Assembly: GCA_038043285.1 (NCBI GenBank) | Contig: JBBTCJ010000007.1 | Span: 21,488 to 85,487, forward strand | DNA length: 64,000 nt | Origin: Planctomycetota bacterium | GTDB taxonomy: Bacteria > Planctomycetota > Phycisphaerae > UBA1845 | Reading direction: 5' to 3' | In this document: piece after piece, positions 1 through 64,000 of the stretch | How the letters are laid out: each line of letters begins with the position of its first letter | Position numbering within the stretch: position 1 is the first letter of the stretch | Notes under the pieces: generated by a model | What the model was told of the DNA's origin: nothing | What the model saw: the letters and a program-made list of their open reading frames with translations, nothing else | Database searches by the model: none | Position numbers and translations under genes: made by a program

Positions 1-719
1 CGACGGTTCTCCCGCTGATCGCAGAAAAACCCCGTCTTTTGCCCACTCGTTGGATCGACCCGATACCGGACGCCGTGTTCCCGGATCGTCACCTGCCCGA
101 ACGCGGGTTGCGACGCCCGGCGAACGCGAAACCCCTCGATGCCTTCGATGGATGAATCCGCCCGCACGAGTACTCGCCACTGCGTCGCCGTCTTGTCCGG
201 ACGATCCAGCGAACTCGGCGAACCAAGTCGATCCCCCAAAAAACGCGCCAGCATGTCGGCCCGATCGAACATCCCGCGCGAAAACAACTCCAACACCAGA
301 CAGTCGGCGTACCGCTCGACGATCAGCCCGCTTAGACCGTCGCCCTCCGCGTGGACCAGGCGGTACGCGTCGGTGTGCTCCGCCAATCCAAGCCTCTCCC
401 GAAGCTCGACCGCCTGATCAATCCGCGCCCGCCAAAAGGCCTCGTCGATCGCTGCGTCGCCGTAGGCCAGCATGCGCACGACGATCCTTGACTTGGAGTT
501 GAACAGACCCCGTCCGAAAAACTGCCCCGACTTGTCGTAGACATTCACCACGTCGCCCGGCCGGGCCGCCGGATCCGCCTCGCGAATCATCCGCGAAAAC
601 AAGAACGGGTGCATGCTCGCCGAGCGCAGCAGCACCCACGGCGAGAGCATCGAGCCTGTCGCCGGACGCTCCTCCGGCGACCCGCCCTCCGAACGCGACG
701 GTTGATCGATCTGCCCCAT
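1..719 (-). CDS. rlmI: RlmI-like 23S rRNA (cytosine-C5) methyltransferase, N-terminal part; the gene runs off the left edge
   Basis: My own minus-strand translation; it is absent from the ORF track because there is no stop in the window. Sequence: ..MHPFLFSRMIREAD..VNVYDKSGQFFGRGLFNSKSRIVVRML..YRLVHAEGDGLSGLIVERYADCLVLELFS..VDPTSGQKTGFFCDQRENR. This is colinear with RlmI landmarks (HPWVF, YRL.GE.DGLPG, GxKTGyyLDQRxxR). In-frame ATGs lie at 719 and 650, and the start is unresolved. Confidence 0.7.
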   Translation of the reverse strand, partial: MGQIDQPSRSEGGSPEERPATGSMLSPWVLLRSASMHPFLFSRMIREADPAARPGDVVNVYDKSGQFFGRGLFNSKSRIVVRMLAYGDAAIDEAFWRARIDQAVELRERLGLAEHTDAYRLVHAEGDGLSGLIVERYADCLVLELFSRGMFDRADMLARFLGDRLGSPSSLDRPDKTATQWRVLVRADSSIEGIEGFRVRRASQPAFGQVTIREHGVRYRVDPTSGQKTGFFCDQRENR

Positions 720-1023
720 TCATGGATGGTCCTCGCCCGCCGATCCGCACGCAAGCGACTTCGGGATTCGATCGGGCTTTTTCAGTTGTTCGAGCACCAG
801 GGCAAGCGCTTGCACTTGCCTGTACCAGTCGCGGTGCGCTCGCAGGATGCCCCATCCCTGCCGCCAGGCAAAGGTGGAGGACGATCTCCCCAGAAACGAG
901 CATCGAACTCGCCCACCCGTCCGTCCCCCACCCATCGCTGCGCGATGGATGGGATGCCAACTTGCGTCGCGAGACCGATGACCGAATGGCCCGGCGGATT
1001 CGACACCAACCGTCGTCGGCACT

Positions 1024-2928
1024 ATGAATCGCTCCATGCCGCTGCGATCGTCGAGGGAGGAGTACGGTCGTTTCCGGGCCAAGCCGATCGTGGTGGAACC
1101 TTCGGCGGCCGCGCCCGCGCCGTTGCCTCCGCGCCGGACGGACGCCAGACGTTACTACCTCGCGCAGTATCGAAAATGGCTGCGCCCCTATCTCGGCCGG
1201 CTCATCGTGGTGTTCGCCCTGGCCCTCGCCGGCGCGAGCCTGGGGCTGGTTCTCCCGCTGGTCACCCGACACATCATTGATGGCGTCATTCCCGACACCA
1301 CGGTCGCGGAGGACGTGCGATTCCATCGGCTGCTTGCGCTTTGCGGGACGATGATCGCCTTGATCCTGGTGACCCAGGTCATCGACACCACGCGGGCGTA
1401 TCTGATGGCCGTGCTGAACGCGAGGGTGATCTTCCGTCTGCGACAGCGATTGTTCGAACGCTTCCTCCGCCTGCCCTTGTCCGACCTTTCGGAGTTGAAG
1501 TCCGGAGGCATCGTCTCGCGGCTGTCGCAGGACACCGACAAGGTGACCGGCCTGGTGCAGATGGGGTTGGTGACGCCCGGCGTCGCCGCCATGCGGGTCA
1601 TCATGACCGTCGGCGTGTTGTTTGCCCTGAGCTGGCCGATGGCCCTGGTGGCGGCGCTGATTATTCCGCCCATCGTGGTGATCAACTTCTTCTGGATTCA
1701 GAGGGTTCGTCCCATTTACCGCACGATGGCCGAGGACCGCGAGCGCATCGACGCCCGGGTGACCGAGACTTTCGGCGGAATACGGGTCGTGCGGGCGTTT
1801 CGCCGCGAACGTCGCGAGCAGCGCGACTACGCCGTCGGCCATCACCTGGTGATCCGCAAAAAACTGCTCGCCGAAACGCTGCAACTGGCGGTCAGCAGCG
1901 GATGGGGATTGCTCGTTCCCGGCGCGGCCCTGGTAATCGTGGGCTTCGGCAGCTACCTGGTCATCTACGGGCGCGGGACCGTCGGAGACATCGTGGCCTT
2001 CCAGATGTACTCGATGATGCTGCTGCACCCGGTCTCGATGATCGTGGAGTCGTACAGCGCCACGCAGCAGGCGATGGCCGCGATGGAGCGGGTCTTCGAC
2101 ATTCTGGAGCGGAACGAAGAGAAGCCGGATCGCGCCAACGCCGTCGAAACCCCCAGCCCCATCCGCGAAATCCGATTCGACAACGTCGGCTTTGAATATC
2201 GCGCGGGACTTCCCGTGTTGCACGAGATTCGGTTGAGCGTACCGGCAGGAAGCACCGTGGCCCTGGTCGGGCCTAGCGGCGGCGGCAAGACCACGCTCAC
2301 CGACCTGGTCGCCAGGTTCCACGATCCGACCTCGGGGTCCATCCGAATCAACGGAGTGGACCTGCGCGACCTCAGACTGGCGAGCTTTCGGTCGCGGTTG
2401 GCCATCGTCCCCCAGGACGTGTTCCTGTTCGACGGGACCGTTCGAGAGAACGTCGCCTACGGGCGGCGGAACGCCTCCGAGGGAGCGGTCCGCGAGGCCG
2501 CCCGCCGCGCCAACGCCCATGAGTTCATCGAACGCCTTCCCGAGGGATACGACACCATCATCGGCGAGCGGGGCGTGAAGCTCTCCGGCGGACAACGCCA
2601 GCGGCTCAGCATCGCCCGGGCGATCCTGGCCGATCCGGAAATCCTCATTCTCGACGAAGCCACCAGCAACCTGGATACCGAAAGCGAACAGTTGATCCAG
2701 GCTTCGCTGATCGATCTGCTGTCCACGCGGACCACGTTCGTCATCGCCCATCGACTGAGCACCGTCCTGCACGCGGATATGATCGTGGTGCTGCATCGGG
2801 GGCGAATCGAGGAGCTGGGCACGCACGCGGAGCTGATGGCCCGCGACGGCTTGTACCGCGACATGGTGGAGCGCCAACACCAGTTCGCCCAGACCCCCGA
2901 CCTGGCCTCGCCGGTGACCGAAGCGTGA
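1024..2928 (+). CDS. ABC exporter with fused permease and ATPase (MsbA/multidrug type)
   Basis: 634 aa. The N-terminal half has six hydrophobic segments. The C-terminal half has Walker A GPSGGGKTT, signature LSGGQRQR and Walker B ILILDEATS. Confidence 0.9.
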   Translation: MNRSMPLRSSREEYGRFRAKPIVVEPSAAAPAPLPPRRTDARRYYLAQYRKWLRPYLGRLIVVFALALAGASLGLVLPLVTRHIIDGVIPDTTVAEDVRFHRLLALCGTMIALILVTQVIDTTRAYLMAVLNARVIFRLRQRLFERFLRLPLSDLSELKSGGIVSRLSQDTDKVTGLVQMGLVTPGVAAMRVIMTVGVLFALSWPMALVAALIIPPIVVINFFWIQRVRPIYRTMAEDRERIDARVTETFGGIRVVRAFRRERREQRDYAVGHHLVIRKKLLAETLQLAVSSGWGLLVPGAALVIVGFGSYLVIYGRGTVGDIVAFQMYSMMLLHPVSMIVESYSATQQAMAAMERVFDILERNEEKPDRANAVETPSPIREIRFDNVGFEYRAGLPVLHEIRLSVPAGSTVALVGPSGGGKTTLTDLVARFHDPTSGSIRINGVDLRDLRLASFRSRLAIVPQDVFLFDGTVRENVAYGRRNASEGAVREAARRANAHEFIERLPEGYDTIIGERGVKLSGGQRQRLSIARAILADPEILILDEATSNLDTESEQLIQASLIDLLSTRTTFVIAHRLSTVLHADMIVVLHRGRIEELGTHAELMARDGLYRDMVERQHQFAQTPDLASPVTEA

Positions 2929-3076
2929 GGGTTGCCAGGTACCGCCCCGCGGGACACAATCACGGCGGTCCCGGAAGGACTTGTGCCCCATGCGCAGCGG
3001 GCTGGCGGACCGACCAGTGAGGCTCTTGCCTCGTCTCCCTTTCATTCGCGGGGGAGGCACACGTTTCGAGATCACG

Positions 3077-3787
3077 ATGATGCCCAGTTTGTGGATACAT
3101 CGCCGGATTGCCCCGACCGCCATGTCTTTGTTGTTGACCGCGTGCGGACTTTCCGGCACCTCATGCGTCGAGCCGAAACCAGGCCCCTCACAGGAGATGC
3201 CCGTCCGCTCCCCAGGGGCCGCGGCGGCTCCGGACGGCACGCCCTCAGCCGGAGCGACGCCGCCGAACCTGCTGCCGGGACAGCCTCCCGTGGGCGCCGC
3301 GGCGGCGGATGATGATGACCGGAACCTCACCATCGAGGTCCGCGAGGAGAAGTGGCCCAACGGTTCGCCGATGCGCCGCGTCGTCGGCTATGTCGACGAG
3401 GAGGGTGAATTCGTGCGCCACGGCGAGGCCGTCGAGCACTACGACTCCGGGCTTCAGAAGTCGGTGACCCAATGGCGGCACGGCCTGCTGCACGGTTCCA
3501 AAAGGACGTGGTATCTCAACGGTCAGGCCTGGTCCACCGGTCAATACGTCGACGGAAAATCAGACGGCGTATGGCGGCGCTGGCATCAGAGCGGAGGCAG
3601 ACACAGCGAGTGGACCATGGTCCGCGACGTCTGGCACGGAACCTATGCCGAGTGGCATGAGAACGGGTTCAAGCGGATGGAGGTGGAGTTCGTCAACGGC
3701 GTGCGCCAGGGTCCGATGCGCTTGTGGGACGAACAGGGCGTACTGGTGACCACGACGGATTTCGTGGACGGTGTGGAGCAGCCGTAA
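3077..3787 (+). CDS. MORN-repeat (YwqK-family) lipoprotein
   Basis: The internal ATG at 3077 gives MMPSLWIHRRIAPTAMSLLLTAC, a lipobox-like signal. Repeated G.W..W..NG modules follow (WYLNGQAWSTGQYVDGKSDGVWRRWH, HGTYAEWHENG, GVRQGPMRLWDEQG). Confidence 0.65.
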   Translation: MMPSLWIHRRIAPTAMSLLLTACGLSGTSCVEPKPGPSQEMPVRSPGAAAAPDGTPSAGATPPNLLPGQPPVGAAAADDDDRNLTIEVREEKWPNGSPMRRVVGYVDEEGEFVRHGEAVEHYDSGLQKSVTQWRHGLLHGSKRTWYLNGQAWSTGQYVDGKSDGVWRRWHQSGGRHSEWTMVRDVWHGTYAEWHENGFKRMEVEFVNGVRQGPMRLWDEQGVLVTTTDFVDGVEQP

Positions 3788-3856
3788 CCTGACGCCGCGT
3801 TGTCGTAATCCGATGTTGCGTAGCCGCACCAGCGGTTGCGTCCACCCGCGAAGGCT

Positions 3857-3914
3857 GAATGACGGATGCGGTATGCCAATCCGTACCGCGACCGATCAGA
3901 GCCGCGACCGTGAC
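3857..3914. repeat. Intergenic repeat, family 2 (..GCCAATCCGTACCGCGACCGATCAGAGCCGCGACC..), copy
   Basis: About 85% identical to 9069-9134, and shares the CCGTACCGCGAC / GATCAGAGCCGCGAC cores with the arrays at 46.6-47.0 kb and 51.8-52.0 kb (reverse complement). Confidence 0.8.
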
Positions 3915-3976
3915 AACGTTTTGCATCGATTGCCGTCCGGGTCCGTGCTCGTACTCCGCCGAGGCGCTCCAGCACC

Positions 3977-5164
3977 ATGACGACCCCATCGCCCACGATG
4001 TCCCGCCGCGCCCTTCGCTTTGATCGCGCCGAGGCGGGCGGAGCGCTGGGCGACCTGGGCACGTTCATTCCGCTTCTGGTCGCCATGGTGTACACCTGCG
4101 GGCTGCAGCTCGGCCCCGCGCTGTTGGCCGCCGGGGTTCTCAACATCCTTACCGGCGTTGTCTTTCGCATTCCCATGCCCGTCCAGCCGATGAAAGCCAT
4201 CGCCACGGTGGCCATTGCCGAAAAGCTGAGCGAGTCGCAAATCCTCTGCGCCGGGATGGTCACCGGCGGCTTGATTCTCTTGGCGGGTCTGACCGGACTG
4301 ATCGACCATCTCAATCGTGCCGTGCCGAAAAGCGTCGTTCGCGGCTTACAGTTGGCTATGGGGTTGAAGCTGCTGACCAGCGGATACGAAATGATCGCCC
4401 GTTGTGACGCATGGATCGGCTCGGACAGCGTCGCATTGGGAATCGCGTGCGCGGTATTGGTGCTGGCGCTGTATTTTTCGTCGCGAATTCCGGGGGCGCT
4501 GGTGGTGTTCGGGATCGGTCTGGCAGCCCTGTTGATCAGGCAACCGGCGCTGCTGGGGCAAACGCAGTTGGGCATGAGCTGGCGGCTGCCGTCGCTGGGA
4601 AGCGGGAACGATTGGCTGATCGGCACCTGGCGTGGGGCCTTGCCCCAGTTGCCGCTGACCACCTTGAACTCAGTGATCGCGGTGTGTGCCCTGGCGAAGG
4701 ATTTGTTCCCACACAGCGACGCCCGGCCCGGGCGGGTCGCCGTGTCGGTCGGGCTGATGAATCTGCTGACCTGTCCGCTGGGGGGCATGCCCATGTGTCA
4801 CGGCGCCGGCGGGTTGGCCGGGCAGTATCGCTTCGGCGCCCGAACCGGGGGCAGTGTCATTCTCCTCGGCGCGGTCAAGTGCCTGCTCGCGGTGGCCCTG
4901 GGCGATTCGTTGCTTCAGTGGTTGCAGGCCTATCCGCAATCGGTCCTCGGCGTGCTGCTGTTGTTCAGCGGGCTGGAGTTGTCGATGGCCTGCCGCGATC
5001 AAAGTTCGCGGGTGGACTTCTTCGTGCTGCTGCTGACCGCGGGGGCGTGCCTGGCGATCAACATGGCCGCCGGGTTCGTGATCGGCTGGTCGCTGGCCGC
5101 CGCGTTGCTTTGGGGATGGTTCCGCATCGAACCGCCGGCGGATTCTTCGGACCCCCGCGCCTAA
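3977..5164 (+). CDS. Putative molybdate/sulfate transporter (MOT1-type family)
   Basis: 395 aa polytopic membrane protein. The N-terminal GDLGTFIPL and PMPVQPMKAIA motifs are typical of the molybdate-transporter family as I recall it. Confidence 0.6.
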   Translation: MTTPSPTMSRRALRFDRAEAGGALGDLGTFIPLLVAMVYTCGLQLGPALLAAGVLNILTGVVFRIPMPVQPMKAIATVAIAEKLSESQILCAGMVTGGLILLAGLTGLIDHLNRAVPKSVVRGLQLAMGLKLLTSGYEMIARCDAWIGSDSVALGIACAVLVLALYFSSRIPGALVVFGIGLAALLIRQPALLGQTQLGMSWRLPSLGSGNDWLIGTWRGALPQLPLTTLNSVIAVCALAKDLFPHSDARPGRVAVSVGLMNLLTCPLGGMPMCHGAGGLAGQYRFGARTGGSVILLGAVKCLLAVALGDSLLQWLQAYPQSVLGVLLLFSGLELSMACRDQSSRVDFFVLLLTAGACLAINMAAGFVIGWSLAAALLWGWFRIEPPADSSDPRA

Positions 5165-5180
5165 AGCGCCCTTGCCTCTT

Positions 5181-5209
5181 GTGTAGCGTCGCCCTTCGTG
5201 GGCGGCGCC
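5181..5209. repeat. REP-type hairpin, family 1 (GTGTAGCGTCGCCCTTCrTGGGCGGCGC), copy 1
   Basis: A 9-bp stem GCGTCGCCC/GGGCGGCGC with a 6-nt loop lies 17 nt after the transporter stop. Near-identical copies are at 44489, 60315 and (degenerate) 48061. Confidence 0.8.
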
Positions 5210-5516
5210 TTCAGGAAAACGCCGCAGATAGACGGTCAGGTTCACAAAAGCGGATTCTGTTCCAAACTCAAATCGCGCGTCGGCAGAATTCACATGTCGA
5301 ACGTGTCGCTCCGCTTCCGCGTTCCCAGCATTGCCGCACCGGCATCGTCACCCTGGTATCGCCGATCGCGGTCTCTGTGAGAATCGTCCTTCGTCCGCGG
5401 CGCGGGCATTTCACCTCGGCGAGAGCGTCAAGCGCCGACCGCGCCACGGTCGATATTCGCAGAACCGATGGCCGGGACGCCCTCGGAGTCTGACGTGGAC
5501 CGGAGGCTGGCGAGTC

Positions 5517-6554
5517 GTGCGCGTTCTGATCACCGGACATCGAGGCTACATCGGGGCGGTGATGGCCGCGGTCTTGAAGAACGCTCGATTCGAGGTCGCG
5601 GGAATGGACTGCGACCTGTACGGTCCCTGCGACTTCGGCAGGACGCGGGACGAGGTCGCCGCCTTCGACGTCGACGTTCGCGACGTCGAGTTCACTGATC
5701 TGCTGTCCTTCGACGCGGTGGTGCATCTGGCCGCTACCCCCGAGGATTGGAACGGCGCGCTGGATCCAACCGTCAGCGAAGCGATCAACCGCGACGCGGC
5801 CATTCGGCTGGCGGAGTGCTGCAAGAAGGCCCAGGTGGGCCGGCTGCTGTTTGCCTCCACCTGTGCCGTGTACGGCCGAGCGCTGAACGAATTGCAGGAC
5901 GAGGAGTCGGCCACCCATCCGCTGACGCCCTACGCGCGGGCGAAGTTGGACGCCGAACGGGCCTTGCTCCGTCTCTCCGACACGAGTTTGTCCGTGGTGG
6001 TCATGCGGAACGCGACGGCGTACGGCGCATCGCCTCGAATGCGGCTGGACACCGCCGTCAACGAGTTTGTAGCCTCCGCGGTGACCACGGGACGGATCGA
6101 CATGCAGACCGAAGGGCGGGCGTGGCGTCCGTTCGTGCACGTCGAGGACGTGGCCCGAATGTACGCGGCCGTGCTGGCGGCCCCCAATGCCTCGGTCTCC
6201 GGACAGGTCATCAACGCCGTCCGAAGCGACGAGAATTATCGCATCATCGACGCCGCCGATCGGGTGGCGGAACTGATTCCCGGTTGCACGAGGTCCGCGC
6301 CGCCCCGAACGTTCGATCGACGAAGCTACCGCGTGGATGGGGGAAAACTGGCGCGGTTGTTTCCGCGCCTGGAGCTGCATTGGACGCTCGATCAGGGAAC
6401 CCGCCAGTTGCGCGAGGCCTTCCGGACCTCGGGACTGACACCGGGCGAGCTTCGCTCCCCAAGGTTCCGCCGCATCCGACGGCTGTCCACCCTGATGGAG
6501 CGCGGAGAATTGGATTCACAATTACGCCGCGCGTCCGCCTTGATGCTTCGCTAA
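5517..6554 (+). CDS. NAD-dependent epimerase/dehydratase family protein
   Basis: The GTG at 5517 gives VRVLITGHRGYIGAVM, a Rossmann GxxGxxG. The SDR-extended layout continues through the ORF. The upstream part of the tracked ORF is Arg/Pro-rich junk. Confidence 0.75.
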   Translation: MRVLITGHRGYIGAVMAAVLKNARFEVAGMDCDLYGPCDFGRTRDEVAAFDVDVRDVEFTDLLSFDAVVHLAATPEDWNGALDPTVSEAINRDAAIRLAECCKKAQVGRLLFASTCAVYGRALNELQDEESATHPLTPYARAKLDAERALLRLSDTSLSVVVMRNATAYGASPRMRLDTAVNEFVASAVTTGRIDMQTEGRAWRPFVHVEDVARMYAAVLAAPNASVSGQVINAVRSDENYRIIDAADRVAELIPGCTRSAPPRTFDRRSYRVDGGKLARLFPRLELHWTLDQGTRQLREAFRTSGLTPGELRSPRFRRIRRLSTLMERGELDSQLRRASALMLR

Positions 6555-6817
6555 GGCCTCGAACTCCACCCGTCCATCGCGGCGAACCCTCCGCCGAGTG
6601 CTCCGACGCAGCCAAACATTCGAGTGGGGTTCCCGACCGTGGGTATCCCAGCCCGCAACTCCGTCTGCGATGGAGCACCAGGATGTCCTAAGTTGTACGA
6701 ACCAGTCTACCCCGCTTCACCCGACCGACCCGACGTGGTAGGCTCCTCGGTTGCCCGCAAACGGTATCGAACCGAACAGGTTCGTGGAATCCCCTGATCG
6801 AAGGAGATGGACGCATC

Positions 6818-7567
6818 ATGAAGAAGGTCATTGCAATGTTCTTGCTCGCGGCGGCTGCGACTCCGCTGATCGCCCAGGAGAAGACGGCCAAACCCGGCGA
6901 CCTTACCGACCCCATCGAAATCCTCAAGAAGGCCGACGACGCGACCAAGGCCCTGGAGTCGGTCAAGTACGTCGCCGCCACCGAAGGCGTCGAAGCCAAC
7001 GCCCCGAAGATGCCCAAGGTCGAGGGCACGGTGGTATTGAGCGGATGGAACAACGGCGCGCCGCAAAAATGGTTCTACAACATCACCGTGCAGGCCCCGG
7101 GATCGACGGAGAAGAAGGAAGTGGTGGCCGGCACGGACGGCGAAACCTACTTCGTCATCGACAAGCAGAACAAAAAGGTCTACGCGGACATTGACCCCGC
7201 GGTGCTGGGGTCCACCGGGCGGATGATCCGCGGCATCACCATGTTGGAATACGTCCACCCCACGCCGTTCAGCGATGAGCTCAACGGCGAGAAGCAGGAG
7301 CTGGTCGGCTCGGCCACGATCGGCAACGAGGAGTGCTACGAAATTTTCGTGAAGTACAAGGGCCCCGCCCAGGAGGCCCACTGGTTCTTTTCCAAGAAGG
7401 ATTTCCTCCCGCGACAGGCGATCCGCTTGTTCCAGAACCCCGCAGGAGAACGCGGCGGAACCAAGTTGACCGTCACCCTCCTGACTCCTGACCCCAAGCT
7501 CGACGAAGCGGCCTTCAAGCTCGTCGTGCCCGACGGGTTCGAGAAAATCGACGACTTCGCGCCGTGA
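6818..7567 (+). CDS. Secreted hypothetical protein, possibly LolA-like or lipoprotein-sorting fold
   Basis: Clear signal peptide MKKVIAMFLLAAAATPLIAQE. Composition is Lys/Glu-rich and non-artefactual. The fold assignment is only a guess from length and beta-rich pattern. Confidence 0.6.
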   Translation: MKKVIAMFLLAAAATPLIAQEKTAKPGDLTDPIEILKKADDATKALESVKYVAATEGVEANAPKMPKVEGTVVLSGWNNGAPQKWFYNITVQAPGSTEKKEVVAGTDGETYFVIDKQNKKVYADIDPAVLGSTGRMIRGITMLEYVHPTPFSDELNGEKQELVGSATIGNEECYEIFVKYKGPAQEAHWFFSKKDFLPRQAIRLFQNPAGERGGTKLTVTLLTPDPKLDEAAFKLVVPDGFEKIDDFAP

Positions 7568-8164
7568 CCTTAGGCCGGGCGATGATCGAACGGAATCCGG
7601 ACCTGAACGACCGGGGCATCCAGGAAACGCCGCAGAAACGCCCCCAGGGGGCCTTATCCGTACGCTCGACGGCCCGAGGACGGTGTCCTGCGCTCGGGTG
7701 GCCCAGATCCTCTGGACCTGGGGGAGCCGACGCTACACGCCGGTCAGGTGATCGGGTCGGGTGGCCACAGGGGTTTTTCAATTGTCGCTTGCCGCGGTAC
7801 TTAGAACTGGTCACGGCACGGGCCGGCGATCCGCCAATGCCGTCCGACACCGCGAGACTCGGACAAATGCAAGACCCCCTGATGTCGGGTTGGGGGTGTT
7901 GAAAACCGTCGCCCGGTCGGGTATACATCTCACGACGCCCTGGTGGGCGGCTTTCCTGAAATCCCCGTGGCACGGGGCGGGCTGGCGAAGAAATCCAGTC
8001 CCTTGGACGGGTCCGACAGGAACTTGGGCGGTCCGTTCGCCACTGCGAACCGGGCCGCAGGAGTCACCCGGACAATCCGGTTCGCCTGATGTTAGTGCTT
8101 GGCTGGGGGTTTGCTCGGTGGGCATGAAGCCGCCGACGCCCCGACTTGACGCGGAGACCGACCG

Positions 8165-9058
8165 TTGAGCACCGTAAGCAAAATCTTCATCGTGTTGTTG
8201 ACCGTCTTCAGCATCGCGTTCACCGCCATGACCGTGTCGGTGGTGGCCCAATCGACAAACTGGCGGGATACGGCGCTGAAGTATGAGCAACACGCACGAG
8301 TCACCGACGCCAATCTGCGCGCCGTGATCGACGCCAACGCCGCCGAGCTGGCCAGCGCCAGGGACTCGGTCGTCGGGCATCTGGCGACCATCGGCGATCT
8401 GGAAAAAAAGCTTCAGGACGCATCGAGCGAAGTGGCCAAGCTCCGCTCCGAACTGGCCAAGGCCGACGCCGAACGTGGCAGCACCGAGGCCATGAATCGG
8501 GCGCTGCTCTCGCAGTTGGAAATGGCCCGGATGGCCGAGGCGGAGTATCGCCAGCAACGTGACAAGCTCGAACGCGACAGCGTTGACTTCCAGCAACGCA
8601 ACATCGACCTCAACGATCGGGTCAACGAGTTGACCGCCCAGGTGTCCGTGCTCGCGGAGCAGAAGCGGCACTACGAGCAGCAGATCAACGTGCTGCAAAC
8701 CGACGTGCAAAAGCTGTCGCGACAGGCTTCCGCGCCGGCGGCCGGAACCGCGATGGAGTCGCCGGCGGGAGCCGCCATGCGCGGCGTGTCGGCGCTTTCG
8801 CCGGTGCGAACCGCCGCCATTCGCGGCAAGGTGCTGAAGGTCGACGGCAACCTCGTCACCTTGAGCATCGGCTCCGCTGATGGGGTGCGGAAGGACATGC
8901 GTTTCGTGGTCCACCGCGACGGACAATATGTCGCTGACGTAACCGTCAACCTCGTCGATCCGGACAAGGCCGCGGGTCGCCTCGCCCAGTCGGCCGGGGC
9001 GATCCACGAAGGCGACGACGTCATCGACGCGGTCTCGCTGGCCGGTTCGGGCAAGTAA
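8165..9058 (+). CDS. Membrane-anchored coiled-coil protein with a C-terminal beta-rich domain
   Basis: TTG start. N-terminal TM segment IFIVLLTVFSIAFTAMTVSVV is followed by about 150 aa of heptad-like Ala/Glu/Leu/Arg/Gln-rich sequence. The C-terminus reads GKVLKVDGNLVTLSIGSADGVRKDMRFVVHRDGQYVADVTV. Confidence 0.7.
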   Translation: MSTVSKIFIVLLTVFSIAFTAMTVSVVAQSTNWRDTALKYEQHARVTDANLRAVIDANAAELASARDSVVGHLATIGDLEKKLQDASSEVAKLRSELAKADAERGSTEAMNRALLSQLEMARMAEAEYRQQRDKLERDSVDFQQRNIDLNDRVNELTAQVSVLAEQKRHYEQQINVLQTDVQKLSRQASAPAAGTAMESPAGAAMRGVSALSPVRTAAIRGKVLKVDGNLVTLSIGSADGVRKDMRFVVHRDGQYVADVTVNLVDPDKAAGRLAQSAGAIHEGDDVIDAVSLAGSGK

Positions 9059-9068
9059 GGACAATTGC

Positions 9069-9134
9069 GGAATGGCGAATGCGGAAGCCAATCCGTACCG
9101 CGACCCGATCAGAGCCGCGACCCTGACGGAGCGG
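9069..9134. repeat. Intergenic repeat, family 2, copy
   Basis: GGAATGGCGAATGCGGAAGCCAATCCGTACCGCGACCCGATCAGAGCCGCGACCCTGACGGAGCGG, a paralogue of 3857-3914. It starts 11 nt after the stop of the coiled-coil gene. Confidence 0.8.
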
Positions 9135-9170
9135 ATTTCAGGCGGGTGATTTTGTGCAAGGTGGGTTACG

Positions 9171-9323
9171 ATGAGCGAACGTCCGGCGAGTGATCAGCCT
9201 GAACACGACGTGTACACGATCCTGCTGATCGTCGCCACGGCCCTGACCATCGGCGCGACGGCGTATCTGGTGATTCGCAGCCAACAGCTTTTTGGCTCCT
9301 GGAATCCCTTCGCCGGGGCGTAG
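9171..9323 (+). CDS. 50-aa single-pass membrane protein (below the ORF-track cutoff)
   Basis: My own translation: MSERPASDQPEHDVYTILLIVATALTIGATAYLVIRSQQLFGSWNPFAGA*. It has an ATG start and one clean TM helix, and sits between the coiled-coil gene and mreB on the same strand. Confidence 0.5.
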   Translation: MSERPASDQPEHDVYTILLIVATALTIGATAYLVIRSQQLFGSWNPFAGA

Positions 9324-9549
9324 TCGGGCGCCGGCGTATACCCGCGGCCGCTGCTCAAGTGCAGGGACTCGGTTTGAGCGTGAACGTTCGCAAAAAGAGT
9401 TCTTGATGCAGTAGTTGGGAGGGGAGCGTCGCCGGGACGAACTTCGCGGCGTCGATCCAAACAGTTCATCCGTTCTCGGTCCGGCGCCGGCGTCAGGAAG
9501 CGCGGACGGTCATGAGGTCTACCAGGTGATTCTCGATTCCCTCTTGGGC

Positions 9550-10578
9550 ATGTTCAGCGTCGATATGGGAATCGACCTGGGCACCTGCAACACCTTGGTC
9601 TGCCTCAAGGGCGAGGGAATCGTCCTCAACGAACCGTCCGTCGTCGCGGTGCGGAAGGGGAGCAACCAGGTGCTGCGCAACGGCACCGCCGTCGGGCACG
9701 TAGCCAAGGAAATGCTCGGCAAGACGCCCGGTTCCATCCAGGCTATCCGCCCCCTCAAACACGGCGTGATCGCGGACTTCGACATCACCGAGGCGATGCT
9801 GGGTTATTTCATCCGCAAGGCCCATGGCCGGAGTCGATTCGCCCGACCTCGCGTGGTGATCGCCGTCCCCTCGGGCATTACCGCGGTCGAAAAGCGGGCG
9901 GTGTACAACTCCGCCGAACGCGCCGGCGCTCGCCGCGTGTACCTGGTGGATGAGCCGATGGCCGCCGGCATCGGAGCCGGGCTGCCCATCGGCGAAGCCA
10001 CCGGCTCCATGATCGTGGACATCGGCGGCGGAACCACCGAAGTAGCCATCATGTCCCTGGCGGACATCGCCGTGGTGCAGAGCATCCGCGTCGCCGGCGA
10101 CGAAATGGACTCCGCCATCGTCAACTACATGCGCCGCAAGCATGACCTGATGATCGGCTGGCAGACCGCCGAGACCATCAAGATCGAGTTGGGGACCGTC
10201 GGCGATCCAGACCCGGACGCCCGTCGGGTGGTTCGAGGTCGGGACGTGTCCCGTGGTCTACCGCAGGAATGTGAGATCTCGGCGTCCGAGGTGAAGGACG
10301 CGCTGCAGGAACCGGTCGCGGCCATCATCGCCGCCGTCATGGGCACGTTGGAATTGGCCGAACCGGAATTGGCCGCCGACTTGGTTGACAACGGCATCCA
10401 CCTCGCCGGCGGCGGGGCCTTGCTCCGCGGGCTGAACCAGGCCATCGAACGCGCCACGGGCTTGAAGGTCACCGTGGTCGACGATCCACTCTGCTGCGTC
10501 GCGCGCGGGACAGCCGTCTACCTCGAAAACCTCGCCTCCTGGAAGGACACCATGGAGTCCGACGCCGACGACTATTAA
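9550..10578 (+). CDS. mreB: Rod-shape-determining actin homologue MreB
   Basis: The ATG at 9550 gives MFSVDMGIDLGTCNTLV. It also has DEPMAAGIGAG, DIGGGTTEVA, GGGALLRGL and a typical length of about 342 aa. Confidence 0.93.
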   Translation: MFSVDMGIDLGTCNTLVCLKGEGIVLNEPSVVAVRKGSNQVLRNGTAVGHVAKEMLGKTPGSIQAIRPLKHGVIADFDITEAMLGYFIRKAHGRSRFARPRVVIAVPSGITAVEKRAVYNSAERAGARRVYLVDEPMAAGIGAGLPIGEATGSMIVDIGGGTTEVAIMSLADIAVVQSIRVAGDEMDSAIVNYMRRKHDLMIGWQTAETIKIELGTVGDPDPDARRVVRGRDVSRGLPQECEISASEVKDALQEPVAAIIAAVMGTLELAEPELAADLVDNGIHLAGGGALLRGLNQAIERATGLKVTVVDDPLCCVARGTAVYLENLASWKDTMESDADDY

Positions 10579-10607
10579 GAGTGCGTCCTAAAGCCACTCT
10601 CCCCCAC

Positions 10608-10749
10608 GTATGTGTTTAGCGTGTATCAGCATCATCCGGGCTGGTCGTCGAAAAGCGACCGCCGTGATCAGCATGATGCTGAAACACGGGCATTGGATCG
10701 GGATCTCCAGATTGTCGCTCTCAGTACTGGGACCACGCTAAACACATAC
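10608..10749. repeat. 142-nt element bounded by perfect 16-bp inverted repeats (candidate structured RNA or MITE-like element)
   Basis: GTATGTGTTTAGCGTG (10608-10623) is the exact reverse complement of CACGCTAAACACATAC (10734-10749). A nested 10-bp stem pairs TCAGCATCAT (10626-10635) with ATGATGCTGA (10673-10682). An inner hairpin GGTCG..CGACC spans 10643-10660. The local GC content is clearly lower than the surroundings. Confidence 0.75.
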
Positions 10750-10944
10750 CAAGGAAGTGGGCCATCCGACCGCTGAGAACAGGAAGACGGGAAATGCGTT
10801 CCTCGACGTAAAGAGCGGCCTGGGAGAGAGCGCGGTCGCCTCGGCCCGGACCACCGAACTTCGACCGTGCCGTTGGAATCGAACGATCGCATCTCTATGA
10901 TCGGCGGCCTTGATGGACGCACGGCTCCCAGGGTTGACCCCACG

Positions 10945-11607
10945 ATGACCAAGACAGCTCTGACCATCCACGTCACGAACGATCCCATCTACATGGAGAA
11001 CGGGTACACGGTCTATCTCCGCGACGGGGGGCCGTGCTGGATCATCGACCCGGGTTTCGATCCCCAAGCGGGGCAGATCGTCGAACACGTTCGCAAGCAT
11101 CGCCTCCAACCGGCGGCGATCGTCCTGACCCACGCCCACCCGGACCACATTGCGGGGATCGACGATGTCCGCGACGCCCTCGGTCCGCTTCCGGTGTATC
11201 TAGCCCGGGAAGAATGGAAGGCCTTGATCGACTCGATGGAGAACCTCTCGGGATTGATGGGTGAGGGGATCGTCACCAAGGTCAACGATCCGCTGGACCT
11301 TCCGCACGGCTCGACCTTGGAGCTCGACGGCACGAGGTGGTCGGTCCTCGACACGCATGGGCACTCGCCGGGGGGAAGGACGATCTACTCAGCGGACCTG
11401 GGCGTCGCCTTCGTCGGGGACGCTTTGTTTGCCGGCAGCGTGGGCCGGGTGGACTTCCCCAACAGCGACGGGGATGCGCTGCTCCGCAACCTCCGCAACC
11501 ACCTGATGACCCTGCCCGACGCGACGCGGGTTCTTTCCGGTCATGGCCCGGAGAGCACGATCGGTCGAGAGAAGGGCACCAATCCCTACGTTCGCCACGG
11601 TTTCTAG
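10945..11607 (+). CDS. MBL-fold metallo-hydrolase (glyoxalase II-like)
   Basis: Contains THAHPDHIAG (the HxHxDH motif), a later HGHSPGG, and a C-terminal GHG. The start at ATG 10945 (MTKTALTIHV) is preferred over 10867. Confidence 0.8.
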   Translation: MTKTALTIHVTNDPIYMENGYTVYLRDGGPCWIIDPGFDPQAGQIVEHVRKHRLQPAAIVLTHAHPDHIAGIDDVRDALGPLPVYLAREEWKALIDSMENLSGLMGEGIVTKVNDPLDLPHGSTLELDGTRWSVLDTHGHSPGGRTIYSADLGVAFVGDALFAGSVGRVDFPNSDGDALLRNLRNHLMTLPDATRVLSGHGPESTIGREKGTNPYVRHGF

Positions 11608-11744
11608 AGACCCGACACGGTGCGTCCTGCGGGTGAAAGGGCCCGCTTCCTCGCGGGCGCGGTACGGATCAGGCGGCTCGGCGTCACGTTGTGCCGCGCG
11701 TTTCAGTCGCTCACTCGGGCGAACGGCACCGAGCGATGACCGGG

Positions 11745-12377
11745 TCATGTTTGGGGTGCGGCGGCGGCGCTCCGCTCAAGGTGTTGCGGCCGCCCGGCCG
11801 TCAGGCGACCCAGTTGGGCACTGAGGCGATCGTAGAATTGCAACGCGACGGCCTGCTCGGCCTTGATGACTTCGTTGGCCCCGAGCTGGGACGCCCGCAT
11901 TCCCTGCGACGCGTAGTTGGTCCGCGCGATGATGTAGATTTCCGGATGCAGCCGGCGAGCCAGCGCCGTCGCCTTCAGCACCGCGTCTTCGTCGGGAATG
12001 GTCAATGCCAGGATGCTGGCACTATACAACCCCGCTTCGATCAGCGTCTCCGGCGTCGCGGCATTGCCCGACAGCACGCGACGCCCCAGGGCGGTCTGCG
12101 TTTCGACGGTGATCGGGTTCCGCTCGACGATGACGTAGGGAACCTTTACCCGGTCCAACAAGTCGGCCACGCAGCGGCCGGCCAGCCCGAAACCGACAAT
12201 GATGACGTGCCCCGCCAGAAGTCCTTCTGCCGGTCGCGGATAGACGGGAACAACTTGTAGCCGCAGTCCCTGCGGCCAATCCTGGGACTCGTCCAACTCG
12301 ACGTGCCCGTCCCGAAACGTCGCGCCGACCGTTGTTCCGCCGATCAACCGTTCAGCCCCCTGAGGATTTCCTGGCAT
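11745..12377 (-). CDS. TrkA-N / RCK NAD-binding domain protein
   Basis: GHVIIVGFGLAGRCVADLL (a GxGxxG Rossmann motif) is followed by ..VIVERNP.. and ..IIARTN.., typical of K+-transport RCK domains. Confidence 0.7.
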   Translation of the reverse strand: MPGNPQGAERLIGGTTVGATFRDGHVELDESQDWPQGLRLQVVPVYPRPAEGLLAGHVIIVGFGLAGRCVADLLDRVKVPYVIVERNPITVETQTALGRRVLSGNAATPETLIEAGLYSASILALTIPDEDAVLKATALARRLHPEIYIIARTNYASQGMRASQLGANEVIKAEQAVALQFYDRLSAQLGRLTAGRPQHLERSAAAAPQT

Positions 12378-12521
12378 GGTCGGCGGTGTTCGCCGACCCG
12401 GTCGAACGAACGCCGAAACCCATCCGCCTTCGGATTATCGGCGATTGGGGCTTACCGGTGACCTTGAACCCGGCCAGCGCGGGGCATGGTCGAACGCAGG
12501 TCATCAGCAGGGGCAAAGGCG

Positions 12522-13919
12522 CTATGACGGCTTGGTCCGAAACTTCCGGATCGCTTCGGCGACCAGGTAAAACGAACCGGTGATGCAGATCAAATCCTCG
12601 CGGCCAATCGCCCCCAGGGCGATCTGCATGGCCTCGGACAAGGTCCGCCCCACCTGGGCCATCTTCCCCGACAACTCAATATACTGGGCGGCCAACTCCG
12701 ATGGCTCCGCGGAGCGTGGCGACGACGTTCGCGTGAAGATCACTTTGTCCGCGCCCACCTGAATACGGCGGATCATTCCCGCGATGTCCTTGTCCTTCTG
12801 GCATCCGAAGATCACCACCATGGAATCGTAGGTGATGTTCTGCCCGATCGCGCGCATCACCGCGTCGACGCTGGCGGCGTTGTGAGCGCCGTCCACGAGA
12901 ATGCGAGGATTTTCGGAAATCATCTGCATGCGGCCCAGGAGCTTCACGTCGTCCAGACCGTTCACCGCGGTCTGGTCGTCAATGGTCAGACCGCGCGACT
13001 TCAACACGTCGAGCAGGCCCAGGGCCAGGCTGCAGTTCACCGCCTGGTGTTCCCCCAGCAGCGGAACTTGAACGTGTTCGTAGCGACTTTGCGGCGTCGT
13101 CAGGCAGATTCGCGCGTGCTTGCCGGCCACCCGCGAAAACTCGAACCGGTAGCTGAAATCCACCTCCTCGTCGGCGAACCTCAGCGGCGATTGCGCCGCC
13201 TCTGCCGCGTCACGGAGAACTTCGCGGACGTTGGGACGCTGGGGAGCACTGATCACCGGGATCTTCTTCTTGATCACCGCCGCCTTCTCGCGGGCAATCT
13301 GCTCCAGCGTGCTGCCCAGTTGGGCCATGTGGTCGAAACTAATGCTGGTGATCCCGACCGCCTCCGGCGTGATGACGTTCGTCGCGTCCAGGCGACCACC
13401 CATGCCGGCTTCGATGATCGCGATGTCCACCTTGCGGTCGGCGAAATGGCGGAACGCAGCCGCAGTCAGCACCTCGAAGTACGTCGGGTCGGGAACCTTC
13501 GCCTTCTCGGTGACGGCCGCCACCGCAGCCACCGCACGGGCGAACGCCGGTTCCGAAATCGGACCGTTGTCCACCATGATCCGTTCCCGCTCATCCAGAA
13601 CGTGGGGTGAGGTGTACAGGCCGACGCGATGACCACATGCGCGGATCATCGCGGCAAGCATCGTGGCCGTACTGCCCTTGCCCTTGGTCCCGACGATGTG
13701 GACGGTCTTGTACGTCCGGTGCGGATTGCCCAAGGCCGCAAGAATCCGCTGGACACGGGAAAGCCCCATCTTCGGGGTACCGATACCGGGACGCAGCAGT
13801 CGTTCGTAGTTCGTTAGAGAGTCCAAATAATTCAGTGCCGATCGAAAAGTCTTGATTGACTTTGCGGGCGGTTTGGCTGGTGCGGGGTAGGCTGTTCTGC
13901 TGACCAGAGCCTTCGTCAT
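12522..13919 (-). CDS. folC: Folylpolyglutamate synthase / dihydrofolate synthase
   Basis: Contains HIVGTKGKGSTATMLA (the Mur-ligase P-loop), TSPHVLDERERI, and LDATNV..ITSISFDH. The 465 aa match the FolC layout. Confidence 0.9.
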   Translation of the reverse strand: MTKALVSRTAYPAPAKPPAKSIKTFRSALNYLDSLTNYERLLRPGIGTPKMGLSRVQRILAALGNPHRTYKTVHIVGTKGKGSTATMLAAMIRACGHRVGLYTSPHVLDERERIMVDNGPISEPAFARAVAAVAAVTEKAKVPDPTYFEVLTAAAFRHFADRKVDIAIIEAGMGGRLDATNVITPEAVGITSISFDHMAQLGSTLEQIAREKAAVIKKKIPVISAPQRPNVREVLRDAAEAAQSPLRFADEEVDFSYRFEFSRVAGKHARICLTTPQSRYEHVQVPLLGEHQAVNCSLALGLLDVLKSRGLTIDDQTAVNGLDDVKLLGRMQMISENPRILVDGAHNAASVDAVMRAIGQNITYDSMVVIFGCQKDKDIAGMIRRIQVGADKVIFTRTSSPRSAEPSELAAQYIELSGKMAQVGRTLSEAMQIALGAIGREDLICITGSFYLVAEAIRKFRTKPS

Positions 13920-14215
13920 CGTTATCGCATTCTAACCGACTTTTATCGAACCGTCAACATTTCGGACCGCCACGACCCACAAGGTATGGGTCCGTGGCAG
14001 AGTTGTTACACCATAGGTGTACCGCCACCACCCCGATTCTTGTGCCACGGATGGACCTCCAACCTTGATCTTGGGTGTCCTAGGGACCATTCGGAACACG
14101 CCGAAACGCACATAGCGCGTCTGTGTTGTGTCACAACTTGTGGGGGCTTCGTCCTGTTTGAAGACGAGGGGACGATCGCGGGACGCTCAGGGCATGTTTG
14201 GACGGTTCCGTTACA

Positions 14216-15322
14216 ATGATCCCCATGGCGGATTGGGCGACCCAGACGGGAGGAGAGCCTACCTTCATTTCGGTCCGACCGGGGAACCTGGATCGGATCG
14301 GCGTTCTGTTGAAGGAATCCGGGATCCGCGACCCATGCAGCCAAGCGATCCTGGTGACGGACGAGACGGTCGCACGGGTGCATGCGCCACGGGTCGAGGG
14401 TTCGATCGCGGCGGATGGGATTTCGACCTGCACAGTTGCTGTTCCGCCGGGCGAGGCGTCGAAGAGTCTCTCCACCGCAACAGAGGTGTACCGCTTCCTG
14501 GCGGAGCGTCGATTCGGGCGCGACGGGGTCATCGTTGCCGTGGGCGGCGGCGTGGTCAGTGACCTCACCGGGTTCGTCGCGGCCACCTGGATGCGCGGCG
14601 TGCGCTGGATCGTCTGCCCGACGACGGTGGAAGGCTGTGTCGATGCGGCGATCGGCGGCAAGACGGCGGTCAACGTCCCGGGGGCGAAGAACCTTGTCGG
14701 TGCGTTCCATTGGCCCGCGGCGGTGTGCATCGACCCGACCTGCCTCCTCTCGCTACCCAAGCGGGACGTTTCGGCAGGCCTGGCGGAGTCGATCAAGCAT
14801 GCGTTGGTTCTTGATCCGGGTTTCGTGAGCTGGCATGAGCGGAACGTGGCGGCGATTCTGCGACTCGAGGATTCGATCGCCGTCGAGCTGATCGAGCGAA
14901 ACGTCCGATTGAAGCTTTTGGTCGTGGAGCGTGATCCACGCGAGACGACCGGTGAACGGATGGTCCTCAACTTCGGACACACCATCGGTCACGCGATTGA
15001 AGAGGCCAGCCGGCACGAGTTGCGTCACGGCGAGTGCGTCGCGCTGGGGATGCTTGCGGCTGGGCGGTTGTCCCAGTCGATGGGGATCCTCCGGGGGGAG
15101 GTGGTGGATCGTCTCACGACGCTGCTTGGCCGCATGAACCTGCCGACGCGACTCCCGCGTACCATCGACTCGGAGCAGGTTCTTGCAGCGATTCGGCTGG
15201 ACAAGAAGAACCGCGGCGGCGGCATTCGCATGGTCCTGTTGGAGGACGTGGGAAAGCCTGTCGTAAGGGACGAGGTGCCGGAAGACTCCGTAAGAGAGGC
15301 CTACGAGACGCTTTGCAGGTGA
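14216..15322 (+). CDS. aroB: 3-dehydroquinate synthase
   Basis: Contains GGGVVSDLTGFVAATWMRGVRWIVCPTT, AAIGGKTAVN, and the metal-site histidines HTIGHAIE..HGECVALGM. The ATG at 14216 is preferred over the TTG at 14198. Confidence 0.9.
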   Translation: MIPMADWATQTGGEPTFISVRPGNLDRIGVLLKESGIRDPCSQAILVTDETVARVHAPRVEGSIAADGISTCTVAVPPGEASKSLSTATEVYRFLAERRFGRDGVIVAVGGGVVSDLTGFVAATWMRGVRWIVCPTTVEGCVDAAIGGKTAVNVPGAKNLVGAFHWPAAVCIDPTCLLSLPKRDVSAGLAESIKHALVLDPGFVSWHERNVAAILRLEDSIAVELIERNVRLKLLVVERDPRETTGERMVLNFGHTIGHAIEEASRHELRHGECVALGMLAAGRLSQSMGILRGEVVDRLTTLLGRMNLPTRLPRTIDSEQVLAAIRLDKKNRGGGIRMVLLEDVGKPVVRDEVPEDSVREAYETLCR

Positions 15323-15371
15323 TCCACCCCCGCGCGGCTCGGTATTCGCTACACTGAAACCAAGGCTTTTC

Positions 15372-16214
15372 TTACAACCGTTCGAGGTGTTCAACAAACT
15401 CGGTGATGACCCATTCCGGCGTCGAAGCTCCGGCGGTGACGCCGGCGACGGTTTTGCCTTCGATCATCGGGGGTTCGAACTGGCTCCAGGTCTCGATGTG
15501 GTAGGTGGGCGTGCCGGCTTCCTGACAGAGGCGGGCCATCTCTCGGGTGTTGGCGGAATGCAGTCCGCCGAGGACGAACATGACCTCGACTTCGCCCGCG
15601 AGCGCGATGGCGGCGTCCTGGCGGCGGGTCACCTCCAGGCACAAGGTGTTGACGATCTTCACCTCGCGATACGGTCGGCGGAGGATTTTGGCGATCATGT
15701 CGGCCACGTGTTCGGGCGAGTGCGTGGTCTGGGCGACGATGCCGATGCGTTCGCGGTAGGGGAGGGCCTGTTCGAGGTCGGTGTCGGTGTCGATGACCGT
15801 GACGTTGGGGGCGTAGCCGATGACGCCCCTGACCTCCGGGTGGTTGGGGTCGCCGATCATCACTACGTGGAAGCCCTCCTCATGGAGTTGCCGGACGACG
15901 TTCTGGGCGCGTTTCACCAGGACGCACGTGGCGTCGACGATTTGCAGACCTCGGTCGGCGGCGCGTTGCATGGTTTCGGGCGTGGCCCCGTGCGAGCGGA
16001 TCAGGACGACTTGCGAGGGATCGACGGCGTCGAGCCGGCCGGACTGATTGAGACCGGCTTCCTCGAGTCGTCCGACGACCTGTTTGTTGTGGATGACCGG
16101 ACCGAGGGCGACGACGCGACCCGGACCGTGCGCCGCCACCGCGGCTTCGGCCAACTCGATCGCATCCTCCACGCCGAAGCAGAACCCCCTCGGCGTCGCC
16201 AGTTTCACTTGCAT
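15372..16214 (-). CDS. ispH: 4-hydroxy-3-methylbut-2-enyl diphosphate reductase
   Basis: The internal ATG at 16214 gives MQVKLATPRGFCFGVEDAI. It also has VIHN, DATCVLV and NTLC, which supply the three cluster cysteines. 280 aa. The upstream part of the tracked ORF is non-homologous. Confidence 0.9.
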   Translation of the reverse strand: MQVKLATPRGFCFGVEDAIELAEAAVAAHGPGRVVALGPVIHNKQVVGRLEEAGLNQSGRLDAVDPSQVVLIRSHGATPETMQRAADRGLQIVDATCVLVKRAQNVVRQLHEEGFHVVMIGDPNHPEVRGVIGYAPNVTVIDTDTDLEQALPYRERIGIVAQTTHSPEHVADMIAKILRRPYREVKIVNTLCLEVTRRQDAAIALAGEVEVMFVLGGLHSANTREMARLCQEAGTPTYHIETWSQFEPPMIEGKTVAGVTAGASTPEWVITEFVEHLERL

Positions 16215-16498
16215 GGTTGCCTTTGCCCGGAAAAACGCGGCAGGTCTGACCAGGGCGTCAGATCGACATGGTACGCCGAAGTGCCCCAGTGAGCCATGCC
16301 TTCCGACGTTGCGGGACATGCCGTGGCCGGTAACCCGGGGCGTAAGCGACAGACCCAAACGACTGGCCCCGCGCTGACGCTTGGAGTACGGATCAAGAGC
16401 CTCAATCTCGTCAAGAATGTCACGAACGCGAGTGCCGCAGATCACCGAGCATCGCGGATGCTTTCCAGGCCATCCTTGAGCAGGCGGCGGCTTCGGCG

Positions 16499-17074
16499 TT
16501 ATCCCGGCCAGCGGGATTCGAGGTCGGCGGCGATCCCTTCCAATTGCGCGCGCGACTTTCCACCGAAGGAACGGCACTGGACGTCGCAGAACTTGCCGTC
16601 CAAGGAGCGCTGGTCTTCCTCGGTCATCACGTGGTCGCCGACGTTGAACAGGACGCTGTCCTCCTTGTAGATGTGGTTGCTGAGCAGTTCGCTGTAGCCG
16701 CGGGCGGCCTTGCGGAACTGCTGTGCGGCGTCCGGTTCGCGGCGGTCGTGGGCGTACAGGGCTTCGGCCATCTCGGCGGTGAACTTGCGGGCGACGGTGT
16801 GCTCATACAGCATGACCCCGATGGGTCCGCCGTCGCGAGGGATGCCGCGGGATTCCAGAACCGGGAAGAGCAGATCCTCTTCCTTGGCGTGGTGGCAGGC
16901 ATCGGCGAAGAGGCGGAAGAACTCGACGCATTGGGCGAGCGACTCGCGTTCGAAGCCTTTTCCTGCCTCGCAGCGATCGACCAGTCGGTCAAGAATCCGA
17001 ATCACGCGCAAGATGACCTGGTGTTCGGCGCGAAGGACCGCGCAGGGTTGATGGTGTCCGTTGGGTTGATTCAT
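16499..17074 (-). CDS. Hemerythrin-like (HHE cation-binding) domain protein
   Basis: ATG at 17074 with a GGAG RBS. Contains LRAEHQVILRV, CHHAKEEDLLFPVLE and HIYKEDSVLF, which are His/Glu di-iron ligand patterns. It is the last gene of the nap-like operon, 8 nt after the napF-like stop. Confidence 0.75.
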   Translation of the reverse strand: MNQPNGHHQPCAVLRAEHQVILRVIRILDRLVDRCEAGKGFERESLAQCVEFFRLFADACHHAKEEDLLFPVLESRGIPRDGGPIGVMLYEHTVARKFTAEMAEALYAHDRREPDAAQQFRKAARGYSELLSNHIYKEDSVLFNVGDHVMTEEDQRSLDGKFCDVQCRSFGGKSRAQLEGIAADLESRWPG

Positions 17075-17082
17075 GCTTCTCC

Positions 17083-17679
17083 TCAGTTCCTTCCCGCGCC
17101 GCGCGGCTGAATGAAAATTGATTTCGCGGGGCACAAATAGGCGCAGACTCCGCAGCCTGCGCAATGCGATTCATGGACCCGCGGCGCGCCGTCGGTGACA
17201 AAGGCGATCGCTTCGGGCTTCAGGGGACAGCGTACCACGCAGTAGTCGCAGGGCTGACCCTGCGTTCGATAGCAGGCGGCCGCGTCGACCACTGCGGTTC
17301 CCATCTCGACCAGCCCCGCAGGCGTCGCAAGAAGTGCTCCCGTTGGGCACGCGGCGATACAGGGCATGTCCTCGCAGAGGTAGCACGGCGCCTCCTCGGG
17401 AATGACCACGGGGGTTCCGGCGACGGGGCCGAACTCGGGTCCGAGTCGTCGGATCGCGGCATGAGGGCAGGCGTTCACGCAGTCGGTGCAACGGGTGCAG
17501 GCGCCCAGGAACCGCTCCTCGACGATGGCGCCCGGCGGCCGCAGCCACCGGCGCTGCGGCGGGTCGTCGGTCGAAGCGGCGGCTTCGCCGACTCGTCCGA
17601 CGGCGCGGATTGAATCCGCCACGCCGTCAAGCATGGTGCGAGTCAGTTCACCGAAGAAATCCCGCCGCGAGCAACCCAC
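17083..17679 (-). CDS. napF: NapF-like 4Fe-4S ferredoxin
   Basis: N-terminal RRDFF twin-Arg-like motif and LRPPGA motif. Four cluster motifs are present: CTRCTDCVNACP, CYLCEDMPCIAACP, CDYCVVRCP and CAGCGVCAYLCP. The layout matches NapF. Confidence 0.65.
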   Translation of the reverse strand: MGCSRRDFFGELTRTMLDGVADSIRAVGRVGEAAASTDDPPQRRWLRPPGAIVEERFLGACTRCTDCVNACPHAAIRRLGPEFGPVAGTPVVIPEEAPCYLCEDMPCIAACPTGALLATPAGLVEMGTAVVDAAACYRTQGQPCDYCVVRCPLKPEAIAFVTDGAPRVHESHCAGCGVCAYLCPAKSIFIQPRGAGRN

Positions 17680-17688
17680 GCTTTTCTC

Positions 17689-19938
17689 CTACATGGCCGA
17701 GGTACGCATTTCCATCGGTTGTTTCAACAACCACAGACTGAACACGCTGAAACAGATCATCGCGCCGAGCATGGGCAATTGACTGCGAAACGCGGCCCGC
17801 GCGTCGCCGAACAAGCGCAGCGAAGTCCGCTGCGCGATCCAGAGGCTGTACACGTGGCCGACCAGGACCAGGAATACCTGTATGATCCAGAGTTTGTCGA
17901 GCGAAATCATCGGCGGGATCACCCAGCCGGCGGTCCCCAGGACGTTCCATCCCCATCCAAGCGGGTCGGAGAGGATCGCCAGCGCCTTGGGGCCTTCCAT
18001 CAGCAGGTGCTCGGAGTTGTGCGCGATGTGATAGAAGAGCGCTATGGGAAGCAGGGCGTAGGCGTAGCGAATGAAATAGTCCCGGTAGCGCAACGTCTGC
18101 CTCGCCCGCCCCCGACCGAGGCACACGGACAGGGCCACCAGCGCCGCATACGCAGCCACCGGGGCCAGCATGAGGATACCCATGCCCGCGGAGAAGCCAA
18201 GAATTCTTCCCACGCCGCCGGCCGTTCGTATGGCGTCGATCATCTGCTGCCAGACCGGGGTCATGGTCAAGCCGTGGAAGCCGGTGATGGCAAGCATGAG
18301 CAAGGCCAGATAAGCCTCGTCGGTTCGCGGTTTGCCGTCGACGACGAGGTCCGCGCCCCAGGGACGAAGATTGACGGACAGGTTGTGCTCGGGACAGGCC
18401 TGCACGCATTCCATGCACTGAATGCAATAGGTGTTGGTCGCCAGCTTCCCGGGATACAGGAACGTCGGGCAACCGTAGGCCGTCTCGCTTCCGGTGACGC
18501 ACTCCTTGCCGCGGCACGCAGTGCAGGTCCGCGGGTTGCGCGGGCGCACCTCGACGCTTGCGAAAAGGGCGTAGAGGCCGCTGACGCGACCGACCAGACA
18601 TCCGTACCTGCAAAAGCTCTTGCGATCAAAGAGCAGGGCCGCCCCGACGGCCATCAGCAGCATGGCGATCGCCAGGTAGGCGGTCACGCGCGGACGCATG
18701 GTCACGCCGAAACCGAGCTCGATCCAGGTCAATCCGACGAACAGAATGGTGGCGATGGAAATGTTGCGGATGACCTTCGGCCATTTCCACCCCAGGCTCA
18801 GTCCGTCGTCGATTTTGCGCCAAAGCGACAGCTTCTCACTCCACTCTGCAAGGGCGTCCCAAGGACAGACATAGCACCATGCTTTTCCCGCGAAAAGGAT
18901 GAGAACAATGAGCAATCCCCACCAGATGGTCCAGGTGAGGATGGGGGCAATGTTTTGCGCCGGGTTCTGATTTCCCCACAAGCCGGCGGCCACGATCAGG
19001 ACGAAAAACACGACCGTGATCATCCGCAGAATGAACCGGAACGGGCGCGACCGAAACGCCGCCGCAATCCAGGCGACTTTCATCAGGTCCATGCGATCCG
19101 CGGTTCCCGCGGCCGTCGCGACCACACGCGGGGTCGATACGGCGTGCAGCACCGGAAGGGTCAACGCCCCCGATGCGTGCCGTTGCATGACCTCACCGCC
19201 CAGCAAGCGCTCGCCTTCGCCGGAGATGGCGTCGCGGTTGAATCGCGGGAAGGTTGGTCGGTGACCTGTGGAATCCACGGTTGGGCTGCCGGCGTAGCGG
19301 CTGATCCATTCGAAGACGCCAAAGCTCACGAGCAGGACCAGCGCGATCGAGGCATAGTACAGCCACGATGGGATACCCCACATGGAGTGCATGAAAAACG
19401 CGGCGGGATCCTGCTTGAATTGCGTTCGATGCTCTTCACTGCAAAGGTGGTAGGTTCGCTCAAGGTACGTCGCGGGGAAGGATCGCGGATCCGTCAGCCG
19501 CTGCCGGCATACCAGGCACCGCGCGTGCAGGAAATGTTCCGGATCGGCGTCGAATCGTTGCTTGCACTTCTCGGCGCAGAACTGGTAGATCTGCCCATTG
19601 TGGACCGACTGAATGCCCCAGGCCGCGTTGACCTCCATCTGACAAACGACGTCGACGATCCGTTCGCCTGAAGATGTTGCCGCCGCGGATGGACCCCGCT
19701 CGCCGGCGAGGAACCTTCGCCGGCAGCCAGGATTGCAGAAATAGACCGTCCTTCCGTCAATGTCAGCGGCCAGCGCGTCCCCGGGATCGACCGCCATGCC
19801 GCACGGCGCACAGATGGCCTTGGCGGCGGCGGGCACGGTCGTTATGGCCGGTCGGCGCCACGCCACGTTCGAGGCGGCCACGACGGCGACGACGCCGGCC
19901 AGCACTAAGTATGGGAAGAACAGCATGAACCGCTTCAT
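17689..19938 (-). CDS. Triple-YHS-domain / NapH-like polytopic 4Fe-4S membrane protein
   Basis: ATG at 19938 with a GGGAGGGG RBS. After a TM anchor come three YHS/TRASH-type units: CAPCGM..YFCNPGCRRRF, CQMEV..YQFCAEKCKQRF, and CLVCRQ..YHLCSEEHRTQF. Multiple TM helices follow, with CYVCPWD, FCRYGCLVGR and ferredoxin motifs CTACRGKEC / CIQCMECVQACP. Confidence 0.7.
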   Translation of the reverse strand: MKRFMLFFPYLVLAGVVAVVAASNVAWRRPAITTVPAAAKAICAPCGMAVDPGDALAADIDGRTVYFCNPGCRRRFLAGERGPSAAATSSGERIVDVVCQMEVNAAWGIQSVHNGQIYQFCAEKCKQRFDADPEHFLHARCLVCRQRLTDPRSFPATYLERTYHLCSEEHRTQFKQDPAAFFMHSMWGIPSWLYYASIALVLLVSFGVFEWISRYAGSPTVDSTGHRPTFPRFNRDAISGEGERLLGGEVMQRHASGALTLPVLHAVSTPRVVATAAGTADRMDLMKVAWIAAAFRSRPFRFILRMITVVFFVLIVAAGLWGNQNPAQNIAPILTWTIWWGLLIVLILFAGKAWCYVCPWDALAEWSEKLSLWRKIDDGLSLGWKWPKVIRNISIATILFVGLTWIELGFGVTMRPRVTAYLAIAMLLMAVGAALLFDRKSFCRYGCLVGRVSGLYALFASVEVRPRNPRTCTACRGKECVTGSETAYGCPTFLYPGKLATNTYCIQCMECVQACPEHNLSVNLRPWGADLVVDGKPRTDEAYLALLMLAITGFHGLTMTPVWQQMIDAIRTAGGVGRILGFSAGMGILMLAPVAAYAALVALSVCLGRGRARQTLRYRDYFIRYAYALLPIALFYHIAHNSEHLLMEGPKALAILSDPLGWGWNVLGTAGWVIPPMISLDKLWIIQVFLVLVGHVYSLWIAQRTSLRLFGDARAAFRSQLPMLGAMICFSVFSLWLLKQPMEMRTSAM

Positions 19939-19961
19939 GTATGCCCCTCCCGTAGGCATCG

Positions 19962-21506
19962 TTACACTGCCGGTTGCAAGGTACGGGTCGGCGACGTCGT
20001 AGAGCGTTCCCTGGCGCGACGGCGCTTCCGTTGAGCCGCTCGTACCGCAATCGCCGCCACCACCACCGCCGCGGCGGCTGCGACCACCAGTGACCCGGCG
20101 GCGCTGGGCTGACCCGCGATCATGACAAAGGGGATCACCTCGATCCGGCCCTCCACCGGCATCGACAGCTCGACCACGTACTCGCCGTCGGTCGGAAAGG
20201 CCACGTGTAGCTTGTACTGATTCTCCACCGCGGTGCGTTCGCTCGGCGGTATGACCAGCACGTTCTCCCCGAAGGTGCTGGTCTGAAGTATGCGAACGGA
20301 GATCGGCTGGGAGTAAACTTGCCTCGTTTCGCGGTCCTTGATGTACAGCGCCAGGTTGGCGGTCTCGCCGGGGACGGGAACGCCCGGAAAGGACGTCAAG
20401 AGCACGTCATACGGTCCGGTCGCGGCGGGATACTCCAGCGTCGGTCGCTGGGGATAATTCTCCTTATACGAATAGTGCGGCAACCCGAGAATATGATGTG
20501 CCCGGGCGGAATCGACCCCAAGCAGCAGGGCAGCCGCAACGCCGATGGCGGCGACCTTGGCGCGTCCGGCGCCAAGCCGCGTGGATTTTTGTCCGGGACG
20601 CGGCGAGGGAAGACCAATGGTGTAATACAGTGCCTGGGTTGGGCAATGACGTATGCAGACGCCACAATTATCACATTCAATGGACGATGACTGAGTGATG
20701 GGGTTGATGCCCTCCTCACAGACGGGGATGCAATCCCTGCAGCCGGTGCAGAGGTCGGCCCTGAGCCTGACGCGAACCGGACGAAGCCAGCCGAGCAGCC
20801 CGTACAAAGCCCCGCCCGGACACATGGTCCGGCACCACCAGCGCGGGGACACCAGCAACTCGAACGCCGCCATCAGTCCCAGCAACGCCAACATGCCGCT
20901 CAGGGTGGTGCCGAAGATCCACGCGTGTGCCGCCCGACTGATGACCGCCGGAGGATAGACGAGGGCGAAGAGCGGTCCGGAGGCGACGGCCGCAACCACC
21001 GCGCCGATGAGCAGAACAACGTACTTGTTGCGATGGGCGAAGCGCAATTCACCCGGTGGAATCTCCGCGAAGCGCAACAGCGCCCGCAGCTTGCCGCCGA
21101 TCTCAAAGAGCAGATACCCTGGGCAAATCCAACTGCAGAAGACCTTTCCCAACAACAGCGCCAAGGCGACGGGAATAGCAATGGAAACCCAAAGCGGCCC
21201 ATAGACGCTCTTTGAGGCCGCGGTCATTTCCAGAGCCGCCAGCGGGTCCGTCCAATTCACCCCGCCGACGCGCATCGACCACAACGTTCCCTTGTTGGAG
21301 TCGAGGAAGGTCTGCGGGTCATCCAGACCGTCAACGTAGGGATGAATACCCTGGGCAAGCGTCGCACTGCACTGACCGGACATCAGTACCGGATCCTCGA
21401 CAATACGTGCGGTTCGATAGTGGGCGTAAAGGCTCAGCATCGGCAGCGCGAACACCAGCAGCAACGTCAGCACCTGAACGCTTCGTCGAAGGAGCTGGAG
21501 GATCAT
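19962..21506 (-). CDS. napH: NapH/MauN-like membrane polyferredoxin with an extra C-terminal domain
   Basis: The ATG at 21506 overlaps the upstream stop (ATGA). TM helices carry CSWICPG and WWCRTMCPGG, followed by CTGCRDCIPVCE and CDNCGVCIRHCP. Then come a TM segment, a roughly 130-aa domain starting HHILGLPHYSY, and a final TM segment. Confidence 0.7.
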   Translation of the reverse strand: MILQLLRRSVQVLTLLLVFALPMLSLYAHYRTARIVEDPVLMSGQCSATLAQGIHPYVDGLDDPQTFLDSNKGTLWSMRVGGVNWTDPLAALEMTAASKSVYGPLWVSIAIPVALALLLGKVFCSWICPGYLLFEIGGKLRALLRFAEIPPGELRFAHRNKYVVLLIGAVVAAVASGPLFALVYPPAVISRAAHAWIFGTTLSGMLALLGLMAAFELLVSPRWWCRTMCPGGALYGLLGWLRPVRVRLRADLCTGCRDCIPVCEEGINPITQSSSIECDNCGVCIRHCPTQALYYTIGLPSPRPGQKSTRLGAGRAKVAAIGVAAALLLGVDSARAHHILGLPHYSYKENYPQRPTLEYPAATGPYDVLLTSFPGVPVPGETANLALYIKDRETRQVYSQPISVRILQTSTFGENVLVIPPSERTAVENQYKLHVAFPTDGEYVVELSMPVEGRIEVIPFVMIAGQPSAAGSLVVAAAAAVVVAAIAVRAAQRKRRRARERSTTSPTRTLQPAV

Positions 21507-22231
21507 GCGGCACTCTCCAGAGGATACACGGGGCGGCGCGTTCGCACGACGCGGATGGCCGGTTCGCCGCGGACCATGGTGCGGCAGATTTCCTCGCACA
21601 TGCCGCAGCCCACGCACGCTTCCAGGTGTACGATGGGGGCGAGGAATTGCCCCGGCTCCAGGGTGATCGCGCGGCCGCGCAACGGGCAGAAGGTGTAGCA
21701 CTCTCCGCAAGGCCCGCGCCGCTCCGCCTCTGCCTCGACCTCCGTCGGATGACGGCCCAGTTGGGTGAGCAATTCCTGCCGCGAGCGCAAATCCCGGGCC
21801 TTGAACGAAAGACACAAGTCTTCACTCAGTTCGACCTTGCCCATATCCACCGCGGTCATGTCGCCGAAGGGAAGGATCGCCCCGGTGGGACAAGCCGGGC
21901 CGCACTTATTGCAAAGCGTACAGCCCGCCTTCGCGGGGTCTACATATGGGGTGTGAAAATACGCACCGTCCCGCTCGGTGTAGAACTGGATGGCGCCCGG
22001 TTCGCAGGCGTCCTGGCAGCGATAGCAGCGAATGCACGCGGCGAAAAACTCCGCTTCGGGCAGCGATCCGGGCGGGCGGAGAATCCCTGCGGCCTTCGCG
22101 TACGGTCGCTTCACCGCGGGGTATTGCACCCACCGTCCGCGCGAAAGCCAATGGGCAATGCCGCCGACGACGAGCATGGCCAGGGTTGTGGCCATCGTGC
22201 CGACGACTTCGCGCCGGGTGGTCGCGGTCAT
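21503..22231 (-). CDS. napG: NapG/MauM-like TAT-signal 4Fe-4S ferredoxin (copy 2)
   Basis: Contains MTATTRREVVG.., LRPPGS, CIRCYRCQDACEP, CTLCNKCGPACP, CGECYTFCP and CVGCGMCEEIC. It has 4-nt ATGA overlaps on both sides. Confidence 0.65.
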   Translation of the reverse strand: MTATTRREVVGTMATTLAMLVVGGIAHWLSRGRWVQYPAVKRPYAKAAGILRPPGSLPEAEFFAACIRCYRCQDACEPGAIQFYTERDGAYFHTPYVDPAKAGCTLCNKCGPACPTGAILPFGDMTAVDMGKVELSEDLCLSFKARDLRSRQELLTQLGRHPTEVEAEAERRGPCGECYTFCPLRGRAITLEPGQFLAPIVHLEACVGCGMCEEICRTMVRGEPAIRVVRTRRPVYPLESAA

Positions 22232-22842
22232 GCGTGCCTCGCTTTCACCCGGACAGCATGGGGGTAGCGAATGCAGGCCCTTTCACATAAACCGCAGCCG
22301 ACGCAGGCATCGGGATTGACGCGGGGGCGCTCGTAGAGGCCGATGAGCATCGCTTCACCCGCGAACGGGCAAGCGCGGTAGCAGGCCCCGCACGTCCAGT
22401 TGTTGTAGGAATAGCACAGGTCGAAGTCCAGTTCGGCGATTCCAATCGCCACCTTGGCCTTGATGTCGTCACGATCCTTGCGCACCAGTTGCAGCGCGCC
22501 CGAGGGGCAAACGGAGGTGCAGCGGAGGAAGTCGCCGTCTGCGCCCATGCACAACATGCAGGCCGCCCGCCGGGGCTGCATGGTCGGAGTGCCCGCGACG
22601 TTTCCGCCGACGGACGTGGGGATGGATTCGAGGGCGTGATTGGGGCAGGCATCGACGCAGCGCATGCAGCGAATGCACGTGGCGGCGAACTGCTCCTCCG
22701 TCAGCGCCCCGGGCGGACGAAGGATCGGGTGGGCGAGCAGCGGCTGATTCTCCATCATGCCGGAGAAATAGGCCGCCCCGCCGATGGTCAACGTGACCGC
22801 GGCGCCTTGTTTGAGAAACTCGCGACGCCCGACGGCTGCCAT
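22228..22842 (-). CDS. napG: NapG/MauM-like TAT-signal 4Fe-4S ferredoxin (copy 1)
   Basis: Contains MAAVGRREFLKQGAAV (twin-Arg), LRPPGA, CIRCMRCVDACP, CMLC..CTSVCP, CGACYRACP and CVGCGLCERAC. It starts 2 nt after the napA-like stop. Confidence 0.65.
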   Translation of the reverse strand: MAAVGRREFLKQGAAVTLTIGGAAYFSGMMENQPLLAHPILRPPGALTEEQFAATCIRCMRCVDACPNHALESIPTSVGGNVAGTPTMQPRRAACMLCMGADGDFLRCTSVCPSGALQLVRKDRDDIKAKVAIGIAELDFDLCYSYNNWTCGACYRACPFAGEAMLIGLYERPRVNPDACVGCGLCERACIRYPHAVRVKARHA

Positions 22843-22844
22843 GC

Positions 22845-25646
22845 TCAGATGACCTCGATCCGGGCCGCAAGCTTTTTATAATCGCACTGCCCGCTGACCG
22901 GATCCCACGCCCGATGGCTGACGGAATTGACCAGCCAGCGGTTCTTCTTCGGGTCGGCGCTATCCGCCACCGACAGGTTCCACGGACTGAACATCAACCC
23001 CGGAGGAACTTCGGAGCGTGCCGGGCGAATCATGCTCTTTTGACCGATCGACGCCCGGGCTTCATACGACCCGCGCCGCGTGACCAGTCGCAGACGCATT
23101 CCGTCCTTGATGCCGAATCGCTTGGCGTCGTCGGCGTTGATTTCGACGTATTGTTCCGGGACGAGCTTCTGCGTCGTGGCTCCGCGAATGGTCTTGGCGC
23201 TATGGAAATGTTCATACACCACGCCCAGCCCCAACCAGAACGGATACACGTTCTGCGTTTTGTGGTCTTCCAGGGTCAGTTTCACGTCGCCGTAGGCGTC
23301 GAGGTGTGGAAGCTCCGGCGGGAGCCCGGCGTTGCGGGCTTCGACGAGAATCTTCGGCTGCCCCGCCAGCGGCCCCTCCGTGTGCATGTCGTCAATGAAG
23401 AACGGTCCCTCGCCGGGGGCGCGTTTGTCGCCGTAGGCCATCAACTTGTCGGTAATCTCCTTGATCCTGGTGTAATCCTGCTCGCAGAGCTTGAACTTGG
23501 CTTTCCCGTCGGGGTGGCGGAACGCTCCATAGGGTTTGCCCGCCCAGCCCTCCTGGCCGAGATAGCGCCTCGGCGTTCCGCCAGCCTTGGCGATCTCGTA
23601 ACTGGGCGCGGGCCATTGAATCCCACGAAGGCTTCGCAACTGATCGTAGGGAGTGACGCCGTCCTTCTCTTCGACCTCCAACAAGCCGGAGAAATCGGCG
23701 TCCGATCCCTTGCCGGCAGCGATGATGTCGCGGAATACCTCCTGCGGATCGTAGGCCATCAGTCCATTGCCCATCTTGATCTTTTTCTGATAGGGGAGAA
23801 TCTTTTCCCCATCCATGCCGAGCTTCTTGGCGAGTACCTTGCATTTGTCGATGGCCATGTCCATGTCCGGTCGGCAGTTCGGCGGCGGATTGACCGTCCC
23901 GTCGCAAATATAGAGCCGCCGCTCGGATTGGATATACGTTCCGCCGGTCCATTCACCCCAGGTGGCTGCCGGGAAAATCACGTCGGCGTAGAGGTTGTTG
24001 GGCGCGTGACGGTAGATGTCTTGCACCACGACGAACATCTTGGTCAGTGCCGGGCGCACCAGCGTGTCCAAGTCGGGCATGTGGACGTGCGTGGTGTACA
24101 TCCAGAACATGGCGTCCAGCCCGCCCTTCAGCGCCCGTTCCATCATTCCCAACACCATGCCGGGATTGGGGAGAACTGAGGTTTGCTGCAAGCGCTCGCG
24201 CGGAACGCGCCAGGCGTCGGCGATGTGGTCGCGCCAGGCGTCGTTGGTCAACGGTTGATTGAAGGGCAGTCGCCCGGTCAGACCGCCCATGAGGCGTTCG
24301 CTCATGGCGTTGGGCTGCCCGGTCTGCGAATGGCTCCCACAACCCGGACGACCGATGTTGCCGGTCAGCAGGTGCAGGTTGATGATGCTGATGGTGTTGT
24401 GCTGACCGTGAAGCATCTGGTTGTACCCGATGCCCCAGAAGGTCAGCACGCCGCCGCGACCGCGCTCGCGTCCGCGGATGGACGCCTCGGCCCACGCCTT
24501 GGCGACGTTCTCCAGGGTCTCCACGGTCACCCGTCCGCAGTCGAGGAGTTTCAACCGCTCGATCACCTGCTCCGGCGCATATCGTTGCAGTACGCCCTCC
24601 TTGTATTCCTTCCACCCGACGGTGTTCTGCTCCAGCCATTCCTCCGGCATGCACGCCTGCGGGTAACGCTTCATCAGGAGGTGCGCAATGGCGTTGAGGT
24701 AGCTGATGTCCCCGTTGAGCGTCGGAATGTGGTAGCTGTTGCGCGGGTTGATGTCTTCCAGCCCGATAACCGTGCCGGTTCGCCGCGGATCCGCCACCGA
24801 GGTCGGAATGTCGTGTTTGGCCTTGTGATCGGCCACCCGCCAGAACAGGATGGGATGCGCCTCGCGAGCGTTGTGACCCCAGAAGGTGATGAAATCCGCC
24901 TCCTCAATGTCCTCGTAACTGGTCGGCGGGGCGTCGGATCCGTAGGAATGGAAGTAGCCGGTCGCGGCGGAGGTCATGCACATCCGGGCGTTGGCCTCGA
25001 TCGAGTTGCTGCCGATGATCCCTTTCATCAGCAGGTTTTCGATCCATTGGGCCTCCATGGTGAGTTGACCCGACCCATTGAGTCCGATGGCATTAGGCCC
25101 CTTGGCCTTGATGATCTCGGCAATGCGTTCGGCCACGAGTTCCTCCGCCTCCTCGTAGGGCGCCTCGCGATAGACCTCGTCGTCAAAGCGTCCCTTGGTC
25201 GCGGAGACGTGCCCCTTGAGCGGATCGCTCGGGTCGCGGCGGATCAGCACCTTGGTGAGTCGATCGCGGTAGATCGGCTCGTGGGCGTTGAGACCCTTGA
25301 TGCACTGAATGCCGCGGTTGGTCGGATGCTTCTTGTCGGGAACCATGCCCACGACCTTGCCGCCCTCGGTCTTGATGAGCGTTCCGCAACCTACGCCGCA
25401 ATAGGGACAGGCGGCCTGGAGAAGCTTCACCTCGGGTGAGAGCTTCTCGTCCCCGCCCGGCGCATTCTGCGCCTGCACGAACTCTTCCGGGAGCATCGAG
25501 GTCGCCGCCACGGCGACGCCGGTGCCGGCGGCCATCTTCATGAACGCGCGCCGATCGAACGGCGCGGAGTGTTTCACCGTCCGGTGGTAGGTGCACGCGG
25601 TAGGTGCCGGCGGAAGGTTGACGACGTTCAGTTTTCGGTCACTCAT
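22845..25646 (-). CDS. napA: TAT-exported molybdopterin oxidoreductase, NapA-like (periplasmic nitrate reductase family)
   Basis: ATG at 25646 with a GGAG RBS. Twin-Arg signal DRRAFMKMAAGTGVAVAA. N-terminal 4Fe-4S motif CPYCGVGCG (CxxCxxxC). NRGIQCIKG and ANARMCMTSAATGY..YEDIEEADFITFWGHNAREAHPILFWRV align with E. coli NapA NRGLNCIKG and [39 protein letters not shown], including the Mo-ligand Cys. At 933 aa it is longer than typical NapA. Confidence 0.75.
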   Translation of the reverse strand: MSDRKLNVVNLPPAPTACTYHRTVKHSAPFDRRAFMKMAAGTGVAVAATSMLPEEFVQAQNAPGGDEKLSPEVKLLQAACPYCGVGCGTLIKTEGGKVVGMVPDKKHPTNRGIQCIKGLNAHEPIYRDRLTKVLIRRDPSDPLKGHVSATKGRFDDEVYREAPYEEAEELVAERIAEIIKAKGPNAIGLNGSGQLTMEAQWIENLLMKGIIGSNSIEANARMCMTSAATGYFHSYGSDAPPTSYEDIEEADFITFWGHNAREAHPILFWRVADHKAKHDIPTSVADPRRTGTVIGLEDINPRNSYHIPTLNGDISYLNAIAHLLMKRYPQACMPEEWLEQNTVGWKEYKEGVLQRYAPEQVIERLKLLDCGRVTVETLENVAKAWAEASIRGRERGRGGVLTFWGIGYNQMLHGQHNTISIINLHLLTGNIGRPGCGSHSQTGQPNAMSERLMGGLTGRLPFNQPLTNDAWRDHIADAWRVPRERLQQTSVLPNPGMVLGMMERALKGGLDAMFWMYTTHVHMPDLDTLVRPALTKMFVVVQDIYRHAPNNLYADVIFPAATWGEWTGGTYIQSERRLYICDGTVNPPPNCRPDMDMAIDKCKVLAKKLGMDGEKILPYQKKIKMGNGLMAYDPQEVFRDIIAAGKGSDADFSGLLEVEEKDGVTPYDQLRSLRGIQWPAPSYEIAKAGGTPRRYLGQEGWAGKPYGAFRHPDGKAKFKLCEQDYTRIKEITDKLMAYGDKRAPGEGPFFIDDMHTEGPLAGQPKILVEARNAGLPPELPHLDAYGDVKLTLEDHKTQNVYPFWLGLGVVYEHFHSAKTIRGATTQKLVPEQYVEINADDAKRFGIKDGMRLRLVTRRGSYEARASIGQKSMIRPARSEVPPGLMFSPWNLSVADSADPKKNRWLVNSVSHRAWDPVSGQCDYKKLAARIEVI

Positions 25647-28635
25647 GGTTTTTCTCCGTACGCGGGGTCGTCGCGGCTGCGACGCTTCCTTCCGCTGGCG
25701 TTTCGCTTCTTGAACTTTCCGTCGAGTCATTCCGCCGATCCGATCCGGCCTGTCGGTCGGCGTCGAATCTCAGGGATCGTTCCGCGGGAAGGGTCAACGG
25801 CGAGGGGACCGCCTTCGCCCAACTGCGGATGTAAGCCACCAGGTCATCGATGTCCTGCGGACCCATGTCGGTCAACCCGTGAGCCCCTTGCCCGAAGGCC
25901 CGCATGGCTGTCCCCGCTCGACCGCGGACGATGGTCGCCTGCAAAAACCCGTCGGTTGCCGCCGAAAGAAATCCATCGTTGTTGAGTTCCGGCGCCCAGG
26001 CCCCCTTGCCCTCGGTTCCGTGACAACCGGCGCAGTTGGAGGCAAACAGCCGCCGCCCCCGCGCCAAGTCCCACGGGATCACGAAGCGATGCGCGATCCG
26101 CGCCGGCTCGACCTTTCCCTGCGGCGGATTGTGCTCCCAGGACCGCAGATGGGCCACCAGGTCGTTGACCTCGTCGCTGGACAGTTCAAGGATCGACTGT
26201 GGGCCGTGCTTGACCGGCCGCATTTCCGTTCCGCTGCGTCCCAGGGCCATCGTGGCCATCAGGAACCCGTCCGAAGCGAAGCGCAGAAATCCGGGGTTGC
26301 CGATGGCCGGCCCGCTCGCCCCCTCGCCCAGGGAACCGTGACATCCGACGCAGTTGTTGGCGTAGAGGGCCGCCCCCTTCTCGGGTCGGCCATGCGGCGA
26401 TTTTGCGACGCGAATCAACTCTCCCTCGCCGGCGCGCTGCAGCAATCGCAGATAGGCGACGAGATCCTCGACCTGCCGCTCGGAAAGCTCGGTAACGCCC
26501 TGCCCGCCCTTGCGGAAGCTGCGCATCGGCGTGCCTTCCTTACCGAAGCTGACCCACTCACGGAGCATGGCGTCGGTGACCAGTTCCAGAAACACCGGGT
26601 TGTTCAACTGCGGACCGGTCGCTCCTTCGCCGTCTGTTCCGTGGCAGGCGGCGCAGTTGCCCGCAAAGAGGCTCCGCCCGGCATCCCAATCGCCCTTGGG
26701 AACCGCCTGTGCGCGCCACTCGGTCGTCTTCGCCGGTTCGCGCTGCCAGGTGCGAACGTACTGGACAATCGAAGCGACGTCCTCGTTGCTCAGATGCCGC
26801 CAGCTCGGCATGCCGGTTCCGGGGCGACCGCGGAGCATCGTGGCCGCCAGGTACTCGTCCGGGACGGCCGTCAGAAACGCCTGCGTGTTCAGCGTCGGGC
26901 CTAGATCGCCCACCCCGCTATCGCCGTGACACGTCACGCAGTTGGCATTGAACAACGTTCGTCCGACCTCCGCCGATACCCCCGCGTTTCCATCCTCACC
27001 ACTTAAGGCGACGGCGCCCGCCTCGTCGCCGCGCGTCGTTTGCCATTGCCGGATGAAGGCGAGAAGATCGCTGAGTTCGCGGACGTCGAATTCCTTCCAG
27101 GCGGGCATGGCCGTGTTCGGCCGACCGTGAACCATCGTGTCGCGGAGAAACGCATCGGACGCCGCCGCGAGGAACGTGGCCGAGTTCAGCGAGTTGCCGA
27201 TTCCGCCCTCGCCGTCCGTTCCATGACACGCCGCGCAGTTGGCCCGATACAGCGCCGCTCCGACGCGGGCGTCGCCGGCATCGGAGGTCACGGATGCAAG
27301 TTCCGGGACCGGGCGATCCCACCCGCGGATGAAGTTCACCAGTAGCGTGATCTCATCGGAGCTGAGTCCGCCCTGTTCGCCCCAGGCGAGCATTTTTGTC
27401 CCCGGACGACCTTTGCTGATAATCGTCCTCAGGTAGTCATCGCTGGCGACGGCGAGCGTTCCGGGATGGTGCAACGACGGGACGACGACGTCCATCTCGC
27501 CGCGGCGCTCCACGACGACGCTCCGTGCGTCCCACTCATGCCCCCACGGGTCGGCATCTCCCGGCCAAAGTCCCGTCCGCATCGTGGTGCCGTATCCATC
27601 CGCTCCGTGGCACGATGAACAGAACATCGAATAGAGCGTCTCGCCCCGCACCACTCCCGGACCGGCCCCGCGATCTTCCGCGTTCGTCGATCCCGTTGAG
27701 GCTACATGCGGGCGAGGAAGGTGACTGGCGGGAGCGCTCTTGCGGTGCAGGCTCATCATATACAAGGCGAGGTCGCGGGCCTGGTCGTCGGAAAGACCCA
27801 TGTCCGGCATCACCGTCCCCGGCGAGACCTCGCGCGGAACCTTGAAATGCTCGAAGAGCCACTGTTCGACGGTATGCTCGCCCTTGACGTGCTTGAAGTC
27901 GAAATCGTGCCGCGTCTTGTCGCCGACGTAGGTCAGGTCGGTCCCCAGCGCGCCGCCGCGACCGCGATACTGGTGACACCCAAGGCACCCCGACTCAACG
28001 ACCAGCCGCTTTCCGCGAGCGAGGCGCTTGCTTCCCGCCAGCGAGCGCGTGAGCGACGCCTGGTCCAGCGACGGCCTGGCCTTCTCTCCCGCGCCCGCGA
28101 ACACGTCCGCCTCGCCGCCGAACAGGTCGTTCTCGTGGTGGCAACGCCCGCAACTGGTGTACACGGCCTGATCGCGAAGCATGGGGGTGTCCACGTGCGG
28201 CATGGTCGATCCGTCCGCCTGCCACCCGTGCGCCGCCTCCCTGCCCACCGCCCGACCCTGACCCTGGTGACAGACCGTGCAGCCGAACTTGTCCACCGGG
28301 TGCTGCCCCAGCAGTTCGCCGGAATGCGCCCGCAGCGGTTGCCCTTCATTCGCCATCGTGGGGTTCTCCACCCCCAGGTGGCACGTCGTGCAGCGGTCGA
28401 TAATCCCTAGTTCGGGGAGATAGATTTGCTGAGGCGCCGCGGCGGCGGCCTTCGCCGACGTACGCGAAGCGGCGTCCGAGGCGTTCCGCTCCAGGGCTTG
28501 GCGATAAGTTTGCTGCGCCGCGCGCCAGTCGCCTCGGAAGTTCTCCTGAAACGCCGCCGCCGCGAGCACCGCCAGCGACGCCAGCGAGCTCACCAGCAGC
28601 ACCGCCTTCATGAGTCGGACTTGTCGTTCACCCAT
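25639..28635 (-). CDS. Membrane-anchored deca-heme c-type cytochrome
   Basis: 998 aa with a GAAGGAA RBS and an N-terminal TM helix. It has ten CxxCH motifs: CTTCH, CTVCH, CGRCH, CLGCH, then six class-I-like units CxxCHG..G.G. Each of those six is followed by a G(T/N)xM(P/L/R) candidate Met-ligand segment. Its 3' end overlaps the napA-like start by 8 nt. Confidence 0.85.
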   Translation of the reverse strand: MGERQVRLMKAVLLVSSLASLAVLAAAAFQENFRGDWRAAQQTYRQALERNASDAASRTSAKAAAAAPQQIYLPELGIIDRCTTCHLGVENPTMANEGQPLRAHSGELLGQHPVDKFGCTVCHQGQGRAVGREAAHGWQADGSTMPHVDTPMLRDQAVYTSCGRCHHENDLFGGEADVFAGAGEKARPSLDQASLTRSLAGSKRLARGKRLVVESGCLGCHQYRGRGGALGTDLTYVGDKTRHDFDFKHVKGEHTVEQWLFEHFKVPREVSPGTVMPDMGLSDDQARDLALYMMSLHRKSAPASHLPRPHVASTGSTNAEDRGAGPGVVRGETLYSMFCSSCHGADGYGTTMRTGLWPGDADPWGHEWDARSVVVERRGEMDVVVPSLHHPGTLAVASDDYLRTIISKGRPGTKMLAWGEQGGLSSDEITLLVNFIRGWDRPVPELASVTSDAGDARVGAALYRANCAACHGTDGEGGIGNSLNSATFLAAASDAFLRDTMVHGRPNTAMPAWKEFDVRELSDLLAFIRQWQTTRGDEAGAVALSGEDGNAGVSAEVGRTLFNANCVTCHGDSGVGDLGPTLNTQAFLTAVPDEYLAATMLRGRPGTGMPSWRHLSNEDVASIVQYVRTWQREPAKTTEWRAQAVPKGDWDAGRSLFAGNCAACHGTDGEGATGPQLNNPVFLELVTDAMLREWVSFGKEGTPMRSFRKGGQGVTELSERQVEDLVAYLRLLQRAGEGELIRVAKSPHGRPEKGAALYANNCVGCHGSLGEGASGPAIGNPGFLRFASDGFLMATMALGRSGTEMRPVKHGPQSILELSSDEVNDLVAHLRSWEHNPPQGKVEPARIAHRFVIPWDLARGRRLFASNCAGCHGTEGKGAWAPELNNDGFLSAATDGFLQATIVRGRAGTAMRAFGQGAHGLTDMGPQDIDDLVAYIRSWAKAVPSPLTLPAERSLRFDADRQAGSDRRNDSTESSRSETPAEGSVAAATTPRTEKNHE

Positions 28636-28716
28636 GTCGGAGTTTCCTTCACGCCACGTCGTCTCGCCACGACGTCGAACGCAAACGCGGCGACTTTTCC
28701 ACCAGCCGCGTCGGCA

Positions 28717-30324
28717 TTAGTGCACCGGCCACGACGCCTGCGACCAGTAAAAGTTCCAGTTCGGTCCGCGATGCACCGTCGCGAAATAGGTCAAAATCAC
28801 AAATCCCACCAAAAAGCAGGTGAACAACGCGATCGCTCCCATCCGCGTCGAGTTCGTCCACTTCACCACCACGATCGACCAGATCGCAAACAACGCCACG
28901 AAGACCGTCCCGGGGTTGAAGAGCGTAATGACGATCTGGGGAACTTCGGCCGTCGCCGCCCAGTTCCGCAGCCAGCCGTAGTTGACCGTGAACGCCAACA
29001 TGCCGATCACCGCCGCCGTGCTGAGCACCAGGCTACCCAACGCCACGCGACGACCCTTTCGCCCGCTGAACCACAACCCGATGTCCTCGCGCTCGCGGTC
29101 CAGGTAAGGAACCAATGCCAAACCGAGCACCACGATCGCCGGGATCCCCACGCCCCCCATAAACGCCGAATACGAAACAAGTTCCTGAAGACCCAGGAAG
29201 TACCACGGCGCCTTGGCCGGGTTCTCCGGAACCGCCGGATTGGCCATCTCCGTTAACGGCGCGTCGTAGAGAACCCCCAAAACCGTCATGAGCAGAACGG
29301 TGATCATCGAGGCGGCCGCCACGACGTACATCACGTTCGGCCAAGTCGGCATCGTGTTCCGCATCTCGCGGTTGACCGCCGGCGTCGTTCCTCGCATGAC
29401 GCCCATCAAACCGTATGTCTTCAGCGGCGAAGGCTTCCCGTCGCCGCTTGTGGAGACGACCGGTTCGCCGATCGAAGCGGCGTCGGCATGGCTCGGCCGG
29501 GCCAATCCCCCGTCCTTGCGAATCCGCCAGAAGTGCAGACCGATGAGGATGGTCATCACCAGCGGCAATACCATCACATGCAGCACGTAGAACCGAATCA
29601 ACGCTTCCTGCCCCACATAGTGCGCGCCGAGCAGCAACTCCTTCTGCATTCGCCCGGGGTCGAAATACGAGGTGATCCCCAGCGCGTCGGTCAACTCCTG
29701 CGGCGATTGGGCGATGTTCGCCCCGATGGTCACCGCCCAGTACGCCAACTGGTCCCACGGCAGCAGATAACCCGTGAAGCTCAGGCCCAGCGTGAGGACG
29801 AACAGGGACATCCCCACCACCCAGTTGAACTGTCTCGGCCGTTTGTACGCCGACGTATAGAACGCCCGGGCCATGTGCAGCATCACGCACGCCACCATCG
29901 CGTGCGCGGCCCATCGGTGCACGTTGCGGATCAATCGACCCGTCGGCACCACGTGCATGATGTCCAGCATGGACGCATACGCTTGATCCACCGACGGCTT
30001 GTAATAGACCATCAACAGAATGCCCGTGACGCAGAGAAGGACAAACAGTACAAACGTGGCCACCCCCAGTCCCAGCGTCGTCGTCGCCTTGATGGCGTGC
30101 AGGTGCGTTCGCGTGGGCAGAATGTGCAGAAAGAAGTTGGTGAACACCGCCTGCGACTTGGCCCGGTCGGAGGTCGGTTTGCCATGGCGGATCAGCGATT
30201 CGCGAAACTCGCTCGGCGTGGTCCGCAGATTTCTAGAAAAGTCCCCGATGGCCCCGGGATCGCCGACGCTGCGCTGCGTGGGTTTGTCCGGACCCGCGGG
30301 TTTTTGGACGCCTGTCTGACTCAT
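28717..30324 (-). CDS. Cytochrome b (fused b6 plus subunit-IV-like, extended)
   Basis: Contains FFLHILPTRTH, RNVHRWAAHAMV..MLHMARAFY, and FTGYLLPWDQLAYWA (the PEWY-region equivalent). 535 aa with many TM helices and a GGGAGAG RBS. Confidence 0.88.
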   Translation of the reverse strand: MSQTGVQKPAGPDKPTQRSVGDPGAIGDFSRNLRTTPSEFRESLIRHGKPTSDRAKSQAVFTNFFLHILPTRTHLHAIKATTTLGLGVATFVLFVLLCVTGILLMVYYKPSVDQAYASMLDIMHVVPTGRLIRNVHRWAAHAMVACVMLHMARAFYTSAYKRPRQFNWVVGMSLFVLTLGLSFTGYLLPWDQLAYWAVTIGANIAQSPQELTDALGITSYFDPGRMQKELLLGAHYVGQEALIRFYVLHVMVLPLVMTILIGLHFWRIRKDGGLARPSHADAASIGEPVVSTSGDGKPSPLKTYGLMGVMRGTTPAVNREMRNTMPTWPNVMYVVAAASMITVLLMTVLGVLYDAPLTEMANPAVPENPAKAPWYFLGLQELVSYSAFMGGVGIPAIVVLGLALVPYLDREREDIGLWFSGRKGRRVALGSLVLSTAAVIGMLAFTVNYGWLRNWAATAEVPQIVITLFNPGTVFVALFAIWSIVVVKWTNSTRMGAIALFTCFLVGFVILTYFATVHRGPNWNFYWSQASWPVH

Positions 30325-30410
30325 TCGTCACTCTCCCACCGACCACCGGCGCGTGCGGCACCGCTTGGGTGCCCCATCCTTCGCGCAGCGAAGGGTGGGG
30401 CACTCCATGA

Positions 30411-30908
30411 TCACACGTTGAAGACCGTGTTCGCCTTGACCTCCTTCAGCGTATCCGCCACCAGCCAGCCCTCCGGCGAGACACTCAGCTCGACCCACAC
30501 CAACCCCTTGGGGGCTGGGCCGCCCTTGACCTTTCCCTCCGCGTCAAACACCGACCCATGACACGGGCAGTGAAACGCCCCGTCGGCCCCGCGTTCCGTG
30601 ATGCACCCCAAATGGGTGCACACCGACGAAATCGCATGGAAACCCTTCTCTTCTCGGAACAACCAAAGCCGATGCCTGGCGAAATAGGTCATCGATCCCG
30701 CGATGAATTGCGCGGGCCGACCGAGCTTCACGCGAGAGTTGGACTCCGGAAACACCGAGGGCATCGGCAGCCGCATCGCCCCCAGCATGGCCATCACGAA
30801 AGCCACCACCGCCGACCACGCCGCCGCAATGCCCAGAAAATCGCGCCGCGTCGCCGGTGCACGAAACCGCTCGCTTTCCTCGATCTGCGTATGCAACGGT
30901 CTGGTCAT
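30411..30908 (-). CDS. Rieske 2Fe-2S subunit with a twin-Arg signal anchor
   Basis: Contains TRRDFLGIAAAWSAVVAF and CTHLGC..(15 aa)..CPCHGS, the classic Rieske boxes. Confidence 0.9.
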   Translation of the reverse strand: MTRPLHTQIEESERFRAPATRRDFLGIAAAWSAVVAFVMAMLGAMRLPMPSVFPESNSRVKLGRPAQFIAGSMTYFARHRLWLFREEKGFHAISSVCTHLGCITERGADGAFHCPCHGSVFDAEGKVKGGPAPKGLVWVELSVSPEGWLVADTLKEVKANTVFNV

Positions 30909-30972
30909 CGTTCATTCCCTATGTCAGTCTGCCATCGCCGGCGTATGTTTCCGTCTCCATTCCGCATTCGCC

Positions 30973-32883
30973 TCATACTCCCGCCCATTGATCCGTGAAG
31001 CAACAGCGCTCCATGGTGATCGCCCCGACCGGGCAGCGTTCGGCGCACAATGCGCAGCGAATGCACTTCTCCTCGTCCTTGACGATCGCCCCCTGCTCGG
31101 AAAGGTCCGCCTCGCCGTAGCGCCCGACCAGCAACGCCGCAAGTTCCCCGTTGCCTGCCAGGCGGTCGCACGACACCAGCCGAAGACACAGCTCCGGACA
31201 CACGTCCGCGCATCCCCCGCAAAGGATGCACTTCTCCGAGTCAAAGACGGTGTTGACCCCGCAATCCAGGCAGCGACACGCTTCGCGCACCGCGAGGGGT
31301 TCGTCGTACCCGCGCTCGACCACGCTCGTCTGGCTCGCTAGCCGGTCTCCCGCGTTCAACGTTGGAATCGTCGCCCGCGTAAGCTTTTCGTAGTCACGTT
31401 CGCGGCGGAAATCCGGAAGGTTCAGGTGCACCATCTCCGTTCGCGTCGCCTTTCGCTCGCCCGATAGATACGCGTGAATGCTTCGAGCGCACTTCTTCCC
31501 GCTGGCTACCGCGTCGATCAGCAAACGCGCACCGTGGGCCAAGTCGCCCGCGAGAAACACGTCCTTGGCCGACGTCTGCAACGTCTCCGGGTCGCACGTC
31601 AGCAACCCCCGTTGATCGAGCGGCAAGTCGTCGCACCCCGCGGTCAACGACAGATCAGGCTGCTGACCGATCGCCCAGACCACCGTGTCCGCCTCCAGGG
31701 TGACCCGCTGCTTCTCGTCGAATCGCGGCGCGAAGCGGCCGGCCTCGTCGAACACCCCCAGACATCGCTTGAAGGTCACGCCCTTTACGCCGCCGTCGCT
31801 GCCGCGCAGGATCTCCACCGGACCCAGTGACGGATGCAGGCGCACGCCCTCCTCGTGCCCTTCGATGATCTCCACGTCGTCCGCCGGCATCTCGTCCAGG
31901 CTTTCCAAACAGCAGAGGTTCACCTCGCGCACGTTCGATTGCCGCAGCGCGCTGCGCGACACGTCGTATCCCACCTGGCGGATCACCGTGCGCGACACGT
32001 CGTACGCGACGTTGCCCCCTCCCACGACCACCACCCGCTGCCCCAGTTGCAAGAGCGTCGAGCCGGGTCCGCAATGTCTCAGCGATACGTCGCGCAAAAA
32101 CTCCACGCCTCCCAGCACCCCTCGACCCTCGCCGCCTGGAACCGGAACGGTCCGCGATCGCTTCGCTCCGACGGCGATAATCGTGGCTGCGTGGGTCTTG
32201 CGAAGGTCAACCAGGGTCACGTCTTTTCCCACTTGGGTATCACAAATGAACTCCACCCCCAGCGCCCGGATGACCTCGACCTCCGCCCGGATCAACTCGC
32301 GGGGAAGGCGGTACTCGGGGATGCCTACGGCCAACATTCCGGCCGGAACAGGCTCCATTTCGTAGACCACCGGGCGATGCCCCAGCAGGGCCAAATCATG
32401 CGCCGCGGCCAAACCCGCCGGCCCAGATCCGATGATCGCGACCTTCTTCCCGCTGGAACGGATCGGTTTGATCCCATCCAGTACACTCTTCAGCGACTGG
32501 AGTTCCTCTCGACTGCCGCACTCGCGCGGGGAAAAACCCAACACCTTTCGCAGCAGCTCGATGGGCTTCAGTGTTTCCCTGGTGAAGGACTCTGGCCCGA
32601 AGCGATCGGTGACGAAGCGCTTGAGCGCTCGAATGGACACCGGCTGGTCGATCGCCCCGCGCCGGCAAGCCGCCTCGCAGGGTGCCCCGCAGACCCGCCC
32701 GCAGATGCTTGCCAGAGGGTTGGGACCGCGAGCGATCAGGTAGGCCCGCTCAAAGTCTCCCTCCGCAATCGCCCGGACGTACCCTCGCGCGTCGGTGTTG
32801 ACCGGACAGGCGTATTGGCAGCGGATTTGCCGCCGCCAGTAGGCCTCGTCGGGCACTTCCGCGCTGATGGGATCCAAGCTCAT
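30973..32883 (-). CDS. GltD/SudA-like NAD(P)H-dependent FeS flavoprotein with a C-terminal 2x[4Fe-4S] ferredoxin domain
   Basis: N-terminal Cys clusters CQYACPV and CGRVCGAPCEAAC. Dinucleotide folds KVAIIGSGPAGLAAAHDL and VVVVGGGNVAYD. C-terminal motifs CILCGGCADVCP and CIRCALCAERCP. Confidence 0.8.
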   Translation of the reverse strand: MSLDPISAEVPDEAYWRRQIRCQYACPVNTDARGYVRAIAEGDFERAYLIARGPNPLASICGRVCGAPCEAACRRGAIDQPVSIRALKRFVTDRFGPESFTRETLKPIELLRKVLGFSPRECGSREELQSLKSVLDGIKPIRSSGKKVAIIGSGPAGLAAAHDLALLGHRPVVYEMEPVPAGMLAVGIPEYRLPRELIRAEVEVIRALGVEFICDTQVGKDVTLVDLRKTHAATIIAVGAKRSRTVPVPGGEGRGVLGGVEFLRDVSLRHCGPGSTLLQLGQRVVVVGGGNVAYDVSRTVIRQVGYDVSRSALRQSNVREVNLCCLESLDEMPADDVEIIEGHEEGVRLHPSLGPVEILRGSDGGVKGVTFKRCLGVFDEAGRFAPRFDEKQRVTLEADTVVWAIGQQPDLSLTAGCDDLPLDQRGLLTCDPETLQTSAKDVFLAGDLAHGARLLIDAVASGKKCARSIHAYLSGERKATRTEMVHLNLPDFRRERDYEKLTRATIPTLNAGDRLASQTSVVERGYDEPLAVREACRCLDCGVNTVFDSEKCILCGGCADVCPELCLRLVSCDRLAGNGELAALLVGRYGEADLSEQGAIVKDEEKCIRCALCAERCPVGAITMERCCFTDQWAGV

Positions 32884-32944
32884 AACAACGGCTACTCATC
32901 CCTGGCCGTGTGGTCGTACGGCGGAGAAAAAGCCCGCCCCGGGC

Positions 32945-33397
32945 CTACGTCCCCTTCCTCGCCGGCGACTTACCCCGCCTTCGGGGTCGCGTCCCCGCAA
33001 CCGGGGACGGCTCAGCCACGTCGCCGATAGTCATTTCCTTCAGAAAACGCTGTTCGGTCTCAACGACCTTCTTCCAGTGTTCATGGGCCCGACACGGGTT
33101 GGCGTCACTGCAAACGGCGTTCCCAAACGGGCAGCGACGCAGGTCAAATCTTTCAAATGGAGCCAAAACGTCGCAGAGGGCCGTTTTTTCGGGCGGTCGG
33201 CGGAGGCGAAACCCCCCCGTCTTGCCGGGCGACGCATCCAAAACGCCCGCCCGGACCAGATCACCGAGGATTTTCTGGAGGTACTTCGCGGGAATCTTCG
33301 CGCTTCGAGCGATCTCCCGCCCCGGAATCGGCCAACGGTTCTCGTGCTGGGCGAGGAAGATCAAAGCGCGAAGGGCGTATTCGCTGGACAACGTCAT
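32945..33397 (-). CDS. Rrf2-family transcriptional regulator with a putative Fe-S cluster (IscR/NsrR-like)
   Basis: Contains MTLSSEYALRALIFLA and the wHTH segment IPAKYLQKILGDLVRAGVL. The Cys triad is CPFGNAVCSDANPC (Cx6Cx5C). AGGAG RBS. It lies 61 nt upstream of the GltD-like gene on the same strand. Confidence 0.85.
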   Translation of the reverse strand: MTLSSEYALRALIFLAQHENRWPIPGREIARSAKIPAKYLQKILGDLVRAGVLDASPGKTGGFRLRRPPEKTALCDVLAPFERFDLRRCPFGNAVCSDANPCRAHEHWKKVVETEQRFLKEMTIGDVAEPSPVAGTRPRRRGKSPARKGT

Positions 33398-33421
33398 GCG
33401 CAGCTCCTAGGCTCCGTATTC

Positions 33422-33439
33422 GTCTATAAATATATAGAC
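33422..33439. promoter_or_regulatory. AT-rich palindrome GTCTATAAATATATAGAC, a candidate operator and -10 region of the rrf2 operon
   Basis: Perfect 7-bp arms GTCTATA/TATAGAC are separated by 4 nt. It sits 25-42 nt upstream of the rrf2 ATG and is among the most AT-rich stretches I noticed in the window. Confidence 0.45.
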
Positions 33440-33587
33440 AATATCGGCCTGTCAAGCCCCCAGCCGGCACCGCGCCGCGCCCCCACGAAGCGATCGCTAA
33501 CGTCTTGTGAAGAATAAGGTTCTGACAGGTGCAGGCCTCGCACCCGGGGGCATGTCCGCACTGCCCGGCCCACAATCGGCGGCGGCG

Positions 33588-34634
33588 TCACCCGCCTCGG
33601 GCGACAGCCGCCAGCCCGCGAATCGCCCGGTCGATCATGGCGGTGGAGACATCCAGATGCGTGACCGCACGAATCCGTTGCGGACCCGTGGCCATCATCC
33701 ACACGCCCTGCGAACGAAGCCGATCGCAGAACTCCTTCCCGGTCCCCAGCGAGGCTTCCACGTCAAAATACAGAATGTTCGTCTCGACGGCCGCAAGGTC
33801 GATCGACAACTTCGCGATTCCCGCGATTCCCTCCGCCAATCGCCTCGCGTTCGCGTGGTCCTCGCCCAAACGCTCGACGTGATGCTCCAGCGCGTACAAC
33901 GCCCCGGCGGCGATGATCCCCACCTGACGCATCGCACCGCCGAACATCTTGCGGAAGCGATGCACCCGCCGGATCGTCTCCTTCGTGCTCGCTACCGCCG
34001 ACCCCACCGGCGCGCCGAGTCCCTTGGAGAAGCAGATCGAAACCGTGTCGAAGTACCGCGCGTAGTCCGTCGGCTTGTGCCCCTTGGCGACGCAGGCGTT
34101 CAGCAACCTCGCGCCGTCCAGGTGCATCCGCAGTCCGAACTCGTCCGCCGCGCGGCGAATACCCACGATCTTCTCGATGGGCCAGCAGGTTCCTCCGCCG
34201 CGGTTGTGCGTGTTCTCCACCACCACCAGCGACGACCGCGGAAAGTGCGAGTCCGGAGGTCGAACCGCCCCGCGGACCGCCGCTTCGTCAAACAACCCGC
34301 GCTCGCCCGGCAGCAGTCGAAGCGAACATCCCGAAATCGCCGCCGGCGCCCCGCCTTCATAGTGATAGATGTGACTATCCGCGTGGGCGATGATCTCGTC
34401 GCCCGGCTGGGTCTGCGAACGGATGGCCGTCTGATTGGCCATCGACCCTGAGGGAACGTAGATCGCCGCTTCCTTGCCCAGCAGCTCGGCCACGCGCTCC
34501 TGAAGTCGGATCACCGTCGGATCGTCGCCGAAGACGTCGTCGCCGACCTCGGCCTCGGCCATCGCCTTGCGCATTCCCGGCGTCGGCCTGGTCACCGTGT
34601 CGCTGCGAAGATCAACCGTTTGGTCCACGGACAT
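33588..34634 (-). CDS. ltaE: Low-specificity L-threonine aldolase (beta-eliminating lyase family)
   Basis: The ATG at 34634 gives [41 protein letters not shown]. It also has the PLP-lysine region [11 protein letters not shown]. Confidence 0.85.
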
Positions 34635-34754
34635 CCCCCATTCCCCCTTGCCTTGCCGATCGCTCGGCGAACCGCAAAACCGCACGCAGGTTAGTCACTA
34701 TAGCACCCCCGTGCCGATCGACAACGAACGCCAGACTTCTCAAACTGAGCAGTT

Positions 34755-35285
34755 TTAGGCTGCTTTCAAGTACTCCCTGAGCTTGGCGCGGAGTCTTCGA
34801 TGTCCGGTTCTTCCGAGCAGTTTCCGCAGTTGATCGCGTTGCACGTCGTCGCGCAGGGCGCTGAGGCGTTGGCTCATGGTCGGCAAGTGCACTTCCACGT
34901 TCGCCTTCCTGGCTTGTGCACCGACGGCGCCCATGCCGTGGTGGGTCAGCAGCAGATGGGCCAGGCCGCACAGGTGGAGGTGTCTCTGGATCGCATCCTT
35001 GCTCAGCACCTGGTCATCGTCCAGCCCCAAGTGGCCCCGCAGATCCTTGAACAGAACCTCAATCGCCCAACGCTTTTCGTATACCGACACGATCTCTCGC
35101 CCCGCCCAACTCGTTTCATTCGTGGCGAAGGCGACCCTCGTCTTCCACAGCGATCCTGGTCGTTTCGAGATCACCAGTCGAACGTCGCCGATGTGTGCCA
35201 ATCGTCCATCGACGGCGGCGATGCGCAGCTTCGCCCGCCCGCGAGCGCGGGGCATGCGCACGTTGTGTCCGGCATACCGAAGCAA
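34755..35285 (-). pseudogene. C-terminal remnant of an IS4/IS701-type DDE transposase
   Basis: Contains the Y-x2-R-x3-E-x6-K signature (VYEKRWAIEVLFKDLRGHLGL) but lacks the N-terminal DD catalytic half. No inverted repeats were recognised. Confidence 0.65.
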
Positions 35286-35430
35286 TCCCGGCCCCAGGTC
35301 GGCGATTTTCTACGATACGCCCCACGTCCGGGTGAGCGTTCGGTTGCCCGTCGTAATGATACTTGAAAGTCCGTGTCCGCTTAACGAACCCCGTCTTCGC
35401 GCCGTGGCGAGGGCGTAGCATGATGGGGGC

Positions 35431-35583
35431 ATGAGAAGGACGCGCATTGCAGTCGAGGATTGGCGTAGGGTTTTGGCAGAGCAACGGGCCGGCGGATTGT
35501 CGGTGGCGGCGTTCTGCCGGGAGAGTCAAGTTCCGCAGGCGTCGTTTTATTTTTGGCGCAAGTTGCGGGATGACGCGACGCCA
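35431..35583 (+). pseudogene. IS66-family accessory protein (TnpA/orfA-like) remnant
   Basis: MRRTRIAVEDWRRVLAEQRAGGLSVAAFCRESQVPQASFYFWRKLRDD matches the HTH orfA pattern of IS66-type elements. The reading frame then runs into unrelated sequence, and there is no tnpB or tnpC. Confidence 0.55.
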
Positions 35584-35653
35584 TTGCCGGGGCTGAGCTC
35601 TGGGCGCCGTGGACACAAAGCGGGGGCGGCGCCGACTGGGAACTGCTCCCGAC

Positions 35654-35749
35654 CAGCAGGCGCTCGTCTTCGACCGGTTCTATCACATGGACAAGGCCCG
35701 TTCGCGCGAAGCCGGCGGCGGGGGGCTGGGCCTGTCGATCGCCAGCTTC
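35654..35749 (+). pseudogene. Fragment of a histidine-kinase HATPase_c domain (G1/G2 box region)
   Basis: ..[32 protein letters not shown].. matches the conserved C-terminal kinase segment (F.RFYR.D.sRsr..GGtGLGLsI). No upstream HisKA domain and no proper end are present. Confidence 0.55.
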
Positions 35750-35843
35750 GCCAACCACCCGCCGATCGAGTCGTTCGACCTGCTGGAACGTCGCGGCCCT
35801 TCCCGCCTCCCCATGCTCCCAGATTCCACGCTCATTCCGATCT

Positions 35844-36800
35844 TCACGCTGGCGGCGCCGGGCACTTGCGAATGTAGTCGAGCAGGTCGGAGAGCTTCGC
35901 GGTAGCTAGGGCGACGCAACTGTCCGCTCCGCCGTAGTAGATGCGGACCGTGCCGCTGGCCCTGTCCAGGATCCAGCCGCAGGGAAACACGACGCCGTTG
36001 ACGTCACCCTGGCGTTCGTAGGGCATCTCGGGGGCGAAGACCCATTCATCGCTGCGGCGCAGGACCCGACGAGGATCCTCCAAGTCGAGTAGCGCCAGTC
36101 CCAGCCGATACAGACACCCCGCCGCAGTCATCCGCACACCGTGGTAGAGCAGCAACCAGCCGTCCGCGGTCTCGAGCGGGGGCGTGCTCAGGCCGATCTT
36201 ATTGGCGTCCCACCAGGCGCCGCGCCGGGCGTGCAGCAGGACGTGATGGTCGCCCCAGTGGGTCATGTCCGGCGAGAAGGAAAGCCAGATGTGGGCGCCG
36301 GAGCTGCCCGCAGAAACCGGGCGATGAATCATCGCGTAGCGGTTGCCGATGCGGCGCGGAAAGATGGCCGCGTCCTTGTCCTCCGGCGGCATGACCGGGC
36401 CCAGCCGGGAAAAGGATGCGAAGTCTTTCGTCCGGGCCAAAGAGACCATCGGTCCGCTGGGTGAGTAGGCGGTATACGCGATGATCCACTCGTCGCGCTC
36501 CTCGACCCAGGTCAGGCGCGGATCTTCGACACCCCAGATTTCTTCGGGGCTGCCCGGGTCGGGCGCGAAGCTCGGCTGCGGATCGATCCGCCAATTCGTG
36601 ATGCCGTCCCGGCTGCGGGCGACGGTCAGGTGCGAATGGCCGCGGCGGTCCTCGACGCGCACGAGCAGAACCGTTTCTTCGCCCACCTGACAGGCACCCG
36701 CGTTGAACACCGTATGGGCCGGGTAGGGCCAGTCGCGCGCGCTAAGGATGGGGTTCTCGGGGTAGCGCTGGAACAGTTCCTCATACCGTTTGTCCGACAT
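35844..36800 (-). CDS. GH130-family glycoside phosphorylase/hydrolase (beta-mannoside type)
   Basis: The ATG at 36800 (AGGA RBS) gives [62 protein letters not shown]. It also has ..GVEDPRLTW.. and ..YYGGADS... These are five-bladed propeller family motifs. Confidence 0.75.
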
Positions 36801-39114
36801 GGATTCCTTTCGAGGTCGTGCGCGACGAGTCGGTGGGCGTGCTCGAACAAGCGGGCAACAGACTGGTCTGCGCGGCCATGCGCATTTCCGCCACGGCCAG
36901 CAGGTAGGACAGGGTCGATTCGGCGCCCTGGTTGGCATTTACCTGGTCCGGGCACAAGCCGTCATGACATCCGCCCGTACGGACGTCGCAGAGGGGCAGC
37001 CCCAGGTCGTTGCGACCCAGGAACCACTCGAAGGCCCGCTCGGCCTCGCGGTGCCAACGGAGGTCAGCGGTGATTCGTTGGGTCGTCAGACAGGCAGAGA
37101 CGGAGACGTAGGCCTCGATCGGCTGCTGATCGAAGCGGGCGCGGGCCATGCCGCGCGTGTAAAAGCCGTTGGATCCCACGGACACGAAGTGCCCGGCTTC
37201 CGCTGTTTGCAGGGCGACCAGCCATTCGAGGGTGAGCAGGCCGATCTCGGTAAATTCGCTCTGACCGGTCGCCTCGCCGGCGACGAGCAGCGCCTGGGGC
37301 AGACATGCGTTGGCATAGGTGAGCGAATCCTCAAACCAGATCCAGCCGTCGCGCTGCGACTCGCGAAAGCGGGAGACCAGGCGCTGGGCCAGTTGCTGTG
37401 CGATCTGTTCGGCTGCGCGATCGCCGGCGAGCCAGCGCAAGTAGTCGCGAATTCCGAGCAGCGTGTAGGCCCAGGCGCGGGGCGACTTGAGCTCCAGGAC
37501 GGCGGGCAGGGCCGCGTTGAACAGGTCCACAGCCATGCCACGTAATCCGTGGCGGCTCGTGCGCCCCACGAGGTTCCCCAGGGCCCATAGGGCGCGCCCA
37601 TGGGAGTCGTCCGATCCGATGTCTTCGGTCCAGTGGCGCGGGTCGTACGCCAGGAAATTCCTGAAACGCCGAGTGGCGGGGTTGAAGGCATACGCGACGA
37701 AGGCGAGGTAGCGCGTGGTCAAGTCCTCGATTTCATCGGCGGGGAGTTCGCCGAGCTCATCGAGGTGGGTCATCAGCACGAGGGCCCGGGCGTTGTCGTC
37801 CGTCGTATATCCCTCGTGATAATTGGGCACGGCAAACGTCGCGTGCTGAAGAATGCCGGTTCCATCGGTCAAGCGCTTCAGGTGTTGCAAGCGTGTCTCG
37901 GGCAGTACGTCGCTCGAACGGGGTTGCGGCGCGTAAGCGCGCGTAAGGCAAGGCCGCTCGGCGCGCTGCTCGCGGACGCGTGCGAAGGACTCCAGATACG
38001 CGCGGGCGACGTTGGGCCAGGTCATATCGCGACCGAACAGGTAGGCGCGCTTGCGCATGGTGTTTCGTTCCGCATCGTTTTCGAGGAGCCGATTCACGGC
38101 TTCGGCGGTCGCGCCCGGATCGTTGAAGGGCACCAGCACGCCGCGCCCGTCGGCCAGCAGCTCCTGGGCATACCAGTAGGGCGTGGAGACAACGGCCTTG
38201 CCGGCGCCGACCGCCCAGGCGAGCGTACCCGAGGTGATCTGGGCTTCCTGCGGATAGGGCGAGACGTAGACATCGGCTGCCTCGAGAAACTCCGTCAACT
38301 CCTGTTGTTCCACGAATCGATTGTGGAAGACGACATGCTCCCCGACGCCGAGGTCGCGGGCGAGGCGGCGGAGGCTCATGCGGTACATCTCTCCCTGCTG
38401 ACGCAGGACGTGGGGATGCGTGACGCCCACGATGAGGTAGATCACACCCGGATGTCGAGCGATGATGGCCGGCAGTGCGCGAATGACGCTCTCCAGGCCC
38501 TTGCCCGGCCCGAGCAGGCCAAATGTCATGAGCACGAACTTGCCCGAGACATCGAACTGCTCTTTGTGAAAGCTCGGATCGACAAAAGCGAAGTCGGGAA
38601 TGCCGTGCGGGATGAAGTCGATTTTCTCGGCTGGAATCCCGTACACTTGGCGCAGGAATTCCGCGCCGCGGCGACTCATCACGACCACGCGGTCGGAGAG
38701 TCGCCCTATGTGCTCGAGCACCTTGCGCTGCTCGGGTGTCGGTTCCCGCAAGACGGTGTGCAGCGTGGTCACCACGCGGACCCGCAATTCGGCTAGGACG
38801 GTCAGCACATGACTTCCCGCCGGGCCGCCAAAAATCCCATACTCGTGTTGCAGGTTCACGAGATCGACTCGGTTGTTGAGAAACTGCGCCGCACGGGAAT
38901 AGCCGGCCAAATCGTTCTGCTCGACGGTGAAGCGGACGGGCGGCGGGTATTCGTAGCGCTCGGAGCGATCGTTCATCGCCACCGCTAGACATTCGATCGA
39001 GCGGTCGGTCAGCGCGGCACACAGGTCGGTCGTAAACGTGGCAATACCGCACTGCCGCGGCAGATAGTTGCCTACGAAGGCGATGCGGCGGAATCCATTG
39101 GTGTGCTTCTCCAT
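36781..39114 (-). CDS. GT4 glycosyltransferase fused to a roughly 400-aa C-terminal helical domain
   Basis: The ATG at 39114 gives MEKHTNGFRRIAFVGNYLPRQCGIATFT. The GT-B C-terminal motif is present (SPYPQEAQITSGTLAWAVGAGKAVVSTP). The C-terminal half contains NYHEGYTTDDNARAL and repeated helical W/L-rich segments. The gene overlaps the GH130 start by 20 nt. Confidence 0.75.
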   Translation of the reverse strand: MEKHTNGFRRIAFVGNYLPRQCGIATFTTDLCAALTDRSIECLAVAMNDRSERYEYPPPVRFTVEQNDLAGYSRAAQFLNNRVDLVNLQHEYGIFGGPAGSHVLTVLAELRVRVVTTLHTVLREPTPEQRKVLEHIGRLSDRVVVMSRRGAEFLRQVYGIPAEKIDFIPHGIPDFAFVDPSFHKEQFDVSGKFVLMTFGLLGPGKGLESVIRALPAIIARHPGVIYLIVGVTHPHVLRQQGEMYRMSLRRLARDLGVGEHVVFHNRFVEQQELTEFLEAADVYVSPYPQEAQITSGTLAWAVGAGKAVVSTPYWYAQELLADGRGVLVPFNDPGATAEAVNRLLENDAERNTMRKRAYLFGRDMTWPNVARAYLESFARVREQRAERPCLTRAYAPQPRSSDVLPETRLQHLKRLTDGTGILQHATFAVPNYHEGYTTDDNARALVLMTHLDELGELPADEIEDLTTRYLAFVAYAFNPATRRFRNFLAYDPRHWTEDIGSDDSHGRALWALGNLVGRTSRHGLRGMAVDLFNAALPAVLELKSPRAWAYTLLGIRDYLRWLAGDRAAEQIAQQLAQRLVSRFRESQRDGWIWFEDSLTYANACLPQALLVAGEATGQSEFTEIGLLTLEWLVALQTAEAGHFVSVGSNGFYTRGMARARFDQQPIEAYVSVSACLTTQRITADLRWHREAERAFEWFLGRNDLGLPLCDVRTGGCHDGLCPDQVNANQGAESTLSYLLAVAEMRMAAQTSLLPACSSTPTDSSRTTSKGIHVGQTV

Positions 39115-39385
39115 GTGGTCTTTCCTGCGAGGATGCAATGCCAATACCAACTGGTTCCTGTCAACCGACATTTCCCATTTGACTCGTTCCCCCGAGACGC
39201 TCGCGGGACGAACCGAGTATTGTTCTATGCTACTCGGACCGACCTCTGCTTCAAAACCCTGCTCCACGAGGTATGAGTCAGCGACTTATCGACCTTGCCG
39301 CACGCACAACCGGGGACGTACAATCAACGATTCGCTCCGGGCACGCGGTGCACGGGCAGGCGTCGGTTCGGATTTCGGGCAGAAG

Positions 39386-40015
39386 ATGAATCAGCCGCAG
39401 GAACATCGCACCAACCCGTCGAAAACGGGCGGAACGTCCGCCAATCGCCGTCCTCCCGCGGGGTGGATGGCCACCCACGGACGCGATCTGAAGTTCCTGG
39501 TCATCTTCGGTCTGGTGATGGGCGCCTACTTCGCGGCGACGACCACAGAGCCGATCGGCGGCGATCCCGCACAGCAAAGCGGGTTCTTTCCCTGGTACCT
39601 CAGACAGACGACCACCGCGGCCGTCAAAGTGCTTCACTTCTTCGGCTACGACAACGTCAGCGTCGGCGGCGACAAGGGCAACGACCTGATCGGGCCGAAG
39701 GGAAACATCAGCGTCTCGCGCGGCTGCGACGCCGTCGCCCCGACGGTCCTGTTCCTCGCGGCCGTCCTCGCTTCCCCCGCGCGGCGGCTGTCGAAACTGC
39801 GCGCCGTGATCGGCGGCACGCTGATTCTGATGACCGTCAACCTGCTTCGCATCATCTCGTTGTACCTCACCGCCGTGCATTGGCCGAGGGCCTTTGACGT
39901 GATGCACTTGGACGTCTGGCAGGCGATCTTCATCTTCCTGGCGATTCTTCTGTGGGCGTTGTGGGCGTCCCAGGCCGCCCGCCCCCGCGCGAGGCCAAGC
40001 AGTGCCCCGGTCTAG
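39386..40015 (+). CDS. Exosortase/archaeosortase-family membrane protein (short form)
   Basis: ATG at 39386. Polytopic. Carries the family's catalytic-type landmarks in order: Cys (VSRGCDAVAP), Arg (MTVNLLRIISLY) and His (VMHLDVWQAIF). Confidence 0.6.
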   Translation: MNQPQEHRTNPSKTGGTSANRRPPAGWMATHGRDLKFLVIFGLVMGAYFAATTTEPIGGDPAQQSGFFPWYLRQTTTAAVKVLHFFGYDNVSVGGDKGNDLIGPKGNISVSRGCDAVAPTVLFLAAVLASPARRLSKLRAVIGGTLILMTVNLLRIISLYLTAVHWPRAFDVMHLDVWQAIFIFLAILLWALWASQAARPRARPSSAPV

Positions 40016-40772
40016 CCGATGGTTCCGATGGCTCGCGTTCGTTTTCGGCGCCGATCCGGTCGCCGGTGATCCGCACAGGCCGGCCGCCGTCGTTCGCTTC
40101 ACCCTGATTGCCGTTCTGGTGTACAGCGTCCTCATCTCCTCCACGTCTTTCCAGCGACGGCATGGCGCGTTCTATCGCGCCTTCGGCAACCTGAGTTTCG
40201 CCAGCTTCGGTGGAACCGGCAGCGTATCGTTCTTCGACGCCGCTTCGCCCACGCTGCGGAATGACGTCCGCGACGAGATTCGCCAATGGCAAGCCAACCC
40301 GCGCTTGGAGATACCGGGCGCGCTCCAACTGCCTCGACAGGAGGGCGAGAAGGATACGCTGGTCATGCTCGGCAACAGCCGGACGCCGACGAGTCTCGGT
40401 TTTCTACGAACCTCGCACCGGCTGATGGCCTACACGCCGACGGTGCTGATGCTGGCCCTGGTCGTGGCCACGCCGGGTTCGGTCCGACGCCGCCTCGGGA
40501 TCCTGCTGGTCAGCGCCGTCGCCCTTCATGTTGCGATCTTCGTCAAACTTGCGGTGTTCATTAGTCACGGCCAGTTCGCGAACGCGGGCAAGAAATACCA
40601 CCTCTTCGATCCCAGCCCGTTTTGGCTGGACTTGCTCAGGCGGGCAAACGAGATCCTCTGCATCGATCCGACCTTCAATTACATTTTCCCCATCGGGTTG
40701 TGGGTGCTGGCAGCGGCAATCGTCGGAATGGCTGCCTCGATCATCCGCGATAGATCAACATCACGCGCGTAG
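40002..40772 (+). CDS. Hypothetical polytopic membrane protein, overlapping the exosortase-family gene by 14 nt
   Basis: GTG start with 4-5 hydrophobic helices (LIAVLVYSVLISS, VLMLALVVATPG, ILLVSAVALHVAIFVKLAVFI, IFPIGLWVLAAAIVGMAA). I recognise no family. Confidence 0.5.
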   Translation: MPRSSRWFRWLAFVFGADPVAGDPHRPAAVVRFTLIAVLVYSVLISSTSFQRRHGAFYRAFGNLSFASFGGTGSVSFFDAASPTLRNDVRDEIRQWQANPRLEIPGALQLPRQEGEKDTLVMLGNSRTPTSLGFLRTSHRLMAYTPTVLMLALVVATPGSVRRRLGILLVSAVALHVAIFVKLAVFISHGQFANAGKKYHLFDPSPFWLDLLRRANEILCIDPTFNYIFPIGLWVLAAAIVGMAASIIRDRSTSRA

Positions 40773-40897
40773 AATCAGGCAGGTTGTCAGTTGGATCCAA
40801 GTCGATGGTGGTTAGGGTGAAGTCCGCACAGGCTACCGCTCAAGAGGAGCGACACAATCGCCCTCGGGGTGTTTCGCCGGCTGCAGCAACGATGTAC

Positions 40898-40981
40898 TGC
40901 GGATGAGAGGAATCGAACCTCCACGGGTGTAACCCCACAGGTACCTGAAACCTGCGCGTCTGCCAATTCCGCCACATCCGC
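40898..40981 (-). tRNA. tRNA-Leu (anticodon CAG), 84 nt, CCA not encoded
   Basis: The reverse complement is GCGGATG-TG-GCGGAATTGGCAGACGC-G-CAGGT-TTCAGGT-ACCTG-(long variable arm TGGGGTTACACCCGT)-GGAGGTTCGATTCCTCT-CATCCGC-A. The cloverleaf was folded by hand. The anticodon loop is TT-CAG-GT. Confidence 0.9.
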
Positions 40982-41138
40982 CCGGATACCGTCAGCCACG
41001 CCGAAAATGCACGGCGCGGACCGAAGAGCCATACAGTATCCGCCGGATGTCTGTTGTCAACGGTAGACCCTCCGATCGCTACGACACACGCGCAGTCCAG
41101 AATTGCGGCGACGGCGTCGGGAAATACGCGCCGGGGCC

Positions 41139-41206
41139 GATCCGGACCGCGACAGAATGGAGCGGTCCAGCGCCGACCGCTGGTTATCACTCGCAGTTCT
41201 GAACAC
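41139..41206. repeat. Intergenic repeat, family 2, 'right-end' module
   Basis: GATCCGGACCGCGACAGAATGGAGCGGTCCAGCGCCGACCGCTGGTTATCACTCGCAGTTCTGAACAC parallels 46964-47031 (..CCGCGACAGCATGGAGCGGACCGGGGCTGACCGCTCGTGATCACTCGCGGTTCCGAGAACAC). Confidence 0.75.
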
Positions 41207-41383
41207 AGGTCCCAGCCTCGCCTGAACGGTCACGGCCCCGTGATGGCCTGTACGCGACGAAGCTCCTTGCACGATCGCAAGTTGTCGGCGACCATCCGGT
41301 GGGCGATGGACCGCGCGAGCCCGGGGCGAGGAAGCTCTCAACGCGGCGCGCATCCTGGGAACAAATCGTACGGAGAGTCGCGG

Positions 41384-42562
41384 ATGAAACTTTCTCGGCG
41401 CGTGCTGGAACTGGCGGAATCGGCCACCCTCGCCGTCACCGCCAAGGCGGCGCGGCTCAAGGCGGAGGGCGTCGACGTGGTTAGCTTCGGCGCCGGCGAA
41501 CCCGACTTCGACACGCCGCTCGCGATCCGCCAAGCCGCCGTTGGCGCCCTGGACGCCGGGCAAACGCGATATCCCAAGCCCGCTTCGGGAATCCCCGTCG
41601 CGCGACAGGCCGTTTGCGCCAAGCTCATGCGCGACAGCCATCTGCACTACGTCCCCGACCAGGTCATCATCACCTCCGGCGGGAAGGAGGCTGCCTTCCT
41701 CGCCATTCATGCGTTGATCGAACCAGGCGACGAAGTGGTCATCCCCGCGCCCTACTGGGTCAGTTATCCGGAGATCGTCCGACTCGCCGGCGGTACGCCC
41801 GTTCACGTCGCGGGTAGGGAGGAACGTGATTTCAAACTGACCTCCGACCTGCTGCGAATGTCGTTGACCGCGAAAACCAGGATGTTCATCCTCAACTCGC
41901 CATCGAACCCCAGCGGCGTGACCTATCATCCCGACGAAATTCGCGCCCTGGCGTCCGTGCTGCAAGAGCATGACCTCATCGTGTTCGCCGACGAAATCTA
42001 CGACCGCCTCATCTACGACGGGCAGCAGACGTTCAGTTATGCGGCGGCCGGAGCGAAGGCGTTTGCCCAGACCATCACCGCCAACAGCGCCTCCAAAACC
42101 TATGCCATGCCCGGATGGCGACTGGGGTACGCCGCCGGACCCAAGCCGATCATCGACGCCATGGCCAAGATTCAGTCCCAGTCCACCAGCGGGGCGGCCA
42201 CCTTCGCCCAGGTCGCTTACGCCGAGGCGCTATCGGGCGACCAGGCCCCGGTCGAAGCCATGCGCGTCGAGTTCCAGCGACGAGCGAATTACATGTGGGA
42301 CCGTCTCGGAAAGATGCCCGGCGTGAAGTGCCCCCGACCCAGCGGCGCGTTCTACTGCTTCCCCAACGTCGCCGCAGCCTACAGTCGCCTGGGCGTACAC
42401 GGCTCGATCGAGTTCGCTGATCGCTTGCTCGAGAAGGCTCGCGTCGCGGTCGTCCCCGGCGAGGCCTTCGGCATGGACGCGCACATCCGCCTTTCCTTCG
42501 CCGTCGGAATGGAGCAGATCACCAAAGGGCTCGACCGCATCGAGGCCTTCCTCAAAGGGTAG
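41384..42562 (+). CDS. Class I PLP-dependent (aspartate) aminotransferase
   Basis: The ATG at 41384 (GGAGAG RBS) gives MKLSRRVLELAESATLAVTAKAARLKAEGVDVVSFGAGEPDFDTP. It also has NSPSNPSG and SASKTYAMPGWRLGY, which contains the PLP Lys. Confidence 0.88.
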   Translation: MKLSRRVLELAESATLAVTAKAARLKAEGVDVVSFGAGEPDFDTPLAIRQAAVGALDAGQTRYPKPASGIPVARQAVCAKLMRDSHLHYVPDQVIITSGGKEAAFLAIHALIEPGDEVVIPAPYWVSYPEIVRLAGGTPVHVAGREERDFKLTSDLLRMSLTAKTRMFILNSPSNPSGVTYHPDEIRALASVLQEHDLIVFADEIYDRLIYDGQQTFSYAAAGAKAFAQTITANSASKTYAMPGWRLGYAAGPKPIIDAMAKIQSQSTSGAATFAQVAYAEALSGDQAPVEAMRVEFQRRANYMWDRLGKMPGVKCPRPSGAFYCFPNVAAAYSRLGVHGSIEFADRLLEKARVAVVPGEAFGMDAHIRLSFAVGMEQITKGLDRIEAFLKG

Positions 42563-42569
42563 CCCTTGA

Positions 42570-43067
42570 ATGACCGAGCCTTCCGCGCGCCGTCGTCGCC
42601 TCGCCTTCCAATCCGTCGATGAAATCTGGCCGGAGGTCGATCGACTCAGCGCCGGTTGCACCACGGTCGGGAAATGGTCGTTCGCCCAGATTTGCCGGCA
42701 CCTCGCGGACACGCTCGATGGCTCGATTGACGGTTTCGATCTGAGCAACCATCGCTGGAAACGCTGGTTCTTGCGGTGCCGACTGCTCGCCCACGCACTC
42801 CGCCACGGCATCCCCGAAGGCTACACCGTTGACCCTGGACTGACGCCTCCGCCCAACGTGGCACTGGACGATTCCCTGCGACGACTCCGACGCGCCGCCC
42901 AACGCTACGCTCGGCACGCCGGTTCGCTGAAGCCCCATCCGCTCTTCGGGAACATGCCTCGTGCGACCTGGGACCGCGTGCATTGCGTGCATGCCGCCCA
43001 TCATCTCAGCTTCGTGCATGTGTCGAGCGATTCGAGTACGCTGCCCGACCCGCATGGCCTTCGTTGA
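42570..43067 (+). CDS. DinB-like / DUF1569-type protein
   Basis: 165 aa with SFAQICRHLADTLD ... HPLFGNMPRATWDRVHCVHAAHHLSFV, a four-helix DinB-like His pattern. The family label is from memory. Confidence 0.55.
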   Translation: MTEPSARRRRLAFQSVDEIWPEVDRLSAGCTTVGKWSFAQICRHLADTLDGSIDGFDLSNHRWKRWFLRCRLLAHALRHGIPEGYTVDPGLTPPPNVALDDSLRRLRRAAQRYARHAGSLKPHPLFGNMPRATWDRVHCVHAAHHLSFVHVSSDSSTLPDPHGLR

Positions 43068-43365
43068 ACTCATTCCCTTGTCGCGTTGCCGCATCGGCGG
43101 TGGCACGTTCATCCCCTGCGACATGCTCGAGCTGGCCGTCTTTCGCTTCACCGACCCCGACCGCGTCATCGTGCTCGACAACGCCTGCCCCCACGCCAAC
43201 GGCAACCTCTCCGGCGGCGCAGTCCACGACGGCCTCGTCCGCTGCCCGTGGCATAGTTGGGAGTTCAACCTCGACAGCGGTCAATGCACCCATTCAGATA
43301 AGGCACGCGTGCGTCGCTACGCGGCGGAAATTCGCAACGGCGTCGTCTGGGCTGACATACCCTAG
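43054..43365 (+). CDS. Small Rieske-type protein (NirD-like)
   Basis: The ATG at 43054 gives a 103-aa protein with CPHANGNLSGG...CPWHSWEFNLDSGQC. It overlaps the previous gene by 14 nt. Confidence 0.7.
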   Translation: MAFVELIPLSRCRIGGGTFIPCDMLELAVFRFTDPDRVIVLDNACPHANGNLSGGAVHDGLVRCPWHSWEFNLDSGQCTHSDKARVRRYAAEIRNGVVWADIP

Positions 43366-43386
43366 AAAAGTGCCACGCAGCCGCGG

Positions 43387-44259
43387 TCAACCGCCCTTCT
43401 TGAGTCGGATGCTCCCGTTGTGGGTTCGGACGGTCAGCGGATTGCCGCCCGCGCCGAGGGCTCCCTTGAGTGTGTTGCGGTCCGCGCTGCTGACCACCAC
43501 GGGGACGTCACTCTTGATTCCGCCGTTGTCGGTTTCGCAATGGATCGCGGCCGCGGCGGCCTCGCCGAACGCCAGCTCGACGCTGCCGTTGTGCGTCGAA
43601 ATCTTTCCCGTCAGCGGTCCGCACTTCCCCAGGTCCGCCTCAATCTCGCCGTTGTGACTGAGCACGGTGATTTCGGAACCCGCGTAGACCACCTCGACCT
43701 CGCCGTTGTGCGTCTCCGCAAACAGCGGCCCGCCGCCGGACTCGACGTTGATCTCGCCGTTGTGGGTGACGACCTTCACCTCGCCGACAACCTTCGACAC
43801 GTCGACTTCTCCGTTATGCGTCTCGACGTCCACGTTTATGTGGCTTGGACCGTCTATCGAGAAACGCACCTCCGCGCGCCAGGTCGGATTCTTCGGCGTC
43901 TTCCAGCGATGGGCGACGAGTTTGCGACCATCGGGCGTGGCGCCGACATAGACTTCCAAGGCTTCCAGCGCCGCCTCCGCGTCAGCAATGGTAAGCCCGC
44001 CTGCCCGCTTGACGGCCGTCACCGCGAACTGTGTCGCTCCCTCCGTCTTGCCCTGATAGCTCACTTCACCGTTGTGCGTCTCGACTCGCAACCCGACGAC
44101 GCCACCCGCGTCGATCGACAACTGTTCCGTCGACTCCCGCCAGACGCAAGGCGAGCATCCGATCCCCCAGCTTCCCCCAACGACAACGATGCAACCCGAC
44201 GTGGAGAGAGTGGACAGACTCGCCAGACTCAACACCCAAACACCCAAGGACCGCTTCAT
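43387..44259 (-). CDS. Lipoprotein with repeated DUF4097-type (putative adhesin) beta-helix units
   Basis: ATG at 44259 with a GAGGAGG RBS. Lipobox LSTLSTSGC. There are at least seven THNGE(V/I)/THNGS repeats at regular spacing. Confidence 0.7.
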   Translation of the reverse strand: MKRSLGVWVLSLASLSTLSTSGCIVVVGGSWGIGCSPCVWRESTEQLSIDAGGVVGLRVETHNGEVSYQGKTEGATQFAVTAVKRAGGLTIADAEAALEALEVYVGATPDGRKLVAHRWKTPKNPTWRAEVRFSIDGPSHINVDVETHNGEVDVSKVVGEVKVVTHNGEINVESGGGPLFAETHNGEVEVVYAGSEITVLSHNGEIEADLGKCGPLTGKISTHNGSVELAFGEAAAAAIHCETDNGGIKSDVPVVVSSADRNTLKGALGAGGNPLTVRTHNGSIRLKKGG

Positions 44260-44488
44260 GGCGATGACCTCCTCATTCAGACAACCGCTCACCCGTCACC
44301 CGATGCACGGGACCAACTCCTGGACCGGTGATTCGTACCGAAGTTAGCATTATTCACGGGGTGCGTCGGCGGCGAATTACCGTTTCTTACACCCTCTCTG
44401 TATGACGTGGGGCACGGGCCATCGCCCGGTGGAAAAACCGCTGTACTGTTGTGCCCTTTGCCGTCTTCTTAGTGCGTTCTTGCTTCGT

Positions 44489-44516
44489 GTGTAGCGTCGC
44501 CCTTCATGGGCGGCGC
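44489..44516. repeat. REP-type hairpin, family 1, copy 2
   Basis: GTGTAGCGTCGCCCTTCATGGGCGGCGC lies 69 nt downstream of the permease stop. Confidence 0.8.
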
Positions 44517-44584
44517 GTTCATGGATAACGTCAGGGCTTCTCCTGCGCAATCCCGCTTCGGCGATCTTGCCGCCCGCGCCGGCC

Positions 44585-45790
44585 TCAAGCCGACCCTTCG
44601 CCTCGACGGCGACGCAAAAGAACCAGGAAAATCGGCACGCCCACCAGCGCTGTAACCACGCCGATCGGCAGGGTGGCGCTGCCCAGCTCCTTGCCCATGA
44701 TCGCTCCCGCCCCACGCATCGCCAGTTGCGACGCCCAGTCGCAGATCACCAGAAACGCACCGCCGACCAAAGCCGACGTCGGCAGCCAGATCCGGCAGTC
44801 GGTCCCCACCAGCAACGCCGTCAGGTGCGGAACCACCAGCCCTACGAACCCGATCGGCCCGCAATGCGCAACCACCGCTGCCGTCGCCAGGCTGCACACC
44901 GCGATGCACACCGCTTGCAGGCCGCCCACGTTCAGGCCCCGCGACGCCGCCAGCTCTTCGCCCAGGCGGTACTGGTTAAGCGAACGGGCGCCAAGCACCA
45001 GGGCGATCCACGCCGGGAGCATCATCGGAAGCAGCGTCGCTCCCTCGACCGGCCGCACCGGGTCCAGACTGCCCATCATCCATCGGACGATGAAGAACGT
45101 CTCCCGCTCGTTCGAGACCGCCGTCACGAACATCATCATCGCCGAGCAGAACAATCCGAGCGTGACGCCCGCCAGCAGCAGTTCGTTCGACGTCAGCCGT
45201 CGCCCGCTCCACGCGATCACCACCACGAGGAACACCACCAGAACCGCGCCGCCAAACGATGCCGCCGCGACCGCCGACACGCCCGCGACAACCGCCGACC
45301 ATCCCAGGCGGTACGCGATCAACGCACCCAACGCCCCGCCGCTGGAAATCCCCAACGTGTACGGCGTCGCCAGAGGATTGCGAAAGAGCACCTGGAAGGC
45401 CGCTCCGCACAACGCCAACGTGATCCCGACCTGCATCGCCAGCAGCGACCGCGCAAACCGCTGGTCGAAACCGATGCTGCTCGCCACGCGAACAAAGCCC
45501 TCAAGCTCCTCGTCCGATATTGAGCCGTCGCCGTCGAGATCGACCAACGGACGACCCACAAGCTCCGCAGGTGCAATCCTCGCTCCCCAACGCGCCCGCC
45601 AGGCGTCCCACCAGCCGAACGACGCCGACTCCGTACCGATGCCCGGACTCATCAACAGGAGCGCCAGAAGCCCGATACCCGCCGCGGCCAGACGCCGACC
45701 GTACGCCCCGGGCGTCATGGTCCTGGCCATCATCGTAGCCATCGCGGTGTCCGCGCCGCCGGGGATGGGTTTCACGTTCCCGGCCCTCAT
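44585..45790 (-). CDS. FecCD/BtuC-family ABC importer permease with an inserted EF-hand-like loop
   Basis: The ATG at 45790 overlaps the ATPase stop (ATGA). Contains LALCGAAFQVLFRNPLATPYTLGISSGGALG and the rest of the 10-TM FecCD layout. An insertion DLDGDGSISDEE lies between TM1 and TM2. Confidence 0.85.
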   Translation of the reverse strand: MRAGNVKPIPGGADTAMATMMARTMTPGAYGRRLAAAGIGLLALLLMSPGIGTESASFGWWDAWRARWGARIAPAELVGRPLVDLDGDGSISDEELEGFVRVASSIGFDQRFARSLLAMQVGITLALCGAAFQVLFRNPLATPYTLGISSGGALGALIAYRLGWSAVVAGVSAVAAASFGGAVLVVFLVVVIAWSGRRLTSNELLLAGVTLGLFCSAMMMFVTAVSNERETFFIVRWMMGSLDPVRPVEGATLLPMMLPAWIALVLGARSLNQYRLGEELAASRGLNVGGLQAVCIAVCSLATAAVVAHCGPIGFVGLVVPHLTALLVGTDCRIWLPTSALVGGAFLVICDWASQLAMRGAGAIMGKELGSATLPIGVVTALVGVPIFLVLLRRRRGEGSA

Positions 45791-46584
45791 GATCCGCTGT
45801 CCAAAACAGGCACCACCCACTGCCGACCCGGCTGCCGCGCCGACCCCGCAAGCGCCAGCGGCACCCCGTACACCGCGTCGAGGATTCTCGGCGTCATCAC
45901 TTCCGACGGCGGACCGGCCGCCACGCACTTGCCTTCGTGCAGGATCAACACCTTCGGGCAGAACTGGGAGGCCAGGTTCAGGTCGTGCGTAACCACCACC
46001 ACCGAAAGTCCGGACTCCGCGGCCGCTCGTCGCAGCAACGAAAAGACGCCGACCTGATGGCGGAGGTCCAGCGACGCCGTCGGTTCATCCAGCAGGAGGA
46101 TATCCGGCTCCTGGGCGAGAGCGGCTGCGAGGTGAACCCGCTGCGCTTCCCCGCCCGACAACGTCCCGATCCGGCGCTCCGCGAACTCGATCGTCTCCGT
46201 CGAATGCATCGCGGCCTGGGCGATCCGCACGTCGTCCGCCGACTCGAACAGCCCGAGCGTTCGATGCGGAAACCGCCCCATCAGCACGATCTCCATCACC
46301 GACGCCTCGAGGTCCGCCGGGGCGCGCTGGGGAAGAAAGGCGATGCGCCGGGCACGCGCTCGCCGCGGGATGGAATCAAGACCCTGGCCGTCCAACTCGA
46401 CCCGCCCTTCCTGGCAACGGTGAAGTCCGGCCAGAAGCCGCAGGAGCGTGCTCTTTCCCGCCCCGTTGGGTCCAACGATTCCCCAGAACTCGCCGCGACC
46501 AATGGAAAGCGAGATCGGGCCAAGGAACCGTGGCCGAGACGGAAAACCGTAGAAGACGTTCGCGCACCGAAGCACGCCGATCAT
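45787..46584 (-). CDS. ABC importer ATPase (FecE/BtuD-like)
   Basis: ATG at 46584. Contains GPNGAGKSTLLRLLAG, LSGGEAQRV and ILLLDEPTASLD. Confidence 0.88.
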   Translation of the reverse strand: MIGVLRCANVFYGFPSRPRFLGPISLSIGRGEFWGIVGPNGAGKSTLLRLLAGLHRCQEGRVELDGQGLDSIPRRARARRIAFLPQRAPADLEASVMEIVLMGRFPHRTLGLFESADDVRIAQAAMHSTETIEFAERRIGTLSGGEAQRVHLAAALAQEPDILLLDEPTASLDLRHQVGVFSLLRRAAAESGLSVVVVTHDLNLASQFCPKVLILHEGKCVAAGPPSEVMTPRILDAVYGVPLALAGSARQPGRQWVVPVLDSGS

Positions 46585-46611
46585 CTTAACCACGACCGCG
46601 CGGGGAGCGAA

Positions 46612-47031
46612 CCGATGGCCGATGGCCAATTCCCGATGGCTGACTGCTGATGGCCGATTGCCAATTGTCGATTGCCGATTGCCGATTACTTCCGCACCGC
46701 GTCTCGGGCGAATTGATCGCCGTCTCGATCCGTACCGCGACCGTGACGTGGGCCTTGCCGTTTCAATCGGAACCGCGACAGCATGGAGCGGTCGGCTTCT
46801 TATTGCGCGCTGCGACCACTCAGGAACCAAGGGATAGCCGACTGCCGATTACTTCCGCACCGCGTCTCGGGTGAATTGTCCGCCGTCTCGATCCGTACCG
46901 CGACCGTGAGAGGCTGTCACTTCCATCAGTACGGTGACCGTAACATGGCCCTTGCCGTCTCGATCAGTACCGCGACAGCATGGAGCGGACCGGGGCTGAC
47001 CGCTCGTGATCACTCGCGGTTCCGAGAACAC
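46612..47031. repeat. Composite intergenic repeat block (family 2), including a duplicated unit of about 66 nt
   Basis: GCCGATTACTTCCGCACCGCGTCTCGGG(C/T)GAATTG(A/T)(T/C)CGCCGTCTCGATCCGTACCGCGACCGTGA occurs at 46681-46746 and 46843-46908 (3 mismatches). Each copy is followed by a ..CCGCGACAGCATGGAGCGG.. module. It is preceded by (GCCGATT/GGCCAATT)n-like short repeats. Confidence 0.85.
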
Positions 47032-47132
47032 GCCCCAGCCCCGCCTAAGCTTTCACGGACCACTGGGAACGCCCCGCGCTTCTTAACCACGCCATTGCTC
47101 GCCGCCCCGCTTTCGCGCACAATACGCCTTGG

Positions 47133-48038
47133 ATGCAAGTGCACAAAACCAGTCCGCAGAGCATGGGCGTGTTCCCCTCGGCCCCGCGATCTACGCGGCT
47201 GCGGGAACTGATCTCGTCGGGCGTCGTCATGATGCCCGGCGCCTTCAACGCCCTCAGCGCCCGCATGATCGAGCACGAAGGGTTTTCCGCGATGTATCTT
47301 TCCGGCGCGGTGCTCGCCAACTCCGTCGGCGGCGTGCCCGACGTCGGACTGATGACCTTGACCGAGGCGAGAGATCATGCCGACCACGTCGCCCGCTCCA
47401 CCTCGCTTCCGATTCTGATGGACGCCGACACCGGCTATGGCGGTATCGAAAACGCATCGCGAACCGTCCGCGTGCTCGAGTCCATCGGAGTCAGCGGCAT
47501 CCACCTCGAAGACCAGGAGTTCCCCAAGCGCTGCGGACACCTCGAGGGCAAGCGCCTCGTGCCCTGCGACGAGTTCTGCGAAAAGATCGCCGCAGCCGCC
47601 GCGGCCAAGAGGTCGAAGGACTTCCTTCTCATGGCGCGAACCGATGCCCGCGGCGTCGAAGGATACGACCAGGCCGTCCGACGAGCGGAGGCCTACCTTC
47701 GCGCCGGTGCCGACGGAATCTTCCCCGAAGCCCTTGAATCCCGTGAGGAGTTCGCGCGGTTTGCGAAGGACGTGCCCACGATCCTGCTCGCCAACATGAC
47801 CGAATTCGGCAGGACGCCGCTGACTACCGCCGACGAGTTCGCCGAGCTTGGATACCGAATCGTGATCTTCCCCGTGACCTTGCAGCGGATAGCCATGAAG
47901 GCCGTCCAGGATGCGTTGCGGATGCTGTCCAGGGAGCGGACGCAGCGTTCGCTGATGGAAAAAATGCAGACGCGGAGCGAGCTTTACGACCTGATTGGCT
48001 ATCAGGCCGACGCCCCGCCGGCCGTGCCCCAAGCCTAG
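47133..48038 (+). CDS. prpB: 2-methylisocitrate lyase (isocitrate lyase/PEP mutase family)
   Basis: Colinear with E. coli PrpB throughout. Shared segments include PILMDADTGYG, GIHLEDQEFPKRCGH, LMARTDA, LANMTEFGRTPL, and QTRSELYDLIGY (E. coli: QTRNELYESINY). Confidence 0.88.
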   Translation: MQVHKTSPQSMGVFPSAPRSTRLRELISSGVVMMPGAFNALSARMIEHEGFSAMYLSGAVLANSVGGVPDVGLMTLTEARDHADHVARSTSLPILMDADTGYGGIENASRTVRVLESIGVSGIHLEDQEFPKRCGHLEGKRLVPCDEFCEKIAAAAAAKRSKDFLLMARTDARGVEGYDQAVRRAEAYLRAGADGIFPEALESREEFARFAKDVPTILLANMTEFGRTPLTTADEFAELGYRIVIFPVTLQRIAMKAVQDALRMLSRERTQRSLMEKMQTRSELYDLIGYQADAPPAVPQA

Positions 48039-48060
48039 GCAAAAGGGGACGGTCTTTTTC

Positions 48061-48089
48061 GTGTAGCGTCGTAGTTTATCCGCGGCGCA
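48061..48089. repeat. REP-type hairpin, family 1, degenerate copy
   Basis: GTGTAGCGTCGTAGTTTATCCGCGGCGCA shares the 5' GTGTAGCGTCG and 3' GCGGCGC with the other copies. It lies 23 nt after the prpB stop. Confidence 0.55.
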
Positions 48090-48178
48090 CTGTCCTGCCT
48101 TTGAGAACTCGTGCCGCCCACAAGGGGCGACGCGGCAACCGGGCGGGACGCGCTCTTACCACCCCAGGAGGAAGACAT

Positions 48179-49294
48179 ATGGAGGCTCCCAAGCCCGGAC
48201 TGGAAGGCGTCGTCGTCGGCGACACCGCCATTTGCTGCGTCGATCAGGGAAAACTTCTCTACCGGGGATACCCCATCAGCGAACTCGCCGAGAAGTGCGT
48301 CTTCGGCGAGGTGGCCTACCTGCTGCTCTGGGGTGAGCTGCCCACCCAGGCCCAGCACAACCACCTGCGAACCATGCTCGAGGAGTACCACGGGCTGCGC
48401 TCCGAAGTCGTCGAGACCATCCGCAAGATTCCCCCGGGCGTGGCCATGATGTCCGTCCTGCGAACCTGCATCTCGATGGCCAGCCACTTCGACCCCATCC
48501 CCGGACAATCGCTGGACGAACTTCGCCGCCGCGCCGTGTGGCTGTTGGCCATCGCCTCCGACGTCATCGCCGCGCGGTTTCGCCTGGTGCAGGGCAAGGA
48601 GCCGATCGCGCCCAAACACGGGCTGTCCCACGCGGCGCAGATGCTCTACATGATGCACGGAAAGGAGCCTGACGAACTCTCCGTGCGCATCCTCGACCTC
48701 ACGCTGACCCTCTACGCCGAGCACGACTTCAACGCCAGCACCTTCACCAGCCGGGTCGTCGCCTCCACCGCGTCCGACATGACTTCCTGCATCGTCAGCG
48801 CCATCGGGGCGCTGAAGGGTCCGCTGCATGGAGGGGCCAATGAGGAAGCGATCAAGCTGATCCTCCATTTCAAGAACGCCGCCGAAGCCTCCGCGTGGGT
48901 CAAGGACGCCATCGCCCGAAAAGAGAAGGTCATGGGCTTCGGGCATCGCGTCTACAAACACGGCGACCATCGCGCCACCATCCTCGAAAACGAAATGCGC
49001 AAACTCGCGGCCCTCAAGGGTCGTCAGGACATGGTCGCGGTCTACGACGCCATCAAGAACCCGCTGGTCACCAAGGAGAATCCGATCTACCCCAACGTGG
49101 ATTATCCCTGCGGCGTGGTTTATTACCTGATGGGTCTGCCGCCGGAGATGTACACCCCGCTGTTTGCGTGCAGCCGGATCTCCGGTTGGTGCGCGCACTA
49201 CATCGAGCAAAACCAGAACAACCGCATCTACCGCCCGCTCAGCCGATACACCGGCCCGGCGCTGCGATCCGTCGTGCCGATCGAGAAACGATGA
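48179..49294 (+). CDS. prpC: Citrate synthase family, probably 2-methylcitrate synthase
   Basis: ATG at 48179 with an AGGAGGAAG RBS. Contains GFGHRVYKHGDHRA, LHGGANE and the catalytic His/Asp context. The prpC assignment comes from the adjacency to prpB. Confidence 0.8.
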   Translation: MEAPKPGLEGVVVGDTAICCVDQGKLLYRGYPISELAEKCVFGEVAYLLLWGELPTQAQHNHLRTMLEEYHGLRSEVVETIRKIPPGVAMMSVLRTCISMASHFDPIPGQSLDELRRRAVWLLAIASDVIAARFRLVQGKEPIAPKHGLSHAAQMLYMMHGKEPDELSVRILDLTLTLYAEHDFNASTFTSRVVASTASDMTSCIVSAIGALKGPLHGGANEEAIKLILHFKNAAEASAWVKDAIARKEKVMGFGHRVYKHGDHRATILENEMRKLAALKGRQDMVAVYDAIKNPLVTKENPIYPNVDYPCGVVYYLMGLPPEMYTPLFACSRISGWCAHYIEQNQNNRIYRPLSRYTGPALRSVVPIEKR

Positions 49295-49510
49295 GCCGAT
49301 GCGGATCCGGTACAGTAGCCTCGCTGGCATTCGGGCGCCACGGGCAGCTTGTCCGCCCGTACGAACCGTGGCGGCAAGACATCAGTGCTACCCTTGCGAC
49401 GCATACGCGGCCACAGGCATTCGACAGGGTCAGTCGCCGTTCAAAGCAAGGCGAAGAATCTTCACGCGAATGGACTTCTTGCGGAGTGGCCCAAGTACCG
49501 CCCGGAGTGG

Positions 49511-51178
49511 CTATACGGTGAGCGCCGACGCCAAAGACGGCGACAGAACTTCGCGCAGCTTGGCGAAGGCCCGTTGCTCGATCTGCCGCACGCGCTCCTT
49601 GGTCACTCCGAAGCGCTTACCGAGTTGCTCCAGCGTCAGCGGCTGGGGTCCGCCGCACAGGCCGAAATGGTTGCTCACGATGTCCCGCTCGCGGTCTTCG
49701 AGCCGTTGCAGGCCCGCTTCGATCAACTCGCGAACGCGCTGACGGTCCGACGCGCTGGCCTCCGCGGGACGTTCGTCGGCCTGGGTCTCGAACACCGCTT
49801 CCTGACCGGTGACGTACTTGGCCGAGTGGTAGTGCTGCTCCGGAACCGTGCGGGCGTAGTTTTTCATGATCGCCCACGTGGCGTAGGTGCTGAACTTGTT
49901 GCCCCGGGCGTAGTCGAACTTCTCCACCGCCCGCATCAACGACATGTTGCCGTCGCTGACCACCTCGAAGAAGTTCGCGGACCAGCCGACGTGCTTCTTG
50001 GCGATGCTGACCACCAGCCGAAGGTTCGCTCGAATGATGCGCTGCCGTAGCGTTTCCACCTGACCCATCAAGGCGCGGACTTCCTCGAACTGCTGCAACG
50101 TCGCGTTGGCGGGTTCGATCGACTTCAGCAGTCGGCCGGCCTTGAACTTGGTATAGTTGTATCGTCGGAACAAGTCCTGCTCCTGCGCCGCGGTCAGAAG
50201 TGGAGTCAGGTACAGCGATTTCAAATACGGCGGAAGATCCGCCGGCGCTTTCGGCGGCGCATCCGGTGAGCCGCACGGCTCAGGAATCCGCAGGATCAAC
50301 GCATCCGCTTCCGGTGCGTCAAAGAGTTCGTTGGGCACCCAGTCGATGGCCGGCTGCGACCAGCGCTGCAACTGCACCGTGCGAAGGATGGACTCAATTT
50401 CCGCCGTGGGACAGGAAAACGCCGCCGCAATCGTCTCGATCGACTCGCCGTCCTGCCTGGCCGACCAGATGGCTTCGAACCGCTCGCACCAGCCGGCTGC
50501 CCGGCGCTCGCCGAACAACGCCGCCGCGCGGTGCGCCTGATCATGTCGTCGCAACGTATACCGGATGGTCTCGACGGCCCGGCCTGTTTCTTGAGCGATC
50601 AATCTAGCCACCGCGTGCAGTTTGATCGGCTGCGAGGTGACCAGTTCGCGGGCCCGCTCGATGATGCGGCGGCGCTCGGCCGCGGAAAGTTGTTTGAAGG
50701 CCGCGCCGCGCTCCACCAGCGATCGGTGCTTGTTGACGAAGCCATCCACCGAGCTTCGTCGGAACGCCAACCTGTTCACCCCGTCCTGATACACAAGCCG
50801 CAATCCCACCAGGCCGTGACCTCGCCAACGACGGACGGTTTTGGTGCTGACCTTCAGCTCCGCGGCGAGTTCCAGGTGGCTGAGGACGGGTTCGCCCGCC
50901 TCGGCCACGGTCAGCGCCGCCTGGCGACTCAGGCTCTCGGCCATCGTGGCCAGGTCGCCCATGAGCGCCTTACCCGGGATCGAGGCGTCGGCGTGCCGGC
51001 CGCGCTTGCGGTACTTGGTGATGTGGTAGCAGACGAACTCGTAGGGGTAGGCCCGTTCGGTTTCGATCATGCCGAGCAGCTTGTCGATCCCCCGAAGCTG
51101 CTCCATCCGCAAGCGGCGCGGCGACAGCGTCAACTGGTGCGCCAAGTCCGCGAGATCTCTATTAAAAAACTTCGGCAT
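49511..51178 (-). CDS. Sigma-70 family RNA polymerase sigma factor with a roughly 300-aa N-terminal extension
   Basis: Region 2 is RANLRLVVSIAKKH..SDGNMSLMRAVEKFDYARGNKFSTYATWAIMKNYAR. Region 4 is LTLEQLGKRFGVTKERVRQIEQRAFAKLRE. The N-terminal part contains an extra HTH-like segment LKVSTKTVRRWRGHGLVG. ATG at 51178. Confidence 0.85.
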   Translation of the reverse strand: MPKFFNRDLADLAHQLTLSPRRLRMEQLRGIDKLLGMIETERAYPYEFVCYHITKYRKRGRHADASIPGKALMGDLATMAESLSRQAALTVAEAGEPVLSHLELAAELKVSTKTVRRWRGHGLVGLRLVYQDGVNRLAFRRSSVDGFVNKHRSLVERGAAFKQLSAAERRRIIERARELVTSQPIKLHAVARLIAQETGRAVETIRYTLRRHDQAHRAAALFGERRAAGWCERFEAIWSARQDGESIETIAAAFSCPTAEIESILRTVQLQRWSQPAIDWVPNELFDAPEADALILRIPEPCGSPDAPPKAPADLPPYLKSLYLTPLLTAAQEQDLFRRYNYTKFKAGRLLKSIEPANATLQQFEEVRALMGQVETLRQRIIRANLRLVVSIAKKHVGWSANFFEVVSDGNMSLMRAVEKFDYARGNKFSTYATWAIMKNYARTVPEQHYHSAKYVTGQEAVFETQADERPAEASASDRQRVRELIEAGLQRLEDRERDIVSNHFGLCGGPQPLTLEQLGKRFGVTKERVRQIEQRAFAKLREVLSPSLASALTV

Positions 51179-51838
51179 TGATCGCTCTCGTGCGTCCGGC
51201 GAGCGAGCGCCCTCATCAGGACGATCGCAAGGGCCTTTTTTACGTTCACCCCGCAGGCATCTTCGGTCGCGGCGCGTCAGCCGCATGGGCGAGCTTGGCG
51301 CCGGGGTTTTCCGGCGCGGAAGGCTCTTCGTGGTAAGTCTTGTCCCGCCCACCTCAGGGCCAGTTAGCGGAACGCACCCAATTATCGCCACGCCAATCGG
51401 TCGGGTCAACCTGGGGAGGATGACTCGACGCATTCCGAAACATTTATGCAAGTTTCACTTGATAGTCGTCGCCGGTGCGTAGCCCGCTGCTTGGTCGTGG
51501 ACCGGGTCAGCGAGGGAGTCCGCGTCGTTTCCGACGTCGGCAACTGTCGAAAGGCCCCAGGCGAGCATGGCTGGCGCTTCGTTGCTGCTGCAATGACCGT
51601 GGCCGTTCCGTGGGCTACGATGGATAAGGGGATTTTAAGGATGATCCGCTATTTCCGGTACACGGTACTTCTGACCTTCGGAGTTTTGGGTCCACATCGT
51701 GCCCGCGCGAGCGTGCGGCGAACTCTCCGACGCCGACCACGACGGTGACGTGGACCTGCACGACTTTTGCTTGCTGGAGCACGTCTTCGTCGGGCCGTGA
51801 GGGCGCTACTGAGAGAAAAGGCCGGCCGCTCCCTGACG

Positions 51839-52064
51839 GTCGCGGTACGGATCGAAACGGCGACCGCTCCATCCTGTCGCGGTGCGGATCGAAACGGCGA
51901 CCGCTCCATTCTGTCGCGGTACGGATCGAAACGGCGACCGCTCCATTCTGTCGCGGCTCTGATCGAAACGGCACCGTTGCGTCACAGAGACCGTGCGCAT
52001 GTCAACAGTAATCGACAATTGGCATTCGGGATTGGGCAATCGACAATCGTGAATCGAGAATCGG
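51839..52064. repeat. 37-nt tandem repeat (3.7 copies, 51839-51976) plus a (AATCGACAATTGG)-type tail; reverse-complement relative of the 46.6-47.0 kb block
   Basis: The units GTCGCGGT(A/G)CGGATCGAAACGGCGACCGCTCCAT(C/T)CT start at 51839, 51876 and 51913, with a partial unit at 51950. The tail at 52009-52064 is the reverse complement of the GCCGATTGCCAATTGTCGATTGCC-type motif at 46652-46686. Confidence 0.9.
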
Positions 52065-52730
52065 TCAGTCGTCGCGGCCGTCGAGGAGCGCGGTGAGGCG
52101 GGCGACGGTGAGGTCGGCGAGGCGATCGACGATCAATTCGGCGTGGGGGAAGGCTTCCCGGGGATGATACAGGAGCACGGCCACCGACCTGCTGCCGGCG
52201 GCGCGAGCGGCTTGGATGCCGACGGGTGCGTCCTCGATCACGATGCAGCGCGAGGGCGGAAGTGCCAGGCCTTGGCAGCAAAGGGTGAACACCTGGGGAT
52301 CGGGCTTGCCGCGGGTCACGTCGTCGGCGCTGACGATGACCGGGAAGAGCGCTGGGACGCCCATCGCGGCCAGGATCATCTCAATGTTTTCGCGCGGACC
52401 GGAGGAGCCGAGCGCCAGGCGGAAGCCGGATTGGTGCAAGGACCGCAGGAGTCCGACGGCGCCTTCGACGATAGGAGCGTCGACCCGGACGAGGTCGCGG
52501 TAAATGGATTCCTTGCGATCGGCCAGGGCGGCAATTCGGACCGGGTCGCGGACGTCGAATAGAAGCGGGATGATGTCGCGGTTTTGGCGGCCGAAGGTGG
52601 CGGCAAACTGAGTTTGCCGCACCACGACGCCCAGCTCGGCTCCGAGGCGTCGCCAGCTTTCGAAGTGCGGTTTTGCGGAGTCCACCAGAACGCCGTCCAT
52701 GTCGAAGATCACACCGAAGGGATGGGCCAC
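52065..52730 (-). CDS. HAD-superfamily hydrolase (beta-phosphoglucomutase-like)
   Basis: Contains VIFDMDGVLVDS (DxDG motif I), LGSSGPR (motif II region) and a GKPDP...EDAPVGIQAARAAG motif III/IV. The GTG at 52730 is proposed as the start, and that is uncertain. Confidence 0.75.
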   Translation of the reverse strand: MAHPFGVIFDMDGVLVDSAKPHFESWRRLGAELGVVVRQTQFAATFGRQNRDIIPLLFDVRDPVRIAALADRKESIYRDLVRVDAPIVEGAVGLLRSLHQSGFRLALGSSGPRENIEMILAAMGVPALFPVIVSADDVTRGKPDPQVFTLCCQGLALPPSRCIVIEDAPVGIQAARAAGSRSVAVLLYHPREAFPHAELIVDRLADLTVARLTALLDGRDD

Positions 52731-52935
52731 CGCCTGGAATCTCCGTGTTGCGACCGCCGCGTGCTTCCGCCGCGTGAGGAGTCTACGATAGGACCGCGAA
52801 TTATCGAGAGGGATCGACCCGAGGGGGTCGAAGAATGCAGGAATGCGTTTCCTGGATGGGATGCATTCGCGGGGGCGAGCGTGACTGCTGGCCGGGCCTG
52901 ACGGAGGAGAGGGAGGGGGGTCGGAAACCGCCGGA

Positions 52936-54471
52936 ATGACCAACGAGGCCAGCCAACGAACGGATCGCAGCGTCGGACGGAGAGATTCCCCTTGGCCGAC
53001 GTGGTGCGCGGTGTTCGCCGCGGCAAGCGTGGTTTACGTCGCGACGGCCAACCGCGGCATCCAGTGGCAGGATTCCGGGCTGCACATTCTCCGGGTGGTG
53101 GAGCGTCAACCGGCGAACCCGCTGGGGCTGGCGTTGAGCCATCCGTTGCATCATTGGATGGCGCGGATGTTCTTCGGGTCGGGGATGTTCGAGGCGAGCT
53201 TCGCGGTGACGCTGGTCAGCGCGATTGCGGGAGCGGCAGCGGCGGCGAACGTGGCGGGCTGCGTACTCACGCTGACCCGCCGACCGGCGGCCGCGGTATT
53301 CGCGGCGGCGAGCCTGGGCGTCGCCCATACCTTCTGGCAACTTTCGACGGTTGCGGAGACGTATACGGTCACGGCGGCGCTGCTTTCGGCGGAGTGTTGG
53401 GCAATCGCGTACTACGCCGTTCGGCGGAGGCCTGCGTACCTGCAACTTGCCCTGTTGTTCAACGGATTGGGGGTCGCCAACCACAACCTCGGTTTGCTGA
53501 CGCTTCCGGTGCTGGCGTGGATGGCGGTGGCGGCGCTGCATGATCGGCGTTGGTCCGCGGGTGACGTGGCGGTCGTGGTGTGCGGGTGGCTGATCGGCGC
53601 ATCACTCTACATCGGCATGGCGCTGGCGGAGTGGGTGCGAACGGGCGACCTTGGTGGAACGCTGCACTCGGCACTTTTTGGTCATGCTTTTCGCGATGCG
53701 GTTCTGAACGTGAGCCTACCGTGGCGGTCGATCGGAAAGATGTTGGCGTTCGTGGTGCTGTGCTTTCCGAACCTGCTCCTGCCGGCGGCGGGCACCGGGC
53801 TGAGGGAAATCGCATCGCGACGAACGCCGCGAAGCCTGGCTCTGTACTTGTTCTGGGCGCTGGCGATCCACGGCGCCTTCGTGGTGCGCTACACCGTCCT
53901 GGATCAGCACATATTTGCATTGCCGTCGTACGTGCTGCTTTGCATCGCCGGCGGAGTGGGGATGTCGAGGTGGACGGCGGGGGGAAGCCCGCGGACTCGG
54001 CACCGCCTGGCGACAGCCTCGGTCGTGCTCCTTCTTGGTACTGTCTTGCTGTACGCGATCGCGCCGGCACTGGCGCGGCGCGCGAAGGTGCTCGCGGGCG
54101 TGGAGCGACACCGGCCCTATCGCGACGACTACGTGTACCTTTTCTCGCCCTGGGGAGTTGCCGACGATTCCGCGGAGCGGATGAGCCGAGAGGCCGTGGA
54201 ACTCGCGAAACCCGACGGCGTCATTTTCGTCGAGGACAGTATGGCTGCGCCGGCAGTGGGTTATGGGTTATGGCGGAGCAGATGGACGGAAATCAAGTCC
54301 ATTTCGCCGCCGACCGATGGGGCGCTGGCCGCAGCGGCGGCATCGGTTCGACCGCTCGTCTGGGTTCCCGCCAACACCACTCAACCCCCGAAGAGTCCGC
54401 CGATGGGCCGGTGGCAGCGTGTCGGTGACCTGTATCGGCTGGAGCGGGACACGTCACCCCAACGTCCGTGA
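52936..54471 (+). CDS. GT-C-like polytopic membrane protein (DUF2723/ArnT-PMT-like)
   Basis: 511 aa with about 11 TM helices. The N-terminal WQDSG..ALSHPLHHWMARMF resembles the D-x-G-E / HPPGYPL region of DUF2723 proteins, recalled from memory. A soluble C-terminal domain is present. Confidence 0.5.
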   Translation: MTNEASQRTDRSVGRRDSPWPTWCAVFAAASVVYVATANRGIQWQDSGLHILRVVERQPANPLGLALSHPLHHWMARMFFGSGMFEASFAVTLVSAIAGAAAAANVAGCVLTLTRRPAAAVFAAASLGVAHTFWQLSTVAETYTVTAALLSAECWAIAYYAVRRRPAYLQLALLFNGLGVANHNLGLLTLPVLAWMAVAALHDRRWSAGDVAVVVCGWLIGASLYIGMALAEWVRTGDLGGTLHSALFGHAFRDAVLNVSLPWRSIGKMLAFVVLCFPNLLLPAAGTGLREIASRRTPRSLALYLFWALAIHGAFVVRYTVLDQHIFALPSYVLLCIAGGVGMSRWTAGGSPRTRHRLATASVVLLLGTVLLYAIAPALARRAKVLAGVERHRPYRDDYVYLFSPWGVADDSAERMSREAVELAKPDGVIFVEDSMAAPAVGYGLWRSRWTEIKSISPPTDGALAAAAASVRPLVWVPANTTQPPKSPPMGRWQRVGDLYRLERDTSPQRP

Positions 54472-54481
54472 AGCCGGGTGA

Positions 54482-55654
54482 TCAGACCTTGTCCGGGTCA
54501 CCGCGCGGGTCGTCCACGCAGACCATGCCCATGCGCACGACGATGGCGATCAATCCCAGGACGAACAGCGAGTACATCGGGATTAGGTAGCGAATCCGTA
54601 TGAAAATGGCGGAGCATCCCAGCAGGGCGAAGATCGCCGCCAGGGCGTAGCTGGTGCGCACGACGCGTCGCACGGGCCAACCGCGATCGATCAACTGGTC
54701 GTAGAAATGACTCCGATCGCCCATCATCAACGGCTTCTGATGGCGCCAGCGGCGAACGAGCGTCAGGACCATGTCGGCGATGGGCAGACCGAAGACCATC
54801 ATGGAACCCAGAATCCAGCGCAGCCCGTGTGAACTGGTGAAGGAGATCAACATGACCGCGGCGTTGAGGCCCAGCAACATGGACCCGGCGTCGCCCATGA
54901 AAATCTTCGCGGGGTTGCGGTTGTAGGGGAGGAATCCCAAGGCCGCGCCCATGATGGCCAACGACTCCACGACGCGGTGGGTATCGAGTGGAAGCCAGTC
55001 GCCATAGACGTGCATGTGGGCGGCGAGCACCAGAAACCCGGCGGCGATGATCGCCAGGACGCCGGAGCACAGGCCGTCCATTCCGTCGATAAGGTTGGTG
55101 GCGTTGATGGCCCCCAGCACGATGAGAATCGTCACGGGCGCCGAATAGGCGATGGTCCACCACATCGACAGGTCCAACGAATGCACGCCGACGGACTGAA
55201 GCAGGTTGGTGAAGACATGGCGTCCGACGCCGAACAGCATGAGCGCCACGGCGATCAACGTGCCGCCGATCAGCTTAAAACGCGGGGACGCCAGGCGCAG
55301 ATCATCGAACAAACCCAGCGCGGTGACGGCGAATCCGCCGAGGAGGACGCCGGTAAGCCGCAGCGGATAATACGTCGGACGCCCGGTCGGGTACCCCTGC
55401 GGATCGTGCGGTTGGAACAAGGCCATGGCCACGAGAATGCCCGTTGCCCAACCGAGAAAAATGGCCACGCCGCCGAGGTAGGGGATCGGTTGATGATGCG
55501 GTTTGAGCCAGTCGTCGGGTCGATCGACAACGTTGAATCGAAGCGCCAGCCGGCGGCACAGTGGCGTGGCGAGTGCGGAGGCGGTCAGGGCGCAGGCCAT
55601 CACCGGCCAATAGGCGCGGGCGAGGTCGGCGACGGTCGCGTATCTGGGCCACAC
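54482..55654 (-). CDS. Polyprenyl-phosphate N-acetylhexosamine-1-phosphate transferase (WecA/MraY family, GT4 membrane type)
   Basis: Contains NATNLIDGMDGLCSG, MGDAGSMLLG and multiple TM helices. The start is proposed at the GTG at 55654, with an alternative ATG at 55600. The upstream part of the tracked ORF overlaps the deacetylase gene and is non-homologous. Confidence 0.8.
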   Translation of the reverse strand: MWPRYATVADLARAYWPVMACALTASALATPLCRRLALRFNVVDRPDDWLKPHHQPIPYLGGVAIFLGWATGILVAMALFQPHDPQGYPTGRPTYYPLRLTGVLLGGFAVTALGLFDDLRLASPRFKLIGGTLIAVALMLFGVGRHVFTNLLQSVGVHSLDLSMWWTIAYSAPVTILIVLGAINATNLIDGMDGLCSGVLAIIAAGFLVLAAHMHVYGDWLPLDTHRVVESLAIMGAALGFLPYNRNPAKIFMGDAGSMLLGLNAAVMLISFTSSHGLRWILGSMMVFGLPIADMVLTLVRRWRHQKPLMMGDRSHFYDQLIDRGWPVRRVVRTSYALAAIFALLGCSAIFIRIRYLIPMYSLFVLGLIAIVVRMGMVCVDDPRGDPDKV

Positions 55655-55676
55655 GGAAGTATCTCGCCCTCGCCGG

Positions 55677-56678
55677 TCAGGGTGACGAACTCCGCGAAAG
55701 GCTTGGGGACGTTCCCACCGCCACGGCTTCAGTTTCTTTGGTTGAGGATTCGCTGGATCGGAGACGGTCGCGATCCCCTCCGGAGGTGATCCAATCGACT
55801 GAGGTGGTCGAGGGAGTGTGGCTGAACAACGGCAACCGCTTGGGATCGACAAGCATCTGGGCGACGGGGCCGAAGCGGAACTCCGCGAGGAGCCGGGAGA
55901 TTTTTCGGGCGGCGCCCGGGCGGCCCAGGCCCTGATGCAGGCGCATGCGCAGCGGGATCGGAACCTCCAACTCGGCCAGCTCCCGCGTGGCGAATTCGTA
56001 GGGGTGAACGTACATGACGGCCGCGTGCCCCTGGTGATTGAGTTGCCGCACGCCGGCGCGAAGGAGCGTGCTCGGAAAGAGTCGAACGTAGCCTCCACCC
56101 CCGACGGGTATTCGACGCCCGAACACCCGCCACGACGCGACGGGCAGTTCGACGATTTCTCCGCCGCCCGGAGCGCGGAGTCGATGCGGATACCACGGGG
56201 AACCCTTGATTCCGTAACGTGTCATGGGGATCGGGAAGATCGACGAGTCGTATCGGAATCCGCAATCGACGAGGACGTCCAAGGCCCAGAGCGTCTGACG
56301 CACGATCGAAAAGGCCGGGGCGCGATAGCCCACGATTGGTTTGCCGACCGTGTCCTCCAGGAGTCTCTTGGACCGTTCGAGGTCGTCGCGGAACTGAGCC
56401 GGGGAAAGCGTGGTCAACAACCGATGCCCGTACCCGTGACTCTGCACTTCGTGCCCGGCGCGGTCGATCTCACGGATCAGCGAAGGGGCCTTCTCGGCGG
56501 CCAAGCCGAGCACGAAGAACGTCGCCCGCACGTCGCAGGAAGCCAACAGCGCTAGAACACGATGCGTGTTGCGGATGAAGCGATCGGTCAGGGGCAGGTT
56601 CACGTCGTAGACGGATTGAATCCAGTCCTCAACGTCAACGGTGAAGGCATTGAATGGTCGGCCGTCGGTCGGGGTCAT
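55677..56678 (-). CDS. Polysaccharide deacetylase family protein (EPS / PEP-CTERM-locus type)
   Basis: The ATG at 56678 (ATGA overlap with the epimerase stop) gives MTPTDGRPFNAFTVDVEDW..VRATFFVLG..GHEVQSHGYGHR. This is the NodB-like motif order. Confidence 0.75.
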   Translation of the reverse strand: MTPTDGRPFNAFTVDVEDWIQSVYDVNLPLTDRFIRNTHRVLALLASCDVRATFFVLGLAAEKAPSLIREIDRAGHEVQSHGYGHRLLTTLSPAQFRDDLERSKRLLEDTVGKPIVGYRAPAFSIVRQTLWALDVLVDCGFRYDSSIFPIPMTRYGIKGSPWYPHRLRAPGGGEIVELPVASWRVFGRRIPVGGGGYVRLFPSTLLRAGVRQLNHQGHAAVMYVHPYEFATRELAELEVPIPLRMRLHQGLGRPGAARKISRLLAEFRFGPVAQMLVDPKRLPLFSHTPSTTSVDWITSGGDRDRLRSSESSTKETEAVAVGTSPSLSRSSSP

Positions 56679-57724
56679 CGACTGCTCCCGGCGGCACTTC
56701 GCGGGGCGGCAACGTTTGCCTTGGCGGCGGCGTCCGACGCGATGTCCGTGCGAGGTGATACGTTTTTCAAGGCCTCCATGCCGCCGTCGCGACGAAGCCA
56801 TTGGACGAACTTTTCCAACCCGGTTTTCAAGTCGGTTCGCGGATGGAACCCCAATTCCGCCTGCGCACGAGTCAGGTCGGCGAAGGTGCGATCCACGTCC
56901 CCGGGTTGGCGCGGCTGAGGGTCGATGACCGCACATTTGCCAAGTGCGGATTCCAACGATGCAATGAGGTCACGAACGGAGATCGGGTTGGAACCGCCGA
57001 GGTTGTAGATGTGGTACCCCGCGCACCAATCCATGGATCGAAGGATGCCGTCCACGATATCGTCCACATCGGTGAAGTCGCGGGACATCGAGCCGTCGCC
57101 GAAAACGGGGATCGGTTCGCCCGCGTCGATGAGCCGGGCGAATTTGTGGATGGCGAGGTCCGGGCGCTGCCGCGGGCCGTACACCGTGAAAAACCGCAGG
57201 CATGTTAGGTCCATACGGTGAAGATGGTGGTAGGTATGACATAGCAACTCGCCGGCGCGTTTGGTGGCGGCGTAGGGCGAGATGGGGGCGTCGGCGGGGT
57301 CGTCCTCGCTGAAGGGAACCTTGGAGGCGTTGCCGTAGACGCTGGAGCTGCTTCCGAAGATGAACTTGCAGCCGGGGATGCGGGCGACCTCCTCCAGGAG
57401 GGTAAGGGTGCCGCGGACGTTGACGTCGTGGTAGAGCATCGGTTGTTCGATGGACGGGCGGACACCGGCACGGGCGGCCAGGTGCACGACGATCTGAGCT
57501 CTGGGCAATGCCTTGCGGACCGCGTCCGCATCGCGAATGTCGGCGGTGACGAGCGAGAACCGGGGGTGCTCGTTGAGGGCGGCGACGTTCAGCAGTTTTC
57601 GCCGCGGGTCGTAGAACTCGTCGAAGTTGTCCAAGGCGACGACATCGTGGCCGCGCGCAATCAAGGCTTCGCAGAGGTGCGAACCGATGAACCCCGCCCC
57701 GCCGGTCACCAGGATTCTGCTCAT
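56675..57724 (-). CDS. NAD-dependent nucleotide-sugar epimerase (UDP-glucuronate 4-epimerase-like)
   Basis: Contains MSRILVTGGAGFIGSHL, SSSSVYG and YAATKRAGE (the YxxxK motif). Confidence 0.8.
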   Translation of the reverse strand: MSRILVTGGAGFIGSHLCEALIARGHDVVALDNFDEFYDPRRKLLNVAALNEHPRFSLVTADIRDADAVRKALPRAQIVVHLAARAGVRPSIEQPMLYHDVNVRGTLTLLEEVARIPGCKFIFGSSSSVYGNASKVPFSEDDPADAPISPYAATKRAGELLCHTYHHLHRMDLTCLRFFTVYGPRQRPDLAIHKFARLIDAGEPIPVFGDGSMSRDFTDVDDIVDGILRSMDWCAGYHIYNLGGSNPISVRDLIASLESALGKCAVIDPQPRQPGDVDRTFADLTRAQAELGFHPRTDLKTGLEKFVQWLRRDGGMEALKNVSPRTDIASDAAAKANVAAPRSAAGSSR

Positions 57725-57747
57725 GGCCGCCCCTCGCGCTGAACCGG

Positions 57748-59064
57748 CTACCGGGGTCGAACGACCGGCCGACCCACGCAGTGATACTCGAAGCCCAACC
57801 GCGCCAGCGACTTCGGATCGAACAGGTTACGCCCGTCGAAGATGACCCGCTGCCGGAGCTTCGACGAGATCAGCTCGAAATCCGGGGTGCGGAACTGGGG
57901 CCAATCGGTGAAGATGACCAGCGCGTCCGCGCCGCCGAGGGCCTCGTAGGCATCCTCGACCATTCTCACGTTGGCGCCCAATTCGCCGGCGGCGTTGGGC
58001 ATGGCCTCGGGATCGTAGGCCCGGACGGCGATCCCGCGATCGACGAACATCTTGACGGCGGCGATCGCCGGCGACTCACGTACGTCGTCGGTCCAGGCCT
58101 TGAAGGCCAGACCCCAGACCGCCAGCGTCGTCTTCGAAGCTGCCGCCTCGAAACGGGCGATGACCCGCTCGGCAAAGTGTTGCCGCTGCCGCGCGTTGAC
58201 CTCCTGCACGGCGTTCACGATGTTGAGGTTTTGCCCCGCCGACTTTCCCAGACAGACCAGGGCACTGACGTCCTTGGGAAAACAGGATCCGCCGTAGCCC
58301 ACGCCGGCGTAGAGGAAGGCGCTGCCGATGCGGGAGTCGGAGCCTACGCCTCGGCGCACGGCCTCGACGTCGGCGCCGACTTTTTCGCACAGGCAGGCGA
58401 TCTCGTTGATGAATGAAATGCGCGTCGCGAGCATGGCGTTGGCGGCGTACTTGGTCATCTCCGCGCTGGCTGGATCCATGACCATGATTCGCTCGTCGCG
58501 GCGCATGAAGGGGGCGTACAGTTCACGCATAATTTCCGCGGCCGCCGGGTTGACGGTTCCAATGACCACTCGGTCGGGGCGCATGAAATCCTCGATGGCG
58601 GCGCCCTCCTTGAGGAACTCGGGATTGCTGACGTAGTCGAAGGGGTGTTCGGTGCGGGCCTTGAGCGCCTCGGTCACCTTCATGTGCGTACCGACGGGGA
58701 CGGTGCTTTTCATCACCACCACGCGGTAACCATCCATGCACTTGCCGACGGTGTCGGCCACGTTGAGGATGGCGCTGAGGTCGGCTGAGCCATCGCCGCC
58801 CTGCGGCGTGCCGACGGCGATGAAGATCAACCGACCGTGTTTGACGCCGGCGGCGAGGTCGGTGGTGAAGGCGATTCGCCCGGCCTTCTGGCAGCGCTGC
58901 ACGATCTCCGCGAGTCCCGGCTCGAAGATCGGGATTTCTCCCTGGGTCAGGCGTTGGACCTTCTTTTCGTCGCAATCCACGCACAGCACGCGATGGCCGC
59001 TGTCCGCGAAGCACGCTCCGGCGACGAGTCCGACATATCCGGTTCCCACGACGGAAATGTTCAT
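57748..59064 (-). CDS. ugd: UDP-glucose 6-dehydrogenase
   Basis: The ATG at 59064 (ATGA overlap with the wecB stop) gives MNISVVGTGYVGLVAGACFA. It also has GGSCFPKD (the catalytic Cys) and the C-terminal UDP-binding domain. Confidence 0.9.
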   Translation of the reverse strand: MNISVVGTGYVGLVAGACFADSGHRVLCVDCDEKKVQRLTQGEIPIFEPGLAEIVQRCQKAGRIAFTTDLAAGVKHGRLIFIAVGTPQGGDGSADLSAILNVADTVGKCMDGYRVVVMKSTVPVGTHMKVTEALKARTEHPFDYVSNPEFLKEGAAIEDFMRPDRVVIGTVNPAAAEIMRELYAPFMRRDERIMVMDPASAEMTKYAANAMLATRISFINEIACLCEKVGADVEAVRRGVGSDSRIGSAFLYAGVGYGGSCFPKDVSALVCLGKSAGQNLNIVNAVQEVNARQRQHFAERVIARFEAAASKTTLAVWGLAFKAWTDDVRESPAIAAVKMFVDRGIAVRAYDPEAMPNAAGELGANVRMVEDAYEALGGADALVIFTDWPQFRTPDFELISSKLRQRVIFDGRNLFDPKSLARLGFEYHCVGRPVVRPR

Positions 59065-60155
59065 GATTCTGCTCCGGTTAGCACCGCCGCGATCCGTTCG
59101 GCCGCTCGTCCGTCCCAAAGCGCCGGGGCCCGCCCCTTGGGCGGGTTCGCGCGCACGTCGCGGTAGGCCAGCGCGATCGCCTCACAGGATCCTGCGACCA
59201 GGCGATTGGTCCCCTCGTGCAGCGTGATGGGGCGCTCGGTGTTGGCCCGTAGCGTCAGGCAGGGCACGCCGAGGATCGTCGTCTCCTCCTGAATGCCGCC
59301 GGAGTCGGTGAACACGACCGCGGCGTGCGACATCAGGTTCAAGAAATCCAGATAACCCAGGGGTTCGATGAGGCGCAACGCCGGGTGCGACCGGAGCCGC
59401 TCGGCGAAACCCATGGATTCGATGTTCTTCCGCGATCGCGGATGTACGGGAAACACCACGGTCATGTCGCGGCTGATGGTCTCCAAGGCCCGAAGGATTT
59501 CGGAAAAAACTCCTGCATCATCTACGTTACCGGGGCGGTGAAGGGTCACAACGACGTAGCCGCCCGGTTGCAGCTCCAGCGTCGCCAGGACGTTGGAGCG
59601 TTGCGCCTGCTCGCGGCTACGGAGCAGCGTGTCGATCATCACGTTTCCGACGAGGTGGACCTTTTTGGCGTCGATGCCTTCGTGCCGCAGGTTGTCCACG
59701 CCCGAAGGTTCGGTCACGAACAGCAGGTCGCTGATGGCGTCGGTGAGCACGCGGTTGATTTCCTCGGGCATGGATCGGTCGAAGCTGCGCAGGCCGGCCT
59801 CCACGTGGGCGACCCTGATGCCGAGCTTAACGGCCACGAGGGCGCAGGCGAGGGTGCTGTTAACGTCGCCGACGACGACCACCCAGTCGGGCTGGTGTTC
59901 CAGACAGACGGGTTCGAAGCGTTTCATGATCTCCGCGGTCTGGACCGCCTGCGAACCGCTGCCGACCTCCAAGTTGACGTCGGGTTCGGGGATGTGCAGG
60001 TCGCGGAAAAACAGCTTGCTCATCCGCTCGTCGTAATGCTGCCCGGTGTGTACGAGCAGGGTGGCCACGCCCTTCGCCCGGCGCAGAGCCGAGACCAGCG
60101 GAGCGATCTTCATGAAGTTGGGTCTGGCGCCGCAGACGCAGAGAATCTTCATCAC
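59061..60155 (-). CDS. wecB: UDP-N-acetylglucosamine 2-epimerase (non-hydrolysing)
   Basis: Contains (V/M)MKILCVCGARPNFMKIAPL, HTGQHYD, VHVEAGLRS and TDSGGIQEE. Confidence 0.9.
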   Translation of the reverse strand: MMKILCVCGARPNFMKIAPLVSALRRAKGVATLLVHTGQHYDERMSKLFFRDLHIPEPDVNLEVGSGSQAVQTAEIMKRFEPVCLEHQPDWVVVVGDVNSTLACALVAVKLGIRVAHVEAGLRSFDRSMPEEINRVLTDAISDLLFVTEPSGVDNLRHEGIDAKKVHLVGNVMIDTLLRSREQAQRSNVLATLELQPGGYVVVTLHRPGNVDDAGVFSEILRALETISRDMTVVFPVHPRSRKNIESMGFAERLRSHPALRLIEPLGYLDFLNLMSHAAVVFTDSGGIQEETTILGVPCLTLRANTERPITLHEGTNRLVAGSCEAIALAYRDVRANPPKGRAPALWDGRAAERIAAVLTGAES

Positions 60156-60314
60156 CCACCGCCGCTTCCACGACCGATAACCATCCGCGCAACGCCGGCG
60201 CGGACCGTACGCTGTATTATCGACCCCTCGCGGGAAGTTCTCCAGATAGGTGCGGACGCCGGCCCCAGGGGCGTTGAGGCGAGTTCGACCGAGCTATGGC
60301 GGGTCTCGTTCTCT

Positions 60315-60341
60315 TGCAGCTTCGCCCTTCATGGGCGGCGC
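60315..60341. repeat. REP-type hairpin, family 1, copy 4
   Basis: TGCAGCTTCGCCCTTCATGGGCGGCGC is followed by GTTTTCC. It lies about 80 nt downstream of the small DUF5989-like gene. Confidence 0.75.
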
Positions 60342-60422
60342 GTTTTCCCGGCCTCGAAACTGAGCGCCGTGGACAAGCCGCGACGGTACTCCCGCGACGC
60401 CACGCCCGTGTGGAGCGGTGTT

Positions 60423-60581
60423 TTAGAAGAGCGGATACAAAAACGGCGCGAGCGGCGAGGAGCCGGCCAGCACGATGAGCGTCCCCACCAGCAGGAGGAC
60501 GCAGATCAGCGGGATCAGCCACCACTTCTTCTCCTCCTTAATGAACAGGAAGAACTCTTTGATGAGCGATTGTTTGGCCAT
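60423..60581 (-). CDS. 52-aa membrane protein (DUF5989-like, carbamoyltransferase-associated); below the ORF-track cutoff
   Basis: My own translation: MAKQSLIKEFFLFIKEEKKWWLIPLICVLLLVGTLIVLAGSSPLAPFLYPLF*. It lies directly downstream of the carbamoyltransferase on the same strand. Confidence 0.65.
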   Translation of the reverse strand: MAKQSLIKEFFLFIKEEKKWWLIPLICVLLLVGTLIVLAGSSPLAPFLYPLF

Positions 60582-60671
60582 GGATCCGCAATGTAGAATG
60601 TAGAATACGGAGAGGATGACGAGAATCTCAACCCATTCGTCGTTCCCAATTCTTCATTCTACATTAAAGTC

Positions 60672-62456
60672 TCATCTCACCGTCGCCTTTTCCGCGGTCC
60701 GCAGTCCCTTCTCCAACTCCACGCTTCGTTTCATTCCGGCTTCGTAGTCGACGCGCGACGTTTTCTGCGTGACCACGAAGTTGCCGATCACCAGCGCGTC
60801 GATTCCGGTGTTGACGAACGTACGGTACGCATCCTGGGGCGTGCACACAATAGGCTCACCGCGAACGTTGAACGAGGTGTTCACCACGACGGGAACGCCG
60901 GTGAGGCGGTGGAAGGCGCGGATCAGGCGGTAGTAGCGCCCGTTGACCGCCTCGGTGACGGTCTGCACCCGACCCGTCCCGTCCTGGTGCGTGATCGCCG
61001 GAAGGATGGCCCGCTTGTCGGGCCGAACCTTCGGCACCAGCAGCATGAAGGGCATGTTCATCCCCACGGGAACCTCGAAGTATTCGTGAACGTGCTCGCG
61101 GAGGACCGCCGGGGCGAAGGGGCGGAAGGCCTCGCGGAACTTCACCTTGGCGTTGATGATGTCCTTCATCTTCGGGTTTCGCGGGTCGGCCAGCAGCGAC
61201 CGCGCTCCCAAGGCCCGAGGGCCGAACTCGAGCCGACCCTGAAACCATCCGACGACCACTCCCTCGGCGATCATCCTCGCGGTGCGTTCGAGCAACTCCG
61301 TTTCATCGTCCAGCAACTCATAGACGGCCTCCGCCCGGTCGAGAACGGTCTTGATCTCCGTGTCGCTGAACTGTGGTCCCCACAGCGCATGGTCCATGCG
61401 GAACTCGCGAGGTCTCTTCAGCACCGTGTTGTAGATGTAGAAGGCGGTCCCCAGCGCCCCGCCGGAGTCGCCGGCGGCGGGCTGAATGAAGATATTCGAG
61501 AAACCCGATTCCTGAAGAATTCGCCAGTTGGCCACGCAGTTCAGTCCCACGCCGCCCGCAAGGCAGACGTTGCTCATGCCCGTTTCACGACGCACGTGCC
61601 GGGCCATTTTGACCATGATTTCCTCCACAATCTTCTGGCCGCTGTGGGCGACGTCGCGGTGAAAGTCGCCCAGCTCCGTTTCGGGATCGCGCTGCGGCTG
61701 CCCGAACAGACGTTCCCAATCGCGGCTGATGGTCCGCTCGGTGGAGTAGGGGTGTGCGAAGTAACGCAGGTTGAGTCGGATGCTCCCGTCGTCCTTGACG
61801 TCGACGACCTCGCGGAACTTGTCGAGGTATTTCGGCTGGCCGTAGGGAGCGAGTCCCATCACCTTCCACTCGGCGTCGTTGACCTGGAAACCCAGGTAGG
61901 CGGTGATGGCGCTGAAGAGCAGGCCGACGGAGTGCGGGAAGCGAAGCTCCTGGCGCATGTCAATGTCCACGCCGCGTCCGACGCCCCAGGCGGTGGTGGT
62001 CCATTCACCGACGCCGTCGGCGGTGATGATCGCAGCCTCCTCGAATGGTGACACGAGGAAGGCACTAGCTGCGTGCGAAAGGTGGTGCTGGGTGTAGAGG
62101 ATTTCCTTGTCCGTGCCGAGTTTGTCCTGGATTTCTCGTCCGATGCGCAGTCGATGCCCCAGCCATAGGGGGATGGCCGTCAACCACGGGCGATAGGTGC
62201 GGGGCCAATAGTCGAGGATGGTTTCGAGGATGCGGTTGAACTTGACCAGCGGCTTCTCGTAGAAGCCGACGTGGTCCACCTCGGCGATGGTGATTCCGCC
62301 TTCGCGAAGACAGTAGTCGACGGCATGTTTGGGAAAGCCAAAGTCGTGTTTTTGGCGAGTGAATCGCTCTTCCTCGGCGGCGGCGATGAGCTTCCCGTCG
62401 CGGACCAGGGCCGCGCCGGCGTCGTGGTAGTAGCAGGATAGGCCGAGGACGATCAT
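60672..62456 (-). CDS. NodU/CmcH-family carbamoyltransferase
   Basis: The ATG at 62456 gives MIVLGLSCYYHDAGAALVRDGKLIAAAEEERFTRQKHD. It also has HHLSHAASAF and ..NTSFNVRGEPIV... 594 aa. Confidence 0.88.
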   Translation of the reverse strand: MIVLGLSCYYHDAGAALVRDGKLIAAAEEERFTRQKHDFGFPKHAVDYCLREGGITIAEVDHVGFYEKPLVKFNRILETILDYWPRTYRPWLTAIPLWLGHRLRIGREIQDKLGTDKEILYTQHHLSHAASAFLVSPFEEAAIITADGVGEWTTTAWGVGRGVDIDMRQELRFPHSVGLLFSAITAYLGFQVNDAEWKVMGLAPYGQPKYLDKFREVVDVKDDGSIRLNLRYFAHPYSTERTISRDWERLFGQPQRDPETELGDFHRDVAHSGQKIVEEIMVKMARHVRRETGMSNVCLAGGVGLNCVANWRILQESGFSNIFIQPAAGDSGGALGTAFYIYNTVLKRPREFRMDHALWGPQFSDTEIKTVLDRAEAVYELLDDETELLERTARMIAEGVVVGWFQGRLEFGPRALGARSLLADPRNPKMKDIINAKVKFREAFRPFAPAVLREHVHEYFEVPVGMNMPFMLLVPKVRPDKRAILPAITHQDGTGRVQTVTEAVNGRYYRLIRAFHRLTGVPVVVNTSFNVRGEPIVCTPQDAYRTFVNTGIDALVIGNFVVTQKTSRVDYEAGMKRSVELEKGLRTAEKATVR

Positions 62457-62673
62457 TGGATCAAGGAGTTGGTTTTTGGAGGACAATGAGCGCGGAATCG
62501 TGGAAGCGAAATGCCGAATTGTATGTGTTCCTCGGACCTCGACGTTCCATGTTCGTTGACAGATGGGCATCGCCGGGCACTGGCCCGCTCTCCCAAAGTC
62601 GCGGCCCTGACCCGGCGTGTTCCATGGTCCGACCGCACCGCGCGTTCGCCATTCCACATTTGGAATCCACTCA

Positions 62674-63132
62674 TCAGAACGGTCGCCGCATGCGCTCTAT
62701 CGTCGGCTCGTGGCGCTTGTAGGCTTCCCAGTACGACCCGTTGGTTTTCAGCTTTCGCCGCAGCGGATCGCCCATGCGGACGATCAGCGAAAAAATGGGC
62801 AGGATGAAAACGAACAGCATGGTCAGCAGGATCGTGGACATCACCACGCCGATTGGAACGGTCGCGCTCATCCACCCGACGTACACCAGTTTGGTCAGCC
62901 GCGGCGACGCCATCGAGAGGGTGAACAAAGCCGCGCCGATGATCCACAACCCAACGGCTGCGATCTGTGAACCGTCGTTGCGCCAGGTTGCAAGCGATCC
63001 GGTTGCGTCCGTCCGCCGCCAGGCCAGGAACCACAGGACGGCCCCGATGGCGCCGAAGCCGATCAGCATCGCCCGCCCGAACTTGCCGAGATCGGAAGGA
63101 GTTGGATTTCTGTTGACGACGAAGATACTCAC
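62674..63132 (-). CDS. SxtJ-like small membrane protein
   Basis: 152 aa. An N-terminal DLGKFGRAMLIGFGAIGAVLWFLAW is followed by two further TM helices. It pairs with a carbamoyltransferase, as recalled for SxtJ-family genes. Confidence 0.5.
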   Translation of the reverse strand: MSIFVVNRNPTPSDLGKFGRAMLIGFGAIGAVLWFLAWRRTDATGSLATWRNDGSQIAAVGLWIIGAALFTLSMASPRLTKLVYVGWMSATVPIGVVMSTILLTMLFVFILPIFSLIVRMGDPLRRKLKTNGSYWEAYKRHEPTIERMRRPF

Positions 63133-63139
63133 TGGATCT

Positions 63140-64000
63140 TCACTCCCCTAGCACTTCCTTCGGATCCAGCTTCCGTACGAGAAGAACAGGTTCACCCAGG
63201 ATACTGCCCGGACCGAGCGGATCCGTCGCGGAAGCCCACCTTCGCCAATCCCCTTCGAGCCGCAGCATCTTCGCGCACTTCTGGGCTGTTGAGGGCAAGA
63301 ACGGAGCGATCAGGGTGGTCAGTGTCCGGGCCGTTTGCAGGCAGACGTTGATCGCCCGCCCGCAGGCAGCGAGGTCGTCCTTGCGCGTCGAGAACGGTCT
63401 GGTGGTGTCGAAATACACGTTGCCCGCACGGGCCAGGGCCATCACTTCGGCGAGTCCCGCTTTGAAATGACACGTTTCCAGTTCCGCCCCGCAGCGCTGG
63501 ACGGCTTCCGCGCAGCGTTTCAACTGCGCCGCGTCGACGTCCATCCTCGTGCCACCTTGCGGCACTTGTCCGTCGAAATACTTGTGGGCAAAGGTGATCG
63601 TGCGATTGAAGAAGTTGCCGAAGGCGTTGAGCAGTTCGCCGTTGTTGCGGTTGATGAAGTCCTCAAGATCAAACGCGGTCCTCGCGCCTTCGGGAGCGAC
63701 CGCGGTCAGGTAATAGCGCAGTGGATCGGGATCGAACGATTGGAGATAGTCCTCGATCCAGACGGCTGTCCCGCGGCTCTTGCTGATTTTCTCCTCCTCC
63801 TTGCCCGGAAACTTGATGTTGAGGAAGGAGTTGGAGACCACGTTGTGCGGAAGCTGGTATTCGCCCCAGGCGCCCTGCAGGTCGTCGCGGTCATGCGTCG
63901 CCAGCAGCATGGCGGGCCAGGTGATGGCGTGGAAGACGATGTTGTCCTCGCCGATGAAGTGGACGACCTTGCAGTCCGGGTCTTTCCACCAATGGGCGTA
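63140..64000 (-). CDS. metG: Methionyl-tRNA synthetase, C-terminal two-thirds; the gene continues beyond the right edge
   Basis: Contains the KMSKS-type motif KISKSRG and the anticodon-binding region. My own translation upstream of 63910 continues in frame: ..YAHWWKDPDCKVVHFIGEDNIVFHAITWPAMLLA.. Confidence 0.88.
   Translation of the reverse strand, partial: YAHWWKDPDCKVVHFIGEDNIVFHAITWPAMLLATHDRDDLQGAWGEYQLPHNVVSNSFLNIKFPGKEEEKISKSRGTAVWIEDYLQSFDPDPLRYYLTAVAPEGARTAFDLEDFINRNNGELLNAFGNFFNRTITFAHKYFDGQVPQGGTRMDVDAAQLKRCAEAVQRCGAELETCHFKAGLAEVMALARAGNVYFDTTRPFSTRKDDLAACGRAINVCLQTARTLTTLIAPFLPSTAQKCAKMLRLEGDWRRWASATDPLGPGSILGEPVLLVRKLDPKEVLGE

What the first reader, a model, noticed from the sequence alone, without database searches (positions are those of the whole stretch)
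16499..33439. 12-gene operon that joins a Rieske/cytochrome b complex to a Nap-type periplasmic molybdoenzyme and duplicated NapG/NapH modules, without napB, napC or napD
Seen in the sequence: twelve co-directional minus-strand genes. The intergenic distances are 61, 64, 86, 81, -8, 2, -4, -4, 23, 9 and 8 nt. The order is Rrf2, GltD-like flavoprotein, Rieske, cyt b, 10-heme cytochrome c, TAT-NapA-like, NapG-like x2, NapH-like x2, NapF-like and hemerythrin-like. Established knowledge: canonical nap loci pair NapA with the di-heme NapB. They take electrons from quinol through NapC or NapGH, and they need the chaperone NapD. Rieske/cyt b complexes normally reduce soluble cytochromes or oxidases. 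In this operon the deca-heme gene overlaps the napA-like start by 8 nt, and I found no napB, napC or napD in the window. Inference: the deca-heme protein may replace NapB/NapC as a wire between a quinol-oxidising Rieske/cyt b complex and the molybdoenzyme. The NapGH-like modules would then be a second quinol entry, or they may have a different (metal-handling) role. I am not aware of such an architecture being described.
Basis: partly seen in the sequence, partly recalled or inferred. Interest (0 to 1): 0.85.

Follow-up and report, generated by a model that had tools for sequence, protein, structure and literature searches.

The report
Nap-like molybdoenzyme hard-wired to Rieske/cytochrome b
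This is a real, widely conserved operon that joins an unnamed relative of the periplasmic and assimilatory nitrate reductases to an anammox-type Rieske/cytochrome b complex through a ten-haem cytochrome; it is a new variant of known designs, and it occurs in cultured bacteria where the proposed energy coupling could be tested.

Summary
Twelve co-directional minus-strand genes lie at 16499-33397, with exactly the reported spacings. I found no napB, napC, napD or napE in the 64 kb window.

The cluster is not a chance adjacency:
- 47 of 54 related loci with enough upstream sequence carry GltD-like, Rieske, cyt b and decahaem c genes colinear with the Mo subunit.
- 50 of 50 loci with enough downstream sequence carry the NapG-like and both NapH-like genes.
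- These loci come from Phycisphaerae and other Planctomycetota, Wallbacteria, Myxococcota, Latescibacterota, Eiseniibacteriota and the cultured Deferrisoma camini.

The Mo subunit has Nap/Nas-type active-site motifs, but it is not a canonical NapA. It scores 309 bits against a cutoff of 904 and forms its own clade (100% bootstrap) beside NapA and Nas.

A class-I cytochrome c gene precedes the Mo gene in the four clade-wide loci inspected where upstream DNA is held. This supports the idea that it replaces NapB. Elusimicrobiota loci carry Alternative Complex III genes instead of Rieske/cyt b, which points to a quinol:cytochrome c feed.

The Rieske module is the anammox type, with an NAD(P) oxidoreductase subunit. 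Precedents exist: the Caldithrix nap locus, Qcr-dependent Nap in Campylobacter, and the anammox R/b complexes. Nitrate as the substrate is inferred, not shown.

Verdict: a new variant of a known kind, of moderate to high interest.

The parts
32945..33397 (-). Rrf2-family transcription regulator with a C-x6-C-x5-C cluster motif. It is the first gene of the unit.
   Evidence: Pfam Rrf2 E 2e-27. NCBIfam gives only the superfamily: IscR 62 bits and NsrR 46 bits, both far below their cutoffs. It is found in this position mainly in the close Phycisphaerae relatives.
30973..32883 (-). Cytoplasmic GltD/NfnB-like FAD/NAD(P)(H) oxidoreductase with Fe-S domains at both ends. It is the putative NAD(P) oxidoreductase subunit of the Rieske/cyt b complex.
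   Evidence: Pfam Fer4_20, Pyr_redox_2 and 2x Fer4. Best PDB matches are NfnB-like modules 9bov, 8oh5 and NfnA/NfnI. It is colinear with Rieske and cyt b in 47 of 54 loci.
30411..30908 (-). Rieske [2Fe-2S] protein with an N-terminal anchor/Tat-like region. Box II is CPCHGSVF.
   Evidence: Pfam Rieske. Best PDB hits are the Kuenenia stuttgartiensis Rieske proteins 9rk4 and 9rk3 (68.9 and 63.4 bits).
28717..30324 (-). Cytochrome b: a b6-like four-helix part fused to a subunit-IV-like part, with about 9 TM segments in all.
   Evidence: Pfam Cytochrome_B and Cytochrom_B_N_2; NCBIfam ExtP (241 bits) and ExtQ. Best PDB matches are cytochrome b6. TM scan.
25639..28635 (-). Membrane-anchored decahaem cytochrome c: an N-terminal TM helix, a c7-like trihaem region and seven class-I cytochrome c domains. 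Its stop overlaps the start of the Mo gene by 8 nt.
   Evidence: 10 CxxCH motifs. Pfam Cytochrom_C in 7 stretches plus Cytochrome_C7. 58 of 64 homologues have exactly 10 CxxCH; the others are cut by contig ends or are short fragments.
22845..25646 (-). Tat-exported Mo/W-bisPGD catalytic subunit (933 aa) of a distinct clade beside NapA and Nas. It is the probable nitrate reductase.
   Evidence: Pfam Molybdop_Fe4S4, Molybdopterin and Molydop_binding. NapA 309 bits against a cutoff of 904; Fdh-alpha 301 against 666. Best PDB match is D. desulfuricans NapA. Clade has 100% bootstrap. Motifs RMCMTSA and TGQPNA and the conserved Arg. Homologues are 66-87% identical across phyla.
22228..22842 (-). NapG-like periplasmic ferredoxin 1, with four Cys-cluster motifs and an RREFLK Tat motif.
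   Evidence: NCBIfam NapG 131 bits, below the cutoff of 269. 40% identical to the Selenomonas nap-locus ferredoxin, E 6.5e-31.
21503..22231 (-). NapG-like ferredoxin 2, with four Cys-cluster motifs and an RR motif followed by a hydrophobic segment.
   Evidence: NCBIfam MauM/NapG 91 bits. tblastn E 3e-24. TM scan.
19962..21506 (-). NapH-like membrane Fe-S protein 1 (514 aa). It has a NapH core, an extra TM helix, a periplasmic beta-sandwich domain preceded by an invariant HHxxGLPHYxY motif, and a final TM helix.
   Evidence: NCBIfam NapH 122 bits, below the cutoff of 213. 40% identical to a Selenomonas NapH-like protein. Invariant residues. In the AF2 model the beta-sandwich 357-464 has pLDDT above 90. 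Fold hits are Ig/MG domains and the Cu-binding CrdA, FetP and P19.
17689..19938 (-). NapH-like membrane Fe-S protein 2 (749 aa). It has an N-terminal TM helix, three YHS/TRASH metal-binding-type domains, a NapH-like core, and a C-terminal extension of several TM helices with invariant histidines.
   Evidence: Pfam YHS, TRASH and Fer4_5; NCBIfam NapH 36 bits. Invariant H555, H637, H640, H644 and H695. No PDB fold match.
17083..17679 (-). Tetra-cluster ferredoxin of the NapG/NapF type. It has an RRDFF motif but no hydrophobic signal region, so it is probably a cytoplasmic, NapF-like partner.
   Evidence: NCBIfam NapG 113 bits and NapF 59 bits. No TM or h-region. Present after H2 in Phycisphaerae, Wallbacteria and Elusimicrobiota loci.
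16499..17074 (-). Hemerythrin HHE-domain protein, with a weak resemblance to the RIC/YtfE di-iron repair proteins. It is the last gene of the unit.
   Evidence: Pfam Hemerythrin E 3e-22. RIC 28 bits, far below its cutoff. It holds the same position only in close relatives. A hemerythrin gene also lies next to the D. camini cluster.

Best explanation
The operon encodes a respiratory module built around a Tat-exported Mo-bisPGD enzyme. That enzyme belongs to a previously unnamed clade next to NapA and Nas. Its most likely activity is nitrate reduction to nitrite in the periplasm.

Proposed electron path:
1. Menaquinol is oxidised by a dedicated b6-type Rieske/cytochrome b complex.
2. The high-potential Rieske centre reduces the membrane-anchored decahaem cytochrome.
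3. The chain of class-I haem domains in that cytochrome does the jobs of NapC and NapB and delivers electrons to the [4Fe-4S] cluster and Mo site.

Because quinol oxidation runs through a Rieske/cyt b complex, nitrate reduction would conserve energy, unlike NapC-type systems.

The cytoplasmic GltD/NfnB-like subunit links the low-potential branch of the complex to NAD(P)(H), as proposed for the related anammox complexes.

The two NapG-like, two NapH-like and one NapF-like proteins form accessory membrane Fe-S modules. These could be a low-potential supply for activating or maturing the enzyme, or a second quinol entry. Their periplasmic metal-binding-type domains have an unknown role.

What is shown: gene content, motifs, conservation and module swaps. 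What is inferred: the substrate, the direction of electron flow, complex formation and NAD(P) coupling.
For: Unit and conservation:
- Gene order and spacing are as reported.
- 47 of 54 evaluable loci have the full colinear upstream module, and 50 of 50 have G1+H1+H2.
- Flanking genes are unrelated between loci, so the cluster travels as a unit.

Mo subunit:
- It has a Tat motif, C-x2-C-x3-C...C with the CIKG Lys, the Mo-ligand motif RMCMTSA (Nap R.CMASA, Nas RLCMSSA, Fdh R.C/U-H), TGQPNA, and the Arg equivalent to D. desulfuricans R354.
- It groups with Nap and Nas at 99-100% bootstrap against FdhF/FdhA.
- MoaA or MobA/MobB genes lie adjacent in several loci.

Cytochrome as the NapB substitute:
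- A class-I cytochrome c gene lies directly upstream of the Mo gene in Microaerobacter geothermalis (dihaem), L097 (dihaem), L060 (six haems) and L101.
- No NapB/C/D is present in the window.

Quinol:cytochrome c feed:
- Elusimicrobiota loci carry ActA/ActB/ActC-like genes in place of Rieske/cyt b.

Rieske module:
- The closest PDB matches are Kuenenia Kustd1480 and Kuste4569. The Ser-present, Tyr-to-Phe box II matches Kustd1480, measured at +335 mV (PMC12954380).
- Cyt b is b6-like with a long SUIV-like part.
- The flavoprotein is NfnB-like.

Precedents:
- Nap needs Qcr and NapGH in Campylobacter and Wolinella (PMC6195509).
- The Caldithrix nap locus has Rieske/cyt b and lacks NapB/NapC (PMC5317091).
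- M. geothermalis, host of a 50%-identical clade member, respires nitrate (PMC9119079).
- An HAO-family octahaem gene lies next to the D. camini cluster.
Against: - No activity data exist for any member of the clade.
- The subunit scores far below the NapA, Nas and Fdh equivalog cutoffs. Its position relative to Nap and Nas is unresolved (bootstrap 5-35, NJ only).
- Some NapA pocket residues differ. D. desulfuricans Glu156 is Ala, Met308 is Ile, and the residue after the conserved Arg is Leu instead of Glu.
- No nitrite, NO or N2O reductase and no nitrate-related gene recurs near the cluster.
- The Rrf2 regulator cannot be assigned to NsrR.
- M. geothermalis also has narGHJI, so its phenotype is only permissive.
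- From my own memory of the species description, which I could not check here, only Fe(III) and S0 were reported to support growth of D. camini.
- Complex formation among the twelve products is inferred from gene order only.
Confidence: 0.55

Rival explanations
1. The wiring is as described, but the physiological substrate is another high-potential oxyanion rather than nitrate, for example chlorate/perchlorate, selenate or iodate. The clade would then be a new substrate specificity within the Nap/Nas radiation.
For: - It is a separate clade on a long stem (0.27) with 66-87% identity across phyla, which suggests a specialised, constrained function.
- Several pocket positions differ from NapA.
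- There is a ~190-residue region (613-800) with no NapA counterpart and no Pfam match.
- No N-cycle genes recur nearby.
- C. jejuni NapA itself reduces chlorate and perchlorate (PMC12769810).
- Elusimicrobiota loci place an Alginate_exp-type outer-membrane channel directly upstream, which implies uptake of some anionic solute.
Against: - To my knowledge, all characterised enzymes of the Nap/Nas radiation are nitrate reductases.
- The Cys-Met, TGQPNA and Arg motifs are the nitrate-reductase ones.
- Known selenate, chlorate, perchlorate and iodate reductases belong to other DMSOR clades (table in PMC10100899).
- Nitrate is by far the most available such acceptor in groundwater and sediments, where the hosts live.
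Confidence: 0.15
2. The module runs in the oxidative direction. The Mo enzyme oxidises a periplasmic donor, for example nitrite. Electrons enter the class-I haems and are then pushed uphill through the Rieske/cyt b complex to quinone and, through the GltD-like subunit, to NAD(P)+. This would be reverse electron flow for lithotrophy.
For: - The complex has a dedicated NAD(P) oxidoreductase subunit.
- It has a long chain of class-I cytochrome domains, which are typically high-potential.
- The Rieske is predicted to be high-potential.
- In anammox bacteria the related complexes are discussed in the context of NAD(P)H generation (PMC12954380).
Against: - The Elusimicrobiota, L060 and Microaerobacter versions lack the NAD(P) subunit but keep the Mo enzyme with a cytochrome c and NapGH.
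- No terminal oxidase or other sink is linked to the cluster.
- To my knowledge the hosts are mostly anaerobic heterotrophs or metal reducers.
- Known nitrite oxidoreductases are Nar-type, not Nap/Nas-type (my own knowledge).
- NapGH/F accessories are a hallmark of reductive Nap systems (PMC6195509).
Confidence: 0.1
3. The cluster holds two independent systems that merely sit side by side: a Rieske/cyt b complex serving general respiration and a separate Nap-like enzyme fed only by its NapGH-like quinol dehydrogenases.
For: - The core of Mo subunit + 2 NapG + 2 NapH is present in every locus, whereas the Rieske/cyt b module is missing in 7 of 54.
- NapGH is a recognised quinol dehydrogenase in Wolinella and E. 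coli (PMC6195509 and references there).
- Gaps of 61-86 nt in the upstream half could hold internal promoters.
Against: - Colinear adjacency holds in 47 of 47 loci that have the module, across phyla whose flanks are unrelated.
- The decahaem and Mo genes overlap by 8 nt.
- The haem protein fuses a bc-type trihaem part with the class-I domains. Those domains occur alone with the Mo gene in L060, L097 and L098.
- ACIII replaces Rieske/cyt b in Elusimicrobiota.
- A degenerate Mo-less homologue stays attached to the Rieske/cyt b module without NapGH in L101.
Confidence: 0.07
4. The two enlarged NapH-like proteins are not electron feeders for the Mo enzyme. They are CcoG-like metal reductases or metal-trafficking proteins that handle copper or another metal in the periplasm, either for this system or in parallel with it.
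For: - H2 has three YHS/TRASH domains.
- H1 has a periplasmic beta-sandwich with an invariant His-His...His-Tyr-x-Tyr motif. Its fold hits include the Cu-binding CrdA (E 2.5e-4, TMt 0.72), FetP and P19.
- Some H1 homologues carry PF13746, which as I recall is the CcoG-type Fe-S domain.
- CcoG is a NapH-related cupric reductase (my own knowledge).
Against: - No recognisable copper enzyme is encoded in the cluster.
- Every listed homologue of H1 and H2 has the same enlarged length and domain make-up, and in the fetched loci H1 and H2 always lie next to the Mo gene.
- The beta-sandwich matches are generic Ig/MG folds with marginal scores.
- H1 is 40% identical to a genuine nap-locus NapH-like protein.
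Confidence: 0.13

Closest known systems
Epsilonproteobacterial Nap system (napAGHBFLD) fed by the QcrABC Rieske/cytochrome bc complex (Campylobacter jejuni, Wolinella succinogenes; PMC6195509)
   Same: - A periplasmic Nap-type enzyme without NapC.
- NapG, NapH and NapF-type Fe-S proteins are present alongside.
- Electrons come from menaquinol through a Rieske/cyt b complex, which makes the process electrogenic.
   Different: - In those bacteria qcr and nap are separate loci, and NapB, NapL and NapD are present.
- Here the Rieske/cyt b genes are in the same operon.
- NapB is replaced by class-I cytochrome domains fused to the bc cytochrome.
- NapG and NapH are duplicated and enlarged.
- The Mo subunit is only about 30% identical to NapA and lies outside the NapA clade.
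Caldithrix abyssi nap locus containing Rieske/cytochrome b, NapM, NapA, NapGH and an adjacent epsilon-Hao (PMC5317091)
   Same: - A nap cluster that lacks napB and napC.
- It physically includes Rieske and cytochrome b genes plus NapGH.
- A multihaem cytochrome is proposed as the link.
- An HAO-family gene lies nearby, as in D. camini.
   Different: - Caldithrix uses a tetrahaem NapM and has single NapG/NapH copies. The paper describes no GltD-like subunit in that locus.
- Here there is a decahaem with seven class-I domains, an NAD(P) oxidoreductase subunit and enlarged NapH-like proteins.
- I could not test whether the Caldithrix NapA belongs to this clade.
Anammox Rieske/cytochrome b complexes Kuste4569-4574 and Kustd1480-1485 of Kuenenia stuttgartiensis (PMC12954380)
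   Same: - A b6-like cytochrome b with a long subunit-IV-like part.
- A high-potential Rieske. These are the best PDB matches of the window protein.
- A multihaem c in place of cytochrome f or c1.
- A cytoplasmic NAD(P) oxidoreductase subunit.
- A client redox enzyme encoded in the same cluster.
   Different: - The client there is an HAO-like octahaem protein, with nitrite-to-NO reduction proposed. Here it is a Mo-bisPGD enzyme with NapGH-like accessories.
- The hosts here are non-anammox bacteria from many phyla.
- Cyt b and SUIV are fused in the window.
Canonical NapA (NCBIfam TIGR01706/NF010055) and assimilatory NasA/NasC/NarB
   Same: - Domain order.
- The [4Fe-4S] motif.
- Cys-Met Mo-ligand motif, TGQPNA and the conserved Arg.
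- A Tat signal, like NapA.
   Different: - About 30% identity.
- Below all curated cutoffs.
- A separate, 100%-supported clade.
- An internal region of about 190 residues that is not alignable.
- A different partner cytochrome.
Methanoperedens nar cluster NapH-like protein with five extra C-terminal TM helices (PMC4683180)
   Same: A NapH homologue with a C-terminal multi-helix membrane extension, encoded in a nitrate reductase cluster without a canonical partner set. This resembles NapH-like 2 here.
   Different: - That system is archaeal and Nar-type, and its protein has no YHS domains.
- I did not test homology between the two extensions.

Membership tests
NapA, periplasmic nitrate reductase catalytic subunit | Score above the curated family cutoffs (NF010055: 904 bits; TIGR01706: 930.55 bits) | tested here: not met
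   309 and 290 bits. The Fdh-alpha model scores about the same (301 bits against 666).
NapA, periplasmic nitrate reductase catalytic subunit | Placement inside the NapA clade in a phylogeny that includes Nas and Fdh references | tested here: not met
   NJ tree of 87 sequences and 693 columns. The NapA clade has 100% bootstrap and excludes the window protein. The window protein forms its own 100% clade with P0121, P0122, P0124 and P0126. The branching order among the three groups is unresolved.
NapA, periplasmic nitrate reductase catalytic subunit | Tat signal, N-terminal [4Fe-4S] motif, Cys Mo ligand followed by Met, conserved active-site Arg | tested here: met
   DRRAFMK; CPYCGVGCG...CIKG; RMCMTSA; Arg aligned to D. 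desulfuricans R354.
NapA, periplasmic nitrate reductase catalytic subunit | Partner genes napB (or napM/napC) and the chaperone napD | tested here: not met
   No tblastn hit in the 64 kb window better than E = 0.015. No such genes were called in L001, L003 or L098. NapD is small and divergent, so BLAST-level absence is not proof.
NapA, periplasmic nitrate reductase catalytic subunit | Nitrate reductase activity | not testable with these tools
   No biochemical data were found for any clade member.
Nap/Nas nitrate reductase radiation of the DMSOR (MopB) superfamily | Groups with Nap and Nas to the exclusion of formate dehydrogenases, and has CM rather than C/U-H after the conserved Arg | tested here: met
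   99-100% bootstrap for the group against FdhF/FdhA/Fdh3A. Motif comparison.
NapGH quinol dehydrogenase module | NapH: four TM helices, two CxxCP-type motifs and a cytoplasmic di-cluster domain. NapG: a Tat-exported tetra-cluster ferredoxin. Both should score above the family cutoffs. | tested here: inconclusive
   The motifs and topology elements are present in H1 and H2, and G1 has a clear Tat motif. All HMM scores are below the cutoffs: H1 122 against 213, H2 36 against 213, G1 131 against 269. H1 and H2 carry extra domains that NapH lacks.
Anammox-type Rieske/cytochrome b complex with NAD(P) oxidoreductase subunit | A Rieske closest to Kuste4569/Kustd1480; a b6-like cyt b with an extended SUIV-like part; a multihaem c instead of cyt f/c1; an adjacent GltD-like NAD(P) oxidoreductase gene; a client enzyme in the cluster | tested here: met
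   with the family description from PMC12954380. Physical assembly and NAD(P) coupling cannot be tested here and are unproven even for the anammox complexes.
CcoG/FixG cupric reductase | Fer4_5 + Fer4_18 Fe-S membrane core, a C-terminal FixG_C Ig-like domain, and genomic linkage to ccoNOQP/ccoGHIS | tested here: not met
   Fer4_5 is present. PF13746 is seen in only a few H1 homologues. There is no Pfam match for the H1 beta-sandwich. No cco genes are in the window or the loci.

The most novel reading that the evidence does not exclude
The twelve products assemble into one supercomplex in which menaquinol oxidation at the Rieske/cyt b Qo site is split. One electron runs downhill through the decahaem cytochrome to nitrate at the Mo site. 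The other is driven uphill through the b haems and Fe-S clusters to the NfnB-like flavoprotein, which makes NAD(P)H.

This is the quinol-bifurcating mechanism proposed, but never demonstrated, for the anammox Rieske/cyt b complexes. Here it would be found in many non-anammox phyla, including the pure-culture organism Deferrisoma camini, with a new clade of nitrate reductase as the high-potential arm.
Probability: 0.18. Interest if true: 0.85.

Novelty: new variant of a known kind. Interest (0 to 1): 0.62.

Why it matters
1. It defines a third, widespread clade beside NapA and Nas. At least 126 species-level genomes are involved, in seven or more phyla. Current annotation calls these proteins only 'molybdopterin oxidoreductase', so surveys based on napA/narG markers would miss this possible nitrate-reducing capacity in groundwater, subsurface and sediment communities.

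2. If the enzyme is fed through a Rieske/cyt b or ACIII complex, periplasmic nitrate reduction in these organisms conserves energy. That changes the expected growth yields.

3. The Rieske module is the same unusual type as in anammox bacteria, with an NAD(P) oxidoreductase subunit. The proposed quinol-driven NAD(P)H generation has been an open question for over a decade and is hard to test in anammox enrichments. Here the module occurs in Deferrisoma camini, an isolate in pure culture. A simpler version of the enzyme occurs in Microaerobacter geothermalis, a cultured nitrate reducer.

4. The duplicated, enlarged NapH-like proteins with invariant His motifs and YHS domains are uncharacterised membrane redox proteins. 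They may help clarify the disputed role of NapGH.

Tried and rejected
- **Promoter and terminator scan** of 15500-34500. The results were at or near shuffle expectation, so they say nothing about transcription units. The sigma-70 consensus is also unlikely to fit this organism.
- **Rrf2 as NsrR.** This would have supported an N-oxide link. NCBIfam gives only the superfamily; IscR, RirA and NsrR are all far below their cutoffs, so I dropped the idea. The hemerythrin as RIC/YtfE scores only 28 bits against a cutoff of 205.
- **Recurrent neighbours** such as nir, nrf, nor, nos or narK around 81 loci. Only the cluster genes recur. MoaA is upstream in 8 loci. The rest of the window is housekeeping.
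- **Fold search of the NapH-like 2 model.** No PDB match (best E = 0.18).
- **Relaxed Pfam scans** of the H1 C-terminal domain, the H2 C-terminal extension and the Mo-subunit insert found no family.
- **Literature.** Eight full-text searches found no paper describing this cluster or clade. The 2025 NapA phylogeny used cultured organisms only and does not mention Planctomycetes.
- **D. camini nitrate phenotype.** I could not verify it in the library. My recollection that only Fe(III) and S0 support growth is unconfirmed.
- **Formate dehydrogenase** was considered and rejected. There is no Sec/Cys-His motif, and the protein is separated from Fdh in the tree.
- **Arsenite oxidase or iodate reductase pairing with the Rieske protein** was considered and rejected. 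The Mo ligand Cys is present, and the Rieske is the bc/b6f type and sits next to cyt b.

Full report
**1. Observation**

The region 16499-33397 holds twelve minus-strand reading frames. Their third-position GC is that of real genes in this 64% GC window.

The flanks are unrelated housekeeping genes:
- IspH and dehydroquinate synthase on one side.
- A threonine-aldolase-type lyase, a transposase fragment and glycosyltransferases on the other.

Profile searches confirm every assignment, with three refinements:
- The 'NapF-like' protein matches NapG better than NapF.
- The ten-haem protein is a TM anchor, a c7-like trihaem region and seven class-I cytochrome c domains.
- The two 'NapH-like' proteins are 514 and 749 residues, against about 290 for NapH, and carry additional domains.

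NapB, NapC, NapD and NapE queries from three annotated nap loci find nothing in the whole window (best E = 0.015). The rest of the window has no nitrogen-cycle gene. It does have a MOT1-type molybdate transporter at 3914-5164.

**2. The cluster is a conserved, mobile unit**

The Mo subunit has hundreds of homologues of 72-87% identity in metagenomes. It also has 126 relatives among species-representative genomes. Eighty of these were fetched. They come from:
- Phycisphaerae and other Planctomycetota.
- Candidatus Wallbacteria.
- Myxococcota and Deltaproteobacteria.
- Latescibacterota, Elusimicrobiota and Eiseniibacteriota.

One further locus comes from the isolate Deferrisoma camini.

Searching the twelve window proteins against these loci gave the following:
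- 47 of 54 loci with at least 7.2 kb upstream carry GltD-like, Rieske, cyt b and the decahaem c, always in the same order.
- 50 of 50 loci with at least 5.5 kb downstream carry NapG-like 1 and both NapH-like genes.
- 58 of 64 cytochrome homologues have exactly ten CxxCH motifs. The others are cut by contig ends or are short fragments.

Genes outside the cluster are not shared between loci, apart from MoaA upstream in eight. The module therefore moves as a block. Rrf2 and the hemerythrin belong to the version found in close Phycisphaerae relatives. A hemerythrin also lies beside the D. camini cluster.

**3. The Mo subunit**

- It scores 309 bits against NapA (cutoff 904), 301 against Fdh-alpha (cutoff 666) and 258 against NasA.
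- Its best solved relative is the monomeric NapA of Desulfovibrio desulfuricans (243 bits).
- It is about 30% identical to annotated NapA and Nas proteins and about 26% identical to FdhF.

I built a neighbour-joining tree with 100 bootstraps from 87 sequences and 693 columns. The input was 12 annotated references fetched from plasmid records and 70 representatives from an exhaustive search. The tree shows:
- The window family, with four deeper relatives (52, 50, 42 and 40% identity), forms a clade with 100% support on a long stem.
- Canonical NapA is a separate 100% clade.
- The main Nas clade has 97% support.
- All three sit in a group separated from formate dehydrogenases with 99-100% support.
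- The branching order among the three is unresolved.

The active-site motifs are those of nitrate reductases:
- R-M-C-M-T-S-A, compared with Nap R-x-C-M-A-S-A, Nas R-L-C-M-S-S-A and Fdh R-x-C/U-H.
- T-G-Q-P-N-A, compared with Fdh R-G-Q-N-N.
- The Arg equivalent to D. desulfuricans R354, and the cluster-to-pterin Lys.

Differences from NapA:
- Glu156 is Ala.
- Met308 is Ile.
- The residue after the Arg is Leu instead of Glu.
- A stretch of about 190 residues has no counterpart and no Pfam match.

The protein is still not a member of NapA as that family is defined.

**4. What the variants of the cluster say**

- *Elusimicrobiota loci.* They keep the Mo subunit, two NapG-like, two NapH-like and the NapF-like gene, but lack the GltD/Rieske/cyt b/decahaem genes. 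Immediately downstream they carry a haem protein (a class-I domain plus multihaem), a roughly 1000-residue fused MopB-like/Fe-S protein and an NrfD-like membrane protein. This is the ActA/ActB/ActC pattern of Alternative Complex III (related to Qrc). An Alginate_exp-type outer-membrane channel lies upstream. Two different quinol:cytochrome c oxidoreductases occupying the same functional slot is the strongest argument that the Mo enzyme exchanges electrons with the quinol pool through c-type cytochromes.
- *Locus L060.* It has only a six-haem class-I cytochrome in front of the Mo gene.
- *Deeper clade members.* In Microaerobacter geothermalis (50% identity) the order is Moco genes, TatC, a NapF-like ferredoxin, TatA, a dihaem class-I cytochrome c, the Mo subunit, NapG, NapH. 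In L097 (52%) the order is dihaem class-I cytochrome c, Mo subunit, NapH, NapG.
- *Clade signature.* The shared pattern is a class-I cytochrome c gene directly upstream of the Mo gene, in the place where other nap systems have NapB or NapM. The decahaem protein looks like a fusion of that partner with the multihaem subunit of the Rieske/cyt b complex.
- *Relic form.* A 680-residue relative (40%) with degenerate Mo-ligand and TGQPNA motifs and no C-terminal pterin-binding domain still follows GltD-Rieske-cyt b6-SUIV-multihaem c in a Deltaproteobacteria MAG, without NapGH. It looks like a cofactor-less relic and shows that the association with this Rieske module is old.

**5. The Rieske/cyt b module**

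- The best solved relatives of the Rieske protein are the two Kuenenia stuttgartiensis proteins Kustd1480 and Kuste4569.
- Its box II, CPCHGSVF, has the potential-raising Ser and a Phe in place of Tyr. Kustd1480 has the same pattern and was measured at +335 mV (PMC12954380).
- The cytochrome b is b6-like with a long subunit-IV-like part, about nine TM segments in all.
- The flavoprotein is closest to NfnB-type NADPH modules.

This is the composition described for the anammox complexes Kuste4569-4574 and Kustd1480-1485. For those complexes a split of the two quinol electrons has been proposed but not demonstrated: one to a high-potential acceptor and one to NAD(P)+ (PMC12954380). In Kuenenia the client enzyme is an HAO-like octahaem protein. 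Here it is the Mo enzyme.

**6. The NapG/NapH/NapF-like proteins**

- G1 has a standard Tat motif. G2 has an RR motif followed by a hydrophobic segment. The third ferredoxin has RRDFF but no hydrophobic region, so it is probably cytoplasmic, as NapF is.
- H1 is 40% identical to a nap-locus NapH-like protein. It adds a TM helix, a periplasmic domain and a last TM helix.
- In 45 H1 homologues the stretch H337-H338-x-x-G-L-P-H344-Y345-x-Y347 is invariant.
- The AlphaFold2 model of H1 (mean pLDDT 70) gives a confident beta-sandwich at 357-464. Its PDB matches are Ig/macroglobulin domains and, among the top hits, the copper-binding proteins CrdA (E 2.5e-4, TMt 0.72), FetP and P19. These matches are suggestive only.
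- H2 has three YHS/TRASH domains, predicted by topology reasoning to be periplasmic. It also has a NapH-like core and a C-terminal helical extension with five invariant histidines. Its model has no PDB match.
- All listed homologues of H1 (356 hits) and H2 (525 hits) have these same architectures.
- In Campylobacter and Wolinella, NapG and NapH are needed for nitrate respiration even though electrons come through Qcr. A role in reductive maturation has been suggested for them (PMC6195509).
- A NapH-like protein with five extra helices is also known from the Methanoperedens nar cluster (PMC4683180).

The role of these modules here stays open.

**7. Most likely mechanism**

Shown:
- Gene content.
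- Export signals.
- Cofactor motifs.
- Conservation of order.
- The cytochrome c / Mo adjacency throughout the clade.
- The ACIII substitution.

Inferred:
- Menaquinol is oxidised by the Rieske/cyt b complex.
- The Rieske centre reduces the decahaem cytochrome.
- The class-I domains carry electrons to the Mo subunit.
- The Mo subunit reduces nitrate in the periplasm.
- The GltD/NfnB-like subunit couples the low-potential side to NAD(P)(H).
- The NapGH/F-like proteins supply low-potential electrons for activation or act as a second entry.

Supporting context:
- M. geothermalis respires nitrate and nitrite, though it also has narGHJI (PMC9119079).
- An HAO-family octahaem gene lies next to the D. 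camini cluster, as epsilon-Hao lies next to the Caldithrix nap locus (PMC5317091).

Against:
- There is no activity for any member.
- No N-cycle genes recur nearby.
- The regulator cannot be assigned.
- From memory, unverified here, D. camini was described as growing with Fe(III) and S0 only.

**8. Comparison with the known, and novelty**

Three elements of the design are already described:
- Nap dependent on a Rieske/cyt bc complex and NapGH in Epsilonproteobacteria (PMC6195509).
- A nap locus that physically includes Rieske/cyt b and lacks NapB/NapC in Caldithrix abyssi (PMC5317091).
- Rieske/cyt b complexes with an NAD(P) oxidoreductase subunit and a client enzyme in anammox bacteria (PMC12954380).

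What I did not find described in eight full-text searches, or in the recent NapA phylogeny (PMC12769810):
- This clade of Mo subunit.
- Its class-I cytochrome partner.
- The decahaem fusion.
- The combination with the anammox-type module outside anammox bacteria.
- The two enlarged NapH-like proteins.

I therefore rate it a new variant of a known kind.

It is of real interest to bioenergetics and nitrogen-cycle specialists. The clade is widespread and currently invisible to marker-gene surveys. It also puts the unproven anammox-type NAD(P)H-generating mechanism into cultured organisms.

Noticed in passing
window 3914-5164 (+): A MOT1-family (MFS) molybdate transporter gene lies about 11 kb from the Mo-enzyme operon (Pfam MFS_MOT1, E 7e-62). 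It may supply molybdate. It is not part of the conserved cluster.
   Followed up: no
window 34755-35285 (-): A fragment of a DDE transposase (DDE_Tnp_1) lies about 1.4 kb upstream of the Rrf2 gene. This fits the cluster being a horizontally moved block with unrelated flanks in other genomes.
   Followed up: partly
L101 3880-12043 (Deltaproteobacteria MAG GCA_016218825.1): GltD-like, Rieske, cyt b6, SUIV and a multihaem c are followed by a 680-aa homologue of the Mo subunit. It has degenerate Mo-ligand and TGQPNA motifs and no Molydop_binding domain, and no NapGH genes follow. It is probably a cofactor-less relic kept as a structural or Fe-S subunit.
   Followed up: partly
L065, L072, L074, L078 (Elusimicrobiota MAGs), about 8.1-10 kb and 18-22.7 kb: An Alginate_exp-family outer-membrane channel gene lies directly upstream of the Mo gene in three of these loci (L065, L074, L078). 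ACIII-type genes (ActA-, ActB- and ActC-like) lie downstream of the NapF-like gene, in place of the Rieske/cyt b module.
   Followed up: yes
L001 721-2814 and 17719-22429 (Deferrisoma camini): An HAO-family octahaem cytochrome (weak hydrazine-dehydrogenase-family hit, 71 bits) and a hemerythrin are divergently placed next to the cluster. DsbD, a thioredoxin-like protein and a MobA/MobB-type gene follow it.
   Followed up: partly
L098 3656-14744 (Microaerobacter geothermalis): This is a minimal version of the system in a cultured nitrate reducer: Moco biosynthesis genes, TatC, a NapF-like ferredoxin, TatA, a dihaem class-I cytochrome c, an 837-aa Mo subunit (50% identical), NapG, NapH and a 180-aa protein with no family.
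   Followed up: partly
window 19962-21506 (-), residues 337-347 of the product: An invariant HHxxGLPHYxY motif precedes a confidently modelled periplasmic beta-sandwich in NapH-like 1. No Pfam family covers it. Fold hits include the copper-binding CrdA, FetP and P19.
   Followed up: partly
window 17689-19938 (-), residues 540-749 of the product: The C-terminal helical extension of NapH-like 2 has five invariant histidines (H555, H637, H640, H644, H695). It has no Pfam or PDB fold match. It could bind haem b or a metal.
   Followed up: partly
L005 1544-2998 and seven other loci: A MoaA (radical SAM, Mob_synth_C) gene sits between the Rrf2 and GltD-like genes in eight loci. This fits the Mo-cofactor demand of the cluster.
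   Followed up: no

Follow-up and report, generated by a model that had tools for sequence, protein, structure and literature searches.

The flavoprotein studied here is, on genetic grounds, the constant partner of a b6-type Rieske/cytochrome b (bc) complex, and flavoprotein-bearing complexes homologous to those of the anammox bacteria are common outside anammox. In the window, by which we mean the whole 64-kb stretch of DNA that was analysed, the flavoprotein is the predicted n-side subunit of the Rieske/cyt b complex, its C-terminal 2x[4Fe-4S] domain being a predicted docking and wire domain towards cyt b. Our preferred reading, to which we give about an even chance, is that the assembly would act as an acceptor-dependent, quinol-bifurcating menaquinol:NAD+ oxidoreductase; we favour it over NADH input.

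The flavoprotein

The initial annotation had placed a 636-aa flavoprotein at positions 30973-32883, and it was found at exactly these coordinates, on the minus strand, with the following features:

30973..32883, minus strand: flavoprotein gene, ATG start, 636 aa; predicted cytoplasmic FAD/NAD(H) iron-sulfur flavoprotein
32599..32826, minus strand: N-terminal FeS domain, aa 20-95 (Pfam Fer4_20, GltD/DPD-type, E 6e-19)
32413..32430, minus strand: FAD-binding glycine motif GSGPAG, aa 152-157 (motif position checked)
32005..32022, minus strand: NAD(P)-binding glycine motif GGGNVA, aa 288-293 (motif position checked)
31900..31911, minus strand: C-L-E-S, aa 325-328, end of beta-2 of the second Rossmann fold
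31000..31275, minus strand: RCLDC pair and C-terminal 2x[4Fe-4S] ferredoxin domain, aa 537-628

The GltD-type N-terminal Cys clusters, the dinucleotide motifs IIGSGPAG and VVGGGNVA and the C-terminal 2x[4Fe-4S] ferredoxin domain described in that annotation were all recovered. The N-terminal domain carries six Cys (22, 26, 61, 65, 69 and 73), aa 146-462 match Pyr_redox_2 (Pfam, E 1e-25), and aa 546-623 comprise two Fer4 motifs (Pfam, E 9e-11), with the cluster motifs CILCGGCADVCP at aa 552-563 and CIRCALCAERCP at aa 607-618. The protein matched the NCBIfam model PRK12771 with an E-value of 1e-118, and more than 120 full-length homologues with 62-75% identity were retrieved; these match statistics are far beyond chance. 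In fold comparison, the top structural neighbour was NfnABC (9bov). The C-terminal domain also matched the FwdF polyferredoxin (5t5i). No TM-like segment was detected in the flavoprotein with the Kyte-Doolittle scale and a 19-residue window (maximum mean 1.50), and its N-terminus carries no Tat or Sec-like signal, as previously noted. The flavoprotein is thus a soluble protein that faces the cytoplasm; it has a single FAD site and a single site for a pyridine nucleotide, and its Cys motifs would suffice for about four FeS clusters.

The surrounding gene cluster

The flavoprotein gene is followed, in this order, by the genes for Rieske, fused cyt b6+SUIV, decahaem cyt c and the NapA-like, NapG-like and NapH-like proteins:

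32945..33397, minus strand: Rrf2-family transcriptional regulator with a C-x6-C-x5-C motif (Pfam Rrf2, E 2e-27)
30411..30908, minus strand: Rieske [2Fe-2S] protein (RRDFLG Tat-type anchor, CTHLGC, CPCHGSVF)
28717..30324, minus strand: cytochrome b, b6-like four-helix part fused to a subunit IV (SUIV)-like part
30124..30126, minus strand: codon of cyt b His67 (in NFFLH), aligned with His43 of Kuenenia cyt b
25639..28635, minus strand: membrane-anchored decahaem cytochrome c, 998 aa
22845..25730, minus strand: periplasmic NapA-like Mo-bisPGD enzyme (Pfam Molybdop_Fe4S4, Molybdopterin, Molydop_binding)
22228..22842, minus strand: NapG-like periplasmic poly-ferredoxin (Tat motif RREFLK)
19962..21815, minus strand: NapH-like membrane ferredoxin, 617 aa, kept downstream in related loci
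17689..19959, minus strand: second NapH/CcoG-like membrane protein, 756 aa, with an N-terminal YHS/TRASH metal-binding domain; its membership of the system is uncertain

The flavoprotein gene is the first structural gene of the cluster, as had been proposed, and the Rieske gene starts 64 nt past it, again in agreement with the initial annotation; the terminator scan detected no terminator-like site between the two. The Rrf2 regulator (101 bits against TIGR00738, cut-off 73) is encoded 61 nt upstream of the flavoprotein gene on the same strand, and an Rrf2 gene is also found upstream in many related loci.

The Rieske protein retains Ser119 and has Phe121 as in Kustd1480 (CPCHGS-x-F box), both sequence determinants of the Rieske potential; its centre is probably in the high-potential class (above +300 mV). 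Cyt b contains the haem ligands H136/H150/H249/H264, the Qo-type motif APWY and extra helices at aa 424-488. Among the 33 cyt b sequences of the family that were aligned, 95% or more keep this protein's His67. The Cys of haem c_n is missing from it, the WCMGG of Kuenenia being aligned with LGLGV, and this position is devoid of Cys in 84 of the 85 parsed loci, the sole exception being the Kuenenia locus L049. In the decahaem cytochrome c, four N-terminal CxxCH motifs precede six class I cytochrome c domains.

The Mo enzyme (likely true start M29 at 25646, Tat motif RRAFMK at aa 60) has the traits of NapA: it starts with a 4Fe-4S domain, bears a Tat signal and provides a Cys as Mo ligand within R-x-C-M-x-S, its NARMCMTSA (aa 247-255) aligning with NPRLCMASA of NapA. 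Its best PDB matches are NapA proteins (243 bits). Since it nevertheless scores under the curated NapA cut-offs (309 vs 904 bits for NF010055, 290 vs 931 bits for TIGR01706) and the cluster holds no NapB-like dihaem gene, the decahaem cytochrome c standing there instead, we call it NapA-like and deduce its substrate indirectly: nitrate is likely but not certain.

Linkage of the flavoprotein with the bc module in related loci

The flavoprotein was found next to Rieske/cyt b, or to the accompanying cbb3 genes, in 117 of 117 informative loci (identity 42-77%). Both Rieske and cyt b are present in 106 of them; in 7 the Rieske gene adjoins the flavoprotein gene and the contig then ends, and in 4 cbb3 genes are present before the contig end. 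The carrier loci come from MAGs labelled Planctomycetota (Phycisphaerae), Acidobacteriota (Geothrix/Holophagaceae), Latescibacterota, Eisenbacteria and KSB1. From the metagenome scan alone, the confirmed stretches that encode relatives number 580. This linkage is not due to chance.

The acceptor module varies among these relatives, comprising a NapA-like enzyme, a type II DMSO reductase, NosZ or a cbb3 oxidase, and the flavoprotein stays with the bc module whichever acceptor is present. Nitrate was proposed at first as the acceptor, but what is constant is the tie to the bc module and not nitrate itself; relatives combine this module with NosZ, cbb3 oxidase or Nar/Nxr-like enzymes.

Synteny also bears on the idea of an independent soluble enzyme whose gene only happens to lie beside the bc genes or to be transcribed together with them: GltD, an NADPH:ferredoxin or sulfide dehydrogenase of the NfnB/SudA type, or the beta subunit of a formate dehydrogenase. 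In fold and core sequence the protein does belong with GltD/NfnB/DPD, 'formate dehydrogenase (NADP+) beta subunit' is among the names given automatically by JGI, and L045 and L046, two distant relatives (33% identity), show no bc genes in their sequenced surroundings. Yet the linkage holds in every informative locus despite the changing terminal enzyme, which largely refutes this explanation; the flavoprotein falls under every curated GltD/GltA cut-off, no gltB, nfnA/sudB or fdhA partner is adjacent in the window or in related loci, and the architecture is collinear with that of a subunit co-migrating with the Kuenenia bc complex. We consider an independent enzyme very improbable.

Alternatively, the flavoprotein could serve the NapGH/CcoG-type membrane polyferredoxins or the maturation of the terminal enzyme instead of cyt b, for instance by providing reducing power in the cytoplasm for the handling of cofactors or copper, or act as a redox safety valve or sensor of the b haems. 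NapH-like genes do lie downstream in the window cluster, and in the Acidobacteriota arrangement the flavoprotein gene adjoins ccoG/ccoI and not Rieske. Against such a role, the order flavoprotein-Rieske-cyt b is kept in the loci with a type II DMSO reductase, NosZ or no obvious acceptor, from which NapH/CcoG-like genes are absent, and the sole universal neighbour is Rieske/cyt b/multihaem c. This alternative seems improbable to us, though less so than the previous one.

Comparison with the anammox complexes

The initial annotation had suggested a comparison with the NAD(P) oxidoreductase associated with bc complexes of anammox planctomycetes. As a stand-in for Kuste4569-4574 ('R/b-3') we used the orthologous Ca. 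Kuenenia sp. locus L049, which has the kuste4569-4574 gene order. The outcome was positive and supports the interpretation given there: by sequence comparison, all four core subunits are homologous to those of the kuste4569-4573-type NAD(P)-oxidoreductase complexes of anammox bacteria. The L049 flavoprotein (581 aa) is collinear with that of the window over its full length, C-terminal ferredoxin domain included; identity is 35% for aa 152-629 and reaches 50% for aa 12-93 (BLASTP, 232 + 98.6 bits). The six-Cys N-terminal pattern is identical, window C22/26/61/65/69/73 corresponding to Kuenenia C26/30/65/69/73/77, and the C-terminal cluster motifs are common to both. Identities to L049 are 47% for cyt b, 41% for SUIV and 34% for Rieske. 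The top PDB matches of the window Rieske are Kuste4569 (9rk4, 68.9 bits) and Kustd1480 (9rk3, 63.4 bits), b6f and bc1 Rieske proteins scoring at most 54.8 bits, below both Kuenenia ones.

The organisation is shared as well. In the window and in R/b-3, the Rieske gene is adjacent to a gene for a flavoprotein of about 580-640 aa with FAD, NAD(P) and 4 FeS sites, a b6-like cyt b goes with a SUIV-like part, a multihaem cytochrome c replaces cyt f or c1, and a high-potential terminal enzyme is encoded in the same cluster. Two cyt b residues are kept, Kuenenia H43 corresponding to window H67 and Kuenenia R247 to window R269. For His43 of Kuste4571, a role has been proposed as ligand of an additional haem b that would sit on the n-side where the two monomers meet (Hauser 2025). 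For another Kuenenia complex, Kustd1480-1485 ('R/b-2'), the comparison covered the Rieske (9rk3), which, like that of the window, has Ser and Phe in CPCHGS-x-F; its potential was measured at +335 mV, and the complex contains the homologous NAD(P) oxidoreductase Kustd1483 (Hauser 2025). The Kuenenia subunits, flavoprotein included, co-migrate as one complex according to de Almeida 2016, as cited in Hauser 2025. Finally, the published structural neighbours of Kuste4570 (9bov/9bp5 NfnABC, and FwdF 5t5i for the C-terminal domain) are those of the window flavoprotein.

There are also clear differences. The window organism is not an anammox bacterium. Its flavoprotein gene comes first, whereas Rieske comes first in Kuenenia; its cyt b and SUIV are fused with extra helices, whereas the Kuenenia ones are separate; and the haem c_n CxGG motif is present in Kuenenia cyt b but not in that of the window. 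In the dinucleotide site, L-E-S stands in place of the Kuenenia Y-R-R, and a 13-14-residue insertion also sets the two proteins apart. Arg511 of Kuste4570, modelled near the extra haem, corresponds to a Gly. The multihaem subunit is the 998-aa decahaem protein in the window against 363 aa in Kuenenia, with weak N-terminal similarity only, and the terminal enzyme is NapA-like against HAO-like. The similarity of the window flavoprotein to its Kuenenia counterpart (311 bits) only marginally exceeds that to the 9bov NfnC module (303 bits). The expected likeness to the anammox subunits was thus borne out as collinear homology but not as a sister-group relation, since a rough NJ tree does not join the anammox flavoproteins and the window clade as sisters.

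Comparison with other known systems

The closest solved structures in sequence and fold are NfnC/NfnA of NfnABC (9bov/9bp5, 9n5u), StnC (8oh5) and NfnB (5jca, 4ylf). What these modules have in common with the window flavoprotein is an N-terminal domain with two clusters, followed by Rossmann domains for FAD and NAD(P). However, they work within soluble complexes, next to NfnA or HydBC-like partners that have no counterpart at the window locus, they carry Y-R-R at the NADPH site where the window flavoprotein has L-E-S, and they have neither its terminal 2x[4Fe-4S] end nor a membrane bc link. NfnB/SudA itself (about 470 aa, no terminal ferredoxin domain) was rejected as an identity for a protein of 636 aa with an extra 2x[4Fe-4S] and with Rrf2 and Rieske as neighbours.

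The possibility, raised at the outset, of an ordinary glutamate synthase small subunit was likewise rejected. GltD has the same fold and N-terminal FeS domain, but the window flavoprotein differs from it by the extra ferredoxin domain, by L-E-S for Y-R-R and by the lack of a GltB partner. It scores far below the GltD cut-offs (184.7 vs 447.7 bits for TIGR01317, 193.7 vs 482.95 for TIGR01318 and 244.1 vs 471.75 for TIGR01316), no gltB ORF or domain was found within the 64-kb window, and the neighbours in related loci are bc genes.

The Caldithrix abyssi nap cluster associates a Rieske/cyt b pair with NapA, NapG and NapH, with no NapB/NapC, and an electron path from quinol through Rieske/cyt b and a multihaem cytochrome c to NapA was proposed for it (Kublanov et al. 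2017, PMC5317091). Compared by description, this cluster differs from that of the window by a tetrahaem NapM in place of the decahaem cytochrome c and by having no reported flavoprotein.

Co-occurrence outside anammox has already been briefly noted by Dibrova et al. 2017 (PMC5600118), for whom genes of cyt b subfamily G accompany, 'in many other cases', genes for large NAD(P)-binding Cys-rich oxidoreductases. The same authors describe long cyt b proteins of clade G' that lack CxGG and lie in 'large conserved operons ... of an unknown function'; their work includes no acceptor-module survey and no residue-level comparison. The window matches G/G' in the described traits, with a long cyt b devoid of CxGG, a large conserved operon and an NAD(P)-binding FeS protein; that its cyt b belongs to subfamily G or clade G' is a lead only.

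Dinucleotide specificity

The Y-R-R(-T/S) of the NADPH-binding relatives, present in the Kuenenia flavoprotein and in five solved relatives, is replaced by L-E-S (within C-L-E-S) in the window flavoprotein. An acidic residue closing beta-2 is the classical NADH signature. Because of this L-E-S, NADH is likelier than NADPH, and the site suggests NAD+/NADH rather than NADP+/NADPH as the substrate couple.

Direction of electron flow

In the preferred bifurcating reading, the C-terminal 2x[4Fe-4S] domain would dock to the cyt b dimer at its cytoplasmic face (n-side), and an extra haem b, held by His67 of each monomer, would link haem b_N to the FeS chain and then to FAD. Menaquinol would be oxidised at the Qo site. 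One electron would run downhill, passing the Rieske centre, which probably has a high potential, and the decahaem cytochrome c before it reaches the NapA-like reductase in the periplasm and probably nitrate; the other would thereby be driven uphill through b_P, b_N, the extra haem b, the 4 FeS clusters and FAD to NAD+. The resulting NADH could be used in biosynthesis or re-oxidised by complex I; by the latter route, the oxidation of menaquinol with acceptors of very high potential would gain in proton yield. In principle, such an electron wire would be reversible.

Bifurcation is deduced here by homology and is a hypothesis even for Kuenenia. The observations that argue for it include the following: every associated acceptor is high-potential, as bifurcation requires; His43, the proposed ligand of the extra haem, is matched by His67, and Arg247 by R269; and the Rieske protein keeps the Ser of CPCHGS and has Phe as in Kustd1480. 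We count against it the absence from the window cyt b of the haem c_n Cys that is included in the Kuenenia models, the replacement of Kuste4570 Arg511 by Gly, and the marginal score lead of Kuenenia over NfnC together with the position of the anammox proteins in the rough NJ tree.

The same architecture could also run in the opposite direction: electrons from NADH would enter at FAD, travel along the FeS clusters and the extra haem b, and arrive at b_N and the Q_N site, or pass directly into the chain of b haems. In that case the complex would form a hard-wired respiratory NADH:acceptor unit, with an NDH-2-like input fused to a Q-cycle. L-E-S in place of Y-R-R makes an NADH-type site, which fits NADH oxidation equally well and is counted against bifurcation, and NADH is the catabolic carrier. 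Electron transfer from NADH (-320 mV) to b_N and menaquinone (-74 mV) would be downhill. FNR on the chloroplast b6f is thought to feed the n-side in cyclic electron flow, which offers an analogy. The carriers are Phycisphaerae, Holophagaceae/Geothrix and Latescibacterota MAGs, from lineages mostly described as heterotrophs, so they have no obvious need for reverse electron flow; this too is counted against bifurcation. A cyt b with an attached cytoplasmic oxidoreductase has moreover been discussed as an ancestral 'membrane-anchored dehydrogenase' (Dibrova et al. 2017, PMC5600118).

NADH input would, however, not require a high-potential-type Rieske (Ser retained) together with the presumed menaquinone, and it leaves unexplained why the module, in the sampled loci, occurs only with very high-potential acceptors. 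In addition, for the homologous anammox complexes the presumed direction is towards NAD(P)+. We hold NADH input to be possible but rather unlikely.

Significance

Whether the anammox Rieske/cyt b complexes make NAD(P)H by quinol bifurcation has been a question since 2013, and it is hard to test there, because these slow-growing enrichment organisms lack genetics. As homologous complexes are common outside anammox, it could be taken up instead in potentially culturable organisms whose acceptors, nitrate, N2O or O2, are simple. Many proteins automatically annotated as 'glutamate synthase beta subunit-like', 'formate dehydrogenase beta subunit' or 'FAD-dependent oxidoreductase' become candidate subunits of complex III, and the conserved cyt b His may hold a third b-type haem. 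Our comparisons suggest that the denitrification modules (Nap, Nos, Nar-like) of the carrier lineages are wired to the NAD(H) pool via complex III.

A broader and doubtful extension is a modular 'NAD-loop' complex, widespread in menaquinone-using bacteria of several phyla, that would combine an NADH-type flavoprotein, an extra n-side haem b, an exchangeable acceptor (NapA-like, Nar/Nxr-like, NosZ or cbb3) and re-oxidation by complex I; of the two menaquinol electrons, one would go to this very high-potential acceptor and the other up to NAD+. If it exists, the charge translocated per electron would be multiplied relative to a normal Q cycle, the large drop in energy from menaquinol to nitrate, N2O or O2, lost in other settings, would be recovered, and the anammox complexes would form one specialised branch of a broader class, a branch that produces NADPH.

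Gene cluster and flavoprotein

The gene described by the initial annotation was recovered at exactly 30973-32883 on the minus strand of the window, with an ATG start and a product of 636 aa (the flavoprotein), and a coordinate check returned the 64 nt claimed between it and the Rieske gene. Every gene of the cluster lies on the minus strand, from the Rrf2 regulator through the second NapH-like gene.

Genes of the cluster (window positions, strand, product, spacing to the next gene)
32945-33397 (-), Rrf2 regulator, 61 nt to the flavoprotein gene
30973-32883 (-), flavoprotein, 64 nt to the Rieske gene
30411-30908 (-), Rieske protein, 86 nt to the cyt b gene
28717-30324 (-), fused cyt b6 and subunit IV-like part (SUIV), 535 aa, 81 nt to the cyt c gene
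25639-28635 (-), anchored decahaem cyt c, 998 aa, overlaps the NapA-like gene
22845-25730 (-), probable start 25646, Tat-exported NapA-like Mo enzyme, 2 nt to the NapG-like gene
22228-22842 (-), NapG-like ferredoxin, 412 nt to the NapH-like gene
19962-21815 (-), NapH-like membrane protein, 617 aa, 2 nt to the second NapH-like gene
17689-19959 (-), second NapH/CcoG-like membrane ferredoxin, 756 aa, with N-terminal YHS/TRASH metal-binding domains

The terminator scan showed nothing resembling a terminator between the flavoprotein gene and the Rieske gene, and nothing in the promoter and terminator scan of the window exceeded shuffled expectation. The flavoprotein is placed in the cytoplasm and the Rieske head, the cyt c, the NapA-like and the NapG-like proteins in the periplasm. 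In agreement with the initial annotation, the flavoprotein N-terminus is neither Tat- nor Sec-like; a scan of the whole sequence found no membrane-spanning hydrophobic segment. The GltD-type N-terminal FeS region, the two dinucleotide folds and the C-terminal ferredoxin domain that had been read from the sequence were all retrieved by Pfam.

Domains and motifs of the flavoprotein (motif coordinates checked)
aa 20-95, Fer4_20 (GltD/DPD-type)
aa 146-462, Pyr_redox_2 core
aa 152-157, GSGPAG motif
aa 288-293, GGGNVA motif
aa 546-623, two 4Fe-4S ferredoxin motifs
aa 552-563, CILCGGCADVCP motif
aa 607-618, CIRCALCAERCP motif

Several observations were made on the surrounding genes. The Rrf2 regulator (32945-33397, minus strand) carries a C-x6-C-x5-C motif, and many related loci also have an Rrf2 gene upstream, which points to regulation of the cluster by FeS, NO or redox state. 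The decahaem cyt c (25639-28635) has 10 CxxCH motifs; an N-terminal anchor and a part with four haems precede six class I cytochrome c domains in tandem. Relatives that go with other acceptors carry only six to eight haems, and how many class I repeats are present seems to differ between acceptor modules. The longest NapA-like ORF overlaps the end of the cyt c gene by about 90 nt (25644-25730). The true start is probably further in, given the Tat motif at aa 60 and the ATG at 25646 (M29); the overlap with the cyt c stop would then be a few bases, consistent with translational coupling. The two NapH/CcoG-like ferredoxins that follow the NapG-like gene are unusually long (617 and 756 aa) and could possibly serve metal (copper?) handling or a second quinol-linked route. 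The gene of a hemerythrin-domain protein (16499-17164, minus strand) follows downstream; this protein is a possible sensor or buffer of O2 or NO connected with the system, and in one related locus (L021, 1995-2510) a homologue immediately precedes the flavoprotein gene. About 1.9 kb upstream of the cluster, between a threonine-aldolase-like gene and a glycoside-hydrolase-130 gene, there is a truncated DDE transposase fragment (34755-35285, minus strand), whose match to the DDE_Tnp_1 profile is confined to the C-terminal part. Finally, five long ORFs (370-980 aa), all on the minus strand, have no Pfam match at E <= 1e-5 (418-3360, 3643-4794, 5268-6380, 7811-9091 and 48035-49330); some may be spurious given the 64% G+C, and others may be lineage-specific planctomycete proteins.

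Family assignment of the flavoprotein

The top NCBIfam model for the flavoprotein was PRK12771, which describes GltD-like proteins ending in a ferredoxin domain, at 397 bits, under its cut-off of 516. The nearest solved sequences were the NADPH modules of C. saccharolyticus NfnABC (9bov/9bp5, 303 bits), StnC (8oh5), NfnB, GltD and DPD, and the C-terminal domain separately matched the FwdF polyferredoxin 5t5i. The fold neighbours of an AF2 model came in the same order as by sequence (9bov, 8oh5, 9n5u, 5jca, then GltD and DPD); this model, a monomer without cofactors and of moderate quality (pLDDT 67), served for secondary-structure placement and fold neighbours only. By these profile scores, the flavoprotein is a member of the GltD/NfnB/DPD superfamily outside every curated family.

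One outcome that the initial annotation had set against its own reading was an ordinary glutamate synthase small subunit with a gltB partner. GltD models gave 185-244 bits against cut-offs of 448-483, no gltB, nfnA/sudB or fdhA partner gene was present within the 64-kb window, and the gene is syntenic with bc genes, so that an ordinary GltD was rejected. NfnB/SudA and Fdh-beta were likewise rejected on model cut-offs, partners missing from the window and synteny.

Linkage to Rieske/cyt b across loci

Homologues of the flavoprotein at 62-75% identity were abundant, the named ones coming from Phycisphaerae or Planctomycetes MAGs. We fetched 48 loci from species-representative genomes and 80 from metagenomes, the latter after a scan with a 12-sequence alignment as query that confirmed at least 580 stretches encoding relatives. 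The loci were then screened by tblastn with the window operon proteins, the Kuenenia proteins and alternative acceptor modules as queries.

Context of the 127 flavoprotein-relative loci
Rieske and cyt b both inside the fetched flanks: 106 (96 downstream, 10 upstream)
Rieske adjoining the flavoprotein before the contig end: 7
cbb3 genes upstream before the contig end: 4
Uninformative through contig end: 8
No bc genes in the fetched sequence: 2 (L045 and L046; 33% identity, different C-termini)

The flavoprotein was linked to bc or accompanying cbb3 genes in 117/117 informative loci at 42-77% identity; these loci are not phylogenetically independent. They span MAGs labelled Planctomycetota, Acidobacteriota, Latescibacterota, Eisenbacteria and KSB1, and additional family members bear Nitrospirota and Kiritimatiellia labels. 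The genetic linkage between the flavoprotein and Rieske/cyt b is obligate.

Exchangeable acceptor modules

The Mo enzyme of the window has Fe4S4, molybdopterin and dinucleotide-binding domains and a Tat motif. Its best PDB relatives are all NapA (D. desulfuricans with 243 bits, then E. coli, C. necator and R. sphaeroides), and its Mo-ligand region NARMCMTSA matches NapA NPRLCMASA. The protein, of 961 aa, scores 309 bits against a NapA model cut-off of 904, and its NCBIfam Fdh-alpha score is about equal to its NapA score; no NapB gene was found in the window. Formate dehydrogenases as a rule carry a His after the Sec/Cys Mo ligand. Since the residue following the ligand Cys is a Met as in NapA, and the best PDB relatives are NapA, a formate dehydrogenase is less likely. 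Nitrate is the likely substrate of this NapA-like enzyme.

Behind flavoprotein-Rieske-cyt b-multihaem c, the related loci carry one of several sets. Besides the NapA-like/NapG/NapH set that is shared with the window, we found a periplasmic type II DMSO-reductase alpha/beta(/gamma) with a NarJ-like chaperone, whose alpha subunit in L023 scores 1156 bits on TIGR03479, above cut-off, and a third type in which two dihaem cytochromes c are accompanied by a NosZ of Tat type, which in L099 scores 819 bits on TIGR04244, also above cut-off. In Acidobacteriota the gene order is Rieske-cyt b-heptahaem c-CcoN-CcoO-flavoprotein-CcoG-CcoI. No recognisable acceptor module was found downstream in L116 and L119. 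NapH/CcoG-like genes are confined to the Nap and cbb3 locus types, which leaves Rieske, cyt b and multihaem c as the sole universal partners. The flavoprotein tracks the bc module rather than one terminal enzyme.

Individual loci showed further particularities. Behind this module, L023 (15868-21345) and L067 (15756-21914) carry two different alpha-beta-(gamma)-chaperone sets of the Nar/Nxr/Ser/Clr-like kind; the alpha subunit of L067 is divergent (1160 aa, far under every curated cut-off). In L094 (13953-19189) and L099 (10275-15719), flavoprotein-Rieske-cyt b-hexahaem c precedes the dihaem c pair and NosZ, so that N2O reduction there appears wired through a flavoprotein-bearing bc complex. 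The flavoprotein of the Acidobacteriota loci adjoins CcoG and a CcoI-like P-type ATPase.

Comparison with the anammox complexes

Hauser et al. 2025 (PMC12954380) describe two Rieske/cyt b complexes for Kuenenia, Kuste4569-4574 and Kustd1480-1485. The initial annotation had mentioned an NAD(P) oxidoreductase-like subunit in such complexes, which corresponds to the putative NAD(P) oxidoreductases Kuste4570 and Kustd1483 of that paper. The Rieske potentials are +303 and +335 mV, the latter for Kustd1480, and AlphaFold3 models predict an additional haem b where the two cyt b of the dimer meet, with His43 of Kuste4571 as ligand, followed by four FeS clusters and FAD (PMC12954380). As cited there, the subunits were shown in 2016 to co-migrate, and Kartal et al. 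proposed that the bifurcated quinol electron reduces NAD(P)+.

The two best PDB matches of the window Rieske, over the whole soluble domain, were the Kuenenia proteins 9rk4 (Kuste4569, 68.9 bits) and 9rk3 (Kustd1480, 63.4 bits), and no Rieske of a b6f complex (at most 54.8 bits) or of a bc1 complex scored as high. Using the Kuste4569 sequence from the PDB alignment as query, followed by contig look-up, we retrieved the anammox loci L049 (Ca. Kuenenia sp.) and L051 (Ca. Jettenia), with the order Rieske, 581-aa flavoprotein, cyt b, SUIV, multihaem c, HAO-like. The pairwise comparison covered the L049 proteins. The flavoproteins share 35% identity over aa 152-629 and 50% over aa 12-93, are collinear to the end, RCLxC and both ferredoxin motifs included, and have an identical N-terminal Cys pattern (C22/26/61/65/69/73 in the window, C26/30/65/69/73/77 in L049). 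Identities were 47% for cyt b over 245 residues, 41% for SUIV and 34% for the full-length Rieske.

In the alignment, window cyt b H67 corresponds to Kuenenia His43, the proposed ligand of the extra haem, and R269 to Arg247. At least 95% of 33 family cyt b sequences, those of Acidobacteriota among them, keep H67 and a second His, H74; no solved cyt b covers the N-terminal H67 motif, the best aligned stretches beginning at residue 71 or later. Other features differ. The window cyt b is fused to SUIV with about 65 extra residues (aa 424-488), whereas these are separate genes in L049 and L051; the haem c_n motif CxGG, WCMGG in Kuenenia, is LGLGV in the window; Arg511 of Kuste4570 is replaced by Gly557; and the multihaem subunit and terminal enzyme are different proteins. 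A Cys at the c_n position is absent in 84/85 parsed loci, the exception being L049. LGLGV agrees with the rule of Dibrova et al. 2017 (PMC5600118) that long subfamily-G cyt b lack CxGG. The insertion at aa 424-488 (window 28860-29055), which Kuenenia SUIV and Acidobacteriota cyt b lack, adds two hydrophobic segments.

The Kuenenia flavoprotein, with 311 bits, would rank about 119th among the 50%-identity representatives of 19,206 superfamily matches and is barely separated from NfnC of 9bov (303 bits). In a rough NJ tree (414 core columns, without support values), the anammox flavoproteins were not adjacent to the window clade, the Kuenenia protein falling inside the same broad 'terminal-ferredoxin' radiation. 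Bit scores and tree thus lend no support to a sister-group placement, and of the suggested relationship to the anammox subunits we retain homology and shared architecture, and neither orthology nor a specific sister relationship.

Dinucleotide site

Beta-2 of the second Rossmann fold is followed by Y-R-R-T/S/G in Kuenenia and in all five solved relatives, the NADP(H)-bound NfnI included, whereas the window flavoprotein has C-L-E-S behind an insertion of 13-14 residues. In the AF2 monomer model L-E-S stands directly at the end of the beta-2 strand. We counted x-L-E in 97 parsed loci and Y-R-R only in L039, L045 and the anammox loci, using crude regular expressions that left about 25-30 loci unparsed. 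According to the Rossmann-fold rule, an acidic residue at the end of beta-2 denotes NADH and an Arg pair NADPH. L-E-S at this position therefore suggests that the window flavoprotein uses NADH.

In the locus L039 (3537-14131), from a MAG labelled Rickettsiales and possibly mis-binned, the gene of a divergent flavoprotein (40% identity) precedes those for Rieske, cyt b, cyt c and a NapA-like enzyme. Its dinucleotide site retains Y-R-R, and the c_n position of the locus reads YLGG, without a Cys. L039 looks intermediate between the anammox and window types.

Relation to earlier descriptions

This kind of system is already known from anammox bacteria. As recounted in PMC12954380 and PMC5600118, their flavoprotein-bearing Rieske/cyt b complexes were described in 2011-2013, with co-migration in 2016 and models in 2025. 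Dibrova et al. 2017 (PMC5600118) also noted subfamily-G cyt b genes near similar oxidoreductase genes 'in many other cases' and, in clade G', long cyt b within large conserved operons of unknown function. The nap cluster of Caldithrix abyssi contains a Rieske/cyt b pair without the flavoprotein (PMC5317091). The literature searched contained no description of a non-anammox flavoprotein-bc cluster. Within it, the clusters themselves, the exchangeable Nap, type II DMSOR, NosZ and cbb3 modules, the conservation of the His43 equivalent outside anammox and the split between L-E-S and Y-R-R appear new.

Proposed electron flow

The nitrate/nitrite couple lies at +430 mV and the NAD+ couple at -320 mV. 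The flavoprotein is predicted to dock on the n-side (cytoplasmic) of the cyt b dimer, where a haem held by His67 would join haem b_N to four FeS clusters and FAD. In the mechanism that we prefer, menaquinol would be oxidised at the quinol-oxidising site Qo, one electron passing to a probably high-potential Rieske, the decahaem c and the NapA-like enzyme, and this downhill branch would pay for the second electron, from b_P through b_N to NAD+. We give about an even chance to this direction, quinol bifurcation to NAD+ as proposed for Kuenenia. It is preferred because the Rieske keeps the potential-raising Ser, with a Phe as in the +335 mV Kustd1480, because every identified acceptor module is of very high potential and because the n-side of cyt b is altered, with c_n lost and an extra His conserved. 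Electrons could also flow the opposite way, NADH entering on the n-side and reducing b_N or the quinone site Q_N in a hard-wired NADH:acceptor chain. Such an entry, the main rival and in our view the less likely of the two directions, fits the NADH-type motif, the lineages with which the carrier MAGs are labelled and the proposal of a 'membrane-anchored dehydrogenase' by Dibrova et al. (PMC5600118).

If, under quinol bifurcation, complex I re-oxidises the NADH, more charge would be moved per electron than in a normal Q cycle and the gap between menaquinol and acceptor would be recovered, which may be the rationale of the system for heterotrophs.
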